Both the position numbers and the translations under genes were made by a program. From IMG/VR virus record IMGVR_UViG_3300045988_060114: a stretch of DNA of 64,000 bases; one strand, written 5' to 3'. The notes beneath the pieces were generated by a model, which saw nothing but the letters and a program-made list of their open reading frames with translations, ran no database searches and had not been told where the DNA came from. Below are positions 1 through 64,000 of the stretch, piece after piece. The first letter of the stretch is position 1, and every line of letters begins with the position of its first letter. The stretch comes from a virus.

Positions 1-214
1 ATCTATGTTATAGATGTCTATTGATATTACTTTGTTCATTGCTTATCCTCCTTTTCTGTTTCTTTCTATATGCTTTAGTTGTGCAATACTTATATTGCCA
101 TATCGTTTATACATACCTTTGAGATATGCAATATAGGCAGCTAATGTTATTTTATCAGCATCCATATTCTCTTCTTTTTACCTCTCCCTGCTGTCAAGGA
201 GAGGGTGATTGGTA

Positions 215-430
215 CTAAAGCTCATCAAACTCTTTCTGCCACTTCTTCTTAGTTTCTAAAAGAAGTTTCTTGAATTTAGCTTTGAACTCTTCATCACACT
301 CTGATAATTCCCAAATACTGTCCGCAAGTTTGCTACGGTGTGATTTTGAAGACATATTTAATAGTTCATCTATTTTAGGAAGCAAACCCTTTGCTAAGAA
401 GTTTGCTCTTTCTAATTTATCTATATTCAT
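215..430 (-). CDS. hypothetical small protein
   Basis: ATG-initiated 71 aa ORF on the same strand as the surrounding early genes. Charged and helical, with no recognisable motif. Confidence 0.45.
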   Translation of the reverse strand: MNIDKLERANFLAKGLLPKIDELLNMSSKSHRSKLADSIWELSECDEEFKAKFKKLLLETKKKWQKEFDEL

Positions 431-582
431 ATTACTATTTTTTATATCCTTTGCAAGATGGTTAAATGAGAAGCAAGCGATGATAAAATAAAGTGCTTAA
501 TTTTAAAAATATCATTTTGTTTGCTTGCTTCTCGAAAATTATTGTTATCTTTGTACCGCTTAATTTTAAAAATATAAACGAT

Positions 583-762
583 ATGAAAAATTTTATTGAA
601 TTAAAAGACAGTGATGATAAATCTGTCTTGGTTAATGTGAATCAGATTGTAGCTATCCAGAATACAGAGGAAGGCATCATTATGCACATGGTTGGTGGAT
701 ATGATGTATTTCCTAAGTATGATAACTGGCTACAACTAAAACACATGATTGAAGAGAGTTAA
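583..762 (+). CDS. hypothetical small protein
   Basis: The first ATG of the 493..762 ORF is at 583 (the track start is GTG). It lies divergent from the 215..430 gene. Confidence 0.4.
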   Translation: MKNFIELKDSDDKSVLVNVNQIVAIQNTEEGIIMHMVGGYDVFPKYDNWLQLKHMIEES

Positions 763-980
763 TTGTAAAGGTACTCTTCCAAGACTTTATCAAGCAAATC
801 AATCCCTGCTATAGTCTTATAGTGTTGCTTGACTACCCAAATTCTATCTCTCCATTGGCGAAGAGGTGAATCGTAAACCCATTTAAATCGTGCTACGTTG
901 GTGCTTGTTAAAGAATTGCTATTATATAGTTTCTTCTTTAGCCACTTACGTAGCATCTTTTTTATTATGTTCTGTATCAT
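759..980 (-). CDS. hypothetical protein
   Basis: 73 aa ATG ORF, tightly packed with its minus-strand neighbours. Confidence 0.4.
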   Translation of the reverse strand: MIQNIIKKMLRKWLKKKLYNSNSLTSTNVARFKWVYDSPLRQWRDRIWVVKQHYKTIAGIDLLDKVLEEYLYN

Positions 981-991
981 ATAACTACTAT

Positions 992-1132
992 TTATGCCCG
1001 AAGGCGGTAAATTTTTCTGTCTTGACGAGTTATTATCTCACATTCATTTCCTATACGATTCCAATAACCGCATTGGTAACATTTTCTTCCGTAGAAAGGG
1101 CAATGGTGGTTTACTTGTGTTGCTATACTCAT
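992..1132 (-). CDS. small Cys-rich protein (CxxxxxxCxxC...C)
   Basis: An internal ATG at 1132 sits 2 nt after the stop of the upstream gene (1135). The 46 aa product has four Cys. Confidence 0.35.
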   Translation of the reverse strand: MSIATQVNHHCPFYGRKCYQCGYWNRIGNECEIITRQDRKIYRLRA

Positions 1133-1134
1133 AC

Positions 1135-1521
1135 CTACACCTCCATTTCTGAGTTCAGTCCTAGACCGAAGAGAAGGTGCTGGAGTTGATGAACCCACTT
1201 AACATCGGGCAAAGTTTCTTCTCCACAAATGAAGACAGAGAAATCTTCTTCAGCAGGATAATAGTACAAGTCAGGAAATACATCATCTTTGCTATATACA
1301 TGCCATTCAAATCCATCTTCATCCTTGTGGCATTCTGCAAACTCCCATCCGTTCTTCTCTAGGATGGCTGGTGTGAGGCCAATCGGTTCTAGGTCACTAT
1401 TCTTACAAGCAACATCAACACCATCAATCTCTACTCTTGGATAGGAAGCTCCAATCCATGTTACCTTTCTTGGTTGATTATCAACCATAAAGATGTCACC
1501 AACTAAATATTTCTGTGCCAT
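1135..1521 (-). CDS. hypothetical protein
   Basis: 128 aa ORF with an ATG start. Confidence 0.55.
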   Translation of the reverse strand: MAQKYLVGDIFMVDNQPRKVTWIGASYPRVEIDGVDVACKNSDLEPIGLTPAILEKNGWEFAECHKDEDGFEWHVYSKDDVFPDLYYYPAEEDFSVFICGEETLPDVKWVHQLQHLLFGLGLNSEMEV

Positions 1522-1526
1522 ACGCT

Positions 1527-1676
1527 TTACTTTTTAAGTTTCTTATATCTTTTATACCAATCTGGTGAGAAATAACCACATAGATATGCTGCTATAACGC
1601 CACATATTAAAAAATGAACCACCAAAAATATCCATAGAGCAAGTGCTAGGATGTCGTTTTTTACTTCGCCTGTCAT
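1527..1676 (-). CDS. small single-pass membrane protein
   Basis: 49 aa ORF below the track cutoff: MTGEVKNDILALALWIFLVVHFLICGVIAAYLCGYFSPDWYKRYKKLKK. It has a hydrophobic core and fills the gap between two genes. Confidence 0.3.
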   Translation of the reverse strand: MTGEVKNDILALALWIFLVVHFLICGVIAAYLCGYFSPDWYKRYKKLKK

Positions 1677-1681
1677 ACGCT

Positions 1682-1882
1682 TTAATTTCTCATGATGTGA
1701 CACTTAACAACCTTGTTTGCTAGATGAGGTTGCGAATTATTGAAATTCTCTATAAACTGACGTTCCATCTGTTCAGGGAAGATGGGCTTGGTGGGCTTTG
1801 GGATGGTGATGGTAGCTTGGATTTTGCTACCATCACTCAACGTCATTAAGCATCTTCTTGATATTTCTTCTATTCCAAACAT
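1682..1882 (-). CDS. hypothetical protein
   Basis: 66 aa ATG ORF within the operon packing. Confidence 0.4.
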   Translation of the reverse strand: MFGIEEISRRCLMTLSDGSKIQATITIPKPTKPIFPEQMERQFIENFNNSQPHLANKVVKCHIMRN

Positions 1883-1894
1883 ATTGCTGTCCTC

Positions 1895-2500
1895 CTAATA
1901 TAAGCATCCGTGAAGGTACGGACGAGATTCGTTATACTGCATTTTCAACTTGATGTGCTCAACTAGGTCTATGCCTTCTATGTGGGCTAGGGCGAAGACC
2001 TGAACCAGAATATCCTGCAAGCGCAAGGTGTTCATCCATGCTGGTGAGCAGGAGAAAGGGAAGTAGGTCATGCGAGTGATGATGAGGTACATGGCATCAG
2101 GAAGGGAATAGGTTCCGTGCTCGAACTCTACCTTGTGATACTCCTCTGTCTTTTTGAGTTCAATATCATTCATCAGGCATATTATCTTCTGAGAGTTGTA
2201 GAATCCTAAAAGCGACATGATGCGGATGGCGATGTCTGCAAACTCAGATTGTACGGTTCCTTCCAAGGATTCCTCGTAGGCTTGCTCCTCAGATACTCCC
2301 AGCCACTTGTTGTAGTCTTCAATGCTTCCGTTGCGGCTGTGGCGTTGGGCTTGGATGGTCTCGCTCATTTCTGTGATGATGAGCATTAACTCTTGGTTGA
2401 TGTCCAAATCAGGCTTTAACAAGCCTTTGACTTTGGCATTATCGTATGCCTTGGTCATAAACTGCTTTAGCAGTTGTTGTGTTAATGGTGTTGTTTCCAT
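1895..2500 (-). CDS. MazG-like all-alpha NTP pyrophosphohydrolase (putative)
   Basis: Acidic helix motifs LMLIITEMSETIQAQ and SEFADIAIRIMSL resemble the ExxE...ExxD metal-binding helices of MazG/HisE-type enzymes. Confidence 0.45.
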   Translation of the reverse strand: METTPLTQQLLKQFMTKAYDNAKVKGLLKPDLDINQELMLIITEMSETIQAQRHSRNGSIEDYNKWLGVSEEQAYEESLEGTVQSEFADIAIRIMSLLGFYNSQKIICLMNDIELKKTEEYHKVEFEHGTYSLPDAMYLIITRMTYFPFSCSPAWMNTLRLQDILVQVFALAHIEGIDLVEHIKLKMQYNESRPYLHGCLY

Positions 2501-2513
2501 ATTGTTTTTGAAT

Positions 2514-2729
2514 TTATTGTTTTCTGATAGTGAATGCCATATCGTTGAGGGTTCTGCACCAGTTTACCTTGCCTTCTGCGCATAATTCATTGATGGCTTG
2601 ATAAGGCTGATGGCATCCTCTGTTGATAATTTCGGCTGTGAGTACGTGAGGTGGCACGATGTGTGCAGCTTCACGCTCTGCCTGAATCTCAGCGATGATG
2701 GCTAGGATTTTTTCTTTCTCTGTCTTCAT
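2514..2729 (-). CDS. hypothetical protein
   Basis: 71 aa ATG ORF. Confidence 0.4.
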   Translation of the reverse strand: MKTEKEKILAIIAEIQAEREAAHIVPPHVLTAEIINRGCHQPYQAINELCAEGKVNWCRTLNDMAFTIRKQ

Positions 2730-2976
2730 GAGGTGAAGGTAAGAATGAAACTTGGGTGACTAAAGACTGATACATAAGAATTTCCTTGTTTCCGTTTATG
2801 TCCATGCAGCACCATTTTCCATCTATCATGGTTCCGATGATAGGCTTGTCTTTGTACCACATGATAAGGGTCTTGCCTTCAAAGAGAAGGCGGTGGGCTT
2901 TGCTTACTCGCTTGCCTACCTTGATATATCCGAATATGTTCATGTTAGAAGAGGGATAACTGACCAGTCTTGTCAT
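2689..2976 (-). CDS. hypothetical protein
   Basis: 95 aa ATG ORF that overlaps both neighbouring genes. Confidence 0.3.
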   Translation of the reverse strand: MTRLVSYPSSNMNIFGYIKVGKRVSKAHRLLFEGKTLIMWYKDKPIIGTMIDGKWCCMDINGNKEILMYQSLVTQVSFLPSPHEDRERKNPSHHR

Positions 2977-3277
2977 GGTAGTGATTCCCTGAAGGGAATA
3001 TCAGTTCCTCGAACATGGCGGTCAGGCAGTTGGTTACTATTGAGTTTCCTGCCAGTGCATAGAGTTTGCTTTTGCAGATGATGAGTTGACCAGACTTCTC
3101 CTTGCTCAGGAGTTTGTCTATGTCAGCTTCGTGGACTCCCATCAGTCGGAAACAATCTCTTGGAGTGTACTTCCTGATTTGGATGGAGTATCGCTTTCCG
3201 TTGGGAGCGGTGTGAATGATTTCTTTGTTCATGATGGTTACGAATGTCATTGATGATGAATCTATTGTGGTTAGCAT
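2945..3277 (-). CDS. C5-MTase C-terminal fragment (TRD2 remnant plus motifs IX-X)
   Basis: Carries GIAPTMLTT (upstream and in frame, open from 3346), RKYTPRDCFRLMG and YALAGNSIV. Confidence 0.55.
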   Translation of the reverse strand: MLTTIDSSSMTFVTIMNKEIIHTAPNGKRYSIQIRKYTPRDCFRLMGVHEADIDKLLSKEKSGQLIICKSKLYALAGNSIVTNCLTAMFEELIFPSGNHYHDKTGQLSLF

Positions 3278-3328
3278 GGTAGGGGCGATGCCTTGATATA
3301 CTTGCTGATTATATAAGTCTAAGACTTG

Positions 3329-3336
3329 CCCCCCCC
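3329..3336 (-). repeat. G8 (C8 on plus strand) homopolymer inside the MTase locus
   Basis: Eight consecutive C at 3329-3336. The coding frame differs on the two sides, and 7 or 10 G would fuse them. Confidence 0.9.
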
Positions 3337-3664
3337 ATATCAGGTTTCACCTTCCCCGATAGAAGCAGGGATTTCATTCTCTTACCTCCTGTTATCATAT
3401 CTCCTTTACGATTAAAAATAGTGGGATGCAGTTACCTCCGTGACCCATAGCTGAATTGAGAGTAGGAGAGATTCCCTTGGTGGAATAGACTCTGGTCTGC
3501 TGCTCTATTCTGCCTTTTGTTTGGAGGTTTGCTAGCTTTATAATTTTGTCGCACATTATAATTTCTTGATGATTAAGACTCCACCCTTTGGATAATGACC
3601 AGTGTCTAGCATATTCATTACGCTGGTCATAGAAAAACTAGAGGTGACAGCAACAGAGCAGCCA

Positions 3665-4423
3665 TCAGCAGTTTTCGGTATTGAAATCTTCGGGGTAGAG
3701 TTTTTCGATTGATTCATTGATGTCTGCTTTACAGAGATACTTTTCTAGAAGTGGCTGAGACATGAAATATTCAGGAGATACATCGTCTTCCAAGACGTCC
3801 TCAACCGTAGTCTCTAACTTGATAGGCGAAGGGAAGTGATACTCAGGGTTCGGTTCGTCTTCTGTGCGTAGGATGGAAATGACAAAGATGCGCTCACGAT
3901 TTTGAGGGATTCCGTAATCTTTGGCATTCAGAACCTTGTAGAAGGAGGTGTAACCGAAGTAGTCGAGGTCTTTCAGATATTGGAAGAAGTACTTTCTCAT
4001 TGACTTTGATAGAAGACCTTTCACGTTTTCGAGCATCACATATTTAGGATGCTTGGCTTCCAACATTCTCCTTTCTTGGAAAATAAGAGAAGAACGTGTG
4101 CCGCTACCTTCCTCTGCTCCCTTGCGAAGTCCTGCGTTTGAAAAGTCTTGGCAAGGAGAAGACCAACTGATGAAATCGAAGTCGGGAACCTCATTCCAAT
4201 CAAGAAGGGCGATGTTTCCGTAGTTTGGGATTTCTCTGCCATGAAGAAGTCTATAGGCTTGGATGGCGGAAGGTTCAATCTCGGAGTAGCCCACTACCTT
4301 GAAGTCGAACTCAGGATGCTTTTCTTTGAGGTATTTGAAGGCTAGGCTCTGGCTGCCATACCCAGCGAATGCTTCAAAGACTCTGAGGGGATGCTGCTTG
4401 TTGTACTTACTAATTTGTATCAT
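3665..4423 (-). CDS. C5-MTase N-terminal catalytic fragment (motifs I-VIII)
   Basis: ATG at 4423 (the track start at 4459 is GTG). Carries FEAFAGYGSQ, SSPCQDFSNAG, ENVKGL and QNRERIFVISI. Confidence 0.7.
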   Translation of the reverse strand: MIQISKYNKQHPLRVFEAFAGYGSQSLAFKYLKEKHPEFDFKVVGYSEIEPSAIQAYRLLHGREIPNYGNIALLDWNEVPDFDFISWSSPCQDFSNAGLRKGAEEGSGTRSSLIFQERRMLEAKHPKYVMLENVKGLLSKSMRKYFFQYLKDLDYFGYTSFYKVLNAKDYGIPQNRERIFVISILRTEDEPNPEYHFPSPIKLETTVEDVLEDDVSPEYFMSQPLLEKYLCKADINESIEKLYPEDFNTENC

Positions 4424-4446
4424 TGTGGTAAACGGTTTCGTAGATG

Positions 4447-5016
4447 TTACGGATTCCACTGGATGCCCAAATGTTCCATTGTTCCGTTGTCACGATATAT
4501 CTCCAATGGGATTCTACATGAACTTTGTGGGTCGTTCTTTAGGACTTCAATCATTCCGCATATTCGCTTGCGAAGTTTATTGTCCTGTGCTTCTTCTGTA
4601 AGATTCTGCAATTCGGCTTTTGTTCTAGCGATGAGCTGACTCATTTCAGAAGGCTTTTCATTTATGGCTGCTGGCGGTGGTGTTGCTCCGATAAGTTCGT
4701 CTTCCCATCCTCGCTGGTTAAGGAAGGTTTGGAAGTTCTTTCTGTACTGCTTGTCGGGTTGGGATATTACATAGAGAGGAATATACTCTATAGCTGCCTT
4801 GCGGTCTTTCTGGCTCATAGAGTTCCACTTCTTTTCGAGTTTGGCTTTGCAGCCAACCTTCTTTTCGTAAAGGTTCCATGCTCGTTCAAAGGTATATTCG
4901 TCTTTGACTTGCTTTGGTGGAGCGGTTACCTTGTAGCCATTCTCTTCTAGAAGCTGGATGGCTTCGTTTAGTTTGGCTATGAAATCCTTTCCGTTCATGA
5001 TAATTACATCATTCAT
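4447..5016 (-). CDS. hypothetical conserved phage protein
   Basis: 189 aa ATG ORF with a W/K-rich central segment (ERAWNLYEKKVGCKAKLEKKWNSMS). Confidence 0.55.
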   Translation of the reverse strand: MNDVIIMNGKDFIAKLNEAIQLLEENGYKVTAPPKQVKDEYTFERAWNLYEKKVGCKAKLEKKWNSMSQKDRKAAIEYIPLYVISQPDKQYRKNFQTFLNQRGWEDELIGATPPPAAINEKPSEMSQLIARTKAELQNLTEEAQDNKLRKRICGMIEVLKNDPQSSCRIPLEIYRDNGTMEHLGIQWNP

Positions 5017-5432
5017 AGTTCACCATTTAAATAATTGTCGATTGCTTGGATAAATTCATCTATAGAGCGGACGATGATATACTTGCCACCATGTCGTTCT
5101 ACTTCGTATTGGAATACCTTCTGTTCGGGTTCCTGCTGTCCTTTGGGTGTCTTGTTTTCTATGCAGAGGAAACCGTACTGAGAGGTGCGCTTCAGGAGCA
5201 GCATATCAGATACTCCTGCCTTCATGCCTTCTTCTTTGAGCCATGCGGCTTGTTGAGAAGTTCGCTTGCCACCGTTAGGAACGGCAAAGAAGACACCTTC
5301 AAGGTCAGGATATACCCCACGGATATACCTGACCTCTGCGGCTTGCAAGTTGTGCTCATCATAAGATGAACGCTTGCGTATCTTCTTGCCTTCCTGCTGT
5401 AGCTTTGCCTTGATTTCAGCGTAGCTTGCCAT
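5013..5432 (-). CDS. VRR-NUC domain nuclease
   Basis: FFAVPNGGKRTSQQAAWLKEEGMKAGVSDMLLL...CIENKTPKG matches the VRR-NUC PD-(D/E)xK pattern (PNGG...G.pDl...ElK). Confidence 0.65.
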   Translation of the reverse strand: MASYAEIKAKLQQEGKKIRKRSSYDEHNLQAAEVRYIRGVYPDLEGVFFAVPNGGKRTSQQAAWLKEEGMKAGVSDMLLLKRTSQYGFLCIENKTPKGQQEPEQKVFQYEVERHGGKYIIVRSIDEFIQAIDNYLNGEL

Positions 5433-6208
5433 TACCAGTCTGTTGAGAAAAGGTCGTTGAGAGAATCTTCACCCATCAGGCGAATGGCTTCGTTGGCATG
5501 GTCAGATGATAAAAAATATATCTGTGCAGTATTAGTGCTCGTTACATATTTAACCGTATATCCCGAACCTTTCTTTACGATAACGTATTTGGATTCTGTT
5601 TCATCATCGAAATTTGGTTCCCAATCTAATTTGGAATTGATATACTTGGCAATATTCTGCAACTTGTTAAATGCAATCATGCGCTTTGCCTGAGCAATAG
5701 ATGTGCAGTTGTCGAAGTCGTTGTAATTTGAAGAAGTCATTACCCATGATGAAACCTTGTTACTTTCATCAAGGTAGTACGCATCCTTGTTATAGAACAA
5801 ATCCTTGCAAATATCATCATAAGTGATAGGCTTGCCTTCCTTATCATCAGGAGTCTTCTTCTCTTCTCCTTCAATCTTCTTGCGAATCATCGGCTTGCCA
5901 TCCTCGCTGATGAAGACTTGAAGGTTGTCTGGAATAGGAAGTTCTACGGCAGTACCATCCGTCGGGATAGTGCATTTGGTGAGACTCGCCTTTCCGTTAT
6001 TGATGTTGGTAACGTCCTGATTACTGATGCCTTCTGCATGAATATCAGGAGTCTCTTCCTCGGCATTCTCTGCCATCTTCTTGGCAATCATATCTACTCC
6101 TTTGCCAAGGAGTGCTCCGAAAAGCATTGATGCAAACTCTGGTAACTCTGGGTTGTTGTTGCGCTGACGGTTACGTCTGTTGTTGCGCTTGTCGTTTCTA
6201 CGTGTCAT
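5432..6208 (-). CDS. hypothetical protein with basic N-terminus
   Basis: The ATG at 6208 follows the stop of the upstream gene (6210). N-terminus is RRNDKRNNRRNRQRNN. Confidence 0.5.
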   Translation of the reverse strand: MTRRNDKRNNRRNRQRNNNPELPEFASMLFGALLGKGVDMIAKKMAENAEEETPDIHAEGISNQDVTNINNGKASLTKCTIPTDGTAVELPIPDNLQVFISEDGKPMIRKKIEGEEKKTPDDKEGKPITYDDICKDLFYNKDAYYLDESNKVSSWVMTSSNYNDFDNCTSIAQAKRMIAFNKLQNIAKYINSKLDWEPNFDDETESKYVIVKKGSGYTVKYVTSTNTAQIYFLSSDHANEAIRLMGEDSLNDLFSTDW

Positions 6209-6209
6209 A

Positions 6210-6647
6210 CTAACTATAATTTTGTAAAATGTTATTAAACTCGTCTTCTGTAATACCATTAGCCATGAGAATGGTTAGGATGGTATCAAGACATCTACTA
6301 TATACTTCATTGAAGGCTGGCTCATCCATCTTGGCGAAGGAGATAGACTTGGCTCTTTCTAGGAACTTCTGTCCGTTGAGGTCGTAGAGCGGTTCGCTGA
6401 ATCCTGATGTTATCAGAAGCTGCTCACGGAATGTGTCTATTGAGCGGAGATTGATGCGCTGCTGCTCTGTGAGACTATCCCATGCTGCTCTGATAAGGGC
6501 GAAGAACTTACGATGGAACTTTACGTTGCGTGGTCGGACGATATTCGCCTTGACGATGGAACCAACCTTTATCTTTTTCATTTCCTCGTAATCATCATCC
6601 GTGTATGGGCGAAGACCAGTGGAGGTTCTTACTAGATGGATTTCCAT
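6210..6647 (-). CDS. DUF1367-like phage protein
   Basis: The RPRNVKFHRKFFALIRAAWD segment resembles the DUF1367 family as I recall it. Confidence 0.4.
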   Translation of the reverse strand: MEIHLVRTSTGLRPYTDDDYEEMKKIKVGSIVKANIVRPRNVKFHRKFFALIRAAWDSLTEQQRINLRSIDTFREQLLITSGFSEPLYDLNGQKFLERAKSISFAKMDEPAFNEVYSRCLDTILTILMANGITEDEFNNILQNYS

Positions 6648-6664
6648 ACCTTATATATTAATGT

Positions 6665-7144
6665 TTAGAATGGGAGACCACTTTTCTGCTGACCACCTGC
6701 ATATTGAGCATTTTGCTGAATAGGTTGACCGCTTGCATTAACCTGAGGAGGAAAAGTCTGCATCTGCTGCTGAATAGGTGCTGGCTGCGGTGGATAGTTG
6801 GCTGCTTGCTGCTGAGGAACCTGACCTATTTGGCTCTGCATCATCTGACCCTGCTGCTGGGCATTTGGTCGCTCCACCTTCCAGCAGTCCAACTGGTTGA
6901 ACCAACGTCCGTCTCTAGACTGATGTGCCTTCAATCCGATGTTTGCGGTGATGATTTCACCAATCTGAATGCCGAACTGCTGAATCTTGTCAGAACCGTA
7001 AACTTGGATAACGGCTCTTGAAGGGTACTGCTGATTCAGTTCCTCAATAACATACTCTTGGGAACTCCATTGGGTTCCGTTTTGGGAAGTTCCCATTTGA
7101 ACTTGCCCTGCTGCAATAATCTTGCCTGTAAACTTTACATTCAT
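6665..7144 (-). CDS. DUF3127 OB-fold SSB-like protein with Q/P-rich tail ending GLPF
   Basis: The N-terminal 95 aa (FTGKIIA...QEYVIEE..QYPSRAVIQVYGSDKIQQF...DGRWFNQLDCWKVE) fits the Bacteroidota DUF3127 pattern. It sits in a recombination module. Confidence 0.6.
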   Translation of the reverse strand: MNVKFTGKIIAAGQVQMGTSQNGTQWSSQEYVIEELNQQYPSRAVIQVYGSDKIQQFGIQIGEIITANIGLKAHQSRDGRWFNQLDCWKVERPNAQQQGQMMQSQIGQVPQQQAANYPPQPAPIQQQMQTFPPQVNASGQPIQQNAQYAGGQQKSGLPF

Positions 7145-7152
7145 ATTGTTAC

Positions 7153-8076
7153 TTAATTAAGTTTGATTCTTATTGACGGCTTGGAGATACTGACTTTTGT
7201 TAATTTCTCGTAAGCATTTGGATATTTCTCTTTGAAGAGTTTCATGTCGAGCGTTCTCTTAGTGGTGCTATCAACATAAGAGTAAGAACCGATATTGGTC
7301 TTGATGGATTTCTGTTTGTTGGCTTCCATCATCTTCATCATCTGCTCCTTCAAATCATCCTGCTTAATCTTTAGGGCATCCATACGAGCGGAAACTAGTC
7401 TGTACTCCTGCTCTAGTGCTGAAAACTGCTCAGGAACCTCTACCTTATATTGATAGTCGGTATCATCAGCGAGATAAGCGTTGATTAAATCGTCAATCTG
7501 GTAATCAGCTACCCTAGGTAGTGGCTGGAACTTGCTCTGTCCGTTCTTGAACCACATACAAACAATCTCCTTCACCTTCAAGTCTGGATTTTGCTCCTCG
7601 AACCATTTGGCATAGATGGAAAGTTGGAGCGATACATTGTCGTAGTGGAGGGTGGCTGTGGTCTTGTAATCTACCAGATAGATGTTTCCTTCCTTGTCGG
7701 CAAAGATTCCATCAATGGCAGAAGCGAAGTTCTCGCCATCTGTAACAAGATACTCGGATGCTACATAGTGTAAATCGTATGCGACTAACATACTATGGAA
7801 GGCAAGAAGCTCTTCCGTAGGGTTCGGGTATTGTTTGAGGTCTGCATCGAAGATGGAACAGAAGGTTTCAAACGTATTGTGGATAAGACCTCCTCGCTCT
7901 GCTGCCTTCATCAATACCGATTCAGGAATGTTCTTGTAGGTGTCGGGGAATGCTTTCTTGATGAGCGTTCCAGTTACACCTTTCAGTTCCTTCTTGCCAA
8001 TGAAGTACTGATGAGACTCCTCAATGAATGTGACCTTTGGCACATTCAGGGTTATTTTCTTTGTTTCTGCTGTCAT
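7153..8076 (-). CDS. PD-(D/E)XK (YqaJ/RecE-like) recombination exonuclease
   Basis: AIDGIFADKEGNIYLVDYKTT...QLSIY gives the D...D-x-K...QxxxY motifs. The gene is adjacent to an annealing protein. Confidence 0.6.
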   Translation of the reverse strand: MTAETKKITLNVPKVTFIEESHQYFIGKKELKGVTGTLIKKAFPDTYKNIPESVLMKAAERGGLIHNTFETFCSIFDADLKQYPNPTEELLAFHSMLVAYDLHYVASEYLVTDGENFASAIDGIFADKEGNIYLVDYKTTATLHYDNVSLQLSIYAKWFEEQNPDLKVKEIVCMWFKNGQSKFQPLPRVADYQIDDLINAYLADDTDYQYKVEVPEQFSALEQEYRLVSARMDALKIKQDDLKEQMMKMMEANKQKSIKTNIGSYSYVDSTTKRTLDMKLFKEKYPNAYEKLTKVSISKPSIRIKLN

Positions 8077-8077
8077 A

Positions 8078-8773
8078 TTATTGTAATCCTAATTCTTTCT
8101 TCTTAGCTGATACTGCTTGCATGAACTGAGGGCTGGCGGTGAGCGGCTTGTATGTCTGAACAACCCATACCAGATTATCCTTGTTGACACATCTGCTAAG
8201 GTATGCCAATCCTTCGTTCAAGTCATTGGTGTGATACTGGGGTGTTGCTGGCTGCTGGGCGGCTTGTGCTGTCTGAGCGGTTGGATGCTGAGTCTGTGTC
8301 TGCTGCTGCGCTGCTCTACTATCCTGAGCACCATACTTACTATCAATGTCTATGATGTCCTTTCCTGCCTCGAAATAAACGTCTGCTGCTACACCAAGTG
8401 CCTTCATTGCAACCGACAAGGCATCTGTGAGTGCCATCTTGTAGCATTCATCAGATACGTATGCACCCTTGCTTTCCATTGATACTTCTGACGAACCTCC
8501 TGTTCCTTGGATGGCATCTGACCATTCTCCGTTCACCTTGATAAAGAGGTCGATGTTGCAATAGGCTTTTACCTCACTTCCGAAAGTCTCTGTCCACTGC
8601 TTGGTGATTACGTACTTCCAACCGATTCCGCACACACCAAACTGCTCTGTCATAGCCTTGATGCGCCACATTGGGTTGATGTCGTGTTTTCCTCTAAGTC
8701 TTCCTGACTGAATTTGTCTGAGTGCCTGTTGAGGAACGACTTTGAGTTTGTTGTAATAATCTAAATTACCCAT
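8078..8773 (-). CDS. single-strand annealing protein (Rad52/Sak- or ERF-like, family unresolved)
   Basis: Position next to the exonuclease and SSB-like genes. Conserved-looking core GIGWKY...DALSVAMKALGVAADVY and a Q-rich C-terminus. Confidence 0.5.
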   Translation of the reverse strand: MGNLDYYNKLKVVPQQALRQIQSGRLRGKHDINPMWRIKAMTEQFGVCGIGWKYVITKQWTETFGSEVKAYCNIDLFIKVNGEWSDAIQGTGGSSEVSMESKGAYVSDECYKMALTDALSVAMKALGVAADVYFEAGKDIIDIDSKYGAQDSRAAQQQTQTQHPTAQTAQAAQQPATPQYHTNDLNEGLAYLSRCVNKDNLVWVVQTYKPLTASPQFMQAVSAKKKELGLQ

Positions 8774-8794
8774 ATCTTTTATGTATTTAAGTTG

Positions 8795-8911
8795 TTATTG
8801 ATACTTCCATTCATAGTGGCTACATCGGTAGCCACCATCTGGGTTACGTTTCGGATTGTCACACATGGTCAAGAAGAGACAATCGTGACAACTGCTTGCT
8901 TTATATCTCAT
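8795..8911 (-). CDS. small Cys-rich peptide (38 aa)
   Basis: Sub-threshold ORF MRYKASSCHDCLFLTMCDNPKRNPDGGYRCSHYEWKYQ, directly upstream of the annealing gene. Confidence 0.25.
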   Translation of the reverse strand: MRYKASSCHDCLFLTMCDNPKRNPDGGYRCSHYEWKYQ

Positions 8912-8935
8912 ATTGTATAGTTTAAATGTTCAAAT

Positions 8936-8968
8936 TAAAAACCCCACGATTCTCACGAATGGTGGGGG
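8936..8968 (-). terminator. rho-independent terminator (minus strand)
   Basis: CCCCAC (8942-8947) pairs with GTGGGG (8962-8967). On the minus strand the hairpin is followed by a U-run (A-run at 8936-8941 on plus). Confidence 0.55.
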
Positions 8969-9533
8969 CGAGTGTTCGTTATTTTAATATAACCTGAGCG
9001 GTCGCTACCGTCTCACAATGTAATTTGTATGGTAAATTTCAACATGTCAATATTTGCAATTTCCTTTAGAAAAGGAGGGGCTGCTAAATGTAATGAGAAA
9101 ACAGCCACCTCCGTGGAGCGACATCTATACAATCTTGCCGGATGCTGACTCGCTCCTTGGTTCTCTTCTGCATTTATGGAGGCTTAGAACTCCCAGCACT
9201 AGTAATCGCACATATTGTGATATATTTACTTTATGAATCAGAACTATTTATCAACTATTAAAAAAAGAAATTCAACTTGCTGGCTGCATTAGAACCGATT
9301 TGTAGTTGTGCGCTTCTACCTTTCTGCTACCTTATCTTTAAGGGTCACGGCATGAGGTCTGCATCTTCACAAGTGAACTCCAAGCGTTCCAAATTCCACC
9401 CAGTGGGTGTATGTATTAGCTTGCCACTTCCACGTCTAAGCATCATCTGTGGTTAATGATGCTCCTTTTGGGTACGTGTACCTCTCTAGGAAGGTTTATC
9501 CTATCCGATATAAAGCCTTGGAATCGGGCTATA

Positions 9534-9611
9534 TGGGGCGCAAGGTGGGACTCGAACCAACGACCTCGAAGGGGATGAACCTTCATACTCTACCAACTGA
9601 GTTACTTGCGC
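9534..9611 (-). tRNA. tRNA-like gene, anticodon CAU, atypical
   Basis: Hand-folded cloverleaf: acceptor GCGCAAG/CTTGCGC, D-arm ACTC-AGTTGGTA-GAGT, T-arm GTTGG-TTCGAGT-CCCAC and an encoded CCA. Oddities are a 6-bp anticodon stem (or a 9-nt loop), C at position 37 and a U-C mismatch in the T-stem. Confidence 0.6.
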
Positions 9612-9915
9612 TGGCTAATCAACAATTTATACTAACTTAAAAACATGAGTAAAAAATGACTATATTTATCACTTGTGGAGACTGGGAGTAGCAAACTCCA
9701 AAAAACCTCTGCTATTTACGAATGAAAATTCGATGGCTGAAACATTACAAGACTTAACAAATTAATAATTTAATACTAAATTCAACTTGTGAGGTTCAAT
9801 CTCCTTATATCTACTTGCCTACCTCCTTGAAGTAGGAGCGCATTTCCTTTATTAAGAGGACAAACATGGCTATAGATGCCACGAACATAATATCTGCGAA
9901 CATAAGTTTATCTGT

Positions 9916-10197
9916 TTAATGGGTTACACAATAGGCTGCTGCCTCTGATTCTATCTCTGCCATGCTCTTGCTGCGGTTCTGCATCATCCAGTCTTCCAAC
10001 TCACTCTTCTTGAAGTAGAGTAGGTTGATATTTGGCTTGTAGCAGGGGAGTATGTGCTTTCTGACGTTTTCCCTTACTCCTCGAACCGTCATGCCTAGTA
10101 TGATTGCAGCTTCCTTGATGTTGAGCACATTTTTTGCTGCTATCAGCGAATACTGCTCGATGCGGTCTAGCTGCTCCTTAATCTCTGGGTCTATCAT
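9916..10197 (-). CDS. excisionase-type helix-turn-helix protein
   Basis: LNIKEAAIILGMTVRGVRENVRK...YFKKSELEDWM is typical of HTH_17/Xis-like proteins. The ATG at 10197 abuts the upstream stop, and an alternative start lies at 10257. Confidence 0.55.
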   Translation of the reverse strand: MIDPEIKEQLDRIEQYSLIAAKNVLNIKEAAIILGMTVRGVRENVRKHILPCYKPNINLLYFKKSELEDWMMQNRSKSMAEIESEAAAYCVTH

Positions 10198-10198
10198 A

Positions 10199-11071
10199 TC
10201 AGTCGAATTTGAGGGTTTGTTGACTGGCACTAGCTGCCTTGGCTGGCTCTGTTCCACCAGTGCCCTTATCGCTGGGAGTGTTCTCCTGCTCTATTAAGGG
10301 GAGAATGCCCTTCGCTTTGAGTGATTCATATAGGAAGATTCTTCCTTTCGTTGTCCACTCGGTGTTGTACTTCACATCGTGCCGACCATCACTTCTTAGT
10401 ATATCTACCGCTCTGCTGTGAACGTAACCACCAGTGAGGAACTTTCCGTACAATATCCACTGACCTCGAACCTTATGCTGAATCTTCATCGTTTCCAGTT
10501 CCTTATTCAGCTTCATGGCACTCATTCCGTAGTCTTGTGCTATCTGGGTGACGGTCATGGTGGCATTACTCTGCAAGATTTTATCGTAGTAGCTGACCTT
10601 CGGCAGCATTTCGGTAATCTTGTTGCCCAGTTCCATGTTCTCTTTGCTGATAGTGACGATGGTTGCTTGCTGCTGCTTGTTCTCCAAAGCTAGCTGCTGT
10701 TTCTCCTCCTCAGCCTTGACCAGAGATTTGAGGGCTTCGAGATAGTTCTGAGGGACGGATGGCATTTGATGCTGCTCCTCCAGTTCCTTCCATCGTTTAA
10801 TCAACTTGGCTCTCGCTTCATCGTTGAACTTGGTGGCGATGTAGAGACACTCTTCCTTGTTGAGGGAGTAGTAAGGTCTCATCTTGTGACCTCCGTTGTT
10901 TATCTCAACCTCTTCCTGCATCAGGGAAAAATTTCCCCCTTGCACTTTTTGCCATGCTGGCTCCATCTTTCGGATGGCTTTCATCACATCATTGTGTGGC
11001 TTGCCAGTAATCTCTGCAATCTGTAGTGATGTCATTCTGTCACCATCTACAATAGTTGAAATTTCATTCAT
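10199..11071 (-). CDS. antirepressor: Rha-family N-terminal domain plus KilAC/ANT C-terminal domain
   Basis: N-terminal MTSLQIAEITGKPHNDVMKAIRK...YYSLNKEECLYIATKF matches Rha. C-terminal MTVTQIAQDYGMSAMKLNKEL...GGYVHSR matches KilAC. Confidence 0.65.
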   Translation of the reverse strand: MNEISTIVDGDRMTSLQIAEITGKPHNDVMKAIRKMEPAWQKVQGGNFSLMQEEVEINNGGHKMRPYYSLNKEECLYIATKFNDEARAKLIKRWKELEEQHQMPSVPQNYLEALKSLVKAEEEKQQLALENKQQQATIVTISKENMELGNKITEMLPKVSYYDKILQSNATMTVTQIAQDYGMSAMKLNKELETMKIQHKVRGQWILYGKFLTGGYVHSRAVDILRSDGRHDVKYNTEWTTKGRIFLYESLKAKGILPLIEQENTPSDKGTGGTEPAKAASASQQTLKFD

Positions 11072-11092
11072 AGGATTCCTCCTTCTTTATTA

Positions 11093-11290
11093 TTAGTAGA
11101 ACACTACCTTATCGTCTTCTATACCTCCGAACTCATTCAAGGCATCCTGCCTGATGCTTTCGGCTTGCCTGCTCTGACTTCTAAAACCTAGAGCGTTGTA
11201 GATTGTTTGCTTTCTGCAACCATACCGCTCAGCAAGTTTTTTTCGTCCTTCAGGCGAAACTTTGATAATTTTTATCTTTTTTACTTGCAT
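11093..11290 (-). CDS. Cro-like small DNA-binding protein
   Basis: 65 aa protein with an HTH-like segment (LAERYGCRKQTIYNAL), divergent from the repressor gene. Confidence 0.45.
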   Translation of the reverse strand: MQVKKIKIIKVSPEGRKKLAERYGCRKQTIYNALGFRSQSRQAESIRQDALNEFGGIEDDKVVFY

Positions 11291-11350
11291 ATCTTAATTT
11301 TTTGTTGTAATTTTGCTTTTAATATATAGCAACTTACTTGTTTACGGTTG

Positions 11351-11398
11351 CAAAGGTACTCTTTTCCGAGTAAACTACCAAACAATTTCTCGAAAAAG
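11351..11398 (-). promoter_or_regulatory. early leftward promoter box plus imperfect inverted repeat (putative operator)
   Basis: The reverse complement of 11351-11358 is TACCTTTG (TAnnTTTG). CTTTTCCGAG (11361-11370) and CTCGAAAAAG (11389-11398) form a 10-bp inverted repeat with one mismatch. Confidence 0.45.
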
Positions 11399-11445
11399 AT
11401 TAGTCCTTTAAGATTAATTAGTTAATGTTTATAAATGTAAATTGT

Positions 11446-11847
11446 ATGGAAACAACTATTTATCAGAGAGTTAAGCTAGTTTTAGAGGATAAATCTATTT
11501 CCGTTAACGCTCTCTCTAAACAGATTAATGTAGCGCAAGCTACCCTGAATCCTCAGTTAAGAGGTGATAGAACTTTAGCAGCCAATATCGTAGCGAAGAT
11601 ACTGGATGCCTTTCCTGATGTGTCTGCTGAGTGGTTGATGCGTGGTGTTGGTACTATGTATAGTAATCAAGATGCGGATGATTCATCTTATATGGTGGCT
11701 GAGACTCCTCATCGTGAAGAACCTAAGATAGAAGAGTCTCATCAGGATGATTCTGTCTGGAAGGCAAAGTACGAGGAGTTGGAGAAACGCTACGACCAGC
11801 TACTATCTATCTTAGGTGGTGGCATGAGAAAAGCAAATGTCGGTTAA
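11446..11847 (+). CDS. CI-like XRE-family repressor
   Basis: IYQRVKLVLEDKSISVNALSKQINVAQATLN...AEWLMRGVG is a Bacteroidota phage repressor-type HTH. It is divergent from the Cro-like gene, with an ATG at 11446. Confidence 0.6.
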   Translation: METTIYQRVKLVLEDKSISVNALSKQINVAQATLNPQLRGDRTLAANIVAKILDAFPDVSAEWLMRGVGTMYSNQDADDSSYMVAETPHREEPKIEESHQDDSVWKAKYEELEKRYDQLLSILGGGMRKANVG

Positions 11848-11852
11848 CATTA

Positions 11853-12281
11853 ATGTTTAATTATAAAAATGTGGTAGATATGAAACTGATTATAACAAAT
11901 TTATATACGTTGTTCATTTTAGCGGTGTGTGATGCGATAGTCCTCTTGTCTGTGAAGTGGGCTATTAACATTGATGTTATTTATATAGTGTTGTTGATGA
12001 TAGGAACATTACCATTTATGGTGGTATCTAACTTATTTGATAAGTCGATAACGTTCTTCCCATATTATTTCATCAGATTAAGACAGGTTGATGTTTATAG
12101 TTCCTTTTTCCTATATATGCTTGGCTTTGCTTTCGGAACGTTCTATTTATGGCATACGTTTTGGCAGCATGATGGTCATTGGATATTAGGATGTATCTTT
12201 GGTACAATACTGAACTGGATATTGGTGGCTATGAAAGGAAATGATTTGGTGTTGGTTCATAAAAGAATGGGGGTGATGTGA
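11853..12281 (+). CDS. polytopic membrane protein (about 4 TM)
   Basis: Hydrophobic segments throughout. First gene downstream of the repressor. Confidence 0.5.
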   Translation: MFNYKNVVDMKLIITNLYTLFILAVCDAIVLLSVKWAINIDVIYIVLLMIGTLPFMVVSNLFDKSITFFPYYFIRLRQVDVYSSFFLYMLGFAFGTFYLWHTFWQHDGHWILGCIFGTILNWILVAMKGNDLVLVHKRMGVM

Positions 12282-12724
12282 TGGAAGTATTTATAGGTAT
12301 AATGTTGCTTTTGGCTATTATTGCTGTAATATTTATCCAGAGAATAATAAGTGTGAATCGTGAGTTAAGCGATAAGAAAGCAAAGGAAATGATGGAAAGG
12401 CTGAGGAAAGATTGCTCTGAGCACCATTCAATATGTGTTACTATTGATGGGTGTAAAATTATGCTAAGAGAAGACTTCATAAAGAAGGAATGGAATAAGA
12501 CTGGAGAAGGAGGAATGCCTATCCGTGGTCAATATGAACCAGCAGCGCATTTTTTGAGACGTGTTGACGAATATCGCAAAATGAAGGCTGAGCAGAAAAG
12601 ACGTTATGATGAGGAGATGGCACGAAAGAAACAGAGTATCTTAGGTAGATGCGAAAAGGCTCCTTTATCAAAGTCCGAGTATGAAGCTGACGAAATATTA
12701 AAGAACTACAATGGAAAATTGTAA
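12281..12724 (+). CDS. N-terminally membrane-anchored protein sharing a motif with the giant virion protein
   Basis: Start overlaps the upstream stop (ATGTGATGG). Carries the TM segment VFIGIMLLLAIIAVIFI and contains FLRRVDEYRK (12551-12580). Confidence 0.5.
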   Translation: MEVFIGIMLLLAIIAVIFIQRIISVNRELSDKKAKEMMERLRKDCSEHHSICVTIDGCKIMLREDFIKKEWNKTGEGGMPIRGQYEPAAHFLRRVDEYRKMKAEQKRRYDEEMARKKQSILGRCEKAPLSKSEYEADEILKNYNGKL

Positions 12725-12762
12725 CTTTCAGTACTCGTGTTATTGATTTAAATGTGTGAGAT

Positions 12763-13206
12763 ATGAAAAGATTATTTTTATTATTGCTGACACTCTTTAT
12801 GATAATTGGAGTGCAGGCACAGAGACCGAGTGTTAAGGAACAAATGGAGATTAAGCAGAATTACATGAATTTCTGTAAGGACTTGAATCAACAGTTGCCA
12901 ATACAGGTGGATGATTACACAAGGTTCTATGCTGTAAGTTTCGTTAATTGGACTCTGACTGCGTATTATCAGCTTGATGTAGATTCTGATGATTTTTCAG
13001 AGAATGAACTGATAGAACTTCATGGCGAGTTGCGTTCTGCATTCAAGGAGTCTGCTAGAAGAATGTTCGCTAGTGGCAATTATGATTTGAAACGTGATGA
13101 ATGGAAATGGTTTATGAGGGGCACAGGAATGAAGTTTAGGGCAAATTATAAAGATGCTTACGACAGACCGATGCTTAATATTACTTTAGATTATTCTGAT
13201 TTCTAA
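12763..13206 (+). CDS. secreted protein with signal peptide
   Basis: N-terminal MKRLFLLLLTLFMIIGVQAQ looks like a signal peptide. Confidence 0.5.
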   Translation: MKRLFLLLLTLFMIIGVQAQRPSVKEQMEIKQNYMNFCKDLNQQLPIQVDDYTRFYAVSFVNWTLTAYYQLDVDSDDFSENELIELHGELRSAFKESARRMFASGNYDLKRDEWKWFMRGTGMKFRANYKDAYDRPMLNITLDYSDF

Positions 13207-13258
13207 TCATCTAAATTTCCTAACTAGGAAAAAATATTTTCCCAACTAGAAAAGAAAA

Positions 13259-13660
13259 ATGGCAGATGTAACTAACGAACAGAAGCTGTATGTGCTGCTG
13301 AAATATAAGAAAGAGCGAACAAAGAAGGAAGAGAAGATTCTTTCTATATTAAATGAGAAAGCAAATCTAGGCTCTTCTGATTTAGAGGAAGCGGACAAAG
13401 AATGCTGCAATCAAAAATGGCTGAGTCCAATTCACGTAGTAGAAGAATTGGGGTATACAACAAAGTACTCCCATAGAATAGAACTATCTGAGTCTGGTAA
13501 ATCTCAGATAGAAAAGTTCTGGAGAGAATCTAAGTATAACCCTGAAAATGTTTGGAAATCTAGAGTTGTCAAATGGTCTTCTGTTGTCACAGCTATAATC
13601 ACGTTAATATATTTCCTAGCGTGGTTATGCCAATTAGTACAAAAGCCAGTAGAACAATGA
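13259..13660 (+). CDS. tail-anchored membrane protein
   Basis: C-terminal TM segment VVTAIITLIYFLAWLCQLV. Confidence 0.45.
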   Translation: MADVTNEQKLYVLLKYKKERTKKEEKILSILNEKANLGSSDLEEADKECCNQKWLSPIHVVEELGYTTKYSHRIELSESGKSQIEKFWRESKYNPENVWKSRVVKWSSVVTAIITLIYFLAWLCQLVQKPVEQ

Positions 13661-13788
13661 TGATGTTCAATAATATCTTTATATATCTTATGTCTTCTTT
13701 CATAAGCCAATAATTTAAAAGTTTATGAGGCAAAATTACGCTTTTCTCCTGAGAATCAGAAACAAATTACATAGTTTAACTTTTAATC

Positions 13789-13868
13789 TTTGCAAAGTTT
13801 GCAGCAAACGTTGCAAACCTTGCAAAGACTAAGAGTTGGTACGGAGAGGGTACGGAGTTGGTACGGAG
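13789..13868. repeat. helically phased short repeats: 4x TTGCA(A/G) then 3x GGTACGGAG
   Basis: TTGCA motifs start near 13789, 13799, 13811 and 13820. GGTACGGAG starts at 13838, 13849 and 13860, an exact 11-bp period. The array ends 5 nt from the integrase stop. Confidence 0.8.
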
Positions 13869-13873
13869 CGGGT

Positions 13874-15037
13874 CTAGTCCTTGTCGAAGAACTTATCAAT
13901 GAGTCCCATTGCATCATTCTTCTTCTTATCTATAATCTTGGCATAAATCTCGGTGGTGGCGATTCTTGTATGCCCCATCAACTTACTGGTGGTGTAGATG
14001 TCTGCACCCAGTGTAAGCATCATGGTTCCAAAGGTGTGCCTTGCAGTATGGAAGGTAATGTCCTTCTTGATACCAGCGTTCGCTGCCCAAACCTTGATAT
14101 GAGTGAGAACCGTCTGTTCGCATCCCGTACCATTGAAGATGAACTCGTTTCCGCCCTGCTCAGGCAACCATTCTATAGCCTTGCCTGACAGATTGTATGA
14201 AACCATCTTGTTGGTCTTCTTCTGTATAATAGATAGATGCCATGACTTAGTTCCATCCTCATTGGTTACTTCCCTGATGTCTGACCATTTCAGTCTCCTG
14301 ATGTCGGAGATACGCAAACCACAAAAGCAGGAGAACATGAATGCCTGCTTGATAACTGGAACCTTGCATTCTGTTTCAGCCAGTTTCTTCACCTCCTCAA
14401 TATCCAAGAAAACCCTGCTGGTTTCGGGTTTCTTCGGCTTCTCTCGCTTATCCACCTCGCTGAATGGATTCTTGTATATCATCCCACCTTTCACGGCTCT
14501 GCTGAGCATTTCATTGAGGTGATTGCAATACATAATCTTGGTGTAGCTGGAAAGCGGCTCTCCATTGCTCTTCTTGGTGTTGTTCAGGAACTCAATGAAT
14601 CCCACACAATACTTCTTGTCAATACTGGATAGCTTGATATTATCTCCCTTGTAGGCGATGAGTTGCTTTCGGGCGCATTCTATCTGCGCTGCAATTCTGC
14701 TTGGAGACTGCGATGTCTTCATCTTATAAGTCTTGAAGTTGTCTATCCAGTCCATGAGCTTCATCTTGCTCTTGACGGACATGATACCTGAAATGCTGTT
14801 CTTGATGTCCAGTACTCTCTGAGCCTTGATAACATTGGCGGTAGCCATTGTTTCTGCATTCTTTCTTCTTGCCTCTGCCTTACCTCTACCCACCTCTGGT
14901 ACGATGTAGAGTTTCAGAAACTCATAGGTTCTCTTGCCATCCTTGTAGATGTCTAGATAGACACTCTTGTTTCCGTTGGCAAGTTCCTTGAATCTGATAG
15001 TGACAGGTTCTTTTTCGATTGTTTTCTTCCTTCCCAT
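13874..15037 (-). CDS. int: tyrosine site-specific integrase
   Basis: GLRISDIRRLKW...HTARHTFGTMML...LMGHTRIATTEIYAKI gives the R..H-x-x-R..H..Y catalytic set. The N-terminal SAM-like domain is typical of Bacteroides integrases. ATG at 15037. Confidence 0.85.
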   Translation of the reverse strand: MGRKKTIEKEPVTIRFKELANGNKSVYLDIYKDGKRTYEFLKLYIVPEVGRGKAEARRKNAETMATANVIKAQRVLDIKNSISGIMSVKSKMKLMDWIDNFKTYKMKTSQSPSRIAAQIECARKQLIAYKGDNIKLSSIDKKYCVGFIEFLNNTKKSNGEPLSSYTKIMYCNHLNEMLSRAVKGGMIYKNPFSEVDKREKPKKPETSRVFLDIEEVKKLAETECKVPVIKQAFMFSCFCGLRISDIRRLKWSDIREVTNEDGTKSWHLSIIQKKTNKMVSYNLSGKAIEWLPEQGGNEFIFNGTGCEQTVLTHIKVWAANAGIKKDITFHTARHTFGTMMLTLGADIYTTSKLMGHTRIATTEIYAKIIDKKKNDAMGLIDKFFDKD

Positions 15038-15144
15038 AAGCCTTTCTTTTATAAATCTGCTGCAAAGATAAGCATTTTTTTTGTTACTCGCAAGTTTTGG
15101 GTAACAAAATAGTAACAAAACTAACACGTATCTGATGTATAGGT

Positions 15145-15220
15145 AATGTATATCTAGCTTTCGGAAAATTAATTTTCCGAAAAGGCAAAGTGCTGATAAC
15201 TAAAAGTTTAGATATACATT
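15145..15220. promoter_or_regulatory. nested inverted repeats upstream of int (operator or att arm sites)
   Basis: A 24-bp perfect palindrome TTTCGGAAAATTAATTTTCCGAAA (15159-15182) is flanked by AATGTATATCTA (15145-15156) and its reverse complement (15209-15220). A third copy of the 12-mer is at 15488-15499. Confidence 0.6.
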
Positions 15221-15568
15221 TGATATACATTAGGTAACAGATGGGTTAAGGTGTGCTATTTACTATCTTTATTATTCCAATATGGTTTATTCTGTCAGTT
15301 AAATATCTGATTTGTAGGTGGTTGTGAGTTTCTTTGTTTTTAGCGAGTAACAAAATAGCAACAATGAAGTGTTAATCTTTGCAAAGTAACTAACTTGCCC
15401 ACAACAAAGATAAGAATTAAATCTTATTCACAATTAATTTTCAAAAAGACTTTAACTTAGATTAACATTGTGTTATTTCGTATATCTAATGTATATCTAT
15501 TTCCCTAAAAATCCAATTTCATTTACATTCAACACTTTTTAGCATTTGGTGGTTTCAGAAAAAGCTTC

Positions 15569-15689
15569 TATCTTTGCATCGTCAAAGTTGCGATTGACAC
15601 ATACAGATTTGTCCTCCTTTAAGGCTTTAAGCCTACGAGATATGGAATCCCTTGGTTAGCGCAACATGACCTTGGGATTCCTCTTTTTT
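15569..15689 (+). ncRNA. candidate ~105 nt small RNA (promoter box to terminator-like hairpin)
   Basis: TATCTTTG at 15569-15576. GGAATCCC (15644-15651) pairs with GGGATTCC (15674-15681) and is followed by TCTTTTTT. No ORF lies between them. Confidence 0.25.
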
Positions 15690-16037
15690 ATCCCAGAGTT
15701 TTTGACAAGACATACGAGGTTCAATCCGTGCAGTCCTCTTCGGAGTTATCGACCGATATATAAAACTGCTCAGTCTAGTAGAATATATCCATGTAGGTAA
15801 ACCCTGCTCTGTCCCATCCATTGACAACAGGTGCCCATCTGCCGAAAGGCACTACCCCTACATAGATGAATCAAACAAAGTGGGTAACTTTGTTCTATGT
15901 AGGCTTTGGTAGGGAATAATCTACTGCTTATAGTAGTTGATAATTAAATAAAGATTTTCCTTGCTGCTGCCCTCTCCCTTTGGGGATGGGTAAAGAATGG
16001 ATAGTATATATAGTTGAACAAGTAAAAATTTTGGCTT

Positions 16038-16418
16038 ATGGAACTGGATATGTTGATTAGAGATGCCCTGAGCGATGCCAAGTGGTTAATTGCGAAGGGT
16101 GGGACGGATAGGGCAGAAGTCCTGAATCGTGTGATGGGTAAGATTGATGATGTCCTGAAAGAACTGGATGGGGCAGACCTCATTGACCTCAACAAGGTAT
16201 GGCATCAAACGAAAGATGTTATGCCGACAAGTGCTTATGGCGGCAATCATGGTGGCTTGCTGTGTGTGCATCAGTTCAAGCCTAATTTCTATCCTCACAT
16301 TACTCATGAAGAGTACTGCCCTGAGTTTGAGGAGTACCTTAAAGCGAGTCCGTATGACTGGTGGTGTAGAACTGGTGATTTGTTGAAGAAGGAACATCGT
16401 GAACTTTATTGGAGATAG
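16038..16418 (+). CDS. hypothetical protein
   Basis: 126 aa ATG ORF, first gene of a short plus-strand unit. Confidence 0.5.
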   Translation: MELDMLIRDALSDAKWLIAKGGTDRAEVLNRVMGKIDDVLKELDGADLIDLNKVWHQTKDVMPTSAYGGNHGGLLCVHQFKPNFYPHITHEEYCPEFEEYLKASPYDWWCRTGDLLKKEHRELYWR

Positions 16419-16440
16419 ATATTAATTTAAATTTAAGATT

Positions 16441-16812
16441 ATGAGTGAATTATATTGGTTAGGTGTTTTGGGCAACTTACATGCTTGTGGTGAAGTTGTT
16501 GTTTTTTTATCTATTTTAGTGTTACTTGGTTTTGGTATCTGGACGATTACGTTCGGTTCTGATTATGAAGAACCTTTTAAAATGATAAAAAGAAAGGTTA
16601 AGTGTTCTATATATGCTTTGGTTTTTGGTGCAACTATTTGTGTATTCATCCCTTCCACAAAGAGTCTGCTTATCATTTATGGAGTAGGTGGCACTATTGA
16701 TTATCTCAAAGAAAACAAGGATGCTAATAAGATTCCTGATAAGTGCATTAAGGCTCTTGACAAGTATCTTGATGATGCGTTGAAGGAAGATAAAAATAAG
16801 GAAAATAATTAA
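16441..16812 (+). CDS. membrane protein (about 3 TM)
   Basis: Hydrophobic segments VVVFLSILVLLGFGIWTITF and IYALVFGATICVFIP. Confidence 0.5.
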   Translation: MSELYWLGVLGNLHACGEVVVFLSILVLLGFGIWTITFGSDYEEPFKMIKRKVKCSIYALVFGATICVFIPSTKSLLIIYGVGGTIDYLKENKDANKIPDKCIKALDKYLDDALKEDKNKENN

Positions 16813-16828
16813 TTTAAATTGTTTAATT

Positions 16829-17320
16829 ATGGGTGAAAATTTATGTAGTATGCCAAAATATATTGGCACGAAAGTAGTTCAGGCAAAGCCTATGCCTTTA
16901 AAAGATGCACAGTATGTGCTAGGTAGAGAAATTAAGCCCGCAACCGATGAGGAAGATGGTTATCTTGTAGTTTATAATGATGGTTATCGCTCATGGTCTC
17001 CTAAGAGTGTATTTGAAGAAGCTTACCATGTGCTTAGTGCTATGAACTTCGGTAATGCAATTAGTGTTTTGAAGTCTGGTTTTCCTGTAAGAAGAGCAAA
17101 TTGGAGCGGAAACAAATTCCTTTACTTTGTTCCATCGGCAAGCTATTCTGCTATGACAGATATAGCAAAGTCTATAGCTGATGAAGATGGAATGGTTCTT
17201 TACAAACCGTATATTGCCATTCGGTGCGAAGATGGCAGTGTCGGTTTCTATACTCCAACTCAATGCGATGTCTTAGCTGAGGACTGGGAGGTTGTAGAAG
17301 AAAAGTTCTATGGTAAGTAA
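16829..17320 (+). CDS. DUF2829 (Tad2-like) domain protein with N-terminal extension
   Basis: The C-terminal half (from 17042) reads MNFGNAISVLKSGFPVRRANWSGNKFLYF...PYIAIRCEDGSVGFYTPTQCDVLAEDWEVV. This fits the DUF2829 pattern (F..A...lk.G..v.R..W......i...t.dG....w.p...DlLAeDWe). Confidence 0.65.
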   Translation: MGENLCSMPKYIGTKVVQAKPMPLKDAQYVLGREIKPATDEEDGYLVVYNDGYRSWSPKSVFEEAYHVLSAMNFGNAISVLKSGFPVRRANWSGNKFLYFVPSASYSAMTDIAKSIADEDGMVLYKPYIAIRCEDGSVGFYTPTQCDVLAEDWEVVEEKFYGK

Positions 17321-17588
17321 ATCTGCTGAATACTACAGAAATCATCCAGCAGCTAGGGAGCGGAAAAAGCGTTATGATACTCGCTTCGAGTCTTCCCCTG
17401 CTCAGAAGGCTAAGCGTAGGGAATTGGCTCGGCATAACGCTGCTCACGATAAAAAGTATGGGGCAGTTTCTCGCAAGGGTATGGACGCTAGCCACACGAA
17501 ATCAGGAATTAGGTATAAGCCATCATCGGTGAATCGAGGTTCCAAGACGGATATGGCTGGGGATAGAAGAGCGAGAGGTGGTCGCTGA
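17310..17588 (+). CDS. small basic protein
   Basis: 92 aa, Arg/Lys-rich, ATG start overlapping the upstream gene end. Confidence 0.45.
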   Translation: MVSKSAEYYRNHPAARERKKRYDTRFESSPAQKAKRRELARHNAAHDKKYGAVSRKGMDASHTKSGIRYKPSSVNRGSKTDMAGDRRARGGR

Positions 17589-17601
17589 TAGTGAATAAAA
17601 G

Positions 17602-17634
17602 AATAGGGAGTGCTCACGCATTCCCTATTTTGTT
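17602..17634 (+). terminator. rho-independent terminator
   Basis: AATAGGGA (17602-17609) pairs with TCCCTATT (17622-17629) and is followed by TTGTT. Confidence 0.55.
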
Positions 17635-17714
17635 ATCCTAACAATCTTAAAACCTATAAACTAAAAAAAACTATGAAAAAAACAATCGTTCTTCTTAATT
17701 ATGATAAATTCAAT

Positions 17715-18023
17715 TTAACCTTCCTCTTCTGACATCTGTCTTAACTTCTCGGTGAGTGCATTGTGAACCTCACGCTTATCGTCAAGAGTGACGGTCTGTA
17801 ACTTAGGACAATTAAACTCCAGTATCTTGATAAAGGTTGATACCTTATCCTTAGGCTCGCACTTATACCAAGCTTCCATGAAATCATCCCAAGCCTCTCT
17901 GGAAAAATCGGCACAGAGTTCACGAAACTCCTTCTTGATAGGAGATTCATATCCCTTCTGCTTTCCTCCTGTTTTTGCTCGACCTTTCTCGAACTGACCT
18001 CTAGAATTTCTTTCTGTTGCCAT
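17715..18023 (-). CDS. small late protein, DUF5681/small-terminase-like N-terminus (tentative)
   Basis: N-terminal RNSRGQFEKGRAKTGGKQKG resembles the basic motif seen in small terminase-like phage proteins. The gene is driven by a late-type promoter. Confidence 0.3.
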   Translation of the reverse strand: MATERNSRGQFEKGRAKTGGKQKGYESPIKKEFRELCADFSREAWDDFMEAWYKCEPKDKVSTFIKILEFNCPKLQTVTLDDKREVHNALTEKLRQMSEEEG

Positions 18024-18046
18024 ATTTTTTCTGTCTATTAATGCCG

Positions 18047-18089
18047 CAAAGGTACTAATTATTATTTATATTCGAGTTTTATCCGTTAA
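18047..18089 (-). promoter_or_regulatory. late promoter (TTAACGGATAA-N24-TACCTTTG)
   Basis: Read on the minus strand, the element starts at 18089 and the box at 18054, a spacing of 35 nt. Confidence 0.65.
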
Positions 18090-18112
18090 TAATTGAATCA
18101 GAAGCACGAGTA

Positions 18113-18155
18113 TTAACGGATAAAATATGATTTTCGGCTAGTATTATTAACTTTG
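18113..18155 (+). promoter_or_regulatory. late promoter (TTAACGGATAA-N24-TAACTTTG) of the giant-protein operon
   Basis: Element at 18113-18123, box at 18148-18155, then ATTATTAATAAT. The ATG follows at 18186. Confidence 0.65.
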
Positions 18156-18185
18156 CCACATTATTAATAATTAAAATACATATAT

Positions 18186-18854
18186 ATGTTAGGAGCGTTA
18201 ATTGGGGCAGGTCTTGGACTTGCAAGCAGTATCGCTGGTGGTGTAGCTAACCGCAAGGCGAGACGTAAGCAGGAGCAGATGATAGCCCAGCAACAGAAAG
18301 AAAATCAGGCATGGTATGATAGAAAGTATAATGAAGACCCTACCAAACGTGCCGATACCGTTCGATTGCTCACTCAAATGCAGGAGCAAATCAAGAACAG
18401 AAACAAGGCTGCGAAGGGTAGACAAGCGGTGATGGGTGGTACAGAAGACTCCACTACTGCTGTGAAGGAGGCGAACAACAAGACTCTTGCTGATACCACC
18501 TCACAGATTGTAGCTGCAAATGATGCCCGAAAGGATAACATCGAGCAGCAGTATATGAACAGAAAGAACCAGTTACAGAACCAGCAGATGGGTATTGAAG
18601 CTGAGAAGGCTGCTGATACTGCCAATGCGGTTGCTGGTGTGGCTGGTACTGCTGCCAATATCGCTGCAACTATTGATAGTGGTGTTGGAGCAAAGAAGGC
18701 TCCGAACATGAATGTGACTCAGGAGCAGTTGGATGGTATCGCCAAGAATCCAAATGATGTTCTTGGCTTGAAGGCTAAAACTACTAGGTTGCCATCGCAA
18801 GGTGAACTGAATAGCCTTGGAGTGAAATTGCAAGAACAGAAAGTTAAAGCATAG
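18186..18854 (+). CDS. Gly/Ala-rich pilot/ejection-like virion protein (putative)
   Basis: N-terminal GALIGAGLGLASSIAGG, a Q/N-rich coiled middle and a second Gly/Ala-rich stretch. First gene of the giant-protein operon. Confidence 0.45.
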   Translation: MLGALIGAGLGLASSIAGGVANRKARRKQEQMIAQQQKENQAWYDRKYNEDPTKRADTVRLLTQMQEQIKNRNKAAKGRQAVMGGTEDSTTAVKEANNKTLADTTSQIVAANDARKDNIEQQYMNRKNQLQNQQMGIEAEKAADTANAVAGVAGTAANIAATIDSGVGAKKAPNMNVTQEQLDGIAKNPNDVLGLKAKTTRLPSQGELNSLGVKLQEQKVKA

Positions 18855-18857
18855 CCT

Positions 18858-20027
18858 ATGAAAGCATCAGATATGTTACGACACAATAATGGCTTGAAGA
18901 CTACACAGAGTGTTCTCAACAAGCAGCAGAGTGGTGTGGATGCGGCACAGAAGGTGGCACAGACTCAGGCTCCAGTCTTCACCCAGCAGCAACTTGATGC
19001 GGCTGGCAAGAAGGTTGACCAGATGAATGCTGCCACTCCTCAGAATGAAACACCTACGATGAAGGCGGCTAGAGAGAAGACTATCGCTACTCAACAAGCC
19101 ATCGCCAATGGTGTAGATGTGAATCAGGGTGCGCCAAGTGATGAGGAGGATAAACCATCTGTACCTATCGTGAAGAAGGAGGAACCGAAACCTCAGCCCA
19201 AGCAGCTATCTTACGCTGATATGTATAAGATGCTGAATCCTGAGCATCAGGAGACGGCTGAGCAGAGGGCTAACAGAGAGAAGAAAGAACGTACCAAGGC
19301 TCGTATCGCTGCCTTGGGTGATGGTCTCCGTGCGCTATCCAATATCTACTTCGCTACCAAAGGTGCAAAGGTGGTACACAATCCTGAGTCGGATATGACT
19401 AAGGCGGTGAATAAACGCAAGGCATTTATGGATGAGCAGAGGGAAAAGAATCGGGCATCATGGCTGGCTGGGTATCAGAGGGCACTTGCTCTTGATGAGG
19501 AAGCGAGAAAGAATAACCTGACTCTAGCTGAGCAGATGAGGTATCACGATATGCAGAACGACCTCAACAAGGTGAAGGCTGAACAAGGGCAGCAGAGAAT
19601 TGACCAAGGAAACAGAAGACTTGACTTGTCGAAAATGAAGTATGATACTGATGCTGATTACAAAAAGTCTATATTGGCTATCAAGAAGGCTCTGGCTGAT
19701 GGGCAAATCTCTCATTGGCAAGCACAGGAGGCTATCCAGCGTATCAATGCTGAGACTGGTCGAACCCGTGCCAACAAGTCGGGTAGTAGCAGTTCAAGAA
19801 AGGGTTCTTACTCTGGAGAGGTTGATGAGTATATGGATTTGATGGAGAAAGACCCTGAGGGTATGGCTGAGGCTGCAAAGGAAGTAAAGAAAATGGGCTA
19901 CTCTCCTAAGACGGCAGCAGGAAAGAAGGCTCAGAAGATTGCTTATCAGCGTAAGCATGGTAAGACTAAACAGAACCATACATCATCCAACAATGGTGGA
20001 AAGAAGAAGACTGGTGTAAACTGGTAA
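18858..20027 (+). CDS. Lys/Gln-rich coiled-coil protein
   Basis: 389 aa, low complexity, lying between the pilot-like gene and the giant ORF. Confidence 0.5.
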   Translation: MKASDMLRHNNGLKTTQSVLNKQQSGVDAAQKVAQTQAPVFTQQQLDAAGKKVDQMNAATPQNETPTMKAAREKTIATQQAIANGVDVNQGAPSDEEDKPSVPIVKKEEPKPQPKQLSYADMYKMLNPEHQETAEQRANREKKERTKARIAALGDGLRALSNIYFATKGAKVVHNPESDMTKAVNKRKAFMDEQREKNRASWLAGYQRALALDEEARKNNLTLAEQMRYHDMQNDLNKVKAEQGQQRIDQGNRRLDLSKMKYDTDADYKKSILAIKKALADGQISHWQAQEAIQRINAETGRTRANKSGSSSSRKGSYSGEVDEYMDLMEKDPEGMAEAAKEVKKMGYSPKTAAGKKAQKIAYQRKHGKTKQNHTSSNNGGKKKTGVNW

Positions 20028-20057
20028 CAGAATTGGTAACAAACAAATATATATATT

Positions 20058-23000
20058 ATGGCAGAAAGACCATTATACACTTTATACAAGAATCTGAAAG
20101 CACAGAACTATGATGTGCCTGATGATTACAATAAGTTTGAGAGCGCCCTGACCAGAGAAGGAAAGGGCGGTGCAGATAACAGACACGCTATCTATGAGAA
20201 CTTGAAGGCTCAGAACTTTGATGTTCCTGATACTTATGAGCGTTTCTATTCTGCACTTTTTGAACCTCGTAGTAAGACTTCATCTAGAGCGAAGGGCGGT
20301 AGTGTTCCTTTGAGTGCTGCTGACCGTGCTCGTTTCAATGCTAGAACTGCGGAAATCTTGTCTAGTGCTAATAATGCGGTAAGACAAGCAAAGCGAAACA
20401 TTCAGACCAAACTGGGGCAAGCAAAGAAGTTTGATGGTGGCAGGGTTACTCAACGTCTAAAGAATCCTTTGCAGAATCAGAATGTACAGAAGAATGAGTT
20501 CAACTATAATGCCACAACTGGCAAGACTGGAACCTATACAACATCTGATGGAGTGGAGTTCGATAACGAGTATGATGCTACCCAGTATCAGAATAAGTTG
20601 GACGAGCAGGGGCAGCAGTATATCAATGCTGTAAATGCTGGTGAGATACCGTCTGCTTTAGATGTGCGTGACCAGAATGGCAACTACGACTTGCAGGAGA
20701 ATATTGGTAAGAATGGAACCTATCTCACTGAGGAGGGTGCTCAAAAGCAGTTTGATAAGAAACTGGCTGATGCCTATGCTCGCAAGAAGGAGATAGAAGC
20801 TGCTATAGCGGAAGACAATCGTCAGCATGGCAATCCTCTGCTCTCTTATGGTGCTAGTATTGGTTCAAGTAACGGAAGAAATGCTGAGCAGAGTGACTAT
20901 AGAAATAAGTTGGCAACCTCTCTATCTCTTGTTACTCAGCAGATTGGTGCGCTTGAAGCGGTGAAACAATACCCTACAAGTAGCTGGGGTGAGGATGCCT
21001 TGAAGGCTCTTGACAATACTGCCTTTACTGCCAAGACTTGGGATTTCGGTCTGACTGATTTTGCTACCATGGGGCAGATGGAACGTATCAAGACAAAGAT
21101 GGATAACAACATTCCTCTCTCTGGTTCTGATAAGATGCTCTTGAAGAGTAAACTGGGTGCGGATGCTGCTGCGGCTCTCGAAGATGAGAAGATGGGTAAT
21201 ATCTATCGCTGGACGAAGATTGCAGGGCAGAGTCTCCCATTTATGGCTGACTTCTTCCTGACTGGTGGCTATGGTGGTATTACCAAGGGCATCAGTCGTG
21301 GAGCCTTGAAGATTGCTGCTAAGTCTGGAATGGGCAAGGTGAGTGCTGCAATTTTGAAGAACACTGGTATCGTGGCTGGCGATGTAATCGGCTCGTATGC
21401 GATGGCTGGAACTGAACAGGCATTGAAGACTGGTGCAGACATCATGCAGCGACATCTAGGTAATCTGTATCAGGATGAGAAGGGCGATTATAAGTTCGGT
21501 ACATTTGACGAAAACGGAAACCTCCTGCATGAAGGTGGTGAGTCTATGGGTACTGCTCTCTATAAGGGGCTGACCTCTGCCATGGTGGAGAACTACACAG
21601 AGAAGTTGTTTGGTCACAACTATGGTATCAAGAAGGGTGCTGTCAACTTCATGGAGAAACATGGTATGAATGCTTCTGCTGAGTTCTTCAAGAATATCGG
21701 CAAGAGTGGTTGGTACACCAATTCTAAGAAGTGGATGGAGAAGTTTGGCATCAATGGTTTCGCTGAGGAAGTGATGGAGGAGGAAATTGGTATTCCTCTT
21801 CATGCACTGCTGGATGGTGATAGTAAGGTGAGCGACCTTCTTGATGCTAGACAACAACTTGACATTATTGGTGGTATGGCTATCTCTGTTGGTTCTATGT
21901 ATGCGATGGGTGCTGGCTCCCGACCAGTGAAGGGTGTGTACAATCGTGCTCAGTACTACCGATTCAGACACAAGTTGAACGTGGCTGATAGTGATGCACA
22001 GAACCTTATTGGCGATAACTGGGCAGACATCAAGGATAAGATTGACAATGCAACCAACGAGCAGATGGGTAGTGTACTAGCTGGCATTCTCCGTCAGAGA
22101 GATACAATGACCAAGGAACAGATTAATGCTGCTGTTAACTATGGTGTGAACCTGATGAAGATGCGTGGCTACAATATTGCCAAGACTTCTGAAATGAATG
22201 CAAGGGAGATTACCAATGAGCCTACAACTCCTGAGGAACAGCATCAAACGGATATTGATAACGCTTACTCTGAGGGGCATGATGCTGATGATGCAGACAA
22301 ACATGATATTCAGATTCAGCAGGAAGACCAGATGAAGACTCTTGCAGCAGCATTGGGTATCTCTGAGCAGCAGCTATCTGTTATGAGTGATGAGGAGTTG
22401 GAATCCTTAACTGGAAAGGATGATAAACTTGACCAAGCTATCTATGACTACCAGTTGTCTTCTGCTCGCTACCAAGGTGTGGTTGATGATGCACAAGACA
22501 AGGTTGACCTTGCTGCTCATCAGGCAGAACAACGTGTTGATATGTACACAGACCAGAGCCGTGGCTCAGTCCGTAACGCTACCATTAAGGCATCTGGAGG
22601 ACTGGAAGACTATGGTGTCTATATTATCAGTGGCAATATCGCTACTCATGATGATGGTACTATTGATGTAAGCAATAGTGATGATATGATTCTCTATTAT
22701 GACCCGACAACGAATAGTGTAGAACACGCTGATGCATTGATGTTCGCTGAACTGGGTGAGGAACTGCCTGCTGATGATGTGAAGGCTCAGGCGGTAGCTG
22801 ATGCAAAAGAGGTTGCTATCAAAGAAGTGGCTGGCATCATTGACGGAACAGTTGATGTTGGCTCCCAGTTCTTGGTGACTGATGCTGACGGAACGGAACA
22901 TACTTATGAGGTGCTTGCTGATTATGGTGATGGTACTGCTGCTATTTCTATTGATGGTAATGTGGTAGAGAATCCATATTCGCTTGCCGATTTGCAACAG

Positions 23001-26000
23001 ATGAAAGACTTGGAAGACAAGAAGAGATTGGAAACTGCTAAGGCTCAGCGTGAGCAGATAGAGAAGGAACGTGCTGAGCAGCAGAATCAGGAGACAGAAC
23101 AGACTCAACCTTCATTTGATTTCAATCAGATTCTTAATGACAATGGAAATGTTGTCATTGTTGATGTGCTGGATAAGGATGGCAATACTAAATATCCTGA
23201 CTCTAGATTGTTCCTTATTCGTGATACTGGTGCCAAGGCTAAGGTAGTTGAGTTGAAGAGTGATGGCACTATTGTTCCTCATGCTGTGAGCAAGAAGAAT
23301 GTGAGCATAATTACTTCAATGTCGCTTGATGAGTACAAGCAGGCTATGGCTGAATCCTCAATGATAGAGGATAATAGTGGAGAGAATAGAGGTGAGATAG
23401 AGGTGGAGACTCCGACAATAGAGGGCGAGACTGCTGCTCCTGCTGAGGAGACTGCTGCTCCTGAATCTGCTGAGACTCCTGCAACTGAACAGACTCCTGC
23501 TGCTCCTTCCATTACTCTTGAAGATGGAACCATCGTGCCTATGCTGGAGGATGGCAATCCTGACTTCACGAAGCTGACTGCCGCACAGACTGCTGAGTTG
23601 TATGACTCCCAGTTTGGTGAGGATGCAGATAGTATCGTATCTGGATATGTGTCTGATGCAAAGAAGGCACTCGACAAGGCTAGCAACATGACCGTGAAGG
23701 GTAAGACTTTCGTGGAACAGAAGGCTGCAAAGGATGCAAAGGAGAAGGCTATTGCTGATGCTCAGGCGGCTTATGACTCTGCTATCGCTATCCGTGATGC
23801 TTACAATGAGCGACAACTTGCCAAGGTGGAAGATACTGCTGAGGGTAGAAAGGAACTCATTGAGAAGGCAAGAAGAAAGTTTGCTCGCTTGAAGAGTGCA
23901 GTGAAGAATGATGCTGAGGCTGTAGCACAACTATATAAGGAGACTGTAGGCAGCTTGCTACATCGTCTGTATGATGGCACTGGCATTGACGTGACAGATA
24001 CGATTCCGCTTACTGCTGAGGAGTATGTGGCTAGTAATCTCGGTGCTCACTCTCTCAACTATGAGGGTACTGAGACAAGCAAAGGTGTTAAGCAAGAGAC
24101 TGGATTGAGTAGAGAAGACTTTGCCAAGACCCAGTTGCTCGCTGCTGATGGCAAGGGTACTACTATTGACAACCTCGTACATAGCTTGTGGGAGAATCGT
24201 CCATCTAACCTTGATTCACTCGACACTCAGAATATTCGCAATGCCTTGCTCAGCATAATCACTAGCGGTTTCAAGGCATCGGAAGCAAGAAATTACATTG
24301 AAAATCTCCGTATCGCTCAGGCTGAGAATATCCTTGAAGAGCAGAAGAAGGCGGCTGATAACGCTGCATTCGCTGAGGAGAAGACTGGGGAAGAGAACTC
24401 TGATGAGGAGAATGATGAGGAGAATGAGAAGATAAATGAGCAGACAAATGAGAATATAAATGCTCCTGAGGTTCCTGAGGATGCAACGGATGATACTCCT
24501 TTAGGCGCACAGCGTGATGAATCAGACCTTCCTTTCTCTGCTAAGGAGAATGGCAAGCAGCAGACAACTGCCGAGCGTGCTGCTGATGTAGAGAAGAATA
24601 AGGTGGATGATATGAAGGTCGTTGACAATATCGTGGGTGAAAAGACTCGAAAGGCTTTCGAGAGACTGGCTAAGATGATGGGTGCTGCCATTCAGTGGCA
24701 GTACTCTGACAAGTTGGGTAACGGCTGGATTCAGGAGACCAAGGATGCTGATGGCAACGTTCATCGTACCATCTTCATTACTCTTGACTCTTCTATCACG
24801 GAAGGTGCTCAGTTTATCTTCGGTCATGAAATGACTCACCAAATCAAGAATCTGAACCCTGCTGCATACAATGAGTTGACTCAGCTTGTGCTTGATACCT
24901 ATGGCTCTGATGCCTTCGACAAGGCGGTAGGTGAGACCATGCAAAGATATTCTGATGCTGGATTCTCTGGACGTGCTAGAGATTACTATGCTGAGGAGGT
25001 TGTTGCTGATGCGGTAGGTGAAATGATTCGTGACCTCAACTTGGCTCATACTCTCGCTATGAAGATGTCTCATCCTCTACTCGCTGCTATCCATGAGATA
25101 TTGCAGAAGATTAAGTTGGCATTCTTTGGCACTGAGTATAGCGATGTGACCAAGAACATCATCCGCTCCATTGAACAAGCCTACGTGAAGACTGCCAATG
25201 GGGAGGTGACAAACTCCGAGACTGGTGAAGATGTTTCCTTCTCTCTCCGTCAAAAGCCTGAACCTAAGAAGAAGGGCATCGGCTACAAGGTGTTCGTATT
25301 GAAGGATGGCAAACTCTATCCACCTATGGTAGCGAACCCTAATGGTGCTGCTACTCCAGTTGGTGTGTGGCTCGATGCTGATGCGGCTCCTATTGCAGGA
25401 GAAAGCAAGACTGGAAGACCTCAGGTTAAGCAGGGCGGCAAGGGAACACAAGGCGGTAGCGGTAAGTTAGCCTATAGACCAGGCTGGCATCTTGGTGTAG
25501 TGCCTTATGCTATCCAGTTTAACCGCAAGGATGCTGAGGGCAACAAGACTCTCTTCCCTAAGAACTTTGTCTTCGCTGAGGTGGAGTATGCTGCTGACGT
25601 TGATTATCAGGAGGAAGCTCGCCAAGAGGGTATCAATCCATCGGGCAAGTATCAGCATTCACTCGCTGGCTTGAAACATCTGCCTACTGATGGTTTCTAT
25701 ATGTATCGTACAAACCCGAACCCTGAGACTGACCCTTGGGTGATTACTGGTGCGATGAAGGTGAACCGTATCTTGACCAGAGCAGAGCAAGCGGAACTTG
25801 TGAAGAATGCTGGTCGTGAACCTCAGCAGATTCAGGAGGGCGATATTGTTACTGATGATGTTGTGAACAGCATCAATCAGGAGATAGCTGATGCTCCTAA
25901 GTTCTCGTTAAAGGTATATCATGGTAGCGGTGCTGACTTTACAGAGTTTGACTTCGACCACATGGGTGAGGGTGCTGGCTCCCAAGTATTCGGTTGGGGT

Positions 26001-29000
26001 GGCTACGTTACTTCATCGGAAGAGATAGGAAAAAGCTATGCTAATCTTTCAAGAGATTATGGCAGCAGAAACATATATAAGGGCGATATTCCGTTGACCA
26101 AGTTGGAAAAGGCTGCTTTGAGTTCATTCATTGAGAACAACAAGAATCATGAAGGGACATTCAAGGAAGGTGTTGCTGGTTCTATCGAGCGACAAAAGGC
26201 ATTGATTGCTAAGCATCCGAACAATCCTCTTTCTAATAGTATCAAGAAGAGAATTGAAGTATTGGAGGGTGCTATGCCTAAACTGGATAGTATCTCTTGG
26301 GATGATTTCGTTCCAAGTGGAAAGAACCTCTATGAGGTAGATATTCCTGAGGATAATGGCAGTAACTATCTGGAATGGGAGAAGAAACCATCTGATGAGG
26401 TTGCAACAAAGATAATTGAAGGTCTTTATGGCTTGGATGCTAAGACCCTTGATGATATGGCATCAAAGGATATTGTGTTCAGAACTCTGTTGTATGATTA
26501 CATCAAGAATGCAGACAAGGAGCAGATGATTCCACTCCTTGTGAAGACTCATGCTCTAACTAGGGAAACTACCTATGACAATGGAAATGTTGAGGATGAT
26601 ATACGATTTGTGTACAATCGTTTATCTAGATGGATGGGCAGTCAAAAGGCTGCAAGCCAGTTCCTATCTTCTCTTGGTTTTACTGGCATCAAGTACCCTG
26701 CTGGAACAATCATGGGCGGTGTTGAAGGAGACGAAATCAACTATGTTATCTTCAAACCTGAGGATATGAAGATTACAGAACATACCAAGTTCTCCATCAA
26801 GACCTATCATGGCTCCCAAGCATCATTTGACAAGTTCGACCACTCCTTTATGGGTAGCGGTGAAGGTGCTCAGGCTTACGGCTGGGGTACTTATGTGAGC
26901 GAAGTGGAAGGTATCGCCAAGGCTTATGCCAAGGCAAATGCAAAAAAGAATGCGCCTTCAAGACTGATGTATCAAGGTAAGCCTATGACGTATAAAACTC
27001 CATCAATTATCTATCAAGTTGCCCTTGATATGGATAAGTTTAATATTTCCGCAAAAGAGGCTATATCAAAGATGATAGATGCTGATGAGAAGAAACTTGC
27101 ATCCGTTGGCGACACCCCATTTGCGAAGATGAAAGCCAAACAAGTTCAAGATGAGTTGAAAGTTTTGAAAGATTTGAATCCTTCTGACTTCAAGATTAAT
27201 GAGGACTATGATACTGTCGCACAGGATTTGATAGATACAAAGTCTGGTCTTGATTTATTGGAGGATGAGTTGAAAGATGCAAAATCCTATGTAGATTTGT
27301 ACCAATCAAGACTTGATGAGGCTAAGGAAGAACTTTCAAAGGCAAAGGAAAGTGGCACTGGTTTAGGTGTTGATATGTATGAATCTGATGTTGAGTATTA
27401 TAGCGAACAGGTTAAAAGATATAAGCAGAGTATAAAAACTAAGGAAAGTGACATCAAAGATGTAAAAACTAAGGTTGACGCTTTGCAGAAGAAGTTGGAT
27501 TCCATGGAGAAACCACGCAACCTCTACTCTGTTGATATTCCTGATGATACTGGTCGCAACTACATCGGCTGGGATGAGCCTTTAGGTGCTGCTAAGATTA
27601 TGCGTCTGCCAAAGGTATTCAAGGCTGATGGCTGGGAGTACAAGAAGGTTGGTATGTATGATACTTACAAGATTGATGGTAACGAACATGAGGTTTGGCT
27701 TGAACCAACTTTGACTACTGGCAAGGAACTTTATAGAGATTTGACGAATGCCCTAGGTAGCGACAAGGCTGCAAGCGAATTTCTCTCCAAGGCTGGCTTT
27801 GTCGGTGTGAAGGTTATCGCTCAGCGTAATACTGGCGGCAACAAGGAAGGCAAGATGAACTATGTTATCTTTGATGAGAACAATGCTCAGATTACCAGTC
27901 ATACCAAGTTCTCGTTGAAGAAAGATGGCTTGACTCCTGAGATAGCAAATACTCCTGTAAATATTGTTGATGCTGATGAGGAACATGGCTTTAAGAACTA
28001 TGCTGAGGCAAGAGAATGGGCTAAGAAGAATATTGTTAGAACTTACAATGATGAAGAAACTGGTGGCAAGGGTGAGATTAATATCAGTAATACTGCTGTT
28101 GGTAAGTATTTGTCTGAAAAGGCAGTTAAGAAGAGTGCAAACAAAGATGTACACATGAGCGTTTTGAAGGTCTTGCCTTCTATACTTCGTGAGAGTGTAG
28201 ATGCTATTCAGCATGTTGACCGTAACAAGGTAGGAAATGAACGTAGTGAGGATTTTGGTGTCAATCCTGATGTTATGATACATCGTTGTTATGGTGCGGT
28301 GAATATAGGCGATAAGGTCTATGGTGTAAAGATTACTTTGAAAGAGAATGTAAGAACACACGAAAAAACAAAGCTATATAGCTATGAAGCAACAAAAATA
28401 GAGCTGCTGGACGGTCAAAGTGGAGACGTAGCTATGACCTCTCCCCGCAATTCCAACAACTCTATTACGGTTGCAAAGATAATAAAAGGTTTTGAAACTA
28501 CCAAGAAAAATGGCGAAAAGTTTTCATTGAAGGATGAAAAAACTCTTGCAGGAGTGCATAACATTACTGAGGAGAAACTGAGAAAGGCTTTGAAGCTGGG
28601 TGGATTTGCCAATCCTTCTTTGGCTGTGATTGATACCAACAAGACTGCTCACGACAACTTTGGAGAGATTTCCTTCATCGCTCCTTCTGCCCTTTTGGAT
28701 AAGCGTACTGGCAATACTGGCGGTACTTGGATAACTGATGCCTACACTCAACGTTATCCTTCCGTAGAGCGAGAAATGAGTGAAAAAGGGTATCGGAAGT
28801 TTGAAGACTGGGTTGATAGCCTTGATTACCCAAGTGTAGCTAAGGCTGAGATTGAGAGACAGGCAAAGGATGCCCTGAGCGACAATAATGCTCCTGCTTG
28901 GGAGTTGATGTACTTGAAGGAAAAGGGTATTGATATTAAGGAGTATGATTCTAGAATTGATTATCGCTGGAAAGAGATTATCAGTGACCATCCTACTGCT

Positions 29001-32000
29001 GAGGATATTCTGAATAGTATGAAGACTGACCCTGAACTGAATAAAAAGGTTACAAGTCTGGCTAAGCATGCCATCATCCATCCTACTTGGGAAAAGGTTT
29101 CTTTGGAGGTAAGAAGAAAGATGTATAAGGAGACTGGCGTTAAGGCTAGCCCTATCAATCCACAAGTAAGAAAACAGACTAAGGAAATCTTTGAGCGTGA
29201 CTATGCGCCAACCTTGCTTAACAAGGACGGCAGTCCAAGAAAAAAAGATGTGAAGAAGGTTGTTGGGGATATTGTGAAGGAGCACAACGATACCAAGAAG
29301 TATAACTTCTATCTGTCTAAGGTGAAGGCTAGTAATTACGTCAACAAGAATGGTCTTTATGATGATTACATCAGATGGCAGGAGAACAAACTGGATGAGT
29401 TCGGAACGAAGAACCGTATCTTCCGTGGCTATACTAAGGATGGTTCCCGAAAGTATGTGCCTGAGACTCTTGAAAATGTTTCAAAGGCTATGAGGGAAGA
29501 AGCAGATGGGCAGACCAATGGAAGTGAATATACCTCGTTTGGTAGCTTTATCGCAAAGTTGGCTAGTCGTGTTGATTCTACAGACGAAATGCGTGCCAAC
29601 AAGGATAAGTTGTCTTCTAATAAGGATAAGGAAGAGTTTTACGAGAAATGGAATGGGGTTTATTATGACCTTGCCAAGTTCTTGTATAATGATGTGTTTT
29701 ATGGCGAGCAGAGACTTCACGATATTGTATTGCAGTCTGACCCTAAGAAGTATGCCAAGAAAGAATATGGCATTACCCTTACTCCTACCTTTATGAAGAA
29801 ACTGGATGCCTTGAAGAATGCAGTACAGACAGAGTTGAAGAGTGCGTACTTTGAGACTAAGTACAACAGACCTCTACGCCTTAATGAGTTTGCTGCTGCT
29901 GTGGTTCCTGATAACTTGGGCGAAGATGTGCGCAAGGGTATAGAGAATGCTGGCTTACCAATGTATGACTACGACCCGAATAAGGAAGGTGACCGCAGTC
30001 GTGCCTTCAATGAAGCTATAAATAGCAGCGACAATATCCGATTCTCTCTTGCTGGCGAGCGTGGTGCGGCTGCTGCTGACAAGGCAGAGGAGCGTACTGC
30101 TCGTATGGATAATCTCTCTGTGGCTCGCAAGATGGAAGAGGAGAAGAAGGATGCCAAGGCAATCAAGATGGCTACTGGTTGGGAGCGTGGTGCTGATGGC
30201 AAGTGGAGATACGAAATGCCTGATGCCAAGATAAAGGACACGATGGACGTAGGCGGTGGGCACATCGTTAAGCGTTACGAGGATGATATGCTCTGGAATG
30301 GTGGTAAACTATCTAATGTGATTGATGCACCTGAATTATTTAAGGCTTATCCCCAGTTGAAAGATGTGCGTATTGATACGGATGCCATTATGAACGATAT
30401 GCCTTCAAATGGTGAATATAATTCAAAGACCAACACCATTACCATTCATGCTGATGAGTTGAAATATATGAATGGCATATTGAATCACGAGATTCAGCAC
30501 GTTATTCAGGATATTGAAGGCTTTGCCAAGGGCGGTAGTCCTAGATTGGTTAGAGGTGAGGTCAAGAAGAGGTTTGATGAGGTCACCAAACAGATTAAGC
30601 AGCTACGTGCAGAAGGTAAGGAAGATGAAGCAAAGACTCTGATTGAGAAGAACAGAGGTCTTTATAATGCTTATCAGAAGAATGATGATTTCAATAGTTA
30701 CAAGTCTCTTGCTGGCGAGGTGGAAGCTCGTAACGTATCTGCCCGATTGAACATGACTCCTGAGGAGAGAAGAAAGACTCTCGCTGAATCTACTGAGGAC
30801 GTGGCTCGTAAAGACCAGATTTTCTTGGGCGTGGGCGATGTGTCCTTCTCTCTACGTGATATGGCTGACGGAAAGGAGAGTGGGGCGGCTGATATGGCTG
30901 AGGATTTGAAGAGTCTGAACACTCCTGATGAGGTGGATGATGCTATCAAGACTGCCATTGATGATATGCCGAGCGGTTGGCAGATGGCTAACAAGAAGAT
31001 GATTCATATTGCTCAGGCTCTGGGCGAGAACCGCAAGGCAGAGATTTCTGGCGAGGAACCTAAGTTCTCCCTGAAGGCTGGCACTCTCATTAAGGCTGGA
31101 ACCTACTTTAGTGGTGGCGGTCTTGTTGAGGAAGGCTTGAAGGGTATCATCGACCCAGTGGTGGCAGTGGAGTATGACGAGAAGATAAGCGGTGTATATC
31201 GCAACAACTTCGGGCAGCACATTGTTACTGCTGATGTTCGTGATGTAGACCCTAAGGAGTTGGTGAAGCAGATAGATGGTGAGGTGGAGTACTTCCATGC
31301 CAGCCCAGTCTGCAAGAACTACTCTCAGGCAAAGAGTAACCACGCAGAGGTGGAACTTGACAAGGAGACTGCTGCTAGTACTGCCGAGTTTATCAATGCC
31401 GTTAAGCCAAAGGTGGTGACTATTGAGAACGTGAAGGGGTATAAGGATTCGGAAGCGATGAAGACTATTACCGATGCTCTGGATGCCAACGGCTATACTT
31501 GGGATGCAGATGTGTATAACGCTGCTGACTATGGCGGCTACACAAACCGAGAGAGATTGATTGTCCGTGCGGTTCGTGATGGCAAACTTCCTGCCAAGCC
31601 AAAGAAGATGGCACGCAAGAGTGGATGGTATGAAGCTGTGGCTGATATTATCCCGACCCTGACCGAGAAGAAGAATGGCGTGGCTCCTTGGATGGATATT
31701 CGCTTGAAGGCTGATGGCATTGACTGGAGAAACATTGACAAGCCATTATATGTGATGGGTAGTGCCTATGCTGACGGAAAGATTCCTCATGCCTTCGCTG
31801 ACGAACTGCTGCCAACACTCCGAACCAAGAGCGGTGATGTAATTGTGATGCCTGATGGTAAGGTATATCGTGCCATGGGCAGAGTGCTCGCTAGAGTATC
31901 AGGAGTGAGCGATGATTACAAGATGCCATTCTCCGAGAATCTGAGCCATACCATCATCGGCAACGGAATACCTACCCAGTTGACCGAGCATGTTATTGCT

Positions 32001-35000
32001 CCTCTGCTTACTGGCTCTGACCCTAAGTTTAGCATCCGTACCTATCATGGTACTGGTGCTAGCTTCGACAAGTTCGATTTTAGCCACATGGGTGAAGGCG
32101 AAGGTTCACAAGCATTTGGCTGGGGTGGTTATGTTACTAACTCTAAGGAAATTGCTGAGGACTACACAAGACGTGCCAAAATGAGAAAAAATAATGGCGG
32201 CTTTGAATTTGTGACAGATTTGTCTGACAGCAACAAAGATATGGTAAGACACTATATCTATAAATATAAAGATGTAGATAAGGGATTGGATGCTATGAGA
32301 AAAGACCTTTCTTCTGCTCTAGAAATGTTCCCTGATGATGATAATTTGAAGGAACTTAGCGATATTCTTGCAAAGAAGAATGAGGAAATAGCTGTTCCTG
32401 ATGATATTGCTTATCTTTACGATGTGGATATTCCTGATGATAATGGAGATTATCTTGACTGGGAGAATAAATTGAAAAAATCTCATTTGAACAAGGTAAA
32501 TAAGGAGTTGGTTAGAATTGGCAAGGAACCTATTGAGGCCATTTATCCAAGTCGTGTTGATGGTAAGGTAAGAGGTCAAGACCTATACGATGAACTTTCC
32601 TCTATGCTTGGTTCTAAAGAAGCAGCTAGTAAGTTGTTAAGTGATGCTGGCTTTGTTGGTATTAAATACCCTGCTGGAACCATCTTTGGAGGTGCAAAGA
32701 AAGATGATTACAACTACGTGATATTCGATGAGAACAATGCCAATATCGTGGGTAATACCAGATTCTCCTTGCGCTATGACCAGTTTGAGCATGACCTGAA
32801 CCAGTGGAAGAAGGATAACAACCTGCCAAAGGATGCACAGCGACCAACCATCCCACAACGCAACGCTGGTGAGAGTGCCGTTGACTTCCTGAAGAGAGTG
32901 GACGAGTATCGCAAACAGATGGCTCTGTGGAAGACTGCTCCAACCTACGAGCAGCATCTTTTGAGTGATGATACTGCCCTTGGAGAGTTTAACCGAGAGT
33001 TGCAGCGTGGTTCTGTACTCAAACGTATCGCCTTCCAAGATAGTATGCTGGCTATCCGCAAGGCTCAGGAAGCTATCATGAAGGAAGTGGGTGTTGACCG
33101 CCTGAATATGGCTGAGGATGCCTATACTGCCGAGAACAGAAGTCACGGCAAAGGAAAGAACGAGTTTGAGGAGTACAACAATGAGTTCTTGCAGCCATTG
33201 AGAAAGGCTTATCATCAGATGAAGAAGATACTGGGTGACAGCTATGATAATGTCCGTATCTACATGATGGCTAAGCATGGCTTGGAGCGTGATGCTCAGA
33301 TGGCTTTCAAGAAGTCACTGGATGCAGACTTTGAGGACGTGGCTCAGAGAAGTGCGGCATACAGGGCTTACAAGGGCGATATGAACCGTATTACCAATGA
33401 TAGCGATTTGGAGTTTGGCAGAGTGGATTTCAATACTTGGAGACAGAGAGATAACGCACTTAGAACGAAATACTCTCCTTCCTATATGGACTATCGCTAT
33501 GATGAGAATGGTATCGCCTACGATTACTCAGGCTTATCGGCTCTCTTCGGTGGCTCAGACTTTGAGGAAGCTGCCCACAAACTGGTAAGGGATATTGAGA
33601 GTAGTCATGTAGCTGAGGTGCAAGACCTCTGGAATGCTACGAATGCGGCTACAAAGAAGATTCTCCGTGATGGCTATAAGGCTGGCATGATGAGCAAAGA
33701 TACTTATCTGTATGTGCGTGATATGTATAGCCATTATATTCCTCTCCGTGGATGGGATGGCACTACTGCCGACCAAGTATGGGACTATGTAGGTGGTGGC
33801 AAGGGTGCGTTCAATCAGACATTGAAGACCGCACACGGACGTACCTCTATAGCTGATGACCCTATCGCTTACATCGAGAATATGGCAGAGAGTGGAATCC
33901 TGCTGAACAACAAGAACTGGGTGAAGCAACACCTGATGCTCTTGGCTCAGAATCATCCAACCTCTCTTCTCACCCTGAGCAAGGCTTGGTACGTGAAGAG
34001 TACGGATGCCAACGGCAACGAGGAGTGGATTCCTGCTACACCTCAGATTACTTCTCAGATGAATAGCAATCAGGTGAAGGCTACCATTGATGCTTTCGAG
34101 CAGAAGATGGAGAATATGGCTCAGACTGGCGATGCTACCCAGCAGCGAGAAGGCTTGAACATAGCCTATCCTCAGACTCATAGCGAGGAGAGAGAACATG
34201 AGGTAAGAGTGATGAAGGATGGCGAGGAGTATGTTATCTATGTGAATGGTGACCCGCAGTTGGCTCAGGCGATGAACAATACTAGAGCACACCGAGTGAG
34301 AGAGATTCAGAGCGGCAAACTGGATAGGGCTGCTGCTTGGTTGGGCAGAAAGATGGCTGCTGCCTATACCAGTCTTTCACCTCTCTTCATTCCTTCCAAC
34401 TACTTCCGAGACCTGACCATGACGCTGGCATCTACCGCTATTCGTGAGGATGGCAGATACAACTATCTGCTAAGAAAGAATCTTGCTACCTCTTGGAATC
34501 TCGGTTTCATGCTGAGAGACTATCAGAACGGCAAGTTGAGAGATAAGGTAAACAACGGAAACGCTACTCCAAAGGAACAGATGTTCTATGACTTCATGAT
34601 GAATGGTGGCGAAACTGGCTTTGTCTCTTCGCTTGATGTGGAAGACTTGAAGAAGAAATTCAAGAATGACTTGAAGGATTTGGATAGATGGAAGGCGAAC
34701 CCAGTAAAGGTAGGGCACACCATCATGGATAGTATCGAGTTCCTGAACAGAATGATTGAGGATAGTAACCGATTTGCGGTTTACATGACCTCTATTCAGT
34801 ATGGACGTTCTATTGATGAGGCTGTGAATGATGCCAAGGACGTAACATTGAACTTCAACCGCAAGGGTACTGGCGAATATGGCTGGCAGATGATTAGAAA
34901 CCTCTATCTCTTCATCAACCCAGCAGTACAGAGTTTACAGACATTGGGTGCGCTTGCCAAACATCATCCGTTCAAGTTCACGGCTGTTACTGCATCGTGG

Positions 35001-36353
35001 TTGGCGAGTGGTGTGCTGGTTCCTATCGTCAACGCTGCCCTGATGAGTCTGTTGGGCGGTGATGATGATAAGGATAAGTACTGGCAGTTCACCAAGTGGG
35101 ATAGACGAAACAACCTGATTATGTGGGTTCCGTTTACTCATGAGTATGTGAAGATTCCGCTTGCTCAGGAGTTCCGTGCCTTCTATGGAGTAGGCGATAT
35201 GATTGCATCCAAGATGATGGGTGGAGAGTTGGCTGAGGAAAGTTGGAGCCAGTATGCAGAAGACTTGCTCGGTCAGGTGGTGGATATGCTTCCGCTCGAC
35301 CCTACTGGCTATGATGGCAATATTGCGGTCAGTCTGATGCCGAATGCTATTCGCCCAGTTTTTGAGTTGGCTTTCAATGTTGACTTCACTGGCAAGCCAT
35401 TATTCAAGGAGACAGAGTATAACAAGTATGACCCGAACTTTACCAAGGCATACGTGGGCACTCCTGATTGGTTGGTACGTGCATCCAAGATGGTTAACTC
35501 AATCGGAAACGACTATCCTGATGTGCAGCAGAATAGCATTGATGCTTTCGGTGACCCAAGGTACAATCTGAATAACCCTGCCGTGGTTGACCATGTATTG
35601 TCTTCTTACCTCGGTGGTGCTTACACCATGGGCAGTCAGGTGCTCGGTTTGCTTACCAAGTCACTCAATGACCGGAAGGAAATCAAGGTGGCTGATATTC
35701 CATTGGTAAGCAAGTTTGTCAGCAACCCTGATGATAGACCAGTCAGCAAAAAGCAGGGAGATGAGTTCTGGGATAAGAAGGAATACTACGACCGTGCTTC
35801 CAACACAATTAGCAAGTTGAAGAAACAAGCTAAGATTGATGGAGATTATTCCCAGCTTGAACGTTTCTATGGCTCTGAGGAATACAAGACTTACAAGTTG
35901 TATGAGAAAGATGTAAAAGATTACAAGGAGGCAAGAAAAAAGGAACGTGCTGAGGAGAGCGGTGATGAGTACAGACCACACCAACTTAATGCTGAGGACA
36001 TCTATAATAATCATGCTACCCCTATGGATGAGTTTGAGGATATGAAACTGAAACAACTCTTTGAAAAGTTAAACTCATTTAAGACTAGATATGATGCTAT
36101 TGTAGATAATGCCCCAAATGAGAGCGATGGCTACTACAACACCAACAAGACAGCCATTGATGCCATTGACGAGATTTCCCTTGATAAGCAGGAGATTTCC
36201 GAATTGAAGAAAGGTTTCTTGGATGATGGTAAGGATGCCTACAACGCTGAGGACATGAAGCAGATTCGTGACCTGAGAAAGAAGATTCTTGCCGTGCTGG
36301 AGAAGGCTAACAAGGTGGTTGTGGCTAACCAGAAGGCGAAGACTGATAAGTAA
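20058..36353 (+). CDS. giant polyvalent multi-domain protein (5431 aa), probably virion-packaged and ejected
   Basis: Uninterrupted 16,296 nt ORF. It contains HEMTH and HEIQH zincin motifs, three YHG[ST]...NYVIF modules, a complete C5-MTase motif set and hydrophobic segments near both ends. Confidence 0.9.
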   Translation: MAERPLYTLYKNLKAQNYDVPDDYNKFESALTREGKGGADNRHAIYENLKAQNFDVPDTYERFYSALFEPRSKTSSRAKGGSVPLSAADRARFNARTAEILSSANNAVRQAKRNIQTKLGQAKKFDGGRVTQRLKNPLQNQNVQKNEFNYNATTGKTGTYTTSDGVEFDNEYDATQYQNKLDEQGQQYINAVNAGEIPSALDVRDQNGNYDLQENIGKNGTYLTEEGAQKQFDKKLADAYARKKEIEAAIAEDNRQHGNPLLSYGASIGSSNGRNAEQSDYRNKLATSLSLVTQQIGALEAVKQYPTSSWGEDALKALDNTAFTAKTWDFGLTDFATMGQMERIKTKMDNNIPLSGSDKMLLKSKLGADAAAALEDEKMGNIYRWTKIAGQSLPFMADFFLTGGYGGITKGISRGALKIAAKSGMGKVSAAILKNTGIVAGDVIGSYAMAGTEQALKTGADIMQRHLGNLYQDEKGDYKFGTFDENGNLLHEGGESMGTALYKGLTSAMVENYTEKLFGHNYGIKKGAVNFMEKHGMNASAEFFKNIGKSGWYTNSKKWMEKFGINGFAEEVMEEEIGIPLHALLDGDSKVSDLLDARQQLDIIGGMAISVGSMYAMGAGSRPVKGVYNRAQYYRFRHKLNVADSDAQNLIGDNWADIKDKIDNATNEQMGSVLAGILRQRDTMTKEQINAAVNYGVNLMKMRGYNIAKTSEMNAREITNEPTTPEEQHQTDIDNAYSEGHDADDADKHDIQIQQEDQMKTLAAALGISEQQLSVMSDEELESLTGKDDKLDQAIYDYQLSSARYQGVVDDAQDKVDLAAHQAEQRVDMYTDQSRGSVRNATIKASGGLEDYGVYIISGNIATHDDGTIDVSNSDDMILYYDPTTNSVEHADALMFAELGEELPADDVKAQAVADAKEVAIKEVAGIIDGTVDVGSQFLVTDADGTEHTYEVLADYGDGTAAISIDGNVVENPYSLADLQQMKDLEDKKRLETAKAQREQIEKERAEQQNQETEQTQPSFDFNQILNDNGNVVIVDVLDKDGNTKYPDSRLFLIRDTGAKAKVVELKSDGTIVPHAVSKKNVSIITSMSLDEYKQAMAESSMIEDNSGENRGEIEVETPTIEGETAAPAEETAAPESAETPATEQTPAAPSITLEDGTIVPMLEDGNPDFTKLTAAQTAELYDSQFGEDADSIVSGYVSDAKKALDKASNMTVKGKTFVEQKAAKDAKEKAIADAQAAYDSAIAIRDAYNERQLAKVEDTAEGRKELIEKARRKFARLKSAVKNDAEAVAQLYKETVGSLLHRLYDGTGIDVTDTIPLTAEEYVASNLGAHSLNYEGTETSKGVKQETGLSREDFAKTQLLAADGKGTTIDNLVHSLWENRPSNLDSLDTQNIRNALLSIITSGFKASEARNYIENLRIAQAENILEEQKKAADNAAFAEEKTGEENSDEENDEENEKINEQTNENINAPEVPEDATDDTPLGAQRDESDLPFSAKENGKQQTTAERAADVEKNKVDDMKVVDNIVGEKTRKAFERLAKMMGAAIQWQYSDKLGNGWIQETKDADGNVHRTIFITLDSSITEGAQFIFGHEMTHQIKNLNPAAYNELTQLVLDTYGSDAFDKAVGETMQRYSDAGFSGRARDYYAEEVVADAVGEMIRDLNLAHTLAMKMSHPLLAAIHEILQKIKLAFFGTEYSDVTKNIIRSIEQAYVKTANGEVTNSETGEDVSFSLRQKPEPKKKGIGYKVFVLKDGKLYPPMVANPNGAATPVGVWLDADAAPIAGESKTGRPQVKQGGKGTQGGSGKLAYRPGWHLGVVPYAIQFNRKDAEGNKTLFPKNFVFAEVEYAADVDYQEEARQEGINPSGKYQHSLAGLKHLPTDGFYMYRTNPNPETDPWVITGAMKVNRILTRAEQAELVKNAGREPQQIQEGDIVTDDVVNSINQEIADAPKFSLKVYHGSGADFTEFDFDHMGEGAGSQVFGWGGYVTSSEEIGKSYANLSRDYGSRNIYKGDIPLTKLEKAALSSFIENNKNHEGTFKEGVAGSIERQKALIAKHPNNPLSNSIKKRIEVLEGAMPKLDSISWDDFVPSGKNLYEVDIPEDNGSNYLEWEKKPSDEVATKIIEGLYGLDAKTLDDMASKDIVFRTLLYDYIKNADKEQMIPLLVKTHALTRETTYDNGNVEDDIRFVYNRLSRWMGSQKAASQFLSSLGFTGIKYPAGTIMGGVEGDEINYVIFKPEDMKITEHTKFSIKTYHGSQASFDKFDHSFMGSGEGAQAYGWGTYVSEVEGIAKAYAKANAKKNAPSRLMYQGKPMTYKTPSIIYQVALDMDKFNISAKEAISKMIDADEKKLASVGDTPFAKMKAKQVQDELKVLKDLNPSDFKINEDYDTVAQDLIDTKSGLDLLEDELKDAKSYVDLYQSRLDEAKEELSKAKESGTGLGVDMYESDVEYYSEQVKRYKQSIKTKESDIKDVKTKVDALQKKLDSMEKPRNLYSVDIPDDTGRNYIGWDEPLGAAKIMRLPKVFKADGWEYKKVGMYDTYKIDGNEHEVWLEPTLTTGKELYRDLTNALGSDKAASEFLSKAGFVGVKVIAQRNTGGNKEGKMNYVIFDENNAQITSHTKFSLKKDGLTPEIANTPVNIVDADEEHGFKNYAEAREWAKKNIVRTYNDEETGGKGEINISNTAVGKYLSEKAVKKSANKDVHMSVLKVLPSILRESVDAIQHVDRNKVGNERSEDFGVNPDVMIHRCYGAVNIGDKVYGVKITLKENVRTHEKTKLYSYEATKIELLDGQSGDVAMTSPRNSNNSITVAKIIKGFETTKKNGEKFSLKDEKTLAGVHNITEEKLRKALKLGGFANPSLAVIDTNKTAHDNFGEISFIAPSALLDKRTGNTGGTWITDAYTQRYPSVEREMSEKGYRKFEDWVDSLDYPSVAKAEIERQAKDALSDNNAPAWELMYLKEKGIDIKEYDSRIDYRWKEIISDHPTAEDILNSMKTDPELNKKVTSLAKHAIIHPTWEKVSLEVRRKMYKETGVKASPINPQVRKQTKEIFERDYAPTLLNKDGSPRKKDVKKVVGDIVKEHNDTKKYNFYLSKVKASNYVNKNGLYDDYIRWQENKLDEFGTKNRIFRGYTKDGSRKYVPETLENVSKAMREEADGQTNGSEYTSFGSFIAKLASRVDSTDEMRANKDKLSSNKDKEEFYEKWNGVYYDLAKFLYNDVFYGEQRLHDIVLQSDPKKYAKKEYGITLTPTFMKKLDALKNAVQTELKSAYFETKYNRPLRLNEFAAAVVPDNLGEDVRKGIENAGLPMYDYDPNKEGDRSRAFNEAINSSDNIRFSLAGERGAAAADKAEERTARMDNLSVARKMEEEKKDAKAIKMATGWERGADGKWRYEMPDAKIKDTMDVGGGHIVKRYEDDMLWNGGKLSNVIDAPELFKAYPQLKDVRIDTDAIMNDMPSNGEYNSKTNTITIHADELKYMNGILNHEIQHVIQDIEGFAKGGSPRLVRGEVKKRFDEVTKQIKQLRAEGKEDEAKTLIEKNRGLYNAYQKNDDFNSYKSLAGEVEARNVSARLNMTPEERRKTLAESTEDVARKDQIFLGVGDVSFSLRDMADGKESGAADMAEDLKSLNTPDEVDDAIKTAIDDMPSGWQMANKKMIHIAQALGENRKAEISGEEPKFSLKAGTLIKAGTYFSGGGLVEEGLKGIIDPVVAVEYDEKISGVYRNNFGQHIVTADVRDVDPKELVKQIDGEVEYFHASPVCKNYSQAKSNHAEVELDKETAASTAEFINAVKPKVVTIENVKGYKDSEAMKTITDALDANGYTWDADVYNAADYGGYTNRERLIVRAVRDGKLPAKPKKMARKSGWYEAVADIIPTLTEKKNGVAPWMDIRLKADGIDWRNIDKPLYVMGSAYADGKIPHAFADELLPTLRTKSGDVIVMPDGKVYRAMGRVLARVSGVSDDYKMPFSENLSHTIIGNGIPTQLTEHVIAPLLTGSDPKFSIRTYHGTGASFDKFDFSHMGEGEGSQAFGWGGYVTNSKEIAEDYTRRAKMRKNNGGFEFVTDLSDSNKDMVRHYIYKYKDVDKGLDAMRKDLSSALEMFPDDDNLKELSDILAKKNEEIAVPDDIAYLYDVDIPDDNGDYLDWENKLKKSHLNKVNKELVRIGKEPIEAIYPSRVDGKVRGQDLYDELSSMLGSKEAASKLLSDAGFVGIKYPAGTIFGGAKKDDYNYVIFDENNANIVGNTRFSLRYDQFEHDLNQWKKDNNLPKDAQRPTIPQRNAGESAVDFLKRVDEYRKQMALWKTAPTYEQHLLSDDTALGEFNRELQRGSVLKRIAFQDSMLAIRKAQEAIMKEVGVDRLNMAEDAYTAENRSHGKGKNEFEEYNNEFLQPLRKAYHQMKKILGDSYDNVRIYMMAKHGLERDAQMAFKKSLDADFEDVAQRSAAYRAYKGDMNRITNDSDLEFGRVDFNTWRQRDNALRTKYSPSYMDYRYDENGIAYDYSGLSALFGGSDFEEAAHKLVRDIESSHVAEVQDLWNATNAATKKILRDGYKAGMMSKDTYLYVRDMYSHYIPLRGWDGTTADQVWDYVGGGKGAFNQTLKTAHGRTSIADDPIAYIENMAESGILLNNKNWVKQHLMLLAQNHPTSLLTLSKAWYVKSTDANGNEEWIPATPQITSQMNSNQVKATIDAFEQKMENMAQTGDATQQREGLNIAYPQTHSEEREHEVRVMKDGEEYVIYVNGDPQLAQAMNNTRAHRVREIQSGKLDRAAAWLGRKMAAAYTSLSPLFIPSNYFRDLTMTLASTAIREDGRYNYLLRKNLATSWNLGFMLRDYQNGKLRDKVNNGNATPKEQMFYDFMMNGGETGFVSSLDVEDLKKKFKNDLKDLDRWKANPVKVGHTIMDSIEFLNRMIEDSNRFAVYMTSIQYGRSIDEAVNDAKDVTLNFNRKGTGEYGWQMIRNLYLFINPAVQSLQTLGALAKHHPFKFTAVTASWLASGVLVPIVNAALMSLLGGDDDKDKYWQFTKWDRRNNLIMWVPFTHEYVKIPLAQEFRAFYGVGDMIASKMMGGELAEESWSQYAEDLLGQVVDMLPLDPTGYDGNIAVSLMPNAIRPVFELAFNVDFTGKPLFKETEYNKYDPNFTKAYVGTPDWLVRASKMVNSIGNDYPDVQQNSIDAFGDPRYNLNNPAVVDHVLSSYLGGAYTMGSQVLGLLTKSLNDRKEIKVADIPLVSKFVSNPDDRPVSKKQGDEFWDKKEYYDRASNTISKLKKQAKIDGDYSQLERFYGSEEYKTYKLYEKDVKDYKEARKKERAEESGDEYRPHQLNAEDIYNNHATPMDEFEDMKLKQLFEKLNSFKTRYDAIVDNAPNESDGYYNTNKTAIDAIDEISLDKQEISELKKGFLDDGKDAYNAEDMKQIRDLRKKILAVLEKANKVVVANQKAKTDK
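24534..25238 (+). other. giant protein module with zincin motif HEMTH
   Basis: FIFGHEMTHQIKN, with His-Glu-x-x-His at 24825-24839. The module is bounded by FSAK (24534) and FSLR (25239). Confidence 0.55.
25902..26789 (+). other. giant protein paralogous module A1
   Basis: Starts KFSLKVYHGSGADFTEFDFDHMGEGAGSQVFGWGGYVT and ends FLSSLGFTGIKYPAGTIMGG...NYVIFKPEDMKI. Confidence 0.8.
26790..27908 (+). other. giant protein paralogous module A2 (with coiled-coil insert)
   Basis: Starts KFSIKTYHGSQASFDKFDHSFMGSGEGAQAYGWGTYVS and ends FLSKAGFVGVKV...NYVIFDENNAQI. Confidence 0.8.
30042..30845 (+). other. giant protein module with zincin motif HEIQH (polyvalent-protein metallopeptidase-like)
   Basis: ILNHEIQHVIQDIEGFAKGG...SLAGEVEARNVSAR, with HEIQH at 30486-30500. 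Confidence 0.6.
31077..32027 (+). other. giant protein embedded DNA C5-methyltransferase domain
   Basis: FSGGG (31107), SPVCKN (Cys codon 31311-31313), ENVKGY (31425), TNRERLIV and GNGIPTQL, in canonical order. Confidence 0.75.
32028..32762 (+). other. giant protein paralogous module A3
   Basis: Starts KFSIRTYHGTGASFDKFDFSHMGEGEGSQAFGWGGYVT and ends LLSDAGFVGIKYPAGTIFGG...NYVIFDENNANI. Confidence 0.8.
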
Positions 36354-36366
36354 TATATATATGACT

Positions 36367-36405
36367 ATCCCCTGAAAGTGTTAGGCTTTCGGGGGATATT
36401 TACTT
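36367..36405 (+). terminator. rho-independent terminator after the giant gene
   Basis: ATCCCCTGAAAG (36367-36378) pairs with CTTTCGGGGGAT (36386-36397), including one G-U pair, and is followed by a T-rich tail. Confidence 0.6.
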
Positions 36406-36518
36406 TCAATCTGAAACTTTTTACCTCTATTTCTTGTGTAAAACTGTTAATCTGTAAGTATTTATAAAGTTTAACTATTAAAAATATCCTAAATTATTAT
36501 GTTTCCATTATTTCTTTT

Positions 36519-36526
36519 TATATTTG
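36519..36526 (+). promoter_or_regulatory. TAnnTTTG -7 box (TATATTTG)
   Basis: Matches the Bacteroidota -7 consensus, 83 nt upstream of the 36609 ATG. Confidence 0.4.
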
Positions 36527-36608
36527 CAGCATCTAAGAATATCTGAATCTCAGGTGATTACATCAGCAAAAGATTATCCAATCATTATAAACTTAAAAAT
36601 GAAGGCTT

Positions 36609-37088
36609 ATGAAAAAAGATAAAGACGAAGACCTACGAGTCAAGAAATTAATTGGAGAGATTACGAAACTTCTCCCAGAACGTAGCAAGATTAAGACGGA
36701 TTTGCTCTATTTTAAGTATGCGCCTATACTCGTCATGCTTATGCGATGGTATGGTGTATCTCAGTTCTATGACAACAAGATGGAGATAACGCTATGGTAT
36801 GAAGAGAACGAGGAACCTGTCTGGTTCTTCTACTTCATCACTTACATTCTATACCCGATTTCCCTTTGGAAAGGTCAGGTATTGCACAGATTGTGTGTAG
36901 AGTGGCGCATCCCGATACTCTATATTGCAGGAGTAAATGTGATACATATCATGTACGACTCTGTTGTTATCACAAATCAGATGTACTATTGTGATATGTT
37001 CCTGATTACACTCATTTTAATTATATATGCTTATGTCGCAATTAGTAAATTACAGCATCATCGAAGCTGGACTTCGTGCTCTCGCTGA
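36609..37088 (+). CDS. polytopic membrane protein
   Basis: 159 aa with several hydrophobic segments. Confidence 0.5.
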   Translation: MKKDKDEDLRVKKLIGEITKLLPERSKIKTDLLYFKYAPILVMLMRWYGVSQFYDNKMEITLWYEENEEPVWFFYFITYILYPISLWKGQVLHRLCVEWRIPILYIAGVNVIHIMYDSVVITNQMYYCDMFLITLILIIYAYVAISKLQHHRSWTSCSR

Positions 37089-37404
37089 TAAGGCTCACGA
37101 ATCAGCAGTAGCCCAAGCGGAAGGCAAGCCTATCCCTTGCGGTTTATCAGAGAATGATATGGAACTGGTGGCACTCCTTACTGCCATGATGAATGACACC
37201 CAAGCCAACAAGGGCTGGTGTGCCAACGAAATGGGGAAGTCTATATCTTCCTTTGAAAAGTATGTTCATGATGGTAAGATACCAGAAGGCATCCATGACC
37301 AGTTTGGGCATGAAAAGAAGTGGAATAAGTCGCTCATCCGATACTTTGCCAACAAGAAGGCTTTCTTCCGCAAGCTATCACGAAAATATGGCTTGAACCT
37401 CTAG
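37027..37404 (+). CDS. hypothetical protein
   Basis: 125 aa ATG ORF that overlaps the previous gene by 62 nt. Confidence 0.45.
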   Translation: MLMSQLVNYSIIEAGLRALADKAHESAVAQAEGKPIPCGLSENDMELVALLTAMMNDTQANKGWCANEMGKSISSFEKYVHDGKIPEGIHDQFGHEKKWNKSLIRYFANKKAFFRKLSRKYGLNL

Positions 37405-37516
37405 CAGTCGCTACACATTATATATATAGGAGAGACCCAATCGCCCCCTCCTGTATATTTACGACCTTTTCCGTAACCATAAAACTTTGCTAGTCACACA
37501 CTTATACAATCTTTTA

Positions 37517-37555
37517 CGAGTTTATCAATCTCTATTCATATTATTCGTATCTTTG
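37517..37555 (+). promoter_or_regulatory. promoter (CGAGTTTAT-N22-TATCTTTG)
   Basis: Box at 37548-37555. The upstream 9-mer and its spacing are shared with the site at 57872. Confidence 0.5.
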
Positions 37556-37620
37556 TGCTCGTAACGTTACAAAGTGAGAATCATAATTTAGTGTTTAACA
37601 AAAAAAGATTTCAGGATAAT

Positions 37621-38568
37621 ATGGAAAGTAAAACGTATGTATTCGGAAACGAAGGCTCAACATCTAGCAATGGGATGCTCGGTCTTCTTGCGCCTCTGCT
37701 CCAGAAGCAGGGTGTTGACCCAAATGTCCTCCTTGCCATGAAGGGTAACAATGGTTTCGGTGGCGAAGGTGGATGGTTCATGTGGGTAATCTTCCTTTTC
37801 TTCCTCATGGGTTGGGGAGGTAACGGCTGGGGAGGTTTCGGCAATAATGGTCGTGGAGGTCTCGCAAACGAGATTAACAATGACTATGGTCGTGGTCTCC
37901 TGATGGATGCCATCGGTGGAAATCGCAATGCGCTCAGTAACCTTGCCACCCAGTTGAACTGCACCGAAGGTCAGATTCAGAGTGCCATTTCTGCTTTGAC
38001 CTCTCAGGTACAGAGTGTAGGTAATCAGGTTGGTATGAGCGGTATGCAGACCATCAATGCCTTGCAGCAGGGTAATATGCAGATTGCTCAGCAGATTGCC
38101 AACTGCTGCTGCGAGAACCGCTTGGCTATCTGCCAGCAGACTGGAACCTTGCAGAATGCCATCAACAATGTAGCTACTGGTCAGGAGCGTGGTTTCGCCA
38201 ACGTAGCTTACGAGACTCAGAGACAGACTTGTGACTTGCACAACGCTATCAAGGAGAGTACTCAGACCATCGTTGACGGTCAGAAGCAAGCTGAAATGAG
38301 AGAGTTACAGAACAAGATTGATGCTCTTCGTGAAGAGAATAGCACCTTCAAGTCTTCTGCAATGACCTCTCAGATTGTTGGTCAGGCTGTGGCTCCTATC
38401 AATCAGGTATTGGCTGGTTTGCAGAACGAGGTGGCTGGCATCAAGTGCAAGTTGCCTGAGACCGTGACTACTCCTTACAGCCCATTTACTGCGGTTCCCA
38501 ACTGCGTGGCTTATCAGGCTGGTTTGTATGGACTGAATGCTGCAAACAATGCAGGATTCTGGGGTTAA
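37621..38568 (+). CDS. Gly/Trp-rich membrane-associated coiled-coil protein with CCC motif
   Basis: ATG at 37621 (the track start at 37555 lies inside the promoter box). Carries GGWFMWVIFLFFLMGWGGNGWGGFG, IANCCCENRLAICQQ and Q/N-rich helices. Confidence 0.55.
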   Translation: MESKTYVFGNEGSTSSNGMLGLLAPLLQKQGVDPNVLLAMKGNNGFGGEGGWFMWVIFLFFLMGWGGNGWGGFGNNGRGGLANEINNDYGRGLLMDAIGGNRNALSNLATQLNCTEGQIQSAISALTSQVQSVGNQVGMSGMQTINALQQGNMQIAQQIANCCCENRLAICQQTGTLQNAINNVATGQERGFANVAYETQRQTCDLHNAIKESTQTIVDGQKQAEMRELQNKIDALREENSTFKSSAMTSQIVGQAVAPINQVLAGLQNEVAGIKCKLPETVTTPYSPFTAVPNCVAYQAGLYGLNAANNAGFWG

Positions 38569-38586
38569 TAAGGAAAGGAGGCTGCT

Positions 38587-38931
38587 ATGTTTTGGTTAAG
38601 ACCATTTACAAGGGTGAATCGTAATGGTTCGGCAGCTATCGCTTCTACGGGCGTGGTGGTGAATACCGCCAATGTGGTGTTCACCTTTAAAAACCACGCC
38701 TTCCTGAATGCCAGCTACAGAGGAACGATTTTCGTGAACCTGATGCAGGCTATTCCGACTGGAACGACTGGTACGCTGCCTATCCTTTTCGAGACCAACG
38801 GAGCGACACAGGCTGTGACCAAGTATAATGGCGCACCATTGACGGTTGCAGACGTGCAGGGAACTGGTGTTTATCAGTTTTGGTACGAGAGAGATACTAA
38901 CACCCTACAGATGATGTCGGGTATTGTTTAA
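38587..38931 (+). CDS. hypothetical beta-rich small protein
   Basis: 114 aa, preceded by AAGGAAAGGAGG. Confidence 0.5.
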   Translation: MFWLRPFTRVNRNGSAAIASTGVVVNTANVVFTFKNHAFLNASYRGTIFVNLMQAIPTGTTGTLPILFETNGATQAVTKYNGAPLTVADVQGTGVYQFWYERDTNTLQMMSGIV

Positions 38932-38958
38932 CAAGAATAGATAATAGGAGATTATATT

Positions 38959-39459
38959 ATGTTTCAAGGTTTAAGAACTAATTCTTTATTCTATGTGCTC
39001 GATAAGGGTGAAAACCCGAACTTGCGAATCGGTCAGGTGGTTTCAGTAAGCAATCCTCAGACGAAATACCCTACCTTTAATAACGGCTTTACTCCTCAGC
39101 CTATGGAGACCGTAGTGGACGTGAAGGTGAAGCTGGGTGACGAGGAAGTGGATTTCAAGCAACTGCCAGCAAACGGACAGATAGCTAACGACAAGAACCT
39201 TGTTGTTAGCGACAACAAGGATGCCATGAGTGCAGAGGTGGATGCCATGCTGAGACAATCCAAGGCGATACTGGAGAGCGTAGATTACAACAAGAGGGTA
39301 GTAGAATCTTGTGAGGGAATGCTACAGCAACTCAACCCCCAGATAGCCAAGGAGAAGGAACAGACCGAGAAAATCAATAAACTGGAAGGTAAGGTTTCAG
39401 GTATTGAGGGAAAGATTGACAAGATGATGGGATGGCTCCAGCAGACCATGAGCAAGTAA
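38959..39459 (+). CDS. hypothetical protein with C-terminal coiled coil
   Basis: 166 aa, preceded by TAGGAG. Confidence 0.5.
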   Translation: MFQGLRTNSLFYVLDKGENPNLRIGQVVSVSNPQTKYPTFNNGFTPQPMETVVDVKVKLGDEEVDFKQLPANGQIANDKNLVVSDNKDAMSAEVDAMLRQSKAILESVDYNKRVVESCEGMLQQLNPQIAKEKEQTEKINKLEGKVSGIEGKIDKMMGWLQQTMSK

Positions 39460-39490
39460 TCTCCTATCTATCTATTCATTTTAATATCTT

Positions 39491-39778
39491 ATGATTATGG
39501 TAATGATTGAGATTACAGAAGATAAGTTCGATGATTTGTATGACAACATCGAATCCATGCTTGGTTTTGGCAGCAAGGCTATGTCTTGTCTGAAAAAGAT
39601 GAAGCAGGAGCGTATGGGTGAGCGTATGCCTGATTATCGTGACGATTGGAGAAGAGAGCGTGAGGAACGTGAAGAGCGTGAGAACAGACGTAGATTCAAC
39701 AACGTGAACGATGATTGGAACTACCCGAACCGCTATGGTGAAAGAGGTGGTGGCGGCTACAATGGTGGCGGTCGCTAG
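39491..39778 (+). CDS. Arg/Glu-rich small protein
   Basis: 95 aa, containing RREREEREERENRRR and ending in a GGGGYNGGGR tail. Confidence 0.4.
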   Translation: MIMVMIEITEDKFDDLYDNIESMLGFGSKAMSCLKKMKQERMGERMPDYRDDWRREREEREERENRRRFNNVNDDWNYPNRYGERGGGGYNGGGR

Positions 39779-39845
39779 TGTTTAACTTGGGAGTTTGGGT
39801 AGTGACATTTATGTCGGAACCAGACTCCCTTTAATATTCAGCAAT

Positions 39846-40274
39846 ATGGGAAAATGCAGAATGCCATTGGATATGTATGACCTCAAACCTGAGGGAATGG
39901 TTTCTTATCTCAGATACAATGGCTATCATTTCAGCAAGAAGATGTGCGAGTGGGCGGTGAGCCTGATGTACAAGTATGACCCTTCCTCCAAGCGTGATGT
40001 AAGTGTTTCGTTTTGGGATAAGGAGAAGGTGGATGCCTTGCTGCTTGGTCAGGGAATTGAGGTAAAGAATAAGATAGGCTACGACCATGTATATGTGGCG
40101 AATATGGCGAGGGCAGACTTCTACAAGTCTTCCATCAAGGATGAGGAGCAGCTAGCCCAGTTTATCAAGGATATGGTGGATGATGCCGACCAGAAGGATG
40201 GCTTTATCTTCAACCGATTCTATGCCGACTGCTGCCATAATGGTGTGCCTATTCCTTGGGAAGATGTGTTATGA
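39846..40274 (+). CDS. hypothetical protein
   Basis: First ATG of the 39795 ORF (the track start is TTG). Confidence 0.45.
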   Translation: MGKCRMPLDMYDLKPEGMVSYLRYNGYHFSKKMCEWAVSLMYKYDPSSKRDVSVSFWDKEKVDALLLGQGIEVKNKIGYDHVYVANMARADFYKSSIKDEEQLAQFIKDMVDDADQKDGFIFNRFYADCCHNGVPIPWEDVL

Positions 40275-40651
40275 TGAGAAGAGTGATTAAACTCCCGAAG
40301 TACGATTGGAGCATAGTATGTTTCATAGGTTATCAGCAACCTGATGCCGATGAGATATGCCATGCTCTTTCGGATATTGGCTGCAACGGAAATCCTTTGT
40401 CGGAAGCCTATAAACATCTGTCTTTATCGAGTGGAGATAGGGGACTTACCTATTCCAACCTAGCTGAAAGAAGGAGTGTGCTTGCCATTGGTGAGTGTGA
40501 ATCTGATGGCAGCATCATCAATACAATAGGTCATGAGCTTCTTCATGTTGTAGCGCATATCTGTGAGCAGGATGGAATTGATATGCTGAGCGAGGAACCA
40601 TGTTATATGATGGGGAGTTTGTGCGAGAAGTTCTTTGATGTTTACTATTAA
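40271..40651 (+). CDS. small HExxH protein (putative minimal metalloprotease fold)
   Basis: The ATG overlaps the upstream stop (ATGATGA). Contains TIGHELLHVVAHICEQDG. Confidence 0.45.
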   Translation: MMRRVIKLPKYDWSIVCFIGYQQPDADEICHALSDIGCNGNPLSEAYKHLSLSSGDRGLTYSNLAERRSVLAIGECESDGSIINTIGHELLHVVAHICEQDGIDMLSEEPCYMMGSLCEKFFDVYY

Positions 40652-40687
40652 TATTTGATACATTGAAGTTACCTTTTCTATACAAGA

Positions 40688-40713
40688 ATAGGGTGAGTTT
40701 ATCCTCACCCTAT
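40688..40713. terminator. bidirectional hairpin between convergent genes
   Basis: ATAGGGTGAG (40688-40697) pairs with CTCACCCTAT (40704-40713). Confidence 0.55.
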
Positions 40714-40727
40714 TTAATGTTTGCATA

Positions 40728-41783
40728 TTAATCTAAGTCATCAAATCCAATAAACAATTCTTCATTAACTCTGGGATATACTTTATTTAAAGTATTTTTA
40801 AATTTAACCCAATCATAATCTGATGCAACAACTAAAGCATGAATCGAGAAAAGATATTCTTTAAGTTTTGGAAGACCTTCATCACGGCTAAGAAATTGAT
40901 GGAATTTCTTAGAACGATTACCATTGGCATTTTTTGGATTTAACCTTTCCAATTCTGGCATGATAGGAGCAATTCTGTCATAAACAATATCTCTTATCCA
41001 TTGACCTATTACTCCAGGTCTTTTTGAAGTATCTTGCCAACTCCATCCTCTCATTTTGTAGATGTCCTCAAAGAATCTATCGTCAAAGGTTTTTACCCAT
41101 TTCGCAGCTTCCTGCTGCAAGAAATTATTCAAGAACTTTTGAAGTTCATCCTTTGCTCTATCCTTTGCTTTATCATATCCTGTTGCTGCATCAACCAAAG
41201 CTATAATACCAACTCTAGCAAATGCACGCATAAGAATTTCACATTGTGCAGCAATAATCTCTTGTCTTGAAGATAAAGTTATATGCTTACGAGCTTCAAG
41301 AAAAGCATCACAAATATCAGCCAAAGCATCTGCCTTATAACCATTAATTACAGCATTTCCATCTGTACATTTTATAGGGTCTAGTTGGCCTCCATCTAAA
41401 TACCTGTCAATGAATGGTTTAAGTGTTTTTTGAGTAAGGTATCTGGTCAGTCTTGTTCCTGATGGATTAACTTCGTTTTCATCAATCATCTTTAATGACC
41501 TTTGCATTTCAGAACCAGAAATTACTCTAGTTCCATCTTCTAAAACATAACATGGTATTTTGAGACCATTCAAATCTAATTCACCACGATATTTTACAGT
41601 TCTATCCTTATAGTAAAGGTCACAAACCTGAACATCTAATATCTTCGCTATTTTTTGCATTGTTGTTTTTGATGTCGTTCCATTTACTATTTTACTAACT
41701 GCAACGTCAGTCATACCAAGTTTATCAGCCAATTCTTTTTGACTCATACCCTTCTCCTTTAATAATTCTTTAATTCTATTCAT
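40728..41783 (-). CDS. XRE-type HTH plus P63C-domain protein
   Basis: N-terminal MSQKELADKLGMTDVAVSKIVNG. The C-terminal part has IALVDAATGYDKAKDRAKDELQKFL...FFEDIYKMRGWSW...RPGVIGQWIRDIVY...KKFHQFLS, which fits the P63C pattern. Confidence 0.6.
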   Translation of the reverse strand: MNRIKELLKEKGMSQKELADKLGMTDVAVSKIVNGTTSKTTMQKIAKILDVQVCDLYYKDRTVKYRGELDLNGLKIPCYVLEDGTRVISGSEMQRSLKMIDENEVNPSGTRLTRYLTQKTLKPFIDRYLDGGQLDPIKCTDGNAVINGYKADALADICDAFLEARKHITLSSRQEIIAAQCEILMRAFARVGIIALVDAATGYDKAKDRAKDELQKFLNNFLQQEAAKWVKTFDDRFFEDIYKMRGWSWQDTSKRPGVIGQWIRDIVYDRIAPIMPELERLNPKNANGNRSKKFHQFLSRDEGLPKLKEYLFSIHALVVASDYDWVKFKNTLNKVYPRVNEELFIGFDDLD

Positions 41784-41808
41784 ATTATAGATAATTTAAT
41801 TTTTGATG

Positions 41809-41816
41809 CAAATATA
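41809..41816 (-). promoter_or_regulatory. TAnnTTTG box (TATATTTG on the minus strand) for the HTH-P63C gene
   Basis: The reverse complement of CAAATATA lies 26 nt upstream of the ATG at 41783. Confidence 0.45.
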
Positions 41817-41871
41817 CTGCAAATATTTTAATTTTCATACTTTATATTAAAATTTTAAATTAAATTAACCA

Positions 41872-41907
41872 TAAACAAATAAAGGGTGAATCATTTGACT
41901 CACCCTT
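41872..41907 (-). terminator. rho-independent terminator (minus strand)
   Basis: AAGGGTGA (41882-41889) pairs with TCACCCTT (41900-41907). A T-rich run follows on the minus strand. Confidence 0.5.
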
Positions 41908-41925
41908 CTTCTTTATCTATATGGT

Positions 41926-42123
41926 TTACTCCCCAAACTTTGGCTCCTCATACACCAAGTTGTGCTCATCTACGTAAGCCTTAGCTTCTTGGTATGTGTC
42001 AAACTCTACTGCGGTGGCATTAACTGCTGGGAATACCTCAGCATTATCACCTTCTTCTGTGAGAGGGAACACCATCTTGGTTCCCTCATGTACTACCTTA
42101 TACTTCTTTGTTAACTTATTCAT
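41926..42123 (-). CDS. hypothetical small protein
   Basis: 65 aa ATG ORF. Confidence 0.45.
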   Translation of the reverse strand: MNKLTKKYKVVHEGTKMVFPLTEEGDNAEVFPAVNATAVEFDTYQEAKAYVDEHNLVYEEPKFGE

Positions 42124-42163
42124 ATCTTGTTTCCTTTCTTTTTAATGTTAAACTTACAATATC

Positions 42164-43174
42164 TTATGCAGAAATAATTGAGACAGTGTAACCCTTGGAC
42201 TGCAATGTTGATACAGCTGCATCAGATGCAGAAGTGCGGTTTCCTGCAACCGAGATAGTTTTGTACCATGTTGAATCATTTAATTTGAAGCCAACCTGAC
42301 ACTGTGCTTGGTCTTGCAACATCTTATCAATGTTGGTTACACTTGCATTTCCTTCGATTGCAATGATTTTAGCAGTAGATAGACGATTACTCCATGTAAA
42401 TACTGAACCTTTGCCTGTACCAAATGAAGCAAATCGGCAGGAAGCAGGAAGAGTTGCAAGGTCTCCAATCAGTTTACTGTACTTAAAGTTCATTTCAGTA
42501 CACTTTGACAGAGTACTTAATTCACTTATGTTTCCAGTCAGAGGTATTTTAGCATTATACAAATTCAGATAGGTCAAAGCGGTTAATGTCTTCAATTCAC
42601 TGATATTACCACTTATTTGAGTATTATACAAACTCAGATTAGTCAAAGCGGTTAATGTCTTTAAATCACCAATATTACCGCTTACTTGAGTGTTAGCCAA
42701 ACTCAGATTAGTCAAAGCGGTTAATGTCTTTAAATCACCAATATTACCGCTTACTTGAGTGTTAGCCAAATTCAAGTCGGTCAGAGCAGCAGAGTATTTT
42801 AAATCTGAAATATTTAATTTTATATTATTCCCATATACGTCAGATGCTTCTCCTTGATAAGAACTTGTTATAGCGGTTAAACTATATTTGTTTAATATAG
42901 CAATTTCAATATCTTTATCACCATTTACCCAAACACTGTTAATTCCAGCGTTTAAAGTAATTCTCTTACCTTTATTTTCTGAAAGTGTTTTGTCGGTGAA
43001 ATATCCATCACTTACAATTTCCAAAGTTACAGGTTTATTACTCCCCAGTGAAAAACCTTGCGTATGGTCAGTAGGGTTTTGTACCTTTAGAATTTTCATA
43101 CGCATTTCACCCAATCTCAGTAGCTCTGAATTATTAGAGCTACCATTAAGTTTTGTTACCAAACATTTGTTCAT
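42164..43174 (-). CDS. leucine-rich-repeat (BspA-like) tail fibre/receptor-binding protein
   Basis: At least five 23-residue repeats DLKTLTALTNLSLANTQVSGNIG. The gene sits in the tail-fibre operon. Confidence 0.6.
   Translation of the reverse strand: MNKCLVTKLNGSSNNSELLRLGEMRMKILKVQNPTDHTQGFSLGSNKPVTLEIVSDGYFTDKTLSENKGKRITLNAGINSVWVNGDKDIEIAILNKYSLTAITSSYQGEASDVYGNNIKLNISDLKYSAALTDLNLANTQVSGNIGDLKTLTALTNLSLANTQVSGNIGDLKTLTALTNLSLYNTQISGNISELKTLTALTYLNLYNAKIPLTGNISELSTLSKCTEMNFKYSKLIGDLATLPASCRFASFGTGKGSVFTWSNRLSTAKIIAIEGNASVTNIDKMLQDQAQCQVGFKLNDSTWYKTISVAGNRTSASDAAVSTLQSKGYTVSIISA
42561..42767 (-). repeat. 69-bp tandem repeat (one diverged plus two identical copies) encoding LRR units
   Basis: 42630-42698 and 42699-42767 are identical. 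42561-42629 is a diverged copy. Confidence 0.9.
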
Positions 43175-43197
43175 AATTTATAATATTTATATTGTTA

Positions 43198-46100
43198 TTA
43201 ATTGTTTCTTGTATAGCTATATACTTTATCCATGTTGGCAGTATTCTGCTCTATCCATTTCTGCACTCTATATATATTATCACAGTGTTTAAATTCACTG
43301 ATAGGAGAATAGGCACTAACAGTATGTGGAGTATTTGCAGATAAAGCAGATGTTGCTTTTATACACTTGTACTTGAAATAACCCATCTGTTCATTAAGAC
43401 CAAATGAAACTACATCACCTACGTTGTATGCATGTGCTGCATCGAATGTCTCTGATGTATCTGTCTGAGGATTTCCACTATCATCAAAAACAGATTCCCA
43501 ATATTCACTTCGCACAATGCTATCTTCAATACATGGAGAATCAGACCATTTCTTGTATTCCTCTTTGAAGAAGTCTGTACCAATACGCATACACCAATCT
43601 TGGAGATGAGAGAAAATGTTATCAGCAGATGCAATGCCTAAATCTGCAAGATACTTGTAGCGAGCATTAAGTTCTGTGGTATAATACTTCACGATATATC
43701 CGTTAGGCATGTAAGTAGAAGTACTTAAATGATTACTAAGTACATCTGTTATCTGATTACCTTTGAAATGACCACCAAATGACACATCACAATCATAGAT
43801 ACCTACCCACCATTTTACTCCATCATAAGTGAACCATTGCCAGTTTTTGGAGAAGCCATCAGCGTTTTTAATCAGGTCTGATACTATGATATAATCAATA
43901 AGATTTTCTGCGTCATAGTACTTTTCAAACACTGCCTTGAATGCTTTCAAATCCTCCTCTGTTTTGCTCGATGACTCATAAGTAGATGCAGCAGTCTTAA
44001 TGATATTAATAGTATTTGCGAAGTCTTGAATATACTTTTTGACCTTGGCAGTAATTTGCAAGTTCTTTTTAATCTTTGAAGAAATGGCAGTGCCATCAGG
44101 AAGTTGTCCTGCTGTTATCCAAGTATTTACTTCATCTTCGCCTGCAATCTCCTCTTGCTTAATATCTGCATCATATTTATTACCACCTATGGCATAGAGA
44201 TTTTTAGGATTGCGTACCTCAAATCCATTATCACCAGTACCCCATACTATAGTACCATTCCAAAGAATGTTATAATTTATAGTGCCATCAAGATGAACAT
44301 GTTCTGCGGTTGATTTATCCATGTGGTAATTATCACGATGTTTCTTTAACTGAAATGAGAAGATACCATAGAACTCTCCATTAAGATATACTGCAACTGG
44401 GAAGCCATCAGGAAAACAACGTGCTCCTGTATCTGTAAGGAGTTCATAATCTCCTACATACGGATTGCCAAGGCTCTTTGTTGTAGTTCCTATTTTTGAC
44501 ATATTAAGTAATGCCTTCTTCCAAGGTCTATCATACATATTTCCCCTTGTACGTACAATCTGGTCATATAACTTGTAAGACACAGCACAAACACCACGGA
44601 AGAAGTCAGTATAATATGCCTTCATGTGAAAACTGTCTTGTGGAACCCAATTTCCAATTCTTACCTTTGGAGTATCATCACCAACCCATTCATCGTCACA
44701 AAAATCAATAGCTACATTCTTTTTTACAAACGACATAGACGAGTTTCCTTGTGCATTAAGGATAGCATGTTTCTTGAAATAATTACCTTGCATATCCCAA
44801 AACTCCAAGAATGCCTTCTTGTTCTGAGTCTTGGTGGTAGGCATGGAATCAATATTAGAGACATTAATGATAGCAAAGCGAGGCTCTGGTATCTGGATGA
44901 AACTGCTTTCACTCCAATCAATAGGCGTTTTAACATCAAAACCATTTGCTTTCAAAGCATCTTGGATATTGTTCACACTATTACCTTGGAGATTGAGATT
45001 TGACACATCAAGGTTTGTAATTTCCATATCGTGCTCATGCTTTTTTCCATCAGCATCACGATATGACATGACTTTATCCTCTCCATCAGTTGTAATTTCC
45101 GTTCTACCCTCAGGGTCTTCAATATGCTCAAACTCTGTAGGAATAGTCTCAGACTTGGCATTATGAATATAGTGACTACCATCATTATAAGTAGCAGAAA
45201 GAACCCTTCCATCTGCATCTTTCTCTACTGCAAGATATTCAGGATTCTCATGCAAAGAGAAAACGTCAAGAAGTTCTTTGAGGTTGGTATCTATTGTACC
45301 TACCTTCTCCTGCAACGATGCAAGGTCTGATTGAAGCTGAGAGATAACTTGCTTCAAGGCATTGACAGCATGGATTTCACCAATGATTTCTCCGTCTCTT
45401 CTAAGACCAAGAACTACCTTATCATCAGTATCAAGCCAAGCAGCAAAGTATTCCTCATTCTGAATGACATGATACATTTCATTGAGAGGATAATATGGCT
45501 CACCAGATTCTCTGTAGAAACCAAACAGAACCTTATCATTAGAATCCACTATAGCTTTAAGGAACTCTTCGTTCTCAATTACTCTAAAGCATTCCTTTAC
45601 TTCATCTTCAATGAGAGACTTGCCTTCCTCTTTATCTACCTTACCTTCCTGCAATGCTGTGATGCTTGCAGATAATTCTCCCTTGACAGCATTAATAGCT
45701 TCAAGAACATCTGTCTTATCCTGCTGGCACTGGTTAATAATTTCCTGCAATTTGGCTCTGATTGGTGCAGGAATACCCTTGCCCCACTCAATGGAACCAT
45801 CAAGCTGAATGCCTAATAAGAAGTGGTCTTCTGCATCTACTATTGCCTTGATGAACTCAGGAGACTCAATTTCACGGAATGGAAGGGAAAACTGGGAGAC
45901 TACCTTGTCCTTTGAATCACCGAACTCATGGGCAATATTATCCTTGTCGAACTTCTTATCAAGTTCTGTAGCTACCTCTGACTTCTCTGCCTTGGCTTCA
46001 ATGATAGCATCTTGCGCCTTGTTTTTAGCAGCAAGTTCATCAATGGCTCCTTGGGCAGTGATTGCGGTCATACCACTAGTCTCATTATTATAAGAGACAG

Positions 46101-46281
46101 CATTGGCTGTAGATGCTCCACCTGAGACGGTGATGTCTTTGATAGCATCCTCCAACTGATGTGTTTTTTCACCTATCTGTTGCAAGTTCTCTTGGTCTCC
46201 ATCAAGAAACACTTGCTTAGCAGAGGCAATCTTACCCTTCTTGGTTTTGGCTAGAAGCTCGTCTGTTAAATTTATACTCAT
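43198..46281 (-). CDS. large tail fibre with CotH-like C-terminal domain
   Basis: Four N-terminal ~30 aa repeats (IE.PEF.KAIVD.ED..L.G...DG). The C-terminal half has LNGEFYGIFSFQLKKHRDNY and KNWQWFTYDGVKWWVGIYDCDVSFGG, which resemble CotH kinase-like motifs. Confidence 0.5.
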   Translation of the reverse strand: MSINLTDELLAKTKKGKIASAKQVFLDGDQENLQQIGEKTHQLEDAIKDITVSGGASTANAVSYNNETSGMTAITAQGAIDELAAKNKAQDAIIEAKAEKSEVATELDKKFDKDNIAHEFGDSKDKVVSQFSLPFREIESPEFIKAIVDAEDHFLLGIQLDGSIEWGKGIPAPIRAKLQEIINQCQQDKTDVLEAINAVKGELSASITALQEGKVDKEEGKSLIEDEVKECFRVIENEEFLKAIVDSNDKVLFGFYRESGEPYYPLNEMYHVIQNEEYFAAWLDTDDKVVLGLRRDGEIIGEIHAVNALKQVISQLQSDLASLQEKVGTIDTNLKELLDVFSLHENPEYLAVEKDADGRVLSATYNDGSHYIHNAKSETIPTEFEHIEDPEGRTEITTDGEDKVMSYRDADGKKHEHDMEITNLDVSNLNLQGNSVNNIQDALKANGFDVKTPIDWSESSFIQIPEPRFAIINVSNIDSMPTTKTQNKKAFLEFWDMQGNYFKKHAILNAQGNSSMSFVKKNVAIDFCDDEWVGDDTPKVRIGNWVPQDSFHMKAYYTDFFRGVCAVSYKLYDQIVRTRGNMYDRPWKKALLNMSKIGTTTKSLGNPYVGDYELLTDTGARCFPDGFPVAVYLNGEFYGIFSFQLKKHRDNYHMDKSTAEHVHLDGTINYNILWNGTIVWGTGDNGFEVRNPKNLYAIGGNKYDADIKQEEIAGEDEVNTWITAGQLPDGTAISSKIKKNLQITAKVKKYIQDFANTINIIKTAASTYESSSKTEEDLKAFKAVFEKYYDAENLIDYIIVSDLIKNADGFSKNWQWFTYDGVKWWVGIYDCDVSFGGHFKGNQITDVLSNHLSTSTYMPNGYIVKYYTTELNARYKYLADLGIASADNIFSHLQDWCMRIGTDFFKEEYKKWSDSPCIEDSIVRSEYWESVFDDSGNPQTDTSETFDAAHAYNVGDVVSFGLNEQMGYFKYKCIKATSALSANTPHTVSAYSPISEFKHCDNIYRVQKWIEQNTANMDKVYSYTRNN

Positions 46282-46301
46282 ATTATATAATCTTTATACG
46301 T

Positions 46302-47462
46302 TTATGATATTACTAAATTCCATGTAGCTGCGGTGAGAGGATTGGCTGTTCTGTATGCCTTGAAACTGCCTAGATTATTTGTGATAGTCTGAGGAGCAGC
46401 AAGAGTTACATCGAATCCTGCACTGGTTACACGGGTGATTGAGAGATAACTAGGTACTACTAGCCAGATGTAATCATTATCCTTGGTAGTTACTTTTGGG
46501 TTGAATGATTCTCCTGTAGCTGATACCTTGTTGAGCGTATTGAGGATTTCTGCGGTCATGGTGGATGCTGGGTTCCCTCCAAAGTAGCAGATATAGCGAG
46601 TCTGTGATGTACTCTTGCCAGTTCTGCCTTTCTTGGTTACTGCAAACTTGAAGATTTCTCTTGCTCCTTCGATTGGGGTGGATAGGGTTCCACCTGATGA
46701 TGGAGTGGTTGAGATATTCTTTGCGGCATTGTCGTTAATCTGCTTACTGATGATGGAAGTATCAGGTACAAGGGGCTTGTTGTCGCTTGAAACAGAATAG
46801 CGAACCTCTGTCTGCATCGTACCTACATTCGGGGTGATGGTGAAGCCTAAGATGATTGGATATACCGTATCATTCAGCTTGGCTAGATTCTCGTCAACGT
46901 TCTGAATCATTTCTACAAGTTCATCAGGAAGACCAGTTGCAGATTCTATAGTCTTACGAAGTTCAGGGTCTAGTTTGTCCTTTTTCAACGTACCATCTGC
47001 AATCTTATCGTTGGTGATAGACTTTCTTGCAATCTTTTCTGTTGTTACAGACTCGTTGGCAAAATGCTTTGATTCCAAGGATTTCTCACGAACCACTCTA
47101 CCATCAACTGACTGGTCACCAAGTTTCTGGTTAGTGACAGCCTTTTCCTCAACCTTCTCGGTAGTTACGGCTCCATTCTGAATCTTTTCTGTGATAACAG
47201 CATCGTTCTGAATCTTGTCGTAAGAAACCGAATCCTGAGATAGTTTGGAATTATCTACAGAGTGTTCAGCCAACTTCTCTGTAGTAACGGCTTTGTCGGC
47301 AATCTGCGTAGTTCCGAGTTGGTCTGTCTTGTTAACCTTCTCGTCAAGAAGCTCCTTGGTGGATTTGCCTGAACCTTCATCCTTGATATATCTAGTATAT
47401 GTCAAGGTCTCATCGGCAGTTCCGCTTACGAGCGTGTTGTTGTATATTACTTCTTTTGCCAT
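46302..47462 (-). CDS. tail fibre protein with 11 decapeptide repeats
   Basis: KAVTTEKLAE/HSVDNSKLSQ/DSVSYDKIQN and so on, aa 57-166 (nt 46965-47294). Confidence 0.5.
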   Translation of the reverse strand: MAKEVIYNNTLVSGTADETLTYTRYIKDEGSGKSTKELLDEKVNKTDQLGTTQIADKAVTTEKLAEHSVDNSKLSQDSVSYDKIQNDAVITEKIQNGAVTTEKVEEKAVTNQKLGDQSVDGRVVREKSLESKHFANESVTTEKIARKSITNDKIADGTLKKDKLDPELRKTIESATGLPDELVEMIQNVDENLAKLNDTVYPIILGFTITPNVGTMQTEVRYSVSSDNKPLVPDTSIISKQINDNAAKNISTTPSSGGTLSTPIEGAREIFKFAVTKKGRTGKSTSQTRYICYFGGNPASTMTAEILNTLNKVSATGESFNPKVTTKDNDYIWLVVPSYLSITRVTSAGFDVTLAAPQTITNNLGSFKAYRTANPLTAATWNLVIS

Positions 47463-47463
47463 A

Positions 47464-48378
47464 TTATTTTAATTTAGCGTTATATGTATACTCTCCTGCT
47501 TTCAACTCATCTGTCCAATAAAAGTATATGTCTCCTACCTTGGTGGAGTAGAGGGATGCGATGAGTCCTGACTGATAGAACTCTACTGGCACACGGCTGG
47601 CAAACCAGATGTATGGTTTTTCTTTGGTGGTGGTGATGGTTATAGACTTACCTACTATGTCACCAACTACCTTGGCAAGGTCTTCCATGTTGAACTGGCA
47701 CATATTCTTGGCAGCGGTGGCTCCATAATAATAGATGTTATCATCGCCATTTGCCATGATGCTTACGTAGCCTGATACGGCTGGAATCTCTATCTTGCCA
47801 TCCTTGTAGGTTTCTCTTGTGATGTCGGTTCCGTCCATGACTACCTTCACCAAACCGAGATTGAAACCTTCGGCTGGAGTCAGCGTTGCTTCATACTTCT
47901 CGCCCAGCTTCAATGTAGCAGGAGTAGAGGAGAGGGTAACATCATCCAATGAGTAGACAAAGGTGCAGTCAGACTGGTTTTTGGTGACCATATAGTATCG
48001 AAGGTCGAACATTCCAACCGTCTCGCCTTGGAAGACTCCACAAGGAACCTTCACCCTATTGTTGGTCTCAATAATCTGCAAGATGTTTCGCTCCACACTC
48101 TTCATGGCATAACCATCGTAGTTCCATGATACGGCTACATTGTAGTTGCCGATGTCTAGGGTGGATGGGATATTGCACACCAGTACATTATGCTCTATGC
48201 CACCGATGGACGTGGGAACGATGATGGAATCATCGAAACAGCATTGCAGTTCCACCTTGATGTCGGACGCCTGAGTCATATCGAAGTCAACCAAGCGGTT
48301 GAACTCCTTAGACATATCCATCTTTCTGACCAAGATGTGGAGTTTGAAAGCGTTGCCTTGTACAATTTTATAAATCAT
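47464..48378 (-). CDS. tail-associated structural protein (hypothetical)
   Basis: 304 aa, first gene after a late promoter and immediately upstream of the fibre genes. Confidence 0.45.
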   Translation of the reverse strand: MIYKIVQGNAFKLHILVRKMDMSKEFNRLVDFDMTQASDIKVELQCCFDDSIIVPTSIGGIEHNVLVCNIPSTLDIGNYNVAVSWNYDGYAMKSVERNILQIIETNNRVKVPCGVFQGETVGMFDLRYYMVTKNQSDCTFVYSLDDVTLSSTPATLKLGEKYEATLTPAEGFNLGLVKVVMDGTDITRETYKDGKIEIPAVSGYVSIMANGDDNIYYYGATAAKNMCQFNMEDLAKVVGDIVGKSITITTTKEKPYIWFASRVPVEFYQSGLIASLYSTKVGDIYFYWTDELKAGEYTYNAKLK

Positions 48379-48404
48379 ATTTGATACACATTATTAATAA
48401 TACG

Positions 48405-48447
48405 CAAAGATAGACAGAATTTTCTCTACCTATCCTTTATCCGTTAA
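48405..48447 (-). promoter_or_regulatory. late promoter (TTAACGGATAA-N24-TATCTTTG) of the tail-fibre operon
   Basis: Read on the minus strand, the element starts at 48447 and the box at 48412, a spacing of 35 nt. ATTATTAATAAT follows. Confidence 0.65.
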
Positions 48448-48465
48448 CACTTGAATAGAAAAACT

Positions 48466-48771
48466 TTAGATTAAGCCTTTCCAGCGTAGGAATTTGCGTT
48501 TTCGGCTGAGTTTTCCCTTCTTACTCTTGCAGTTGGTATGATAGACACAATCACGGAAGAGGTCTCTAACCTTCATGTCTTTATCTACCAGCTTTGTCTT
48601 CTTGAACGCTTCAAAATAGGAGCGGTTCATAATCATCAAGTTGCCCTTCTGCGTAGGGAGGACATAGAAGATGTCACCGTGGTTCTTCTTTGCTGCGAGG
48701 TCTGCCTTAGCCGTAGCTTGGCGGTACATGATTTCGCACTTGATGCGCTTGATAATGTTTTTTACTTTCAT
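48466..48771 (-). CDS. hypothetical basic protein
   Basis: 101 aa ATG ORF downstream of the terminase gene. Confidence 0.45.
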   Translation of the reverse strand: MKVKNIIKRIKCEIMYRQATAKADLAAKKNHGDIFYVLPTQKGNLMIMNRSYFEAFKKTKLVDKDMKVRDLFRDCVYHTNCKSKKGKLSRKRKFLRWKGLI

Positions 48772-48795
48772 AATGGTAATTATTAATTATTGATA

Positions 48796-50976
48796 TTATA
48801 TGATGGTTGCTGCCGAAACAGAAACCTTTCTTCTCATTACTCTTGCCTGATATTGAATCATCTTTGGCATTTCCATTTCATTGAAACAGATGTGAAGTCC
48901 GATGGCTCTGGTCATGAGCAAATCATCGTGCTTTCCGTCGATGGCTCCGTATGCTCCGTTCTTCTTACGCTCGTAGGTAAGGAACTCATTCAGGCATCGT
49001 TGGTCACGCTCAACGTATAGATGCTCTCTGACTACCTGAACCAAAACAGAGATAACCATTGGCTTGGTTGCCACATTGGTATGGAATCCGTACTTGCGTG
49101 GAAGACCTTCCTTGATGTCAGCTTCGCTCTGCTTGCGTGCATAGAGATTATCGTACTCATCCTTTATTTGATTCAGGATGAACTCAGACTGGTCACCACC
49201 TTCCAAGATGTGCTCCTTGTCTTTCGTCTCCAAGGTGTTGGATTCAATCACCAATAGGGCATTGTCGTAGTACTTGGCTATCTGAGCTGCCTTCCATGCC
49301 AGCAAGTCCATATCTATGTGCCCGTACCATTGGGCTACCACGTATGGTTTGCCGCCTTCTATCATCCAATATCGGTCGAAGACACAGATAACAGACCAGT
49401 CTGCCTTACTACCTCTACCGCCAATATCCACGACAACCAGATAGCGGTTTGTGACCTTGCAATCGTCAAAGTACTCTGGCTTGCTCCATATCCACAACTG
49501 CCCAGTCTTGTCTTCTGTGAATCGAACATTCTGTAGGCACTTCTTGCCCTTATATCCGTCTCCATACACATCACCGATGAACTTAGGTGCTCGGCAACCT
49601 TTCTTGAACTGGTCAACCTTCTCTTCTGCAAATACCTTGGCTCCTGAGTGCTTAAAGGCCTCTACTGGGTCAGAAGGGAATCCGCTAGCCATATCGCCAT
49701 GGTCAGTGAACTTCTTGCGCTCCATGATATACCAGTTGAGAGCTTCCAAAGGTGCTCCCATCTGCCACAACTTCCAAAGGTAGGTAACTGGCTCCTCACG
49801 ATTAGACATCGTGTTGGTGTTGTTGCGGTTGTCGTACAACCATTTTGCGAACTCCTCTTTCTGTTTCTTACTCTCGAAGTCAAGATGGTATAGGTCGTAA
49901 ATCTCGAACCAAGGTACGAAGAACGGCTCAAATACCGATTCTCCTGCTTCTGCTGCCAACCACTCCTGATGGAAGAAGTTTCCAGTACCATTTGCGGTTG
50001 ATTCATATACTATCATCGTGTATGGTCTGTAGAGTACACCATTGGTCGCATTCTGTACAACTTCCTCAGGAGACTTGCCTTCCGTCTTCTCCCACAATCC
50101 CACCTCGGAACAATGGATAAGGTTGTAGTCTTCACCATTGGCAGAAGTTGGTTTCTGCATGGAACCCACCTTGATTTTGCAGAATCTCTGAGGAACCTTC
50201 TTGACGTTACCTGATGTTCCGAATCCTACAAACTTAGGCTCGTTCTCGGTATATGCTTCTCCCATTTCATGCAGGAACTTGACTGGGAACATCTTCAATG
50301 CTTCATCAAACATTCCTCGGATGGTTTCTGCGGTGTCCTTGACCTGAGCCACGATGAGCGAATTGAGTCCCTTCTGCCACATGAGTTGCAGCCAAAGGAA
50401 GTACATCTGAATAACCGTTGAACCTCCCCATTGTCGGGCTTTCAGCAGGATGAGACGGATAGGGCGATTCTTCTTTCTACGCTCCTCCAGCCACCTGAGC
50501 AATCTACGCTGCGGTCTTCTGAGCACAAAGCGGAAGGGGAGACCTCCACCTTTCGGCTTGATATAAATGAATACGGCAAAGAAAAAGAATGGGTCATGTT
50601 TCATTCTGATGCGAGTAAACTGCTCCACCAGTTGTTCCATTTCCTCCTCCTCGTTGTACGGCTCGTCTATATCTTTGTGCAGTTCCTCGATTACTGCCTT
50701 GCAGCTACCCAATTCAATGAGCATCTTCACGAGCGGAATCTTCTTCATTGATATAGGAAGGTTCTGTTTCTGAATCGGGTAATCGGGCAGGAAGAGCTGG
50801 AACCGCTTATCTCCACAACCTTCACCCTTGACGGGATTGAAGGGCGTGTTGATTTCCTTGATGCGTTTCTCGTTCTCCTGAAGGATGGATTTATAGTGCT
50901 TGGCTAGTGCATCGGTTACTGGCGGCTTGGTGGCGGTTACTTGTCTTGGCATAGCGGTGCGTTTAGATAACCCCAC
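48796..50976 (-). CDS. terL: terminase large subunit
   Basis: LLKARQWGGSTV is a Walker A-like ATPase motif. The C-terminal VVDIGGRGSKADWSVICVFDR looks like an RNaseH-like nuclease. Size is 726 aa. Confidence 0.75.
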   Translation of the reverse strand: MGLSKRTAMPRQVTATKPPVTDALAKHYKSILQENEKRIKEINTPFNPVKGEGCGDKRFQLFLPDYPIQKQNLPISMKKIPLVKMLIELGSCKAVIEELHKDIDEPYNEEEEMEQLVEQFTRIRMKHDPFFFFAVFIYIKPKGGGLPFRFVLRRPQRRLLRWLEERRKKNRPIRLILLKARQWGGSTVIQMYFLWLQLMWQKGLNSLIVAQVKDTAETIRGMFDEALKMFPVKFLHEMGEAYTENEPKFVGFGTSGNVKKVPQRFCKIKVGSMQKPTSANGEDYNLIHCSEVGLWEKTEGKSPEEVVQNATNGVLYRPYTMIVYESTANGTGNFFHQEWLAAEAGESVFEPFFVPWFEIYDLYHLDFESKKQKEEFAKWLYDNRNNTNTMSNREEPVTYLWKLWQMGAPLEALNWYIMERKKFTDHGDMASGFPSDPVEAFKHSGAKVFAEEKVDQFKKGCRAPKFIGDVYGDGYKGKKCLQNVRFTEDKTGQLWIWSKPEYFDDCKVTNRYLVVVDIGGRGSKADWSVICVFDRYWMIEGGKPYVVAQWYGHIDMDLLAWKAAQIAKYYDNALLVIESNTLETKDKEHILEGGDQSEFILNQIKDEYDNLYARKQSEADIKEGLPRKYGFHTNVATKPMVISVLVQVVREHLYVERDQRCLNEFLTYERKKNGAYGAIDGKHDDLLMTRAIGLHICFNEMEMPKMIQYQARVMRRKVSVSAATII

Positions 50977-51416
50977 AACAGACCAAGTACATAGCAGTAG
51001 ATGTGGACTCCAACTGCCATGCAGGGAATGAAGATTCCGATACTGATATAGATTAAGATAATTGTATTGTACCTTATCTTATTATTAACGTAAGGGGCAA
51101 TAAAGCCCATGTAGGCATAGATAAAACCGCTGAGACCAATGATTGGTACGGAGGATTGGTAAGGATAGCTGATAGCGATGAGATAGAATGCGACCATGTG
51201 ACCGATGCCACAAGGTATGGCTCGATAACACTGATGGAAAACATATAAGTTGATGGCGGCATGGAAGACGTTCTGATGAAAGAACGGATAACTGATGCGC
51301 TGCCAAAGAGTGCAGCCATCTGACAAGCCCATGCCGTCATAGCCCATAAAAGTGATACACATTATTATAATGTACCCTGCATAAAGCGCAATCTTCTCTT
51401 TCGCTCCTCGTAGCAT
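50937..51416 (-). CDS. compact rhomboid-family intramembrane serine protease homologue
   Basis: FFHQNVFHAAIN (H-x4-H-x3-N), IIGLSGFIYAYMG (GxSG) and AVGVHIYCYVLGLLWG (His plus GxxxG), in the canonical TM2/TM4/TM6 order. An alternative ATG is at 51362. Confidence 0.7.
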   Translation of the reverse strand: MLRGAKEKIALYAGYIIIMCITFMGYDGMGLSDGCTLWQRISYPFFHQNVFHAAINLYVFHQCYRAIPCGIGHMVAFYLIAISYPYQSSVPIIGLSGFIYAYMGFIAPYVNNKIRYNTIILIYISIGIFIPCMAVGVHIYCYVLGLLWGYLNAPLCQDK

Positions 51417-51820
51417 CTTTTCTTCTCCTCCTTTCTCACCCTATAAAGTATGACGTGCATGGTTTGCGGAGTAAGATAGAAGCTGGGTGCTGGCTCGTAG
51501 CATACACGTTTGATAATATCCATCTTGGATAAGTGTGGATATTGCTTTCTATAATTCTTGAATCTTCTGAAAATCTCCTGATACATTGCCCTTCTGGTTG
51601 GTATCATATAATCAATGGATTTTCCCAACAATAAGTCTAATATGACTATATAAGCACGGTCTTCTGAGACCCAAAATCTACAGCTCGGAGACTGGGATAG
51701 TTTTTCCTCAATCTCTGAGAGTGTTATATTGTCTCCTGTCGTAAGTATCTCACGATAAGCCCTCAATATATCAGCATCACGTTCTTCTTTAAAATCACAT
51801 CGTGAATCCTTATATTTCAT
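51365..51820 (-). CDS. hypothetical protein (possible small terminase/DNA-binding by position)
   Basis: ATG at 51820, just downstream of a TATATTTG box. First gene of the unit that contains the rhomboid and terL genes. Confidence 0.35.
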   Translation of the reverse strand: MKYKDSRCDFKEERDADILRAYREILTTGDNITLSEIEEKLSQSPSCRFWVSEDRAYIVILDLLLGKSIDYMIPTRRAMYQEIFRRFKNYRKQYPHLSKMDIIKRVCYEPAPSFYLTPQTMHVILYRVRKEEKKRCYEERKRRLRFMQGTL

Positions 51821-51831
51821 ATCTGACCCTG

Positions 51832-51839
51832 CAAATATA
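51832..51839 (-). promoter_or_regulatory. TAnnTTTG box (TATATTTG on the minus strand)
   Basis: The reverse complement of CAAATATA lies 12 nt upstream of the ATG at 51820. Confidence 0.4.
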
Positions 51840-51878
51840 CAAAAAATAATTGAATTAGTCGTATTAGAATAACGATAA

Positions 51879-51921
51879 TTAACGGATAAAGTAGAAATTA
51901 GCCGAAAAAGCATTAATTTTG
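51879..51921 (+). promoter_or_regulatory. late promoter (TTAACGGATAA-N24-TAATTTTG) of the head operon
   Basis: Element at 51879-51889, box at 51914-51921, ATG at 51953. Confidence 0.65.
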
Positions 51922-51952
51922 GGCATTGATTTATAAATTAATACATATATAT

Positions 51953-52768
51953 ATGCCAGATAATACAAATATTGAACAGAATGCTGGTGCTGCCAAGCAG
52001 CAGGAAACAAAGACCAAGAGAGACTTGGCTTTGGAGCGTTTGAAGACCCGACACCCCGACACAGAGTATGCGGATGATGAAGCTATGTATGGCGCAATCA
52101 ATGATGATTATGATGCAGACCAGAAGGCTTTGCAGGGTTATAAGGATAATGAGAAGGCGATGGGTGACTGGTTGGGCAGTGACCCTGAGGCAGCTACCTT
52201 CCTACAAGCAATGAAGGCAGGTAAGAGTCCTTACGCTGAGTTGATTCGTACACATGGCGAGGATGCCATTGACTACTACTCTGACCCTGACAATGCGGAT
52301 GAGATTGCATCGGCTCAGTCGGAGTTCTTGCAGAATGCTGCCAACGGCAAGAAATTGCAGGAGGAGTATGACAAGAACATGCCATCCAGCTATGAAGTAT
52401 TCGACAAGTTGGAGGAGAAATATGGCGAGGAAGCGGTGAATGAAGCCATCGACCAATGCTTTCAGACTATGCGTAATGTGGTGACTGGCAAGTTTACAGA
52501 GGAAATGATTACTGCTTTCATCAAGGCTAAGAACCATGATACCGATGTGGCTGATGCAGCCCATGAAGGTGAGGTTCGTGGCAAGAACAGCAAGCACGTC
52601 AAGAACTTGCAGCTACGCAAGAAGGGTGATGGTACTGCCGACCTTGATTCTGCCAATGCGGAGACCAAACAGACAGATAACCAGCCAAACCTTGGTGCGC
52701 TTGGTAGGGCATCACGTAGGGGAAATATCTGGGAGCGTGGCAATGAGAAGAGAACACGCATTCGATAA
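51953..52768 (+). CDS. scaffold-like acidic helical protein (by position)
   Basis: 271 aa, acidic and helical, immediately upstream of the capsid gene. The C-terminus is NIWERGNEKRTRIR. Confidence 0.35.
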   Translation: MPDNTNIEQNAGAAKQQETKTKRDLALERLKTRHPDTEYADDEAMYGAINDDYDADQKALQGYKDNEKAMGDWLGSDPEAATFLQAMKAGKSPYAELIRTHGEDAIDYYSDPDNADEIASAQSEFLQNAANGKKLQEEYDKNMPSSYEVFDKLEEKYGEEAVNEAIDQCFQTMRNVVTGKFTEEMITAFIKAKNHDTDVADAAHEGEVRGKNSKHVKNLQLRKKGDGTADLDSANAETKQTDNQPNLGALGRASRRGNIWERGNEKRTRIR

Positions 52769-52813
52769 GGTGAAAAGATAATATATAATGTTTAATTAAT
52801 ATTTTGGATAACA

Positions 52814-54355
52814 ATGAAGAAAAGTAACAAATTTAATCGGCTGCTTTCTATCTTTATGATGGTTATGGCAGTTATTTTTGGAGTGAATGGTCAGGTTATC
52901 ATGGCTGAGGCGGCTCTGCCTGATGGCGGTAGTACCGAGAGTGGTCACGCTGCGGAGGCTGGTGGTGCTACTGCTGCCGATGATGCTGGCAATGGCGGTG
53001 CTGCTCGTCAGGATGATGGTATTGCTACCGAAACCAAGGGTCGTGAGCATTATAACGAGAATGGCACGGAGTTCTATGAGAACGACATCAACGATAAGAT
53101 TACCAAGATTCGTCCGATGGCTACGCCAGTTGACCAGATTTCACGCTATGCTACAACTAAGTCTGCTGGCTCGTTTGTAGTTGAGTATTGGAGTATTGGT
53201 ACACGTCCTATCAAGACTACCGTCAAGGAGACTACATTGGAAAGTACTGGTACATCTATGGTATTGAAGGTAGAAGACCCTGAAATGTTTACGCTGGATG
53301 ATACCATCCGAGTGGTAGGTGTTAAGGCGATTACCAACTACAAGAATCAGGCTTATGCAGACCTTACCGATGAACCTACTCCTGATTTGGAACTTTGTGT
53401 GTGCGGTAAGGATAATGAGGGTTATCCTATTGTGTTTGCGGTAAATGGCAAATTGGTTAAGAAGCAGCCTATTGGTATTCCAGCCTTACAGAAGGGTCAG
53501 AAACTTATCCGTATGGCTAAGAGTTGCGGTGAGTTGGACGTACAGACGGGTCGTTTCAACAACCTTCCTGATTCTGATGTTCAGTACTGCCAGAACTTCA
53601 TGATTCAGGTTGAGGAGAGCACCTTCAATAAGATTGCTGCTAAGCGAGTAGATTGGGACTTCTCTGACATCGAGGAGGATAGTATCTACGATATGCGTCT
53701 TGCTATGGAGGGTACTTATCTCTTCGGTGATATGGCTTGTATCAAGCATACTACCAAAAACAACTCTACTCAGTGGTTTACAAAGGGTATCTGGTGGATG
53801 GCTGGTAAGGACATTGAGGTAGGTCATGTTGCTACTGCTGACGATATAAAGAAGGGCTATGGTAAGAATGAGCGAGTGATTACAGACTTGGAGTTGGTTG
53901 ACATTTCCAAGGACTTGTTTGTTGGTACTGGTATCGGCAACAAGCGCAAGGTGATTATCGCTGGCTCTGCCTTTGTGAGTGCATTCAGTAAGATTGACTC
54001 TGACAAGTTCCGCTTGAAGGACACCGTAGAGGTTTGGGACTTGAAGTTCAAGAGTTGGGAGACCGACTTCGGTGAGGTGCTGATGATTCACTCTGAGTTG
54101 TTTGACCTCTTCGATATGAGTGACTGCGGCTTTGCCCTTGACCCTGAGTTCTTGGTTAAGCGAGTACACTTGTCTTGGACACGTAACGTGCTCGACTTGA
54201 AGAAGGCTGGCATCCGTAACACCGATGCAGTAGTTATTCAGGAGGTAGCTTGTCTGTACTTGAAGTACCCTAAGGCACACGCTCGTATGCGCCTTGCTGC
54301 GGTTCCTGCAACAGAAAGTGCAACTGATACAGAAGAGACCAAGGCTGCTGCCTAA
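52814..54355 (+). CDS. major capsid protein (putative)
   Basis: Size, position after the scaffold-like gene and a strong terminator downstream. An alternative start is at 52901 (MAEAALPDGG). Confidence 0.5.
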   Translation: MKKSNKFNRLLSIFMMVMAVIFGVNGQVIMAEAALPDGGSTESGHAAEAGGATAADDAGNGGAARQDDGIATETKGREHYNENGTEFYENDINDKITKIRPMATPVDQISRYATTKSAGSFVVEYWSIGTRPIKTTVKETTLESTGTSMVLKVEDPEMFTLDDTIRVVGVKAITNYKNQAYADLTDEPTPDLELCVCGKDNEGYPIVFAVNGKLVKKQPIGIPALQKGQKLIRMAKSCGELDVQTGRFNNLPDSDVQYCQNFMIQVEESTFNKIAAKRVDWDFSDIEEDSIYDMRLAMEGTYLFGDMACIKHTTKNNSTQWFTKGIWWMAGKDIEVGHVATADDIKKGYGKNERVITDLELVDISKDLFVGTGIGNKRKVIIAGSAFVSAFSKIDSDKFRLKDTVEVWDLKFKSWETDFGEVLMIHSELFDLFDMSDCGFALDPEFLVKRVHLSWTRNVLDLKKAGIRNTDAVVIQEVACLYLKYPKAHARMRLAAVPATESATDTEETKAAA

Positions 54356-54392
54356 AAGCAAGTAGATTTGTAAATTATTCATTAAATAGTGA

Positions 54393-54423
54393 GGGGTGTG
54401 GGCACTAGCCCCATCCCTTTTTT
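54393..54423 (+). terminator. rho-independent terminator after the capsid gene
   Basis: GC-rich hairpin GGGGTGTGGGC-ACTA-GCCCCATCCC followed by TTTTTT. Confidence 0.6.
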
Positions 54424-54451
54424 AGTAACACATATATAATAAGGTATAATC

Positions 54452-54859
54452 ATGTTTAAGAAATATCAAGCTGGTTCGGATTTAGCATTCAGCGTTATGG
54501 TAGGTAACGAGCGAATGCGTATTGTTTTTGAGGGTAAGACCATGGGAAGTAGTATCTATATGACAAGAGACCCTAAGGTACAGAAGGCTATCGAGTCTCA
54601 TTATTGGTTCAACGACAAATTCTTCTTGGTGGAGAGTATTGACGAGAAGAAGGAAGCTGCGGAAGCCAAGAAGAAGGCTGCTGCCAAGGCAAAGAAGAAG
54701 GTGGCTGACGAGAAGAAGACTCACATTGTGACAGATGTTGAGGATGCCAAGGAATATCTGGCAGAGACCTTCGGTGTGAGTCGTTCCAAGATGAAGACCA
54801 AGGACGATATTTTGGCGATTGCCAAAGAGAAGGGTGTTGAACTAGAAGGATTGGAATAA
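54452..54859 (+). CDS. Lys/Ala-rich head-associated protein (hypothetical)
   Basis: 135 aa, containing KKEAAEAKKKAAAKAKKK. Confidence 0.45.
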   Translation: MFKKYQAGSDLAFSVMVGNERMRIVFEGKTMGSSIYMTRDPKVQKAIESHYWFNDKFFLVESIDEKKEAAEAKKKAAAKAKKKVADEKKTHIVTDVEDAKEYLAETFGVSRSKMKTKDDILAIAKEKGVELEGLE

Positions 54860-55515
54860 TGAGTACGTATGCTGTATCTGAACTGGTGAAAGAAGTGAAG
54901 GTGCTCTTGGACAGGAACCAAGAGACTTCGGGCTTGCTGACTCCTACCGATACTGATACCTTGTCACAAGGCGAGTTGATTCAGAGTAAGATAGTAGATG
55001 CAGCAAGAATCATATTGAAGGATGCTCCTGCCAGTATGCTGGATGGTAAGACTTTCAATGAATTGAATACTGCTTGGGCTGAATCAAATGGTGCTTATGT
55101 GGGAACCGTCTATCTGCCTTCCGACATGATTAGACTCCTTAACGTGAAGGCTAGTGACTGGAACCGCTCGGCTGAGATAATAACAGAAGAGGATGATGCC
55201 TACAAGATTCAGTGTAACCGATTCGGAGTAAGGGGAAATCCTGAGCGACCTATCGCTGCACTCATTCATAATAGCGGTAATCGGTACTTGGAACTTTTCA
55301 CAAGCAAGAGTAATACGGCTACCGTATCGCTTACCTATGTGGGTATGCCTTCTATTAGTGAAGGTAATATTGATTTGCCTGAAACATTGAAGGATTCCAT
55401 CGTGTATATGGCTGGCTACCTCACTTGCATCAGTCTTGGCGATACCGATACCGCAAGCGGATTGCTTGGGGTGGCTCGGAAGCTGGCACATATTGTTGAA
55501 CCTACAACATCATAA
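54859..55515 (+). CDS. structural protein (hypothetical, possible head-tail adaptor)
   Basis: 218 aa. The start overlaps the upstream stop (TAATG). Lies between the capsid and portal-like genes. Confidence 0.4.
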   Translation: MSTYAVSELVKEVKVLLDRNQETSGLLTPTDTDTLSQGELIQSKIVDAARIILKDAPASMLDGKTFNELNTAWAESNGAYVGTVYLPSDMIRLLNVKASDWNRSAEIITEEDDAYKIQCNRFGVRGNPERPIAALIHNSGNRYLELFTSKSNTATVSLTYVGMPSISEGNIDLPETLKDSIVYMAGYLTCISLGDTDTASGLLGVARKLAHIVEPTTS

Positions 55516-55518
55516 ATT

Positions 55519-57555
55519 ATGGCAAAGAAGAAAGAAGAAACAAAACTGCTATCGTTGAGCAGGGTGCTTGACAAGGAAGAACTGGATAGCGTGAAGGCAT
55601 CCAAGAACCGATTTGACAAGCCATACGAGCGTGCCTTCTCTATCTTGCTGGAGGCTCAGCGATATTACAATAACATGGATAACTTCCGAAAGCGAAGACT
55701 GAGAAACAAGCGATATTGCTATGGAGACCAATGGGGAGATACCATTGAGTTCAAAAGCAAGTGTGGCTTTACTAAGCGTATCAGGGAGGAAGACTATATC
55801 CGTGAGCAGGGTAGCGAACCATTGAAGAACAACCTTATCCGTAGGTTGGTGAAGAATGTGCTGGGTGTATATCGCTCTCAGAGCAAGGAGCCAACATGTA
55901 ACGCAAGAGATAAGGATGAGAAGCGATATGGTGAGACCATGAGCGTGGTGCTGCAATGTAACCGACAACTGAACCGAGAGACGGAACTGGATGCACGAAC
56001 CATGGAAGAGTTCATGATAAGCGGTGCTGCTATCTATAAGAAGAAGTATGGATGGCGAAGAGGTAGGTTGGATTGCTGGACAGACTACGTGAACCCGAAC
56101 AATTTCTTCATAGACAACAATATGAGGGATTTCCGTGGTTGGGACGTGAGTTGTTTGGGTGAGGTGCATGATATTACCATTGGCAACGTACTGAGAGAGT
56201 TTGCCAAGTCTCCTGCTGAGGCTCGTAAGTTGAAGGAGATATACAGACTGGCAGCTAATAGAGATTTTGTGATTGCTGACTGCACTCAGCGATTTGGTGA
56301 GTTCGACCCTAAGACTATCGACTTTATGAATCCTGCCAATCCTTCGCTCTGCCGAGTGATTGAGGTTTGGCGAAAGGAGAGTAAACCGAGATACCGATGC
56401 CATGATTACAACAATGGTGACGATTTCAAGATTGATATTGAGGATAAGGCTGATATTGTAGATGCAGAGAACAGAAACCGAATCAGGAGAGGTCTGGCTG
56501 CTGGCATGCTGGAAGAGGATATTCCTCTGATTGATGCCGAGTGGTTTATGGATGATTACTGGCATTTCTATTATCTTTCTCCTTTCGGTGATATTCTGAG
56601 AGAAGGCGAGACCCCTTATGCTCATGGTGAGCATCCATATTGTTTCAAGTTCTATCCATTCATTGATGGCGAGATTCACAGCTTCGTGGAAGATGTGATA
56701 GACCAGCAGAGATACGTGAACCGACTTATTACGATGTATGACTTCATCATGCGTGCGAGTGCCAAGGGTGTGCTGCTCTGTCCTGAGGATTGTCTTCCTG
56801 ATGATATGAGTTGGGATGATTTCTGCGATGAGTGGAGTAGATTTAATGGTGTGGTGAGATACAAGCCAAACAAGAGTGGTCAGGTTCCTCAGCAAGTTGC
56901 CAACAACTCTACGAATATCGGTATCGGTGACTTGCTCAGTTATCAGTTGAAGTTCTTCGAGGATATATCAGGAGTGAATGGTGCGCTGCAAGGGAAACAA
57001 GGAGTATCGGGTACGAGCGGTTCGCTCTATGCACAGCAGACACAGAATGCTACCATGTCGCTGCTTGATATTTTGGAGAGTTTCAGCCAGTTTATCATTG
57101 ATGGTGCTTACAAGACCGTTAAGAATATGCAGCAGTACTATGATGTGGCTCGCAACTTCAATATTGTGGGTAGGGCAGGACAGATAGTGCGCTATGACCC
57201 TAAGAAGATTAGAGACGTGGAGTTTGACATCAACATCACGGAAAGTACGGCTACTCCTGTATACAGACAGATGGCAAATGAGTTCCTTATGACCTTGTGG
57301 CAGAATCAGGCTATCACGCTGGAGCAGTTGCTGCAAGTAGGAGATTTCCCATTTGGAGAGGAGTTGCTGCAATCGGTTGCTTCCAACCAGCAAGCCATTC
57401 AGAATGGTGAGACTCCACAAGGATTCTCTCCTCAGCTTCAAGCCCAAGTGGCTCAGGCATCACAGAGCAATCCGAAGGCTCAGGCGATGTTGCAGCAGAT
57501 GATGAGCGGTCAGGGAGTTAGTCCTGACGGACAGAATCCACCATTGGCGGCTTAG
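55519..57555 (+). CDS. portal protein (putative)
   Basis: 678 aa, with the N-terminal CYGDQWGD motif region and a Q-rich flexible C-terminus, in a head-module context. Confidence 0.5.
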   Translation: MAKKKEETKLLSLSRVLDKEELDSVKASKNRFDKPYERAFSILLEAQRYYNNMDNFRKRRLRNKRYCYGDQWGDTIEFKSKCGFTKRIREEDYIREQGSEPLKNNLIRRLVKNVLGVYRSQSKEPTCNARDKDEKRYGETMSVVLQCNRQLNRETELDARTMEEFMISGAAIYKKKYGWRRGRLDCWTDYVNPNNFFIDNNMRDFRGWDVSCLGEVHDITIGNVLREFAKSPAEARKLKEIYRLAANRDFVIADCTQRFGEFDPKTIDFMNPANPSLCRVIEVWRKESKPRYRCHDYNNGDDFKIDIEDKADIVDAENRNRIRRGLAAGMLEEDIPLIDAEWFMDDYWHFYYLSPFGDILREGETPYAHGEHPYCFKFYPFIDGEIHSFVEDVIDQQRYVNRLITMYDFIMRASAKGVLLCPEDCLPDDMSWDDFCDEWSRFNGVVRYKPNKSGQVPQQVANNSTNIGIGDLLSYQLKFFEDISGVNGALQGKQGVSGTSGSLYAQQTQNATMSLLDILESFSQFIIDGAYKTVKNMQQYYDVARNFNIVGRAGQIVRYDPKKIRDVEFDINITESTATPVYRQMANEFLMTLWQNQAITLEQLLQVGDFPFGEELLQSVASNQQAIQNGETPQGFSPQLQAQVAQASQSNPKAQAMLQQMMSGQGVSPDGQNPPLAA

Positions 57556-57585
57556 TTTATAGTTTATAGTTAATAGTTTATAGTT
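57556..57585 (+). repeat. heptamer microsatellite TTTATAG x4 (one variant TTAATAG)
   Basis: It fills the whole gap between the portal stop and the next ATG. Confidence 0.85.
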
Positions 57586-57807
57586 ATGATTGCAGACAAA
57601 CCAAACGACAAGAAATGGTATGGCAATGGGAAACCTGATGCCAGCCAAAGTGGCAATGCCAGCAAGGGTATTGCTACGGAGACCCAAGGGAGGGAAGACA
57701 AGCCCGAACTTTACGAGAATGACGTTATCGGAAAGGTGGCGAAACGGAAGAAAAACGACATCTGGACGAGGGGTAGAGAGAAGAGAACCAGATTTAAGGA
57801 CGAATAA
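57586..57807 (+). CDS. small protein combining capsid-N-arm-like and scaffold-C-tail-like motifs
   Basis: GIATETQGRE...LYENDVIGKV matches capsid GIATETKGRE...FYENDINDKI. NDIWTRGREKRTRF matches scaffold-like NIWERGNEKRTRI. Confidence 0.5.
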   Translation: MIADKPNDKKWYGNGKPDASQSGNASKGIATETQGREDKPELYENDVIGKVAKRKKNDIWTRGREKRTRFKDE

Positions 57808-57871
57808 AGAAAGGAGGTGTTTTTATCGTAACTGTATTTGTCTGATATTCAGATAGCTACAGAAATATCTG

Positions 57872-57910
57872 CGAGTTTATGGTGCTGCGTTTAAGATATT
57901 GGTATCTTTG
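57872..57910 (+). promoter_or_regulatory. promoter (CGAGTTTAT-N22-TATCTTTG)
   Basis: Box at 57903-57910. Same upstream 9-mer and 31-nt offset as the site at 37517. Confidence 0.5.
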
Positions 57911-57939
57911 CAACATCATAAACTTTTAATTTTTATATT

Positions 57940-58425
57940 ATGGATTTTGTAGATTTCGTAGAAAAGTATCAGCAGGAGTTGACTCCTGAACAGATGTTGG
58001 CAGTAGCTAAGGCAGTCGGCAAGTATCTCTCATGCAAGTTGAGCGATGTGGAGGAGCATCATCTTTGTGCGATGGTGTATGGAGTGTTGAGTGAAGAACA
58101 TTTCGACAAGCACTTTGCCGATGATGCTATCAACAAGATGTGGTATGAGGATGCTGACGGAACTAAGCACATGGCTCCCTTCTTCTCGGATGATGAGATA
58201 AGAGAAGCCTTTGACAAGCATCAGGATGATATTTCTGATTACACCATTTATGACTTGGCGGTAACTATGAATCTGTTGAGGAGTGACCATCATCTGCTGC
58301 TGGAGAGATTCAGTAAGGATGCAGATGAAATGAAGGAAATGGTGGTTCTGATGGCTATAGAGTATCTGCAAGACCCTGATTGCTTGCATCCGACAAGCAA
58401 AATATGGCATACTATTAACGGATAA
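57940..58425 (+). CDS. hypothetical acidic protein
   Basis: 161 aa ATG ORF. Confidence 0.5.
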   Translation: MDFVDFVEKYQQELTPEQMLAVAKAVGKYLSCKLSDVEEHHLCAMVYGVLSEEHFDKHFADDAINKMWYEDADGTKHMAPFFSDDEIREAFDKHQDDISDYTIYDLAVTMNLLRSDHHLLLERFSKDADEMKEMVVLMAIEYLQDPDCLHPTSKIWHTING

Positions 58426-58457
58426 AGTGACTATTTGGGAATCATTTCTTATCTTTG
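58415..58457 (+). promoter_or_regulatory. late promoter (TTAACGGATAA-N24-TATCTTTG) of the lysis cassette
   Basis: Element at 58415-58425 (overlapping the upstream stop codon), box at 58450-58457, then ATTATTAATAAT. Confidence 0.65.
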
Positions 58458-58487
58458 CATATTATTAATAATATATAAAGATAAGAT

Positions 58488-58751
58488 ATGACTCCAAACG
58501 TACGTGAAGGATTGCAATATGGCACAGCTATTGGAATGGTGGTGAGCGGCATCGTCCTTGCCTTCCTATCATTCTTCTTGAACAACTATGTGATTTCGGA
58601 TGGTGTGCTCTGGTACATCAGCCAAGCACTTGTTTACTCTGGAGCAATATTCGGAGTAAACGTTTATTTTAAGACCAAGTTGGGTAATTTCGAGAGTAAG
58701 GTGAAGGACGAACTCGCAAGTATGTTGAAACAAGTAAAGGAAAGTAAATAA
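58488..58751 (+). CDS. holin (putative, 2 TM)
   Basis: 87 aa with two hydrophobic helices and a charged C-terminus, immediately upstream of the endolysin. Confidence 0.55.
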   Translation: MTPNVREGLQYGTAIGMVVSGIVLAFLSFFLNNYVISDGVLWYISQALVYSGAIFGVNVYFKTKLGNFESKVKDELASMLKQVKESK

Positions 58752-58752
58752 T

Positions 58753-59301
58753 ATGAAGGTAACAAGAGAACAGATTTTGGATATTATGCCGAATGCGAAG
58801 GCTAAGGTGGATGCTTTTCTGCCTTATATCAATGGTTATGCTGAGGCTTTCAACATTGATACACCTAAGCGTATGGCTCATTTCTTGGCTCAGATAGCGC
58901 ATGAAAGTGGTGAACTGAGATATACCAAGGAACTCGGCAACAAGAACTATTTCCACAAGTATGATGTGGGTAAGTTGAAGAACATGCTCGGCAACTTGAA
59001 GGATGGTGACGGCTACAAGTATCGTGGCAGGGGCTTGATTCAGATTACTGGTAGAGCCAACTATCAGGCTTTTCAGAATAGCAAGCAAGTGACTGATGAT
59101 ATAATGGAGCATCCTGAAATATTGGAGCAGCCACGATATGCTACCAAGAGTGCCATGTGGTGGTGGTGGAAACACGGCTTGAACAAACTGGCTGATAGTG
59201 ATAGCTTTCTTGCTATAACAAAGACCATCAATGGTGGTACTTACGGTTTAGAGCATAGACGTAAGTATTTGAAAAGAGCATTGGTAGCACTCAAAGTGTA
59301 G
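58753..59301 (+). CDS. endolysin, glycoside hydrolase family 19-like
   Basis: RMAHFLAQIAHESGELRYTKE...YRGRGLIQITGRANY...AMWWW is the GH19 chitinase/lysozyme signature. Confidence 0.8.
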   Translation: MKVTREQILDIMPNAKAKVDAFLPYINGYAEAFNIDTPKRMAHFLAQIAHESGELRYTKELGNKNYFHKYDVGKLKNMLGNLKDGDGYKYRGRGLIQITGRANYQAFQNSKQVTDDIMEHPEILEQPRYATKSAMWWWWKHGLNKLADSDSFLAITKTINGGTYGLEHRRKYLKRALVALKV

Positions 59302-59305
59302 GCTT

Positions 59306-59770
59306 ATGAAGAAGTGGTACGATACTGATTTCTGGCAACTCCTGATATATGTTTTGGGTATGTTGCTGATAGCTTTTCTTCTGTCGGGATGCAAGACAAA
59401 ATACGTCCCGATGGAAAAAGTTATATGTCGGGACGTAGTAAAACACGATACGCTGCATACTTCTGACAGCGTTTTCGTGCGTGATTCCGTATATCTCAGA
59501 CAGAAGGGAGATACTTGTTTTCTTGACCGATGGCATGAGAAGACCATCTATAAGAATGTGTATAAGGTGAAGGTGGATTCCTTCCTGAAAAGAGATTCTA
59601 TCCCAGTACCCTATCCAGTAGAGAAGGAGTTATCCAAGTGGGAGCAGTTTCAGTTGAAATACGCTATCTGGTCATTTGGAGCACTCTGTGTCTTGCTAGT
59701 CGTTTTGGGTTATAAACTATATAAAAAGATAAAGAATGGCAGACTTAGTAATTACAATCAAGAGAAGTGA
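59306..59770 (+). CDS. unimolecular spanin-like lipoprotein
   Basis: Lipobox LLSGC at the N-terminus plus a C-terminal TM segment AIWSFGALCVLLVVLGYKLY. Follows the endolysin. Confidence 0.55.
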   Translation: MKKWYDTDFWQLLIYVLGMLLIAFLLSGCKTKYVPMEKVICRDVVKHDTLHTSDSVFVRDSVYLRQKGDTCFLDRWHEKTIYKNVYKVKVDSFLKRDSIPVPYPVEKELSKWEQFQLKYAIWSFGALCVLLVVLGYKLYKKIKNGRLSNYNQEK

Positions 59771-60194
59771 CGTGTATGAGGAGGTAGCGAAGACTACTGC
59801 CTATATAGGCGCAAAGAACAAACTGGAGGATGGTAAGTCGGCATTTGACCAAGTATTTGTGACGGATGCAGACTTGGCAATGATTGAGCGATTCTATAAT
59901 GAATCGGTTGATACATTGATGAATCTCCTGAAACAATTTGTTGAAGAGATTAATGATGAGGATGGAAACATCAACTGGAAGCTGACCTTATCAGATAGAT
60001 TTGATACAAAGATGGAGCCTTCCATTATCCGTTCCGCTACATCATACCTCGTGAACAGCATCATCGGGAAATGGTGCGAGATTACTGCACCTGACAAGGT
60101 GAAGGAGTATGCTGATAACGCTGCTGCATTATTGCTCGACATCAAGGATAAAGCGTTTTTCAAAAAGAAACCAACACGAACAAAAATTTCATAG
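59736..60194 (+). CDS. hypothetical structural protein
   Basis: 152 aa ATG ORF. Confidence 0.45.
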   Translation: MADLVITIKRSDVYEEVAKTTAYIGAKNKLEDGKSAFDQVFVTDADLAMIERFYNESVDTLMNLLKQFVEEINDEDGNINWKLTLSDRFDTKMEPSIIRSATSYLVNSIIGKWCEITAPDKVKEYADNAAALLLDIKDKAFFKKKPTRTKIS

Positions 60195-60195
60195 T

Positions 60196-60699
60196 ATGGC
60201 AAGAAAAAATTTAGCGATAACGTTGTATATGAGTGAACTCATTTATGACTTTCAGAACAAGGCATTCCTGACTGGGCGTAGCAGAAAAGCAGCAGACATG
60301 GATGCTGAGGCTGCCAGCAATATTCAGGCAAGTGATGATGATGAAGACAAGAATCAGGCTTTGCGTAGCATTCAGAATGCGTATAGCCAACTGCTCGTAG
60401 AGTTGAGTGAGTCGGTTCAAACAGGTAATGGTACTACTGCGTCTAACGAGTTGATAAGTGATGATACCGATATTGTCATAAACCTATCCCTTCCATCCAA
60501 TTATCCGCTTGCTTTGAAGGATGCGCTTACCAGTTCCATCCATGACTATATCATCAACAAGGCTTTGATGGATTGGTTCATCATTACCAATCCTAATGAG
60601 TCGAAGACTTATTCAGAATTGTCTGTTGTTGCCATCAAGAATCTGCATGAGACCTTTAACAGACGTGAGAGGCCAAGCAGAACGGCTCCTAACGAATAA
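60196..60699 (+). CDS. hypothetical structural protein
   Basis: The ATG at 60196 sits directly after the upstream stop. Confidence 0.45.
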   Translation: MARKNLAITLYMSELIYDFQNKAFLTGRSRKAADMDAEAASNIQASDDDEDKNQALRSIQNAYSQLLVELSESVQTGNGTTASNELISDDTDIVINLSLPSNYPLALKDALTSSIHDYIINKALMDWFIITNPNESKTYSELSVVAIKNLHETFNRRERPSRTAPNE

Positions 60700-60713
60700 G
60701 GAAGGAGGTGAGT

Positions 60714-61268
60714 ATGAAAGAATGCAGAACATGTAATCTTGGTTACAAGGTAATGATAGAGCTTCAGAAGAAGGAACTGGTGTTTGACATCAAAAATACG
60801 GCTTATGTCTATGCTGATTCCATCTCCAGTTCTGTAGAAGACCTACACCTGATACATAATGTATATGATGTGGGCGAGGATTGTAATCGGGATAAATTGG
60901 CTAGGATTCTTGACTCAGCGGTAGAAGACTGCAAGGAAATGCTTTTCCGATATACCAAGATGGAAATGCTTGGAGGTGGCTTTGATTCCAATGAGTGGGA
61001 AGAATGCGTAGGTTCCCCGACAAATGATGAGGATGCCTATTATCTAGCCATGAGAATGCCAAGTGGATTCTCGAAAACAAGCGTGCATACCATGATGGTA
61101 TATATCCATAACTATATTGTATATTATTGCTTATACGAATGGTTGATGCTTGTATATCCTGACGGTGCTGATAGGTTATGGGAACTTGCCGATGAAAATA
61201 AACAGAAGATTAAGGATGCCAGCAATCGCTCGGCTGGAAGAGCGAGAATCGCATTGCATCCATTTTAA
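60714..61268 (+). CDS. hypothetical protein
   Basis: The ATG at 60714 is preceded by AAGGAGGTGAGT. Confidence 0.45.
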   Translation: MKECRTCNLGYKVMIELQKKELVFDIKNTAYVYADSISSSVEDLHLIHNVYDVGEDCNRDKLARILDSAVEDCKEMLFRYTKMEMLGGGFDSNEWEECVGSPTNDEDAYYLAMRMPSGFSKTSVHTMMVYIHNYIVYYCLYEWLMLVYPDGADRLWELADENKQKIKDASNRSAGRARIALHPF

Positions 61269-61300
61269 TGTATTAGTCGTTTTAGGTTAATGTAAAAGCA

Positions 61301-61331
61301 AGGGTAGCTATCCATCACGGACGGCTACCCT
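61301..61331. terminator. bidirectional hairpin between convergent operons
   Basis: AGGGTAGC (61301-61308) pairs with GCTACCCT (61324-61331). Confidence 0.55.
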
Positions 61332-61368
61332 TTATTGTATTAAATGACAATAGTTATATTATCTAAGT

Positions 61369-62241
61369 TTATGTTCCACTAGACGTGGATTCCTGCTTGG
61401 TTGTAACGGAACCGCTGACAGCAGCATCAATATTTCCGCTTACTGATGCGCTGACAGAACCACTTACAACCGTCTTGATAGACTCAGGTAAAGTCTTGAC
61501 GTTAATATCTGTAGCTGCCAGCTTCAATCCATTCTTCTGCTGGTCGGCATACTGGTTCTTATCCTGAGCGATAAAGTTATTCATAGCAGTAGCTATGTTG
61601 TAGAGCAGTTTATCGGTGTCGCTGCTGAGAGAATCAGAATCAACCGATGCGTACTTATTGTTCTCAACGGTTGCCGATGTTGTCTCCTTCTCACGATACA
61701 GAACAGCCTGATTGATGAACTCCTGAGCAAACAAGAATGACTTGCTTACAAGTTGTTTAATCTTGGTGTTGTCTATGTTAAGTGGATTTTCATACTGCTG
61801 GAGCATAGACTGCAAGCAACTTGCTGCTACTTCTTCTCTAGGCTGTAGGGTAGCAATTGAGAAGATTTCTTCTGTTTTGTCACTTTCCTCTGTTCCACCT
61901 GTTTCCGATGTGGTTGCTATTCCATTTCTAGGGAATGGGCGAGCATTTGATGTTCCATCGGAAGAAGTTTCTCTGACGAGTTTCGTTCCAGTTGTCTTTG
62001 TGATAGAGGATTCTACTATCTTTAGCAACTGCTTATCTCCATTTACATAAAAATAGCCATTTACTAAGAACTCATATTGCTTTCCGTCTAACATGATGTA
62101 GCCGAAGTAGTCTGACCTTCTTATTTCATAGAACTTTATTTCTGTAGCTATATGCACTTTGTTGTTGGCATCCATATAGCCTACGGATGCTCCATTTCGT
62201 GCACGCTGTGAATCGAAAGCTAATAATGTATATTCTGCCAT
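61369..62241 (-). CDS. hypothetical structural protein
   Basis: 290 aa ATG ORF. Confidence 0.5.
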   Translation of the reverse strand: MAEYTLLAFDSQRARNGASVGYMDANNKVHIATEIKFYEIRRSDYFGYIMLDGKQYEFLVNGYFYVNGDKQLLKIVESSITKTTGTKLVRETSSDGTSNARPFPRNGIATTSETGGTEESDKTEEIFSIATLQPREEVAASCLQSMLQQYENPLNIDNTKIKQLVSKSFLFAQEFINQAVLYREKETTSATVENNKYASVDSDSLSSDTDKLLYNIATAMNNFIAQDKNQYADQQKNGLKLAATDINVKTLPESIKTVVSGSVSASVSGNIDAAVSGSVTTKQESTSSGT

Positions 62242-62243
62242 AA

Positions 62244-64000
62244 TTATCTGAGTTTATTTTGTAATCTTGATTGGAACTCTGTAGATAGTGCGCTGATAGA
62301 TTCGTTTGGGGCAAGGTTACCCATGAACACGACCCTGAAATATTTGTATGGGGAACCTACAAGATTTCTGAGATACATATTTGTAGACGAACCAACGTAA
62401 TACCAATTAGATAAATCATTACTTCCAAATAGAACCGTTCCACACTTTCCTTCCTGAATGATTCTGAAATATCCTCTTGTGATACAATCAAACATGGTCT
62501 TATAAGCATCTTGTCCAAGCGTTAAAGGTCGGCTGCAAAGGAAGAATGGAACATTATCTATAGGTTCCTTTACGTACACATCAAGTATGTTTCCTGCTTT
62601 GTCTGTAGCGTATGACTCAGGATATATATTTACTCGCTTGTTGAAGACATTGTGCATGGCTCCCCACATCTTGCTTTTCAAAGAGTAAACGTAAGCATAA
62701 GTATAGTTCGGGTTAAAGACGATGATACGACTATCATAATAGTCGTAAATCATATCTGCTTCTTCGATATACTTACGGAAATGGACATACTTTACATCAG
62801 ACTCAGGAATTTTACCTAGTGCAAGGAGTTTGTTCGGATAGGTCTTATCCTTTGTTGAATGTGAGTAAATAGAGGGAAAATAGAAAGGATAATCATCCAA
62901 TACATCGGTAATGCACTCAGATTCTCGTCCTCTCTGCATCATGATTCCTCGTTCTGTAGGGAATAGAACGGCATCATCAATCTGCAAGATACCCTTCGGG
63001 TTGGAGCAAATATCTCTATTGGCTGGCTGTCGGGCAATATAGGTTCCTTCTTCTCCAAGCATCAATACCCATACACCTTCATCGGTAAAAGCGTATAGAG
63101 GAGCATCACCAAATTGACCTTCGCTTATTGGTCTAGTGTTAGCGGCAAGTGTATTTATGATAGAAGAACCAACCTGAACACTATTCTTTGCAGGGAAGAT
63201 TAGAGGATTCTCAGCTTCGCTTACTTTCACAACAGAAGAATATGGAAGTGCATTTGTGTTTGTTTTATAGTTTTCGTACTTGCTTACAATATTGTTCCAT
63301 TCCTCTTCTGATGAGGTTTCCCATGGTAAAGCAAATTGCGGTACGTTTTCCTTTCCTTCTCCTTCTACGTAAAAAGAGAATGCTGTAGTTTCGGAAGAAT
63401 GCAAGTTTACCGTAGATTTCTCAAACACAGAAGTTCCAGTCTTTTTATAGAATGTGATTTCAGATACATTTAAGATTGGTACACATACAAAGTAATATAG
63501 TCTTGCACCTAAATCATCAACCTTGCACCAAAATTCTTTGTTTGATGCTTTCACTCTAACTATTCCTTCTGTATTTAATTGTGCATCGTTTGATAAGTTT
63601 GATAATGCTGGAGTGATATTACTTATCAAATCAACATTATATCCTTCTTTTACATTCCCCACATGAAGTCTATTATTGTATGTAATCGCACATTTACCTC
63701 CTAAATCAGAACGGTATAGGTTAGCCAAAGATAAAGACTCTTCCGTTCCCTCAACTCTTTTGAGTTGAAGTTCTTTGCCAATTTCGTCTTTACTGATAAA
63801 TAGTGAATGATAGAATGATAGGGAATCTATAGCATTGGCAGCTTCCTTTCCTGACATCATTGTGAAAAACATTTCACCTTGGTCTTTATCATTTAGTTCA
63901 GGTACAACGTATTTGGCTGCTGCTGATTCTAAATTAACGAATGATTCGGCTTTGCTTAAAAAAATATCAATGCCTTGTATAAGATTTGATATTTTATCAA
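62244..64000 (-). CDS. hypothetical large structural protein, 5' end probably outside the window
   Basis: The frame stays open from 63872 to the window edge (no stop in 63873-64000). The listed Met may be internal. Confidence 0.5.
   Translation of the reverse strand, partial: DKISNLIQGIDIFLSKAESFVNLESAAAKYVVPELNDKDQGEMFFTMMSGKEAANAIDSLSFYHSLFISKDEIGKELQLKRVEGTEESLSLANLYRSDLGGKCAITYNNRLHVGNVKEGYNVDLISNITPALSNLSNDAQLNTEGIVRVKASNKEFWCKVDDLGARLYYFVCVPILNVSEITFYKKTGTSVFEKSTVNLHSSETTAFSFYVEGEGKENVPQFALPWETSSEEEWNNIVSKYENYKTNTNALPYSSVVKVSEAENPLIFPAKNSVQVGSSIINTLAANTRPISEGQFGDAPLYAFTDEGVWVLMLGEEGTYIARQPANRDICSNPKGILQIDDAVLFPTERGIMMQRGRESECITDVLDDYPFYFPSIYSHSTKDKTYPNKLLALGKIPESDVKYVHFRKYIEEADMIYDYYDSRIIVFNPNYTYAYVYSLKSKMWGAMHNVFNKRVNIYPESYATDKAGNILDVYVKEPIDNVPFFLCSRPLTLGQDAYKTMFDCITRGYFRIIQEGKCGTVLFGSNDLSNWYYVGSSTNMYLRNLVGSPYKYFRVVFMGNLAPNESISALSTEFQSRLQNKLR

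Follow-up and report, generated by a model that had tools for sequence, protein, structure and literature searches.

Gene content of the locus

The repressor operon in the window (the whole 64-kb stretch of viral DNA that was analyzed; features are on the plus strand unless indicated otherwise) begins with a gene for a CI-like repressor (11425-11847). This protein matched PHROG transcriptional repressor families (E 1e-7), and its matches to Pfam HTH_26 and HTH_3 were below the curated cut-offs. It is followed by a cassette consisting of a 142-aa multi-pass membrane protein (11853-12281), the small protein studied here (12281-12724), a 147-aa protein with a signal-peptide-like N-terminus (12763-13206), and a 133-aa protein with a C-terminal hydrophobic segment (13259-13660). 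A tyrosine integrase gene on the minus strand (13874-15127; Pfam Phage_integrase, Arm-DNA-bind_5, and Phage_int_SAM_5) is convergent with the cassette. The 142-aa protein had no family match in Pfam, PHROG, or PADLOC, the 147-aa protein had none in Pfam or PADLOC, and the 133-aa protein had no significant family in Pfam or PADLOC. The small protein and its cassette neighbors as a group belonged to no Pfam, PHROG, or PADLOC family, including the known superinfection exclusion (Sie) and defense families.

The order of open reading frames confirmed that the small gene is the second after the repressor, and its start overlaps the stop of the gene for the 142-aa protein. The repressor-led string of genes is on one strand and tightly packed, with gaps of -1 to 52 nt, and no terminator-like site was found within it. 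A sigma-70 promoter scan was uninformative for Bacteroidota, and candidate promoters were identified with the Bacteroidetes-type -7 pattern TAnnTTTG. One such box, TAATTTTG (11308-11315), lies in the divergent intergenic region 5' of the repressor with a reciprocal box on the minus strand (11351-11358), and a second -7-like box, TATCTTTG (12194-12201), lies about 80 nt 5' of the small gene; all three are assigned by consensus match only. From this arrangement we infer that the small gene would be expressed in lysogens from the repressor operon.

The small protein has 147 residues and is predicted to be membrane-anchored, with one N-terminal transmembrane helix (approximately aa 3-24); the remaining 120 or so residues form a charged soluble part. 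The anchor, which the original prediction had named, is a single strongly hydrophobic segment (Kyte-Doolittle 19-residue mean 2.94), and no 19-residue mean in the rest of the protein exceeded 0.62. There are no lysines or arginines ahead of this segment versus six within the 20 residues past it, so that the positive-inside rule favors an N-out, C-in orientation. The AlphaFold2 (AF2) model of the protein was of low confidence (pLDDT 64). There were 251 relatives, found in Segatella copri genomes and in Caudoviricetes metagenome-assembled genomes, and a tblastn search of the INPHARED phage records found none. The small protein appears to be a prophage-expressed accessory protein (a 'moron') belonging to a temperate gut phage of Segatella (Prevotella).

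The giant polyvalent protein (20058-36353; 5431 aa) contains LPD3, PBECR5, ART-PolyVal (twice), LPD23, DNA_methylase, and LPD38 domains above the Pfam cut-offs, and LPD14 below its cut-off. The junction motif [FY]S[LI][RK] occurs nine times in this protein, versus 0.35 occurrences expected. The last junction is followed by a conserved C-terminal module (32766-36350; 1195 aa), which includes LPD38 (35073-35708) and had no other Pfam match. Of 151 IMG/VR loci, the best 80 were 97-100% identical over the first 182 residues of this module, whereas the modules upstream varied, and tblastn found relatives of the module in Bacteroides, Ralstonia, Vibrio, and Stx phages.

The module opens with a leader (32766-32945; aa 4237-4296) made up of a helix, a loop, a second helix, and an ALWKTAP end, and this leader was kept after the last junction in 20 diverse giant proteins, including distantly related ones. 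The AF2 model, which was of low confidence overall, had mean pLDDT values of 77-89 in blocks over model residues 11-60 (84-89 for residues 11-50), with helices at residues 4-17 and 38-55. The stretch past the leader was of low confidence and, judging from the model, may be a flexible linker. A confidently modeled mini-domain with a possible flexible linker behind it is what would be expected of a docking unit. A Foldseek search with the low-confidence model of aa 4237-4648, the leader region, gave no match.

About 1.2 kb upstream of the start of the giant gene is a gene for a T7 gp14-family internal virion protein (18186-18854; Pfam T7_gp14, E 2e-6, 28.3 bits versus a cut-off of 27). The single open reading frame between the two encodes a 389-aa partner (18858-20027), which is conserved in synteny and had no family match in PHROG, Pfam, or PADLOC. 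The order of a 220-245 aa protein, a 388-437 aa protein, and the giant protein was maintained in distant relatives. TerL, portal, and tail fiber genes were also present in the window, and in relatives a portal or major capsid protein gene adjoins the giant gene. The original prediction had called the giant an ejected protein, and its polyvalent domains, its T7_gp14 neighbor, and the analogy to phi24B (below) suggest that it is very probably packaged in the virion and plausibly ejected.

A protein element shared by the small and giant proteins

The original prediction rested on a 10-residue motif, FLRRVDEYRK in the small protein (aa 91-100; 12551-12580) and FLKRVDEYRK in the giant (aa 4277-4286; 32886-32915), the latter placed about 40 residues after the last FSLR junction. 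Comparison with the list of open reading frames and the sequence showed that all of its coordinates were correct, and that the motif in the giant starts 41 residues past that junction (aa 4236). The best blastp alignment of the small protein with the giant was at this site (14/25 identical; E 2e-4 for the pair). When a hidden Markov model (HMM) built only from relatives of the small protein was searched against all six-frame open reading frames of the window, the sole non-self match was aa 4269-4299 of the giant (E 3.8e-5). Reciprocally, an HMM built only from giant sequences ranked the small protein as its top non-self match in the window (E 2.3e-4). Alignment by hhalign of the small-protein profile with a profile of 20 giant-type leader sequences paired aa 75-103 of the small protein with aa 4261-4289 of the giant (probability 95.4%, E 1.9e-8, 29 columns).

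The shared element is GEGGMPIRGQYEPAAHFLRRVDEYRKMKA in the small protein (12503-12589), as delimited by the hhalign columns and HMM match, and QRPTIPQRNAGESAVDFLKRVDEYRKQMA in the giant (32838-32924), where hhalign, the HMM, and blastp of the small protein and of the 325-aa and 175-aa proteins described below all converge. The similarity therefore extends over 29-31 columns rather than being confined to the 10-residue motif, and it was also found in relatives. HMM searches found exactly two copies of the element in the window, and the 142-aa protein did not contain it. As judged from these sequence comparisons, the resemblance over approximately 30 residues of protein is real and beyond chance.

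At the DNA level, the match that had been reported between the two 30-nt stretches was counted correctly (22 of 30 positions, and 14 of the last 15), but its significance was at chance level. Blastn between the two genes gave several equally good short matches (E 1.4), and different codons are used at five of the nine identical residues of the motif. These results indicate that the resemblance was kept at the protein level, and a recent DNA copy or gene conversion was ruled out.

In the leader, the element corresponds to the second helix of the helix-loop-helix and the loop preceding it. In the low-confidence model of the small protein, it forms a hairpin plus the first part of a long helix (residues 88-126). 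The looser similarity that had been noted upstream ([DQ]F...W.K) falls in the first helix of the helix-loop-helix in both structure models, but it was not significant by sequence. The lowest sequence entropy in the small-protein family, 0.22 bits, was within the element, at aa 88-103. Across the family the element varies least, with E86, R94, and Y98 as invariant residues, whereas the anchor is variable and has even been swapped among relatives.

Word-indexed protein searches with the leader segment or a motif alignment recovered almost no giant proteins, and an exhaustive HMMER profile search of 1.84 billion representative proteins was used instead. There were 48 matches, most of them either giants with the element approximately 1190 aa from the C-terminus or small, mostly membrane-anchored proteins with the element in the tail, some of which had two copies. 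An isolated plant Gag-like match, P0181, was also obtained (E 4e-4). The element and the C-terminal module had no sequence relatives in the PDB.

Recurrence of the element in related phages

Diverged homologs of the repressor lead the same cassette at 100 related loci, and 41 of the 100 cassettes downstream of the repressor encoded at least one protein with the element. A cassette headed by a repressor of only 34% identity encoded one too. The element was found in at least four protein architectures within this variable cassette. The small protein, a 175-aa protein with four transmembrane segments (E 1.1e-4 versus the whole window), and a 325-aa protein (blastp E 0.013, with different identities, RNxGESA) each independently had their best match at the same site in the giant. 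Cassette proteins of the 303-aa and 441-aa types carry the element too. The 441-aa type had no obvious membrane anchor, and it has a globular domain in common with the 325-aa type. For the multi-pass carriers the predicted topology is ambiguous, and the compartment in which the element sits may therefore differ among carriers.

Over the element, the small protein matched the giant at 15-17 of 30 positions, but matched the 175-aa protein at only 9-10 and the 325-aa protein at six. By sequence, the giant is central, in that a cassette family always resembled the giant more closely than it did any other family. Within these phages, the element was restricted to the giant and the cassette proteins.

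The original prediction suggested asking whether the pairing is kept in related prophages, and it was kept in part: 8 of 25 contigs that had both the repressor cassette and a near-identical giant module encoded a protein with the element, but the other 17 showed none, some of the cassettes among them being cut by contig ends. The pairing of a carrier with the giant is facultative. The Bacteroides phages BS-TP4 and BKO1-TP3 had neither the leader in their giants nor an element-bearing cassette protein. Position 3 of the motif is polymorphic (lysine or arginine), and the three physical pairs found, the only ones, were all mismatched: arginine in the small protein and lysine in the giant in the window, and the reverse in two contigs, a number too small for interpretation. 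In IMG/VR, nearly all giants belonged to a single lineage (97-100% identical), with a few contigs representing two others. The contigs with divergent giants did not include the cassette, and the divergent small carriers were on contigs of 1-4 kb.

A possible role in superinfection exclusion

The best-supported reading of these data, which we hold tentatively, is that the small protein brings about superinfection exclusion by mimicry. The single N-terminal helix would tether the protein to the inner membrane with the soluble part most likely in the cytoplasm, and this part would be built around a copy of the second helix of the leader and the preceding loop. On ejection of the internal proteins by a related phage, the tethered copy would interfere, either as a decoy that occupies whatever the leader normally docks to or, in a dominant-negative manner, by pairing with the incoming giant itself. 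In either variant, the ejected protein and the genome would fail to cross the inner membrane. The observed parts of this model are the shared element with its recurrence and strong conservation, the operon context, and the virion-protein context of the giant, whereas binding, protection, topology, and lysogen expression are what we infer. A broader proposal is that temperate phages of the Bacteroidales carry interchangeable tethered copies of the leader in the repressor operon, as decoy or dominant-negative exclusion proteins, with variants of the copy tracking variants of the giant (for example, FNGRLAEYN in P0168 and FAGRLAKYN in P0158-type giants). This is possible but doubtful. In the literature searched, polyvalent proteins were not linked to superinfection exclusion, and no mimicry of ejection proteins was described.

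A different explanation, which is also possible if rather doubtful, is that the element is a portable strand-turn-helix mini-domain that has spread by phage recombination and is functionally uncoupled from the giant. It would serve as a structural spacer where modules meet in the giant and as a membrane-proximal stalk or oligomerization helix in the cassette proteins, which would do other lysogenic-conversion jobs. Only about 29 columns are in common, and the copy in the small protein is confined to the middle of the leader, without the most invariant parts, W-K-x-N-x-LP and ALWKTAP. Looser GESDxD[FY]AxR repeats were seen in unrelated, apparently non-Bacteroidota proteins, so a generic strand-turn-helix may account for some of the pattern, and the profile weakly resembled the retroviral capsid major homology region, a match that was not significant (best 1bm4, E 0.4). 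The cassette is also highly mosaic among related phages, so modules move freely, and pairing with the giant is facultative. However, with 48 representative clusters in 1.84 billion proteins the element is rare, and in these phages it is restricted to the giant and cassette proteins, with two copies in the window. Its conservation, the highest in the small protein, argues against a neutral spacer, and the cassette families are each nearer to the giant than to one another.

It is unlikely, though not negligibly so, that the cassette proteins are abortive-infection sensors, in which the element would bind a phage factor that normally recognizes the leader (such as a protease, a chaperone, the 389-aa partner, or the gp14-like protein) and the membrane part, once engaged by an incoming phage, would damage the cell. 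The element is joined to varied membrane domains and to the globular domain common to the 325-aa and 441-aa types, which has the look of a sensor plus effector, and the cassette is at the usual position of prophage defense genes. Yet the small protein has one transmembrane helix and no recognizable effector, no PADLOC family matched any carrier above noise, and induction of the resident prophage would trigger such a system too.

Still less probable is a service to the resident phage instead of a block to others, with the cassette proteins, for example, holding or neutralizing leaky toxic polyvalent protein in lysogens or guiding that protein during induction. The giant does have potentially toxic modules (ART, PBECR nuclease, and methylase), and direct pairing through the shared element is conceivable. 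Immunity proteins, however, usually target a toxic domain rather than a leader, and most relatives with a near-identical giant module had no carrier, so the carrier cannot be a requirement for dealing with the giant. A chance match of a charged, helical 10-residue motif in a large proteome, to which the chance-level DNA match and the weakening of the pairwise blastp value on correction for all protein pairs in the window might point, is very improbable and was effectively ruled out by the window-wide and reciprocal profiles, the hhalign alignment, the independent matches of three cassette families to one site, and a pattern that holds across 100 cassettes and 20 diverse giants.

If exclusion by mimicry is correct, a tethered copy of the docking part of an ejection protein would be a simple and evolvable means by which a prophage could shut out related phages. 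Under the broader proposal, a fragment of the virion's own delivery protein would serve as immunity, with an ensuing arms race, in a bacterial counterpart of Fv1-like immunity. If the mimicry reading is right, the role of the leader and C-terminal module would become directly testable, as would the passage of phage genomes across the inner membrane of the Bacteroidales, dominant gut bacteria in which very little is known of this step. Polyvalent proteins are a large, widespread, and almost uncharacterized class of virion cargo that includes those of Stx-converting phages, in whose giants the C-terminal module also occurs. With the pattern P.R..GE[SP]A..[FY]..R[VI]..Y[RK], gut prophages could be searched for candidate exclusion genes, and predictions could be made of the phages to which a lysogen is resistant. 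Whatever its function, the element is new and portable, and links accessory proteins of the repressor operon to the largest protein of the virion.

Comparison with known systems

SieA of P22 blocks genome entry from the inner membrane, as do the functionally similar T4 Imm and HK97 gp15. The genetic target of SieA lies in ejection proteins of P22 itself, with escape mutations mapping to the C-terminal regions of both gp16 and gp20 (PMC10883804). Like SieA, the candidate exclusion protein is a small membrane protein from the lysogeny region of a temperate phage, but the two have no sequence relation, as judged by the lack of Pfam, PHROG, and PADLOC matches. SieA has not been reported to resemble its target, whereas the candidate described here copies part of its presumed target.

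Polyvalent proteins are found in phages and conjugative elements and bring together LPD domains and enzymatic domains that are unrelated to one another (Iyer et al. 2017, PMC5512222). The giant falls in this class, with domains of unrelated activities and LPDs including LPD38, and is encoded among virion genes. Phi24B gp47, which has LPD38 and MuF-C domains, was detected in virions by proteomics and has been proposed to be an ejection protein. In those parts of the polyvalent-protein literature that were searched, the leader, its position after the last FSL[KR] junction, and its copies in a repressor operon were not found.

The internal core proteins of T7, gp14, gp15, and gp16, form an ejectosome with a role as a trans-envelope conduit. 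As in T7, a gp14-family gene is found near the gene for a large, presumably internal protein. The 1195-aa C-terminal module of the giant is about as large as gp16 and, with its hydrophobic segment, would suit such a conduit. Unlike gp15 and gp16, however, the module shares one polypeptide with some 4200 residues of effector domains, and PDB sequence searches and Foldseek with the low-confidence model of aa 4237-4648 detected no relation in sequence or fold to those proteins or to any solved structure.

Two animal proteins of endogenous Gag origin, Fv1 and enJS56A1, block retroviruses as they enter or assemble. The biology is entirely different and the likeness is one of concept only, but in each case an integrated virus expresses, or in the phage would express, a copy or fragment of a virion protein that acts against related incoming viruses.

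The shared element

The original prediction held that the small protein encoded at 12281-12724 (+, 147 aa) repeats a motif of the giant polyvalent protein (20058-36353, +, 5431 aa), and this was borne out: FLRRVDEYRK occupies residues 91-100 of the small protein and FLKRVDEYRK residues 4277-4286 of the giant, 41 residues past its last FSLR (aa 4236). The nucleotide match cited with it had been counted correctly (22 of 30 positions, 14 of the final 15) but was not above chance, blastn returning several equal short matches at an E value of 1.4. Codons differed at five of the nine identical residues, so the likeness is kept at the protein level. The top blastp HSP between the two proteins fell here, with 14 identities over 25 positions and a pairwise E of 2e-4. 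A profile made only from relatives of the small protein had a sole non-self match among all six-frame ORFs of the window, giant aa 4269-4299 (E 3.8e-5), and a profile from three giant sequences had the small ORF as its top non-self match (E 2.3e-4). When the small-only profile was aligned by hhalign with 20 giant-type sequences, small aa 75-103 paired with giant aa 4261-4289 over 29 columns (probability 95.4%, E 1.9e-8). The similarity is real and covers an element of about 30 residues, P.R..(G)E.A..F..RV.EYRK..A. Chance resemblance was effectively excluded.

The third motif residue (window 12557-12559 and 32892-32894) is polymorphic for K and R in both genes. Giants had R in 69 of 79 loci and K in 9, and small proteins mostly had K. 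In the window each gene has its minority allele (small R, giant K); a further two contigs join small K with giant R, and three pairs are too few to support an interpretation.

The leader of the giant's C-terminal module

The junction motif [FY]S[LI][RK], usually xKFSL[KR], was found nine times in the giant (aa 1728, 1949, 2245, 2618, 2822, 3597, 3670, 3991, and 4236), compared with 0.35 ± 0.6 in shuffles. It marks module boundaries at which different modules are spliced in frame in relatives, and at least four different upstream modules in related phages were joined exactly at the last junction, ...GNT[RK]FSLR. Possibly polyvalent proteins are processed, or recombine, at this motif. Past this junction lies a conserved C-terminal module (aa 4237-5431), the first 182 residues of which were 97-100% identical in the best 80 of 151 IMG/VR loci. 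When 1.84 billion representative proteins were searched exhaustively by profile, the element turned up in about 20 giants (1500-5900 aa); in complete ones it lay about 1190-1350 aa from the C-terminus and, in most, directly past such a junction. The consensus of this leader across them was W[KL]+.N.LP.DA..P..P.....[GN]E[ST]...[FY]..R[VL]..Y.....ALW.TAP.

In an AF2 model from an 8-sequence alignment, the leader formed a helix (aa 4240-4253), a loop, and a second helix (aa 4274-4291), with pLDDT block means of 77-89 over model residues 11-60, and looks like a small domain; a long stretch of low confidence separates it from the next helical domain and may serve as a flexible tether. Of the leader, the small protein corresponds to the loop end and second helix, without the ALWKTAP end. 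Its own AF2 model, poor overall (pLDDT 64), had a short helix (DFIKKEW), a hairpin, and a long helix beginning with the motif, the same order of parts as in the leader model.

Virion context of the giant

The domains detected in the giant were LPD14 (below cut-off), two ART-PolyVal, LPD3, PBECR5, LPD23, a C5 DNA methylase, and LPD38. This architecture places it among the polyvalent proteins, a class for which packaging and injection along with phage DNA are predicted (PMC5512222). Two ORFs upstream, ORF 18186-18854 was assigned to the T7 gp14 family of internal virion proteins (28.3 bits against a cut-off of 27), and the order of gp14-like gene, gene of about 390-440 aa, and giant was kept in distant relatives, which also had a P22-type portal or SU10-type capsid gene near the giant and, in some giants, MuF_C. 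That the gp14-like gene and the gene of about 390 aa (18858-20027) always precede the giant suggests a T7-like ejectosome with the giant's C-terminal module as large subunit. TerL, portal, and tail-fibre genes are also encoded in the window. Proteomics in a 2026 preprint found phi24B gp47 (2811 aa, polyvalent, with LPD38 and MuF-C) to be abundant in virions, and it was proposed there as an ejection protein. Because of the polyvalent architecture, the gp14-like neighbour, the virion genes, and gp47, the name giant ejected protein, given by context, is a well-supported prediction for this phage. This phage encodes a C5 cytosine DNA methylase twice, as a stand-alone gene among early genes (3665-4459, -) and as a module at giant aa 3684-3980.

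The repressor operon

The CI-like repressor (11425-11847, +) matched PHROG transcriptional repressor families (E 1e-7), with Pfam HTH matches below curated cut-offs. Five nucleotides past it starts the gene for a 142-aa multi-pass membrane protein (11853-12281), whose stop overlaps the ATG of the small gene. Two further small genes follow, one with a signal-peptide-like N-terminus (12763-13206, +) and one with a C-terminal hydrophobic segment (13259-13660, +), and next comes a convergent tyrosine integrase gene (13874-15127). On the opposite strand, left of the repressor, are a small gene in the Cro position, a Rha/KilAC antirepressor gene, an HTH_17 excisionase-like gene, and a tRNA-Met (9534-9611, -), which lies within the phage genome, flanked by early/replication genes and the excisionase-like gene. 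No terminator-like sites were found in window 11000-14000. Bacteroidetes-type -7 boxes (TAnnTTTG), as consensus matches only, occur in the divergent intergenic region (11308, +; 11351, -) and about 80 nt 5' of the small gene (12194, +). The whole-window count of this box was 68 against 49 ± 7 expected, reached in 1 of 100 shuffles, which is consistent with a Bacteroidota host. The label of lysogeny cassette fits this gene layout, from which we infer expression in lysogens. The small protein has a single strongly hydrophobic segment (aa 3-24), and because there is no K or R before it and six in the next 20 residues, the positive-inside rule favours an N-out, C-in topology.

Relatives and other cassette proteins carrying the element

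The small protein had 251 relatives in Segatella copri genomes and Caudoviricetes MAGs, the 120 listed being at least 66% identical. The motif, first noticed in the window, recurred as F[LVM][KR]R[VI]DEYRK in nearly all relatives, and most read FLKRVDEYRK, an exact match to the window's giant. Within the family, the motif segment had the lowest entropy (0.22 bits, aa 88-103) and the transmembrane and juxtamembrane part the highest (0.8-0.9). In some relatives a different N-terminal part was fused just ahead of the motif (for example, P0139).

Across 100 related viral contigs, the cassette 3' of the repressor was mosaic and drew on many alternative genes, and the element occurred in at least four protein architectures. 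The first (147-160 aa) has a single TM; the second (325 aa) joins the same anchor to a globular domain of no assigned family and a C-terminal RNEGESAWKYMMRVKPYKDKILAL; the third (301-303 aa) has a Cys-rich N-terminus, TM segments, and the C-terminus of the 325-aa type; and the fourth (171-175 aa), directly past the repressor, has four TM and ends KTPERPMQDFGESREDYMKRVNEYRDKMKE. A further carrier of 441 aa had no obvious anchor. At least one carrier was found in 41 of the 100 cassettes, and two in some. The top blastp match of both the 325-aa type (E 0.013 for the pair) and the 175-aa type (E 1.1e-4 against the whole window) was the same giant site, with partly different identities. A repressor 34% identical to the window's heads a cassette with a 233-aa multi-TM protein ending ...GESDEAYMKRVNEYVK, and small carriers of other lineages had one or two element copies (P0152, P0167, P0168, P0174, P0182). 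Over the 30-residue core, the cassette families had 15-17, 14, and 10 identities to the giant and 6-10 among themselves, each being nearer the giant than the other families. The remaining cassette proteins resembled no part of the rest of the phage proteome.

Several other arrangements were observed. The metagenomic protein P0141 (272 aa) fuses the four-TM type to the single-TM type, with two element copies; the fusion may be genuine or may have arisen from misassembly or a frameshift error. The 325-aa (L020:10001-10975) and 441-aa (L192:3907-5229) proteins have a common globular domain, …FG[RK][FY]G[FY].[VM][ST]NPI.I…, beside the element, and no match to it rose above noise in Pfam or PADLOC. 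The cassette slot also has another portable C-terminal module, ...SVYICTGE[ST]STKYH[SC]DPDCRGLSRCSGEIEEVSEEEAEDMGRTPCKICY, which is Cys-rich and zinc-ribbon-like and was joined to at least five different membrane or lipoprotein-like N-terminal parts (L118:3928-4443, L137:3928-4506, L153:3928-4521, L165:3938-4642, and L119:3928-4323). Four metagenomic proteins (P0162, P0163, P0170, and P0184; loci L199 and L201) contain 2-5 tandem GESDxD[FY]AxR repeats, P0162 sitting just upstream of a terminase-like gene.

Pairing of carrier and giant

The pairing proposed for the window recurs in relatives but is not fixed: a carrier was present in 8 of 25 contigs having both the repressor cassette and an almost identical giant module. 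This makes the trait accessory, in keeping with a variable defence or moron slot, and the partnership not a fixed one. In the cultured Bacteroides temperate phages BS-TP4 and BKO1-TP3, the giants share the C-terminal module (~32% identity) without the leader, and neither genome has a carrier 3' of the repressor; this joint absence in two genomes gives weak phyletic support. In a comparison of sequences alone, copy a of the element in P0168 and in P0152 was nearest the P0158-type giant (FNGRLAEYN against FAGRLAKYN in the giant), and the window type was nearest window-type giants, which hints, as a lead, that variants in carriers and giants track each other.

Possible function

The original prediction proposed superinfection exclusion by a decoy. 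Interference by mimicry covers three key facts: the rare element is the conserved leader of an ejected protein's delivery module, it recurs at the tail end of proteins, most of them membrane-anchored, encoded directly behind the repressor, and it is strongly conserved in carriers while anchors vary. We favour this reading tentatively, giving it somewhat less than an even chance. By resembling the leader, a carrier would interfere with incoming related phages, acting as a decoy towards whatever partner the leader has or else pairing directly with the incoming protein. The main rival, a portable strand-turn-helix functionally unconnected with the giant, is favoured by the looser GESDxD[FY]AxR repeats of unrelated proteins and by the profile's likeness, which is not significant, to the major homology region of retroviral capsids (1bm4, E 0.4); we consider it somewhat less likely than mimicry. 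Compared with both mimicry and a portable element, it is less likely that carriers are abortive-infection sensors, which seems improbable, or that they serve the resident phage, which seems more improbable still.

Comparison with known systems

The small protein belonged to no described family in Pfam, PHROG, PADLOC, or INPHARED (tblastn), and in the literature no paper was found linking polyvalent proteins with superinfection exclusion or reporting an ejection-protein segment copied in a prophage protein. At present the sequence relationship is well supported and mimicry is a plausible mechanism for it. If the function were confirmed, this would be superinfection exclusion by a new principle, self-derived mimicry. 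In P22, mutations that let phage escape SieA map to the C-terminal regions of its ejection proteins gp16 and gp20 (PMC10883804). Likeness of SieA to its own target is not reported there, whereas the candidate described here carries a copy of part of its presumed target.

Follow-up and report, generated by a model that had tools for sequence, protein, structure and literature searches.

The phage genome and its transcription units

The window, which is the whole stretch of DNA analysed here, comprises 64,000 nt of an IMG/VR virus record. By its gene content, the source is a temperate phage with a P22-type portal. It encodes a CI-like/Cro-like switch at 11291–11424, which adjoins genes for a Rha/KilAC antirepressor and for an HTH_17 protein of the excisionase type (9916–10197), a tyrosine integrase (13874–15037), and a structural set consisting of terminase, portal, major capsid protein, tail fibre, endolysin, a T7-gp14-like internal virion protein and a protein of 5431 aa. 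No GenBank phage matched the region in a DNA search at near identity. The nearest isolated relatives are the Bacteroides phages BKO1-TP3, BS-TP4 and BF1-TP2, with major capsid identities of 59, 59 and 43–46%, respectively. BS-TP4 was found in 31% of 930 gut viromes (PMC12694917). BKO1-TP3 can be grown with B. koreensis HM3, and BS-TP4 with B. salyersiae BG8. The genome is circular, and the roughly 5.6 kb that lie between window position 64000 and position 1 are represented in L207, a 68.5-kb IMG/VR contig.

Five promoters in the window share an upstream element. P1, on the minus strand, combines the element TTAACGGATAA (18079–18089) with the -7 box TACCTTTG (18047–18054, first base 18054) and stands before a small divergent DUF5681-like gene. 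This gene (17715–18023, minus strand) is a monocistronic unit of 309 nt whose ATG is 31 nt 3' of the first base of the P1 box; the 102-aa product is homologous to gp58 of BKO1-TP3 and gp71 of BF1-TP2, the latter annotated as DUF5681. P2, on the plus strand (element 18113–18123, box TAACTTTG at 18148–18155), heads the internal-virion and giant-protein operon at 18186–36353, which encodes the T7-gp14-like internal virion protein, a 389-aa protein and the 5431-aa giant protein. On the minus strand, P3 (element 48437–48447, box TATCTTTG at 48405–48412) precedes the tail-fibre operon at 42164–48378, with genes for a 304-aa protein, the tail-fibre protein, a 1027-aa protein and a 336-aa protein. The remaining two are plus-strand promoters. 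P4 (element 51879–51889, box TAATTTTG at 51914–51921) precedes the operon at 51953–57856, encoding a scaffold-like protein, the major capsid protein, two small proteins, the portal and a 78-aa protein. P5 (element 58415–58425, box TATCTTTG at 58450–58457) precedes the lysis cassette and downstream virion genes at 58488–61268, which encode an 87-aa protein, the endolysin and conserved proteins of 152–196 aa. Four of the five element copies are intergenic, and the end of the fifth, at P5, is the TAA stop codon of ORF 57940–58425.

A sixth unit reaches into the window with its distal part (61369–63872, minus strand), its promoter being located beyond the window. Comparison with L207 indicates that what ORF 62244–63872 encodes is a C-terminal portion, 542 aa long, of an approximately 886-aa protein that is cut at the window end; a 290-aa ORF (61369–62241) comes after the 886-aa gene. 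In L207 the promoter reads TTAACAGATAA-N24-TATATTTG at 8572 and is followed by a 147-aa ORF and then by the 886-aa ORF. Its box is 4 bases 5' of the ATG of the 147-aa ORF, making this a near-leaderless unit. The window clade also encodes a 91-aa Cys-rich protein directly 5' of the sixth promoter. By annotation, and for the sixth unit via L207, all six downstream units hold virion or lysis genes.

A conserved element at a fixed distance from the -7 box

The window contains exactly five copies of TTAACGGATAA and no further copy when one mismatch is allowed. Shuffled sequences gave an expectation of 0.85 copies, and five copies were attained in none of 100 shuffles. The first base of each copy lies 35 nt 5' of the TAnnTTTG box, leaving a gap of 24 nt. 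A search of the window for the composite TTAACGGATAA-N24-TANNTTTG that allowed up to three mismatches returned five matches, each of them with no mismatch at all, against 0.14 expected. Both strands of the window together carry 68 TAnnTTTG boxes, and GATAA is found at the 24-nt gap in five of the 68. These five boxes, and the sixth in L207, all fit the refined consensus TAHHTTTG.

Three of the boxes are followed on their 3' side by the palindrome ATTATTAATAAT (18160, 48390 and 58461), which is present in the window in three exact copies and one copy with a single mismatch, against 0.38 expected. Between the divergent genes, a perfect 15-bp inverted repeat is formed by TTTTATCCGTTAATA (18077–18091) and TATTAACGGATAAAA (18111–18125). 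Primary-sigma (sigma-ABfr) promoters of the Bacteroidota depend on the host holoenzyme and start transcripts about 5–8 nt 3' of the -7 box. Their -33 TTTG, about 19–21 nt 5' of the -7 box, is not present at the five window promoters. The 24-nt spacers begin with AACT, AATA, AGGA, AGTA and AGTG, none of them with TTTG, in agreement with an earlier note on this DNA that had set the upstream word apart from the canonical -33 element. The same note had reported the sequences and coordinates of the five copies, their 35-nt spacing from the boxes (first bases 18054 and 48412 on the minus strand, 18148, 51914 and 58450 on the plus strand), the four intergenic copies and the one on a stop codon, the palindrome after three boxes and the inverted repeat, and all of these were reproduced from the sequence; its assignment of the five units to operons was borne out by annotation. 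Its count of five promoters holds for the window, to which the sixth in the missing stretch of about 5.6 kb has to be added.

Conservation in related phages

About 240 related phage contigs carry the element ahead of the same operons; the 24-nt gap is invariant among them, and spacers and flanks vary. A TerL-centred set comprised 80 relatives (TerL 87–100% identical, 1.58 Mb). Here 230 of the 267 matches with at most one mismatch, among them all 133 exact copies, were at the exact offset to the box, and the matches at other offsets are inherited one-mismatch words within coding sequence; this is the count in relatives that the earlier note had proposed, and its outcome speaks for the signal. 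Sites homologous to P3, P4 and P5 are present in 72, 73 and 73 of the 80 relatives, respectively. At P4, the scaffold promoter, the relatives differ in the spacer and in the bases 5' of the element but not in the 11-mer or the box. Elsewhere the variants TAAACGGATAA, TTAATGGATAA, TTAACTGATAA, TTAACAGATAA and TTAACGAATAA are tolerated, so that the word "invariant", which the earlier note had used, is right inside the window and does not extend to the relatives. The element is best described as an asymmetric 11–12-mer in fixed orientation, with an invariant GATAA and a variable 5' half.

The conservation extends to more distant phages. Across 156 loci from two deep clades, GATAA is located at exactly -29 to -25 from the box in 272 of 4621 boxes, against 9.5 expected, and nearly all of these loci that reach far enough have an equivalent site flanking the 886-aa gene towards the lysis operon. 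Searching the three isolated relatives for the exact 11-mer with up to two mismatches gave scattered coding matches only, and a fixed-offset 8-mer search of the same genomes gave no match. A related element was detected in BKO1-TP3 and BS-TP4 by reading the homologous intergenic regions. It has the form (G/T)(T/A)AAA(A/G)GATAA, in which GATAA and the gap are retained. The words are GTAAAAAGATAA, GGTAAAAGATAA or GGAAAAAGATAA in the geometry GATAA-N24-TAnnTT(T/C)G, and they precede the homologous giant-protein, scaffold/capsid and lysis operons; in both phages the site homologous to P2 is GTAAAAAGATAA. In BF1-TP2 the arrangement is different, one promoter having ATAACGATAAA and a gap of 26 nt, and this phage is better regarded as being without the canonical unit. 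A very distant prophage, whose portal and major capsid protein are 44 and 20% identical to those of the window phage, includes two exact TTAACGGATAA-N24-TAATTTTG units, which stand before its portal and scaffold/major capsid genes.

The divergent pair P1/P2 was followed in a second set of 80 relatives, consisting of loci around the gp14-like gene. The minus-strand P1 copy with its 24-nt gap is kept in 78 of the 80 and the plus-strand P2 copy in 79; both copies, each with its own 24-nt gap, are kept in 78, and the distance between them is 11, 14, 15, 16, 24 or 26 nt. These loci amount to a natural spacing experiment, which indicates that each divergent copy works with its own box and that the apparent palindrome is incidental. 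Since the distance between the copies varies and their own gaps are fixed, the 15-bp inverted repeat is a by-product of two divergent promoters and not a palindromic operator.

This bears on the view that the element is a repressor operator, at which a bound protein would silence the late genes in the lysogen or in early infection. Such an operator would account for a sequence-specific conserved site that adjoins core promoters, and the pair at 18077–18125 does resemble a palindromic operator. The element, however, lies 5' of the core promoter and not over it, and its orientation and its gap to the -7 box are strictly fixed across a range of 11 to 26 nt in the inter-copy distance. The CI/Cro switch region, moreover, holds no copy of the element and has a different inverted repeat of its own. 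We regard a repressor operator as highly improbable. The lack of a copy at the switch also ruled out the CI-like repressor as the protein that reads the element.

Restriction to the phage lineage

The composite was scanned over one genome per species for 185,579 species (596 Gb), and at least 120 loci were returned. Among the 120 matches listed, 22 loci encode homologues of window-phage proteins; the majority of these 22 come from genomes or MAGs of Bacteroidales and include genes for virion proteins or lysis. The remaining matches listed are single and scattered over unrelated phyla; by our estimate, 17 specified bases in 596 Gb would give roughly 70 matches by chance. Matches in several copies or in synteny, among those listed, are found solely in prophages of this lineage. 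As the matches listed are mostly chance singletons, the scan is useful only for assigning the host and for excluding an obvious host regulon. The bacterial genomes nearest to the phage among the matches listed are those of Segatella copri HDE04 and Prevotella MAGs, with protein identities of up to 93–100%, and for this reason the host is probably Segatella/Prevotella. Strand HDE04 itself carries a close prophage.

The matches also bear on the idea that the element is a host-factor site, read by a conserved DNA-binding protein of the Bacteroidales, so that the phage would make its late genes dependent on a host signal. In spite of deep protein divergence, phages and prophages of Segatella/Prevotella, Phocaeicola, Porphyromonadaceae and other Bacteroidales retain the exact 11-mer with its gap. 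The retention of the exact 11-mer in phages of hosts from the Prevotellaceae, Bacteroidaceae and Porphyromonadaceae would also fit a conserved host reader, and to that extent counts against a phage activator. Against a host reader, no host regulon is visible among the matches listed in the 185,579-species scan, of which 22 of 120 encode window-phage homologues and the rest are about what chance would give, and the different 5' half of the element in the BKO1-type clade tracks a phage protein subfamily (see below). A host factor is thus given only a small chance here.

With its frequency above expectation, fixed gap, fixed orientation, conservation and restriction to this phage lineage, the element is a conserved cis-signal. 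The earlier note had proposed a phage-specific late-regulon signal, and the comparison supports such a reading: the element is conserved before virion and lysis operons, absent at the CI/Cro switch and, among the matches listed, confined to the lineage where it is present in several copies or in synteny.

Promoter position and proposed mechanism

In the published numbering of the Bacteroidota -7 element, the box runs T-12 A-11 .. T-8 T-7 T-6 G-5 (PMC6847099). Given this numbering and the fixed 24-nt gap, the 11-mer would extend from -47 to -37 and GATAA from -41 to -37. With its centre at about -42, the 11-mer would directly abut, on the 5' side, the place of the -33 element and of sigma region 4, where class II activators classically touch RNA polymerase. 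Bacteroidota promoters in general show little conservation of the -33 element (PMC6847099), and the missing TTTG at this position is consequently weak evidence for dependence on an activator.

The position, the asymmetry, the fixed orientation and the lack of a copy at the CI/Cro switch are the reasons for which we prefer a phage-encoded activator. We consider it probable that TTAACGGATAA(A) is the specificity element of a phage late promoter class, at which such an activator would act at about -42 on the host sigma-A holoenzyme. The promoter of each late unit would be of the host primary-sigma kind, with a -7 box that matches TAHHTTTG well, its T being at -12, and without a recognisable -33 TTTG. 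A phage protein made from an early operon would bind the asymmetric 11-mer in one orientation and would recruit or stabilise the host RNA polymerase in the style of a class II activator. Six dispersed operons could in this way be switched on together: those for the DUF5681-like protein, for the internal virion and giant proteins, for the tail fibres, for scaffold, capsid and portal, for lysis, and for the 147-aa and 886-aa proteins. What we infer, from the sequences and the published numbering, is where the element lies relative to the transcription start, that the genes are expressed late, that the element activates and does not repress, and which protein reads it.

A related possibility is sigma appropriation or an alternative sigma factor, the element being a substitute for a -35-type element, recognised either by a host sigma that the phage has remodelled or by region 4 of a sigma that the phage encodes. 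The host-type -7 box, together with the lack of TTTG at the -33 position, would suit this explanation, and an asymmetric element of fixed orientation resembles a promoter element. An extremely conserved small protein encoded by these phages (described below) also matches the size of known sigma-binding phage proteins. Yet Pfam scans, which covered most ORFs in the window and in the 5.6 kb missing from it, detected no Sigma70_r2/r4, MotA or AsiA domain. The geometry is unfavourable as well: the 24-nt gap places the element 4–5 bp farther 5' than the 19–21-nt gap of a -33 element would, and about 12 bp 5' of the MotA-box centre at -30. Sigma appropriation is therefore thought unlikely. It overlaps in part with the activator reading, as both invoke a phage factor at about -42.

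The element could also be a promoter-proximal loading site for a Q-like antitermination or processivity factor serving very long operons, for example that with the 16-kb giant gene. The operons are indeed long, the element is situated at the promoter in fixed register with the core element, and a small, highly conserved phage protein is available. Q-type systems, however, rely on a single strong promoter that is constitutively active, with a pause site close to it and a terminator, whereas six dispersed promoters are found here, including those of the monocistronic 309-nt P1 gene and of the near-leaderless unit. Terminator-like sites show no excess in the region 47000–62000 (13, against 9.9 expected from shuffles), and Pfam scans of most ORFs gave no Q family domain. 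Such a loading site is accordingly judged very unlikely. Control through methylation by the phage C5-methyltransferase is likewise unlikely, because the single CpG of the element is lost in tolerated variants; it is absent from TTAACAGATAA, from TTAATGGATAA and from the whole BKO1-type clade.

A candidate reader of the element

Pfam and PHROG searches, in which remote homologues could be missed, covered most ORFs in the window and in the 5.6 kb beyond it and gave no sigma, MotA/AsiA, Mor/C, Ogr or Q domain. This accords with the earlier view that the factor is not identifiable in the window; neither a sigma-like nor a known late-activator domain was found there in the ORFs searched, and the best candidate gene is located outside it, within the 5.6 kb.

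This gene (L207 8025–8321, 98 aa; gp31 in BKO1-TP3) encodes a member of the uncharacterised family phrog_30965, with proteins of 78–103 aa in the phages compared, which we put forward tentatively as the putative reader. The family has 516 clusters of 78–113 aa, no Pfam domain and no name. When genes for DNA metabolism and those behind late promoters are set aside, the gene is the sole one common to the window clade, BKO1-TP3 and BS-TP4, and in this sense it may be called the last conserved early gene. Its product is encoded by the most conserved gene of the clade, with a median identity of 99% and presence in 77 of 80 loci. Over both clades the family is present in 156 of 160 loci and is always immediately 5' of the 147-aa/886-aa unit, and between the BKO1 sub-clades the protein is far more conserved than its 886-aa neighbour (41–44% identical). 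Comparison with gp31 of BKO1-TP3 and gp29 of BS-TP4 gave an hhalign probability of 90.7% (E 1.3e-6) and phmmer E values of 2–4e-4. No homologue was found in BF1-TP2, which is also without the canonical arrangement of the element.

The two subfamilies pair with different 5' halves of the element. The WIN-type subfamily goes with TTAACG, TAAACG, TTAACA or TTAATA in 199 of 205 sites, and the BKO-type subfamily with GTAAAA, GAAAAA, TAAAAG, TAAAAA or TAACAA in 67 of 67. This partition is only correlative and is confounded by phylogeny, since the comparison amounts in effect to two clades plus a single negative genome.

No DNA-binding domain can be recognised in the candidate protein, and Pfam gave no match for it. 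Its AlphaFold model is of moderate confidence (pLDDT 73.8), and a Foldseek search of the model against PDB and BFVD gave no neighbour at E ≤ 0.001. Sequence searches of the PDB with the candidate, the 91-aa Cys-rich and the 147-aa proteins were empty or insignificant. The related-locus search with the family alignment returned near-identical members only and did not reach distant lineages. The phrog_30965 protein is, in short, a positional, phyletic and co-variation candidate only. Possibly, though with no great probability, these proteins represent a novel type of late-gene activator, or of factor that co-opts sigma-A, which acts on the RNA polymerase of Bacteroidota and would read (T/G)WAAMRGATAA at -42.

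Three other proteins were ruled out as readers. The 147-aa protein has its own gene 3' of a late-type promoter. The 91-aa Cys-rich protein cannot be a universal reader as it is absent from BKO1-TP3, BS-TP4 and BF1-TP2. The product of the small divergent gene is DUF5681-like, and its gene is itself driven by a late promoter.

Significance

Full-text literature searches found no description of late-gene timing in temperate gut Bacteroidales phages or of this element, and the paper on the closest isolates (PMC12694917) mentions no promoter element. The element offers a sequence-level definition of the late regulon of a prevalent phage lineage, an annotation rule for late operons (GATAA-N24-TAHHTTTG) and a short list of candidate regulators. 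It might also provide a phage-inducible pair of promoter and activator for genetic tools in Bacteroides and Prevotella. An activator-type architecture on the -33/-7 promoter of this phylum would be the first to be described in a phage. If the proposal for phrog_30965 is true, the family would define the late regulon of widespread temperate phages with P22-type portals in gut Bacteroidales (Segatella/Prevotella, Bacteroides, Phocaeicola and Porphyromonadaceae).

Comparison with known systems

Class II promoters, such as those with CRP or FNR at -41.5, PRM with lambda cI, Pm with Mu Mor and the late promoters with C, combine a host-sigma -10 element and a poor or absent -35 with an activator site near -42. 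The promoters described here likewise have a host-sigma core element without a recognisable -33, and their site is in fixed register with the box; in the published numbering it would be centred at about -42 and would abut the position of sigma region 4. They differ in their Bacteroidota -7 TAnnTTTG core and in that the site is an asymmetric 11–12-mer and not a clear dyad; Pfam scans matched no Mor/C, CRP or cI-type activator protein as a reader.

The T4 MotA box has its centre near -30, some 12 bp away from the -10 element. The T4 middle promoters and those described here both join a host-type -10 element to an upstream word specific to the phage, which takes the place of the -35 and, here putatively, sets apart a temporal class of many promoters. 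Unlike the MotA box, the element here is placed by the published numbering at -47 to -37, with a 24-nt gap, and no MotA/AsiA homologue was detected by Pfam.

In phage Mu, a small early or middle protein activates several dispersed late promoters. The Mor site of Mu is at -43.5, and the late site of P2 is a TGT-N12-ACA dyad at about -55. The present system shares with that of the P2/P4 zinc-finger activators Ogr/Delta the dispersed late operons, each with one conserved upstream site, and the P2/P4 reader is a tiny protein encoded at the end of the early region; the 91-aa Cys-rich protein of the window clade recalls it in the place of its gene. It differs from P2/P4 and Mu in that there is no dyad, GATAA being invariant and the 5' half variable, and in that no Mor or Ogr match was obtained with Pfam. 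A further difference from P2/P4 is that the Cys-rich protein is absent from BKO1-TP3 and BS-TP4, though both of these phages keep the element.

A single strong late promoter with a QBE, together with a sigma-dependent pause, a terminator farther 3' and a Q protein, is characteristic of the lambdoid Q systems, in contrast to the six dispersed promoters found here. Within Bacteroides, the mobile element CTnDOT encodes the activators RteC, Xis2c and Xis2d, which have their binding sites 5' of Bacteroides promoters and switch on late operons for transfer or excision (PMC3809561). The likeness extends to the HTH_17 protein encoded in the window, of which no homologue was detected in BKO1-TP3 or BS-TP4; the sites and distances are unlike, RteC binding 50–70 nt upstream. 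By analogy, the architecture described here would work like the activator-type late and middle promoters of other phages, those of Mu Mor/C, P2 Ogr and T4 MotA.

Genome segment absent from the window

The phage genome is circular and about 69 kb long, and approximately 5.6 kb of this total is absent from the window, at the 64000/1 junction. The absent stretch corresponds to positions 4206-9872 of L207, a related 68.5-kb IMG/VR contig, and contains distal early genes and a sixth late promoter. These early genes encode a YopX-like protein, a Thy1-like fragment, a 63-aa Cys-rich protein, a 91-aa CxCxC..CxC protein and the 98-aa protein that is a candidate reader of the late-promoter element. The open reading frame at 62244-63872 encodes the C-terminal portion of an 886-aa protein.

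Additional features of the late promoters

Three late promoters carry the palindrome ATTATTAATAAT 3-4 nt past the TAnnTTTG -7 box, where the transcription start or the leader is predicted to lie. The palindrome is found at 18160-18171, 48390-48401 and 58461-58472, and with one mismatch at 48779-48790, giving four matches in the window vs 0.38 expected. It is kept in close relatives and is absent from the BKO1-type clade, the group of the isolated Bacteroides phage BKO1-TP3. ATTATTAATAAT might act as a further regulatory site or be a feature of the leader.

In the tail-fibre promoter, the spacer forms an imperfect hairpin of 14 pairs (48406-48437, minus strand), which extends into the -7 box and has a T-rich run after it; the hairpin is conserved in relatives. 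This hairpin may double as a terminator for the upstream terminase operon.

At P4, the scaffold/capsid/portal promoter (region 51818-51952), the conserved element is inverted relative to the box of the terS-like open reading frame (TATATTTG, 51839, minus strand) and lies 39 nt upstream of it. A related second word, ATAACGATAA, occupies 51868-51877, on the 5' side of the P4 element and one base away from it. Judged by its homologues, which are about 145 aa long, the terS-like reading frame probably starts at 51817 and not at 51913.

Two DUF7841 paralogues are encoded in the window. One (39846-40274) is part of the accessory cluster that follows the giant gene, while the other (57940-58425), with a box at 57903 (TATCTTTG), directly precedes the lysis promoter.

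The giant gene and its antisense site

Downstream of a T7-gp14-like internal virion protein, a single frame at 20058-36353 (plus strand) encodes a protein of 5431 aa, whose counterpart in BKO1-TP3 is annotated as 'DarB-like antirestriction'. This giant protein is presumably ejected. The leftward promoter-like site found in the CI/Cro region (11320-11410, minus strand) has a copy within this gene, on the antisense strand at 28440-28530(-). The copy reads TTGGTAGTTT ... TAnCTTTGCAACCGTAA, with spacing identical to that of the CI/Cro-region site, and may be an internal antisense promoter; open reading frames at 28415-28642(-) and 27753-28361(-) lie downstream of it.

Integration region and host

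In the region 13874-16037, a tyrosine integrase is encoded at 13874-15037(-). The ~1 kb following it has few open reading frames and six TAnnTTTG boxes, and is a probable attP or regulatory region. Between it and the late genes is a reading frame with a Tad2-like (anti-Thoeris) domain (16829-17320, plus strand; PF11195, E 4e-19).

Close relatives with protein identities of 87-100% are integrated in Segatella/Prevotella genomes, namely Segatella copri HDE04 (L198; NZ_CP152346.1, 1.472-1.480 Mb) and Prevotella sp. UMGS1787 (loci L157 and L192). The host of the window phage is therefore probably Segatella/Prevotella; its nearest isolated relatives infect Bacteroides.

Follow-up and report, generated by a model that had tools for sequence, protein, structure and literature searches.

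A giant polyvalent phage protein with conserved ends, a cassette-like centre and a pentapeptide that may mark its self-processing sites

In polyvalent proteins, which phages and conjugative elements encode, one polypeptide unites several effector or LPD domains of unrelated kinds. The class was defined purely by computation in 2017, along with the prediction that zincins process them and the remark that their MPTase domains may also be effectors (Iyer et al. 2017, PMC5512222). The virion RNA polymerase of N4 (3500 aa) is packaged in a podovirus capsid and ejected ahead of the DNA; despite its MPTase-type zincin domain, it enters the capsid unprocessed (PMC5512222). P1 DarB is a large virion-packaged protein that is delivered with the DNA, pre-empts restriction and has a DNA methylase (PMC5512222). 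In podoviruses, ejection operons are ordered as a gene for ~200 aa, one for ~400 aa and a giant gene (PMC8954989). In the virions of Stx phage phi24B, gp47 (vb_24B_48) was found to be abundant by mass spectrometry and proposed to be an ejection protein (preprint), and gp69 of Burkholderia phage JC1 (4515 aa) is virion-associated by the same method, as are the products of the two genes immediately preceding its own. Further giants are encoded by BS-TP4, BKO1-TP3 and BF1-TP2, temperate Bacteroidota gut phages; these carry the annotation 'hypothetical' or 'DarB-like' and are passed over in the respective paper (PMC12694917).

We analysed a stretch of 64,000 nt (IMG/VR record IMGVR_UViG_3300045988_060114; the window in the following). 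Direct reading from ATG to stop bears out the uninterrupted frame of 5431 codons reported in an initial annotation of this DNA. The frame and its neighbours are as follows.

18186..18854, plus strand: gp14-like internal virion (ejection) protein of 222 aa (PF24072, T7_gp14) with an N-terminal Gly-zipper hydrophobic helix
18858..20027, plus strand: basic K/Q/E-rich protein of 389 aa at the gp15 position of the ejection operon
20058..36353, plus strand: giant open reading frame, ATG start, 5431 codons, no internal stop, for a polyvalent, putative internal-virion protein
36366..36398, plus strand: intrinsic-terminator-like hairpin (14-bp stem and T tract), 13 nt past the giant stop, closing the operon

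The initial annotation had placed the giant gene in a pilot-protein operon with a strong terminator behind it. The hairpin is in accordance with the latter, while the former is supported by the published small/medium/giant order and by the T7_gp14 match of the first gene product (E 2e-6, 28.3 bits with the cut-off at 27, covering positions 5-176 of the 187 in the profile). The hydrophobic segment of this product spans aa 1-22, and the protein is 53% identical to BKO1-TP3 gp57, which is likewise encoded upstream of that phage's giant gene. For the second product, no Pfam, PHROG or NCBIfam match was obtained; it is 31-34% identical to BKO1-TP3 gp56 and BS-TP4 gp2 (E ~5e-14), which occupy equivalent positions, and can be called gp15-like by size and synteny only (PMC8954989). 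The gaps within the three-gene block are 3 and 30 nt. With a gp14-family gene, a mid-size gene and the largest gene on a single strand, the block is built like a T7-type ejection operon, and the same order is seen in BS-TP4, BKO1-TP3, BF1-TP2, phi24B and JC1.

The similarity to T7 gp14/gp15/gp16 covers the gene order, the sizes of the first two genes and the family of the first one. By analogy, the expected role would be that of internal proteins which exit the capsid and form a bridge across the cell envelope. Compared to T7 gp16 (1318 aa), on the other hand, the giant protein is about four times longer, carries effector enzymes and lacks a transglycosylase. We rejected membership in the gp16 family, i.e., there is no such Pfam match, phmmer against the PDB yields nothing, and a Foldseek search of the PDB with a model of the C-terminal region gives a best E of 0.32 and no similarity to the T7 gp16 structure.

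Further phage genes found encode a terminase, a portal, a tail fibre, an SU10-type major capsid protein, an integrase, an endolysin and a repressor-like protein. Tube, sheath and tape-measure families are absent among the ORFs scanned, which agrees with the earlier remark that no tape-measure protein is visible. Related loci sit in Prevotella assemblies. The phage is probably a short-tailed gut Prevotella phage, and a temperate one since it has an integrase and a repressor-like gene.

Between relatives, only the N- and C-terminal thirds of the giant protein align. They contain the following features.

20073..20258, plus strand: two tandem repeats LYxxLKAQN[YF]DVPDxYxxFxSAL, read directly at aa 6-31 and 44-67
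20745..24047, plus strand: conserved N-terminal family region, aa ~230-1330, from phmmer family matches
32763..36350, plus strand: conserved C-terminal region, aa 4236-5431, opening with FSLR and containing a hydrophobic helix and LPD38

The sole strong hydrophobic segment of the C-terminal region (aa 4972-5003, nt 34971-35066, by hydropathy) corresponds to the transmembrane segment predicted earlier and lies directly N-terminal of LPD38 (aa 5006-5217, nt 35073-35708; E 1e-23, 84.8 bits with a cut-off of 27). The region matches phrog_14770 (E 1e-142) and phrog_616 (E 6e-27), is 31-33% identical to the giants of the Bacteroides phages, and by BLASTP is related to phi24B vb_24B_48 (aa 4292-5118, E 2e-29) and Ralstonia Heva gp07 (E 6e-36). 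Its AF2 model (mean pLDDT 72) is mainly helical and has no PDB fold match. In sequence terms, the giant protein is thus an LPD38-type phage giant like phi24B gp47 (phrog_616, phrog_14770). The initial annotation had proposed a combination of structural/ejection and effector roles, which gains support from this C-terminal homology to virion proteins detected by mass spectrometry.

At the other end, the duplicated motif and the Gly-rich hydrophobic stretch (aa ~394-460) described earlier are both present. The doubled repeat recurs at the extreme N-terminus of the distant family members P0253, P0259, P0265, P0275, P0312 and P0394, and may have a packaging or targeting role. The N-terminal region also shows a sub-threshold LPD14 match (aa 541-624, E 6.5e-5, 23.4 bits with a cut-off of 27) and 24-26% identity to BS-TP4 gp3 and BKO1-TP3 gp55, while PHROG and PDB searches with it gave no match. 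Searching 1.84e9 representatives by phmmer, we observe 475 clusters (50% identity) at E<=1e-3 and 215 at E<=1e-30, in which the match is always N-terminal and the protein mostly has 3000-6743 aa. The size of the giant protein, initially regarded as unusually large, is therefore ordinary for its family. This family of 3000-6700-aa phage proteins is very large and barely described. Its Bacteroidota-phage members (BS-TP4 gp3-like) combine LYxxLK...F tandem repeats, an N-terminal region of ~1000 aa, a variable centre, an LPD38 C-terminus and upstream genes for a small and a ~400-aa protein, all of which are found here.

The centre of the protein is divided into modules.

24501..25238, plus strand: zincin1 module, aa 1482-1727, conserved motif HEMTH at aa 1590, candidate processing metallopeptidase
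25239..25901, plus strand: module C2, aa 1728-1948, opening with FSLR; phrog_30118, E 1.9e-35
25902..26789, plus strand: ART-PolyVal module 1, aa 1949-2244, opening with FSLK; PF18760, E 1.2e-10, 42.8 bits, cluster C0
26790..27908, plus strand: ART-PolyVal module 2, aa 2245-2617, opening with FSIK; PF18760, E 2.7e-9, 38.4 bits, cluster C0
27909..28520, plus strand: LPD3 module, aa 2618-2821, opening with FSLK; PF18798, E 3.6e-11
28521..30041, plus strand: PBECR5 predicted RNase with C-terminal extension, aa 2822-3328, opening with FSLK; PF18814, E 6.2e-19
30042..30845, plus strand: LPD23 (E 7e-13) and zincin2, aa 3329-3596, HEIQH at aa 3477, variant junction FSLA
30846..31064, plus strand: 73-aa linker module, aa 3597-3669, opening with FSLR; cluster C4
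31065..32027, plus strand: C5 cytosine DNA methyltransferase, aa 3670-3990, opening with FSLK; PF00145, E 1.8e-29
32028..32762, plus strand: ART-PolyVal module 3, aa 3991-4235, opening with FSIR; PF18760, E 4.3e-5, 24.7 bits, below the cut-off

The profile-HMM annotation suggested initially was run and recovered polyvalent domains, i.e., ART-PolyVal, LPD3, PBECR5, LPD23, DNA_methylase and LPD38 each exceed their Pfam gathering score. With several unrelated effector and LPD domains in one phage polypeptide, the protein was rightly called polyvalent, judged by the domain content used for the definition (Iyer et al. 2017). Three paralogous modules had been delimited by a YHG[ST] motif; these are ART-PolyVal (ADP-ribosyltransferase-like) domains, with copies 1 and 2 above the gathering cut-off of PF18760 (31.2 bits) and copy 3 grouping with them as a paralogue in cluster C0. 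The C5-methyltransferase domain is full, as claimed: the PF00145 match spans aa 3684-3980 (profile positions 7-319 of 324), and the catalytic motifs FSGGG, PVC, ENV, NRER and GNGIP are intact and readable in aa 3684-3975. Module C2 has no Pfam match; as an N-terminal domain, it is also found in ~900-aa proteins, several of which have MuF_C.

The initial annotation names P1 DarB as the classic large antirestriction protein of virions. DarB is defined by LPD36, an EcoKI/TaqI-like N6-adenine methylase and an SF2 helicase, whereas the whole-protein Pfam scan at E<=0.01 contains no helicase, N6-methylase or LPD36 and, as its sole methylase, the C5-type PF00145; the giant protein is not a DarB homologue. 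Furthermore, P1 belongs to the myoviruses and relies on a separate packaging system, Dar. What the two may share is the mode of working, provided that the giant protein is packaged.

Comparing the module content of related phages, as proposed earlier, revealed a variable cassette array between the fixed ends. We find 26 module clusters, which are arranged in 71 architectures among 81 proteins with 91-99% identical C-terminal regions. The C5 methylase occurs in 75 loci and C2 in 70 related loci, while the LPD3 cassette is rare (3 loci). The 73-aa linker (C4) is swapped with a 32-aa version (C5) among relatives, and the PBECR5 module is 33.5% identical to residues 1753-2286 of BF1-TP2 gp68. Extra cassettes in relatives comprise InPase, PBECR1, LPD13, MuF_C and a second ART type.

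The modules open with variations of one short motif (FSLR, FSLK, FSIK or FSIR, and FSLA at the LPD23 boundary). In its form [KR]-F-S-[LI]-[KR], this junction motif occurs 9 times in the giant protein, compared to 0.27 expected occurrences and a maximum of 4 in 500 shuffles, and an unbiased scan of reduced 5-mers ranks it first for over-representation. It is absent from every other real ORF of the window in all six frames. Since the codons vary at all of its positions, including serine by both TCN and AGY, the constraint is on the peptide and not on the DNA. Mosaic breakpoints are located within 5 aa of a motif in 33% of the cases (3.6% expected). The same pentapeptide stands ahead of at least nine unrelated folds, usually with 12-60 aa between it and the start of the Pfam domain, and the residues on either side of it exceed the average polarity of the protein.

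In the ART modules, the motif overlays the first beta-strand of other ART-PolyVal domains, and the related R[FY]x[FL][IV]GE upstream of LPD23 belongs to the domain itself, as seen in distant homologues. Motif conservation may therefore be partly structural. Stand-alone C2 proteins start with ...GLGSIRTKK, i.e., they keep S-I-R where cleavage is not needed.

Exactly two HExxH occur in the giant protein. The initial annotation's two zincin modules hold up insofar as both HExxH...E motifs are conserved, while neither has a Pfam match above threshold or a fold match. For zincin1, 13 aligned members (20-57% identity) share an invariant G-H-E-x-x-H and an invariant E..xD..G ~55 aa downstream, which hold the presumed metal-binding and catalytic residues, and in 10/13 the module ends in [FL]SLR; there is no Pfam or NCBIfam match, and the PDB profile search gave only designed helical proteins. 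In zincin2, HE.QH.IQ..EGF and GEVE.RNV are conserved in homologues spanning the module. It shows a weak DUF6782 metallopeptidase match (E 0.031), no NCBIfam match above threshold, no PDB sequence match, and a poor AF2 model (pLDDT 54) with no significant Foldseek match.

The junction motif goes along with zincin1. Among 51 family giants, at least two motif matches are present in 17/18 proteins with the zincin1 signature vs. 0/33 without it; the Fisher p-value of 1e-12 is phylogenetically confounded, i.e., it overstates independence because the zincin1 carriers are mostly closer relatives (30-56% N-terminal identity). The motifs are always C-terminal to zincin1, and the first one follows 132-144 aa past HExxH in 11/18 proteins. 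We know of no previously reported cleavage site for polyvalent proteins, which is why zincin processing has been left at the stage of prediction since 2017.

This combination is also what sets the locus apart from its closest cultured relatives, BS-TP4 gp3 (5391 aa), BKO1-TP3 gp55 (5553 aa) and BF1-TP2 gp68 (3633 aa). They share the three-gene layout and both conserved ends (24-33% identity) but have unrelated centres, no zincin1 and no junction motif. phi24B gp47 (2807 aa) has a homologous C-terminal region including LPD38, is polyvalent with a metallopeptidase domain, and is encoded behind a 421-aa gene and genes for small membrane proteins rich in Gly. It differs by half the size, a proteobacterial host, the modules LPD5, LPD1 and MuF-C, a single motif match instead of an array, and the lack of any BLAST match to the N-terminal family region. 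The 'DarB-like antirestriction' giants Bcep22 gp75, JC1 gp69 and those of Ralstonia phages (about 4500 aa) are likewise polyvalent, reside in podovirus morphogenesis modules and share the C-terminal region, as Burkholderia and Ralstonia matches indicate, Heva gp07 among the latter; JC1 gp69 is accompanied in virions by gp67 and gp68, the two preceding proteins having sizes of 196 and 510 aa. N-terminal homology to these giants was not detected. Their core is of the helicase/methylase type (for JC1 gp69, a HepA-type region is listed), and they possess neither the zincin1 signature nor the junction motif (0 for Heva).

MARTX toxins of Vibrio (3500-5300 aa) consist of conserved translocating ends and a strain-variable effector array from which an internal protease releases the effectors. 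That protease is an inositol-hexakisphosphate-activated cysteine protease, and the toxins further have glycine-rich repeats, type I secretion and eukaryotic targets. The resemblance to the giant protein would be one of shared logic only, with no kinship in sequence implied; the Pfam scans report neither glycine-rich repeats nor a cysteine protease domain of the MARTX type.

On balance, we lean slightly towards the giant protein being a self-processing, MARTX-like effector polyprotein and the gp16-position member of a three-gene internal-virion operon. What we infer here is that the protein is packaged and cleaved, which protease does so and at what time. The protein would be made late, packed into the capsid with the gp14-like and gp15-position proteins, and leave through the tail at infection. 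Packaging, crossing of the envelope and insertion into the membrane would be tasks of the two conserved ends, i.e., the N-terminal ~1300 aa and the C-terminal ~1200 aa, the latter with one transmembrane helix and LPD38. The central ~2750 aa would provide independent effector modules that counter host defences and act on the incoming DNA, i.e., three ADP-ribosyltransferase-like domains, the PBECR5 RNase-like domain, the C5 methylase, LPD3, LPD23 and one unknown domain. Zincin1, the embedded metallopeptidase, would recognise the pentapeptide and might cut at its own C-terminal end first and then at each junction, such that the polyprotein is turned into free effectors either in the capsid or after delivery. 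Uniform junctions would permit module exchange by recombination and, with it, a combinatorial effector repertoire. More tentatively, we propose in particular that a clade-specific zincin1 at the boundary of structural part and cargo cuts the pentapeptide and thereby frees eight or more anti-defence enzymes, with modules that can be swapped.

It is rather unlikely, though to be taken seriously, that the packaged and ejected protein works as an uncut chain. Here, the motif would be a structural or docking element, e.g., a short strand starting each module, a contact to a chaperone or the capsid interior, or a spacer against misfolding. The alignment with the ART first strand, the aromatic-x-hydrophobic relative inside the LPD23 N-terminus of distant homologues and the S-I-R of stand-alone C2 proteins all fit such a role, as does the N4 polymerase, a protein with one main activity and no cassette array. 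Nevertheless, a structural element hardly explains a pentapeptide with polar flanks that precedes so many unrelated folds at a distance, and a generic linker role does not predict motifs that are restricted to zincin1 carriers, lie downstream of zincin1 and start at a fixed distance from it.

Alternatively, the motif could be cut by another protease (zincin2, a capsid-maturation or a host protease), with zincin1 being an effector against host proteins, which we consider improbable. The suggestion that MPTase domains may act as effectors (Iyer et al. 2017) and the second conserved HExxH module speak for it. However, zincin2 is missing from P0272, P0264, P0260, P0258 and P0255, all of which are motif-rich; no prohead-protease family is found among the subset of ORFs scanned; and a host protease leaves the confinement of the motif to zincin1 carriers unexplained.

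That the giant protein is instead an intracellular anti-defence polyprotein of the infected or lysogenic cell appears very improbable: the temperate lifestyle would suit it, but the gene directly follows one of the T7 gp14 family within a compact block on a single strand that ends in a terminator, and both phi24B gp47, the C-terminal homologue, and JC1 gp69, of the DarB-like/LPD38 family, are abundant in virions. Finally, an assembly or annotation artefact that fuses several genes, e.g., the chimera broken by stops considered in the initial annotation, can be dismissed, even though one homologue collection gave no family piece longer than about 2085 aa, since about 75/80 related, independent IMG/VR contigs keep the frame open over the entire 10-kb upstream flank, the representative library holds full-length family proteins of 4800-6700 aa and a 93%-identical protein of 5452 aa, and the three cultured Bacteroides phage genomes have syntenic ORFs of 5391, 5553 and 3633 aa.

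New here are the conserved ends around a cassette centre, the boundary pentapeptide and its association with zincin1. The locus and its relatives thereby offer a falsifiable pair, i.e., one protease module and one pentapeptide marking module boundaries. If no cleavage takes place, the protein is still a well-documented member of a giant phage protein family. If the self-processing reading is true, MARTX toxins and viral polyproteins would have a counterpart in phages, a cleavage code would be defined for polyvalent proteins for the first time, and the 71 architectures in 81 genomes would represent a plug-and-play, population-level combinatorial arsenal whose processing survives swaps. New anti-defence enzymes may be drawn from the locus, which also offers a natural scaffold to deliver protein cargo of choice into Bacteroidota. 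In abundant human-gut Prevotella phages, a presumably injected cocktail would be reshuffled between near-identical backbones, which bears on the arms races between gut phages and their hosts.

The initial annotation described one uninterrupted reading frame of 5431 codons, and direct reading of the sequence bears this out, i.e., the ORF runs from 20058 to 36353 on the plus strand, opens with ATG and contains no interruption. The features listed along with it are likewise present: a doubled N-terminal motif (LYxxLKAQN[YF]DVPDxYxxFxSAL at aa 6-31 and aa 44-67), a Gly-rich hydrophobic stretch (aa ~394-460), two HExxH motifs and no more (HEMTH, residue 1590; HEIQH, residue 3477), three modules with YHG[ST], a C5 methylase, a predicted TM segment that forms a single strong hydrophobic helix (aa 4972-5003) and, 13 nt past the stop, a terminator-like hairpin (14-bp stem, T tract). 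An assembly chimera is ruled out, since about 75 of 80 related IMG/VR contigs keep the frame open throughout the 10-kb flank. The representative library contains a protein of 5452 aa with 93% identity, and syntenic ORFs (5391, 5553 and 3633 aa) are present in three cultured Bacteroides phages.

We placed domains on the encoded protein, hereafter the giant, by a Pfam scan with gathering cut-offs (residues of the plus-strand ORF):

aa 541-624, LPD14, 23.4 bits, below cut-off
aa 1951-2050, ART-PolyVal copy 1, 42.8 bits
aa 2248-2358, ART-PolyVal copy 2, 38.4 bits
aa 2649-2767, LPD3, E 3.6e-11
aa 2826-2968, PBECR5, E 6.2e-19
aa 3339-3392, LPD23, E 7e-13
aa 3684-3980, DNA_methylase (C5), E 1.8e-29
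aa 3994-4041, ART-PolyVal copy 3, 24.7 bits, below cut-off, paralogous
aa 5006-5217, LPD38, E 1e-23

The C5 methylase retains FSGGG, PVC, ENV, NRER and GNGIP. With several PolyVal and LPD domains found, the earlier claim of a polyvalent protein holds, and on its predicted domain content the giant falls under the definition of Iyer et al. 2017 (PMC5512222). The two HExxH modules, i.e., zincin1 (aa 1482-1727) and zincin2 within the LPD23 module, are not reached by a curated peptidase model; zincin2 shows just a weak Pfam match to DUF6782 (E 0.031). In homologues with identities of 20-64%, both modules still show HExxH and, downstream of it, an acidic ligand. A homologue search with zincin1 alone gave just 12 matches, for the most part fragments, and its profile matched only designed helical bundles in the PDB. 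PHROGs returned no match for zincin1, the N-terminal region or the two genes directly upstream (18186 and 18858), phmmer found nothing in the PDB for either the N- or the C-terminal region, and the NCBIfam search was likewise empty.

Directly behind zincin1 lies a module without Pfam family, which we call C2 (window 25239-25901, aa 1728-1948, 221 aa, phrog_30118). Its sequence includes the loop GGKGTQGGSG and the motif YRPGWH. C2 is widespread and strongly conserved, with 60-80% identity across otherwise different polyvalent proteins; it also forms the N-terminal domain of many proteins of ~900 aa, several of which contain MuF_C, and is found on bacterial contigs >1 Mb.

With regard to known systems, the giant is not homologous to P1 DarB, which the initial annotation had cited as the classic example: it gives no Pfam match to the N6-methylase, helicase or LPD36, such that the public label "DarB-like antirestriction" is rejected as a statement of homology. 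By sequence, the giant belongs both to the polyvalent proteins and to the phage giants of the LPD38 type. Nor is it unusually large, as had been supposed. A phmmer search with residues 230-1329 against 1.84 billion representatives yielded 475 family clusters at E<=1e-3, of which 215 reach E<=1e-30; most family proteins match at the N-terminus and measure 3000-6743 aa, for which 5431 aa is typical. Full-length members (4000-6700 aa) are present in the representative library, while a word-indexed protein collection returned none beyond ~2085 aa. This listing in pieces may be one reason why the family has been little noticed, and routine annotation probably misses it because genes on short contigs are called in fragments. 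The paper reporting the cultured Bacteroides phage relatives does not discuss the giant gene.

The comparison with related phages shows conserved ends around a mosaic centre. The giant can be aligned with those of the Bacteroides phages only at ~240-1290 and ~4290-5290 (24-33% identity), but not in its centre; among 80 IMG/VR relatives, C-terminal regions are 91-99% identical and the centre is again mosaic. The doubled N-terminal motif of ~25 aa (window 20073-20258) is kept in the family giants P0253, P0259, P0265, P0275, P0312 and P0394 at only 27-49% identity, and may be a capsid-targeting or portal-binding signal.

The conserved C-terminal end leads to virion proteins. Giant residues 4292-5118 align with vb_24B_48 of phage phi24B (E 2e-29) and residues 4543-5271 with gp07 of Ralstonia phage Heva (E 6e-36). 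PHROGs assigns the C-terminal region to phrog_14770 and phrog_616, and we take the latter to be the family of the Stx-phage giants because a separate homology search gave Stx-phage matches. According to a 2026 preprint, phi24B gp47 combines LPD5, LPD1, LPD38 and a MuF-C peptidase, is abundant in virions yet invisible in the cryo-EM map, and is proposed to be an encapsidated ejection protein. Phage PTXU04 requires a 2198-aa polyvalent protein for infection. Giant polyvalent virion proteins as such are already known.

Gene order points in the same direction. The 18186 product (222 aa), which opens with a Gly-zipper hydrophobic helix, matches PF24072, the T7 gp14 internal-virion family, over nearly the full profile (E 2e-6, 28.3 bits, cut-off 27). 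The following gene 18858 (389 aa) has no family match and is conserved at the equivalent position in Bacteroides phages. In podoviruses, a gp14-like gene (~200 aa) adjoins gp15 (431-982 aa), and gp16, the larger gene, comes next (PMC8954989); given these sizes and this order, the giant gene holds the gp16 position. The phi24B triad is alike (small membrane proteins, 421 aa, 2807 aa), as is that of Burkholderia phage JC1 (196, 510 and 4515 aa), all three members of which were detected by mass spectrometry of purified virions. Homology to gp16 itself is not detectable by PDB sequence searches or Foldseek: an AF2 model of the C-terminal region of moderate quality (pLDDT 72) gave no Foldseek match in the PDB at E<=0.001, and the model lends no support to a link with T7 gp16 or any solved ejection protein. 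The combined ejection and effector role put forward initially rests on real homology to virion proteins such as phi24B gp47, from which we infer packaging of the giant itself.

The window further encodes a large terminase, portal, tail fibre, SU10-type major capsid protein, tyrosine integrase, endolysin and repressor-like protein; among the subset of ORFs scanned, no tube, sheath, tape-measure or prohead protease family was found. SU10 is a short-tailed phage. The SU10-type capsid together with the gp14-family match of 18186 points to a podovirus-like, temperate phage. Its nearest genomic matches lie in Prevotella assemblies (92% identity to a 102-kb contig, 76% to a 122-kb contig), and NCBI holds fragments annotated from Prevotella pectinovora. 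Since integrase and repressor-like HTH protein (window 13874-15127 and 40728-41783, both minus strand) are accompanied by related sequences on Prevotella contigs >100 kb (L084, L086), the phage is temperate and in some assemblies probably sampled as prophage. Adjoining the tail-fibre gene, a 1027-aa protein (window 43198-46281, minus strand) contains a CotH kinase-like domain (Pfam E 1.6e-7), which is unusual in a tail-associated protein. In BS-TP4 and BKO1-TP3, two of the cultured Bacteroides phages (L001 26961-37477, L002 1-8319), a diversity-generating retroelement with reverse transcriptase stands beside a second very large gene of ~2640 aa.

Within the mosaic centre, modules are separated by a short peptide, [KR]-F-S-[LI]-[KR]. 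The pattern F-S-[LIVM]-[RK] occurs 9 times in the giant compared to 0.27 expected (shuffle maximum 4), and one further variant reads FSLA; the ten sites all fall within aa 1728-4236, and each marks a module boundary. An unbiased scan returned KFSLK as the top over-represented reduced 5-mer, and in six frames no other real ORF of the 64-kb window contains the motif. The consensus over 186 unique contexts is [TP]-[KR]-F-S-[LI]-[KR], usually 12-60 aa upstream of a Pfam domain start, with flanks above the protein average in polarity and below it in hydrophobicity. Stand-alone C2 proteins retain S-I-R at their own start. An AF2 model of LPD23-zincin2 including three junctions is poor (pLDDT 54, no fold match), and its placing of the junctions in segments with pLDDT <50 is only a hint. 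The motif may be partly structural in the ART and LPD23 modules.

When the proteins are cut at this motif, 572 modules result, which fall into 26 clusters, and 81 proteins show 71 distinct architectures. The relatives also have cassettes that the window lacks, among them InPase, PBECR1, LPD13, MuF_C and a second type of ART-PolyVal. Polyvalent proteins are known to be mosaic, as in Helicobacter jhp1044; what is notable here is how far this goes on a nearly fixed backbone. The breakpoints coincide with the motif, i.e., 33% of 221 internal alignment ends lie <=5 aa from it, compared to 3.6% expected. A DNA-level recombination signal is ruled out by the codons, which vary at all five positions and use both TCN and AGY for serine; selection therefore acts on the peptide rather than on a recombination site in the DNA. 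Very short in-frame remnants flanked by two junction motifs were seen in the relatives L016 and L076 (33 aa in each), L038 (15 aa) and L024 (22 aa); one example, FSLKVYHGSGAEENNTNYVIFKPEDMRITEHTK, joins both ends of an ART module with its middle deleted. They look like recombination scars between paralogous cassettes.

The junction peptide is tied to zincin1. Here, we scored 51 family giants for the zincin1 signature [FLIVM][GA]HE[ML]xH at aa ~1200-2000 and for matches to [KRS][FYLKM]S[LI][KR]. Two or more such matches occur in 17 of the 18 zincin1 carriers and in none of the 33 giants without the signature (Fisher p 1e-12, not phylogenetically independent because the carriers are mostly nearer relatives). 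In the 18 carriers all motifs lie C-terminal to zincin1, and in 11 the first one follows HExxH by 132-144 residues, i.e., at the end of the zincin1 module, while zincin2 is optional among family giants. Judged from sequence, this layout is what would be expected of a cis-acting polyprotein protease. For members without zincin1, [LIVM][FY]R[DA] as a generalised junction is at most marginally enriched (P0312: 7 compared to 2.1 expected, shuffle maximum 6; others not enriched). At several module boundaries of P0312, P0309, P0394 and P0275, an acidic run precedes [LIVM][FY]R[DA], e.g., EEEEELYRADEDE and DDELFRDGD, which may represent a different junction convention.

We propose that the giant would be packed with its two partner proteins and ejected on infection. 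Membrane insertion would fall to the C-terminal region, which contains LPD38 and the one transmembrane helix, and the N-terminal repeats and region may serve packaging or tunnel formation. Zincin1 would then cut at the junctions and free the effectors, of which the C5 methylase would shield incoming DNA from restriction and the ART and PBECR5 modules would inactivate host factors. MARTX toxins likewise combine a mosaic array of effectors and an internal protease with conserved ends that carry out translocation, and in its proposed workings the giant would resemble them most, no homology being claimed. We consider a packaged ejection-plus-effector protein quite probable, whereas cutting of the junctions by zincin1 is tentative and falls a little on the doubtful side; for the combined statement we lean slightly in favour. 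As far as we found, the new elements are a junction peptide of standard form that goes with a clade-specific zincin, and a combinatorial cassette array; no cleavage motif for polyvalent proteins was found described in the literature searched. That zincins process polyvalent proteins was predicted in 2017, and the pairing of zincin1 with the junction motif gives this prediction a concrete form.
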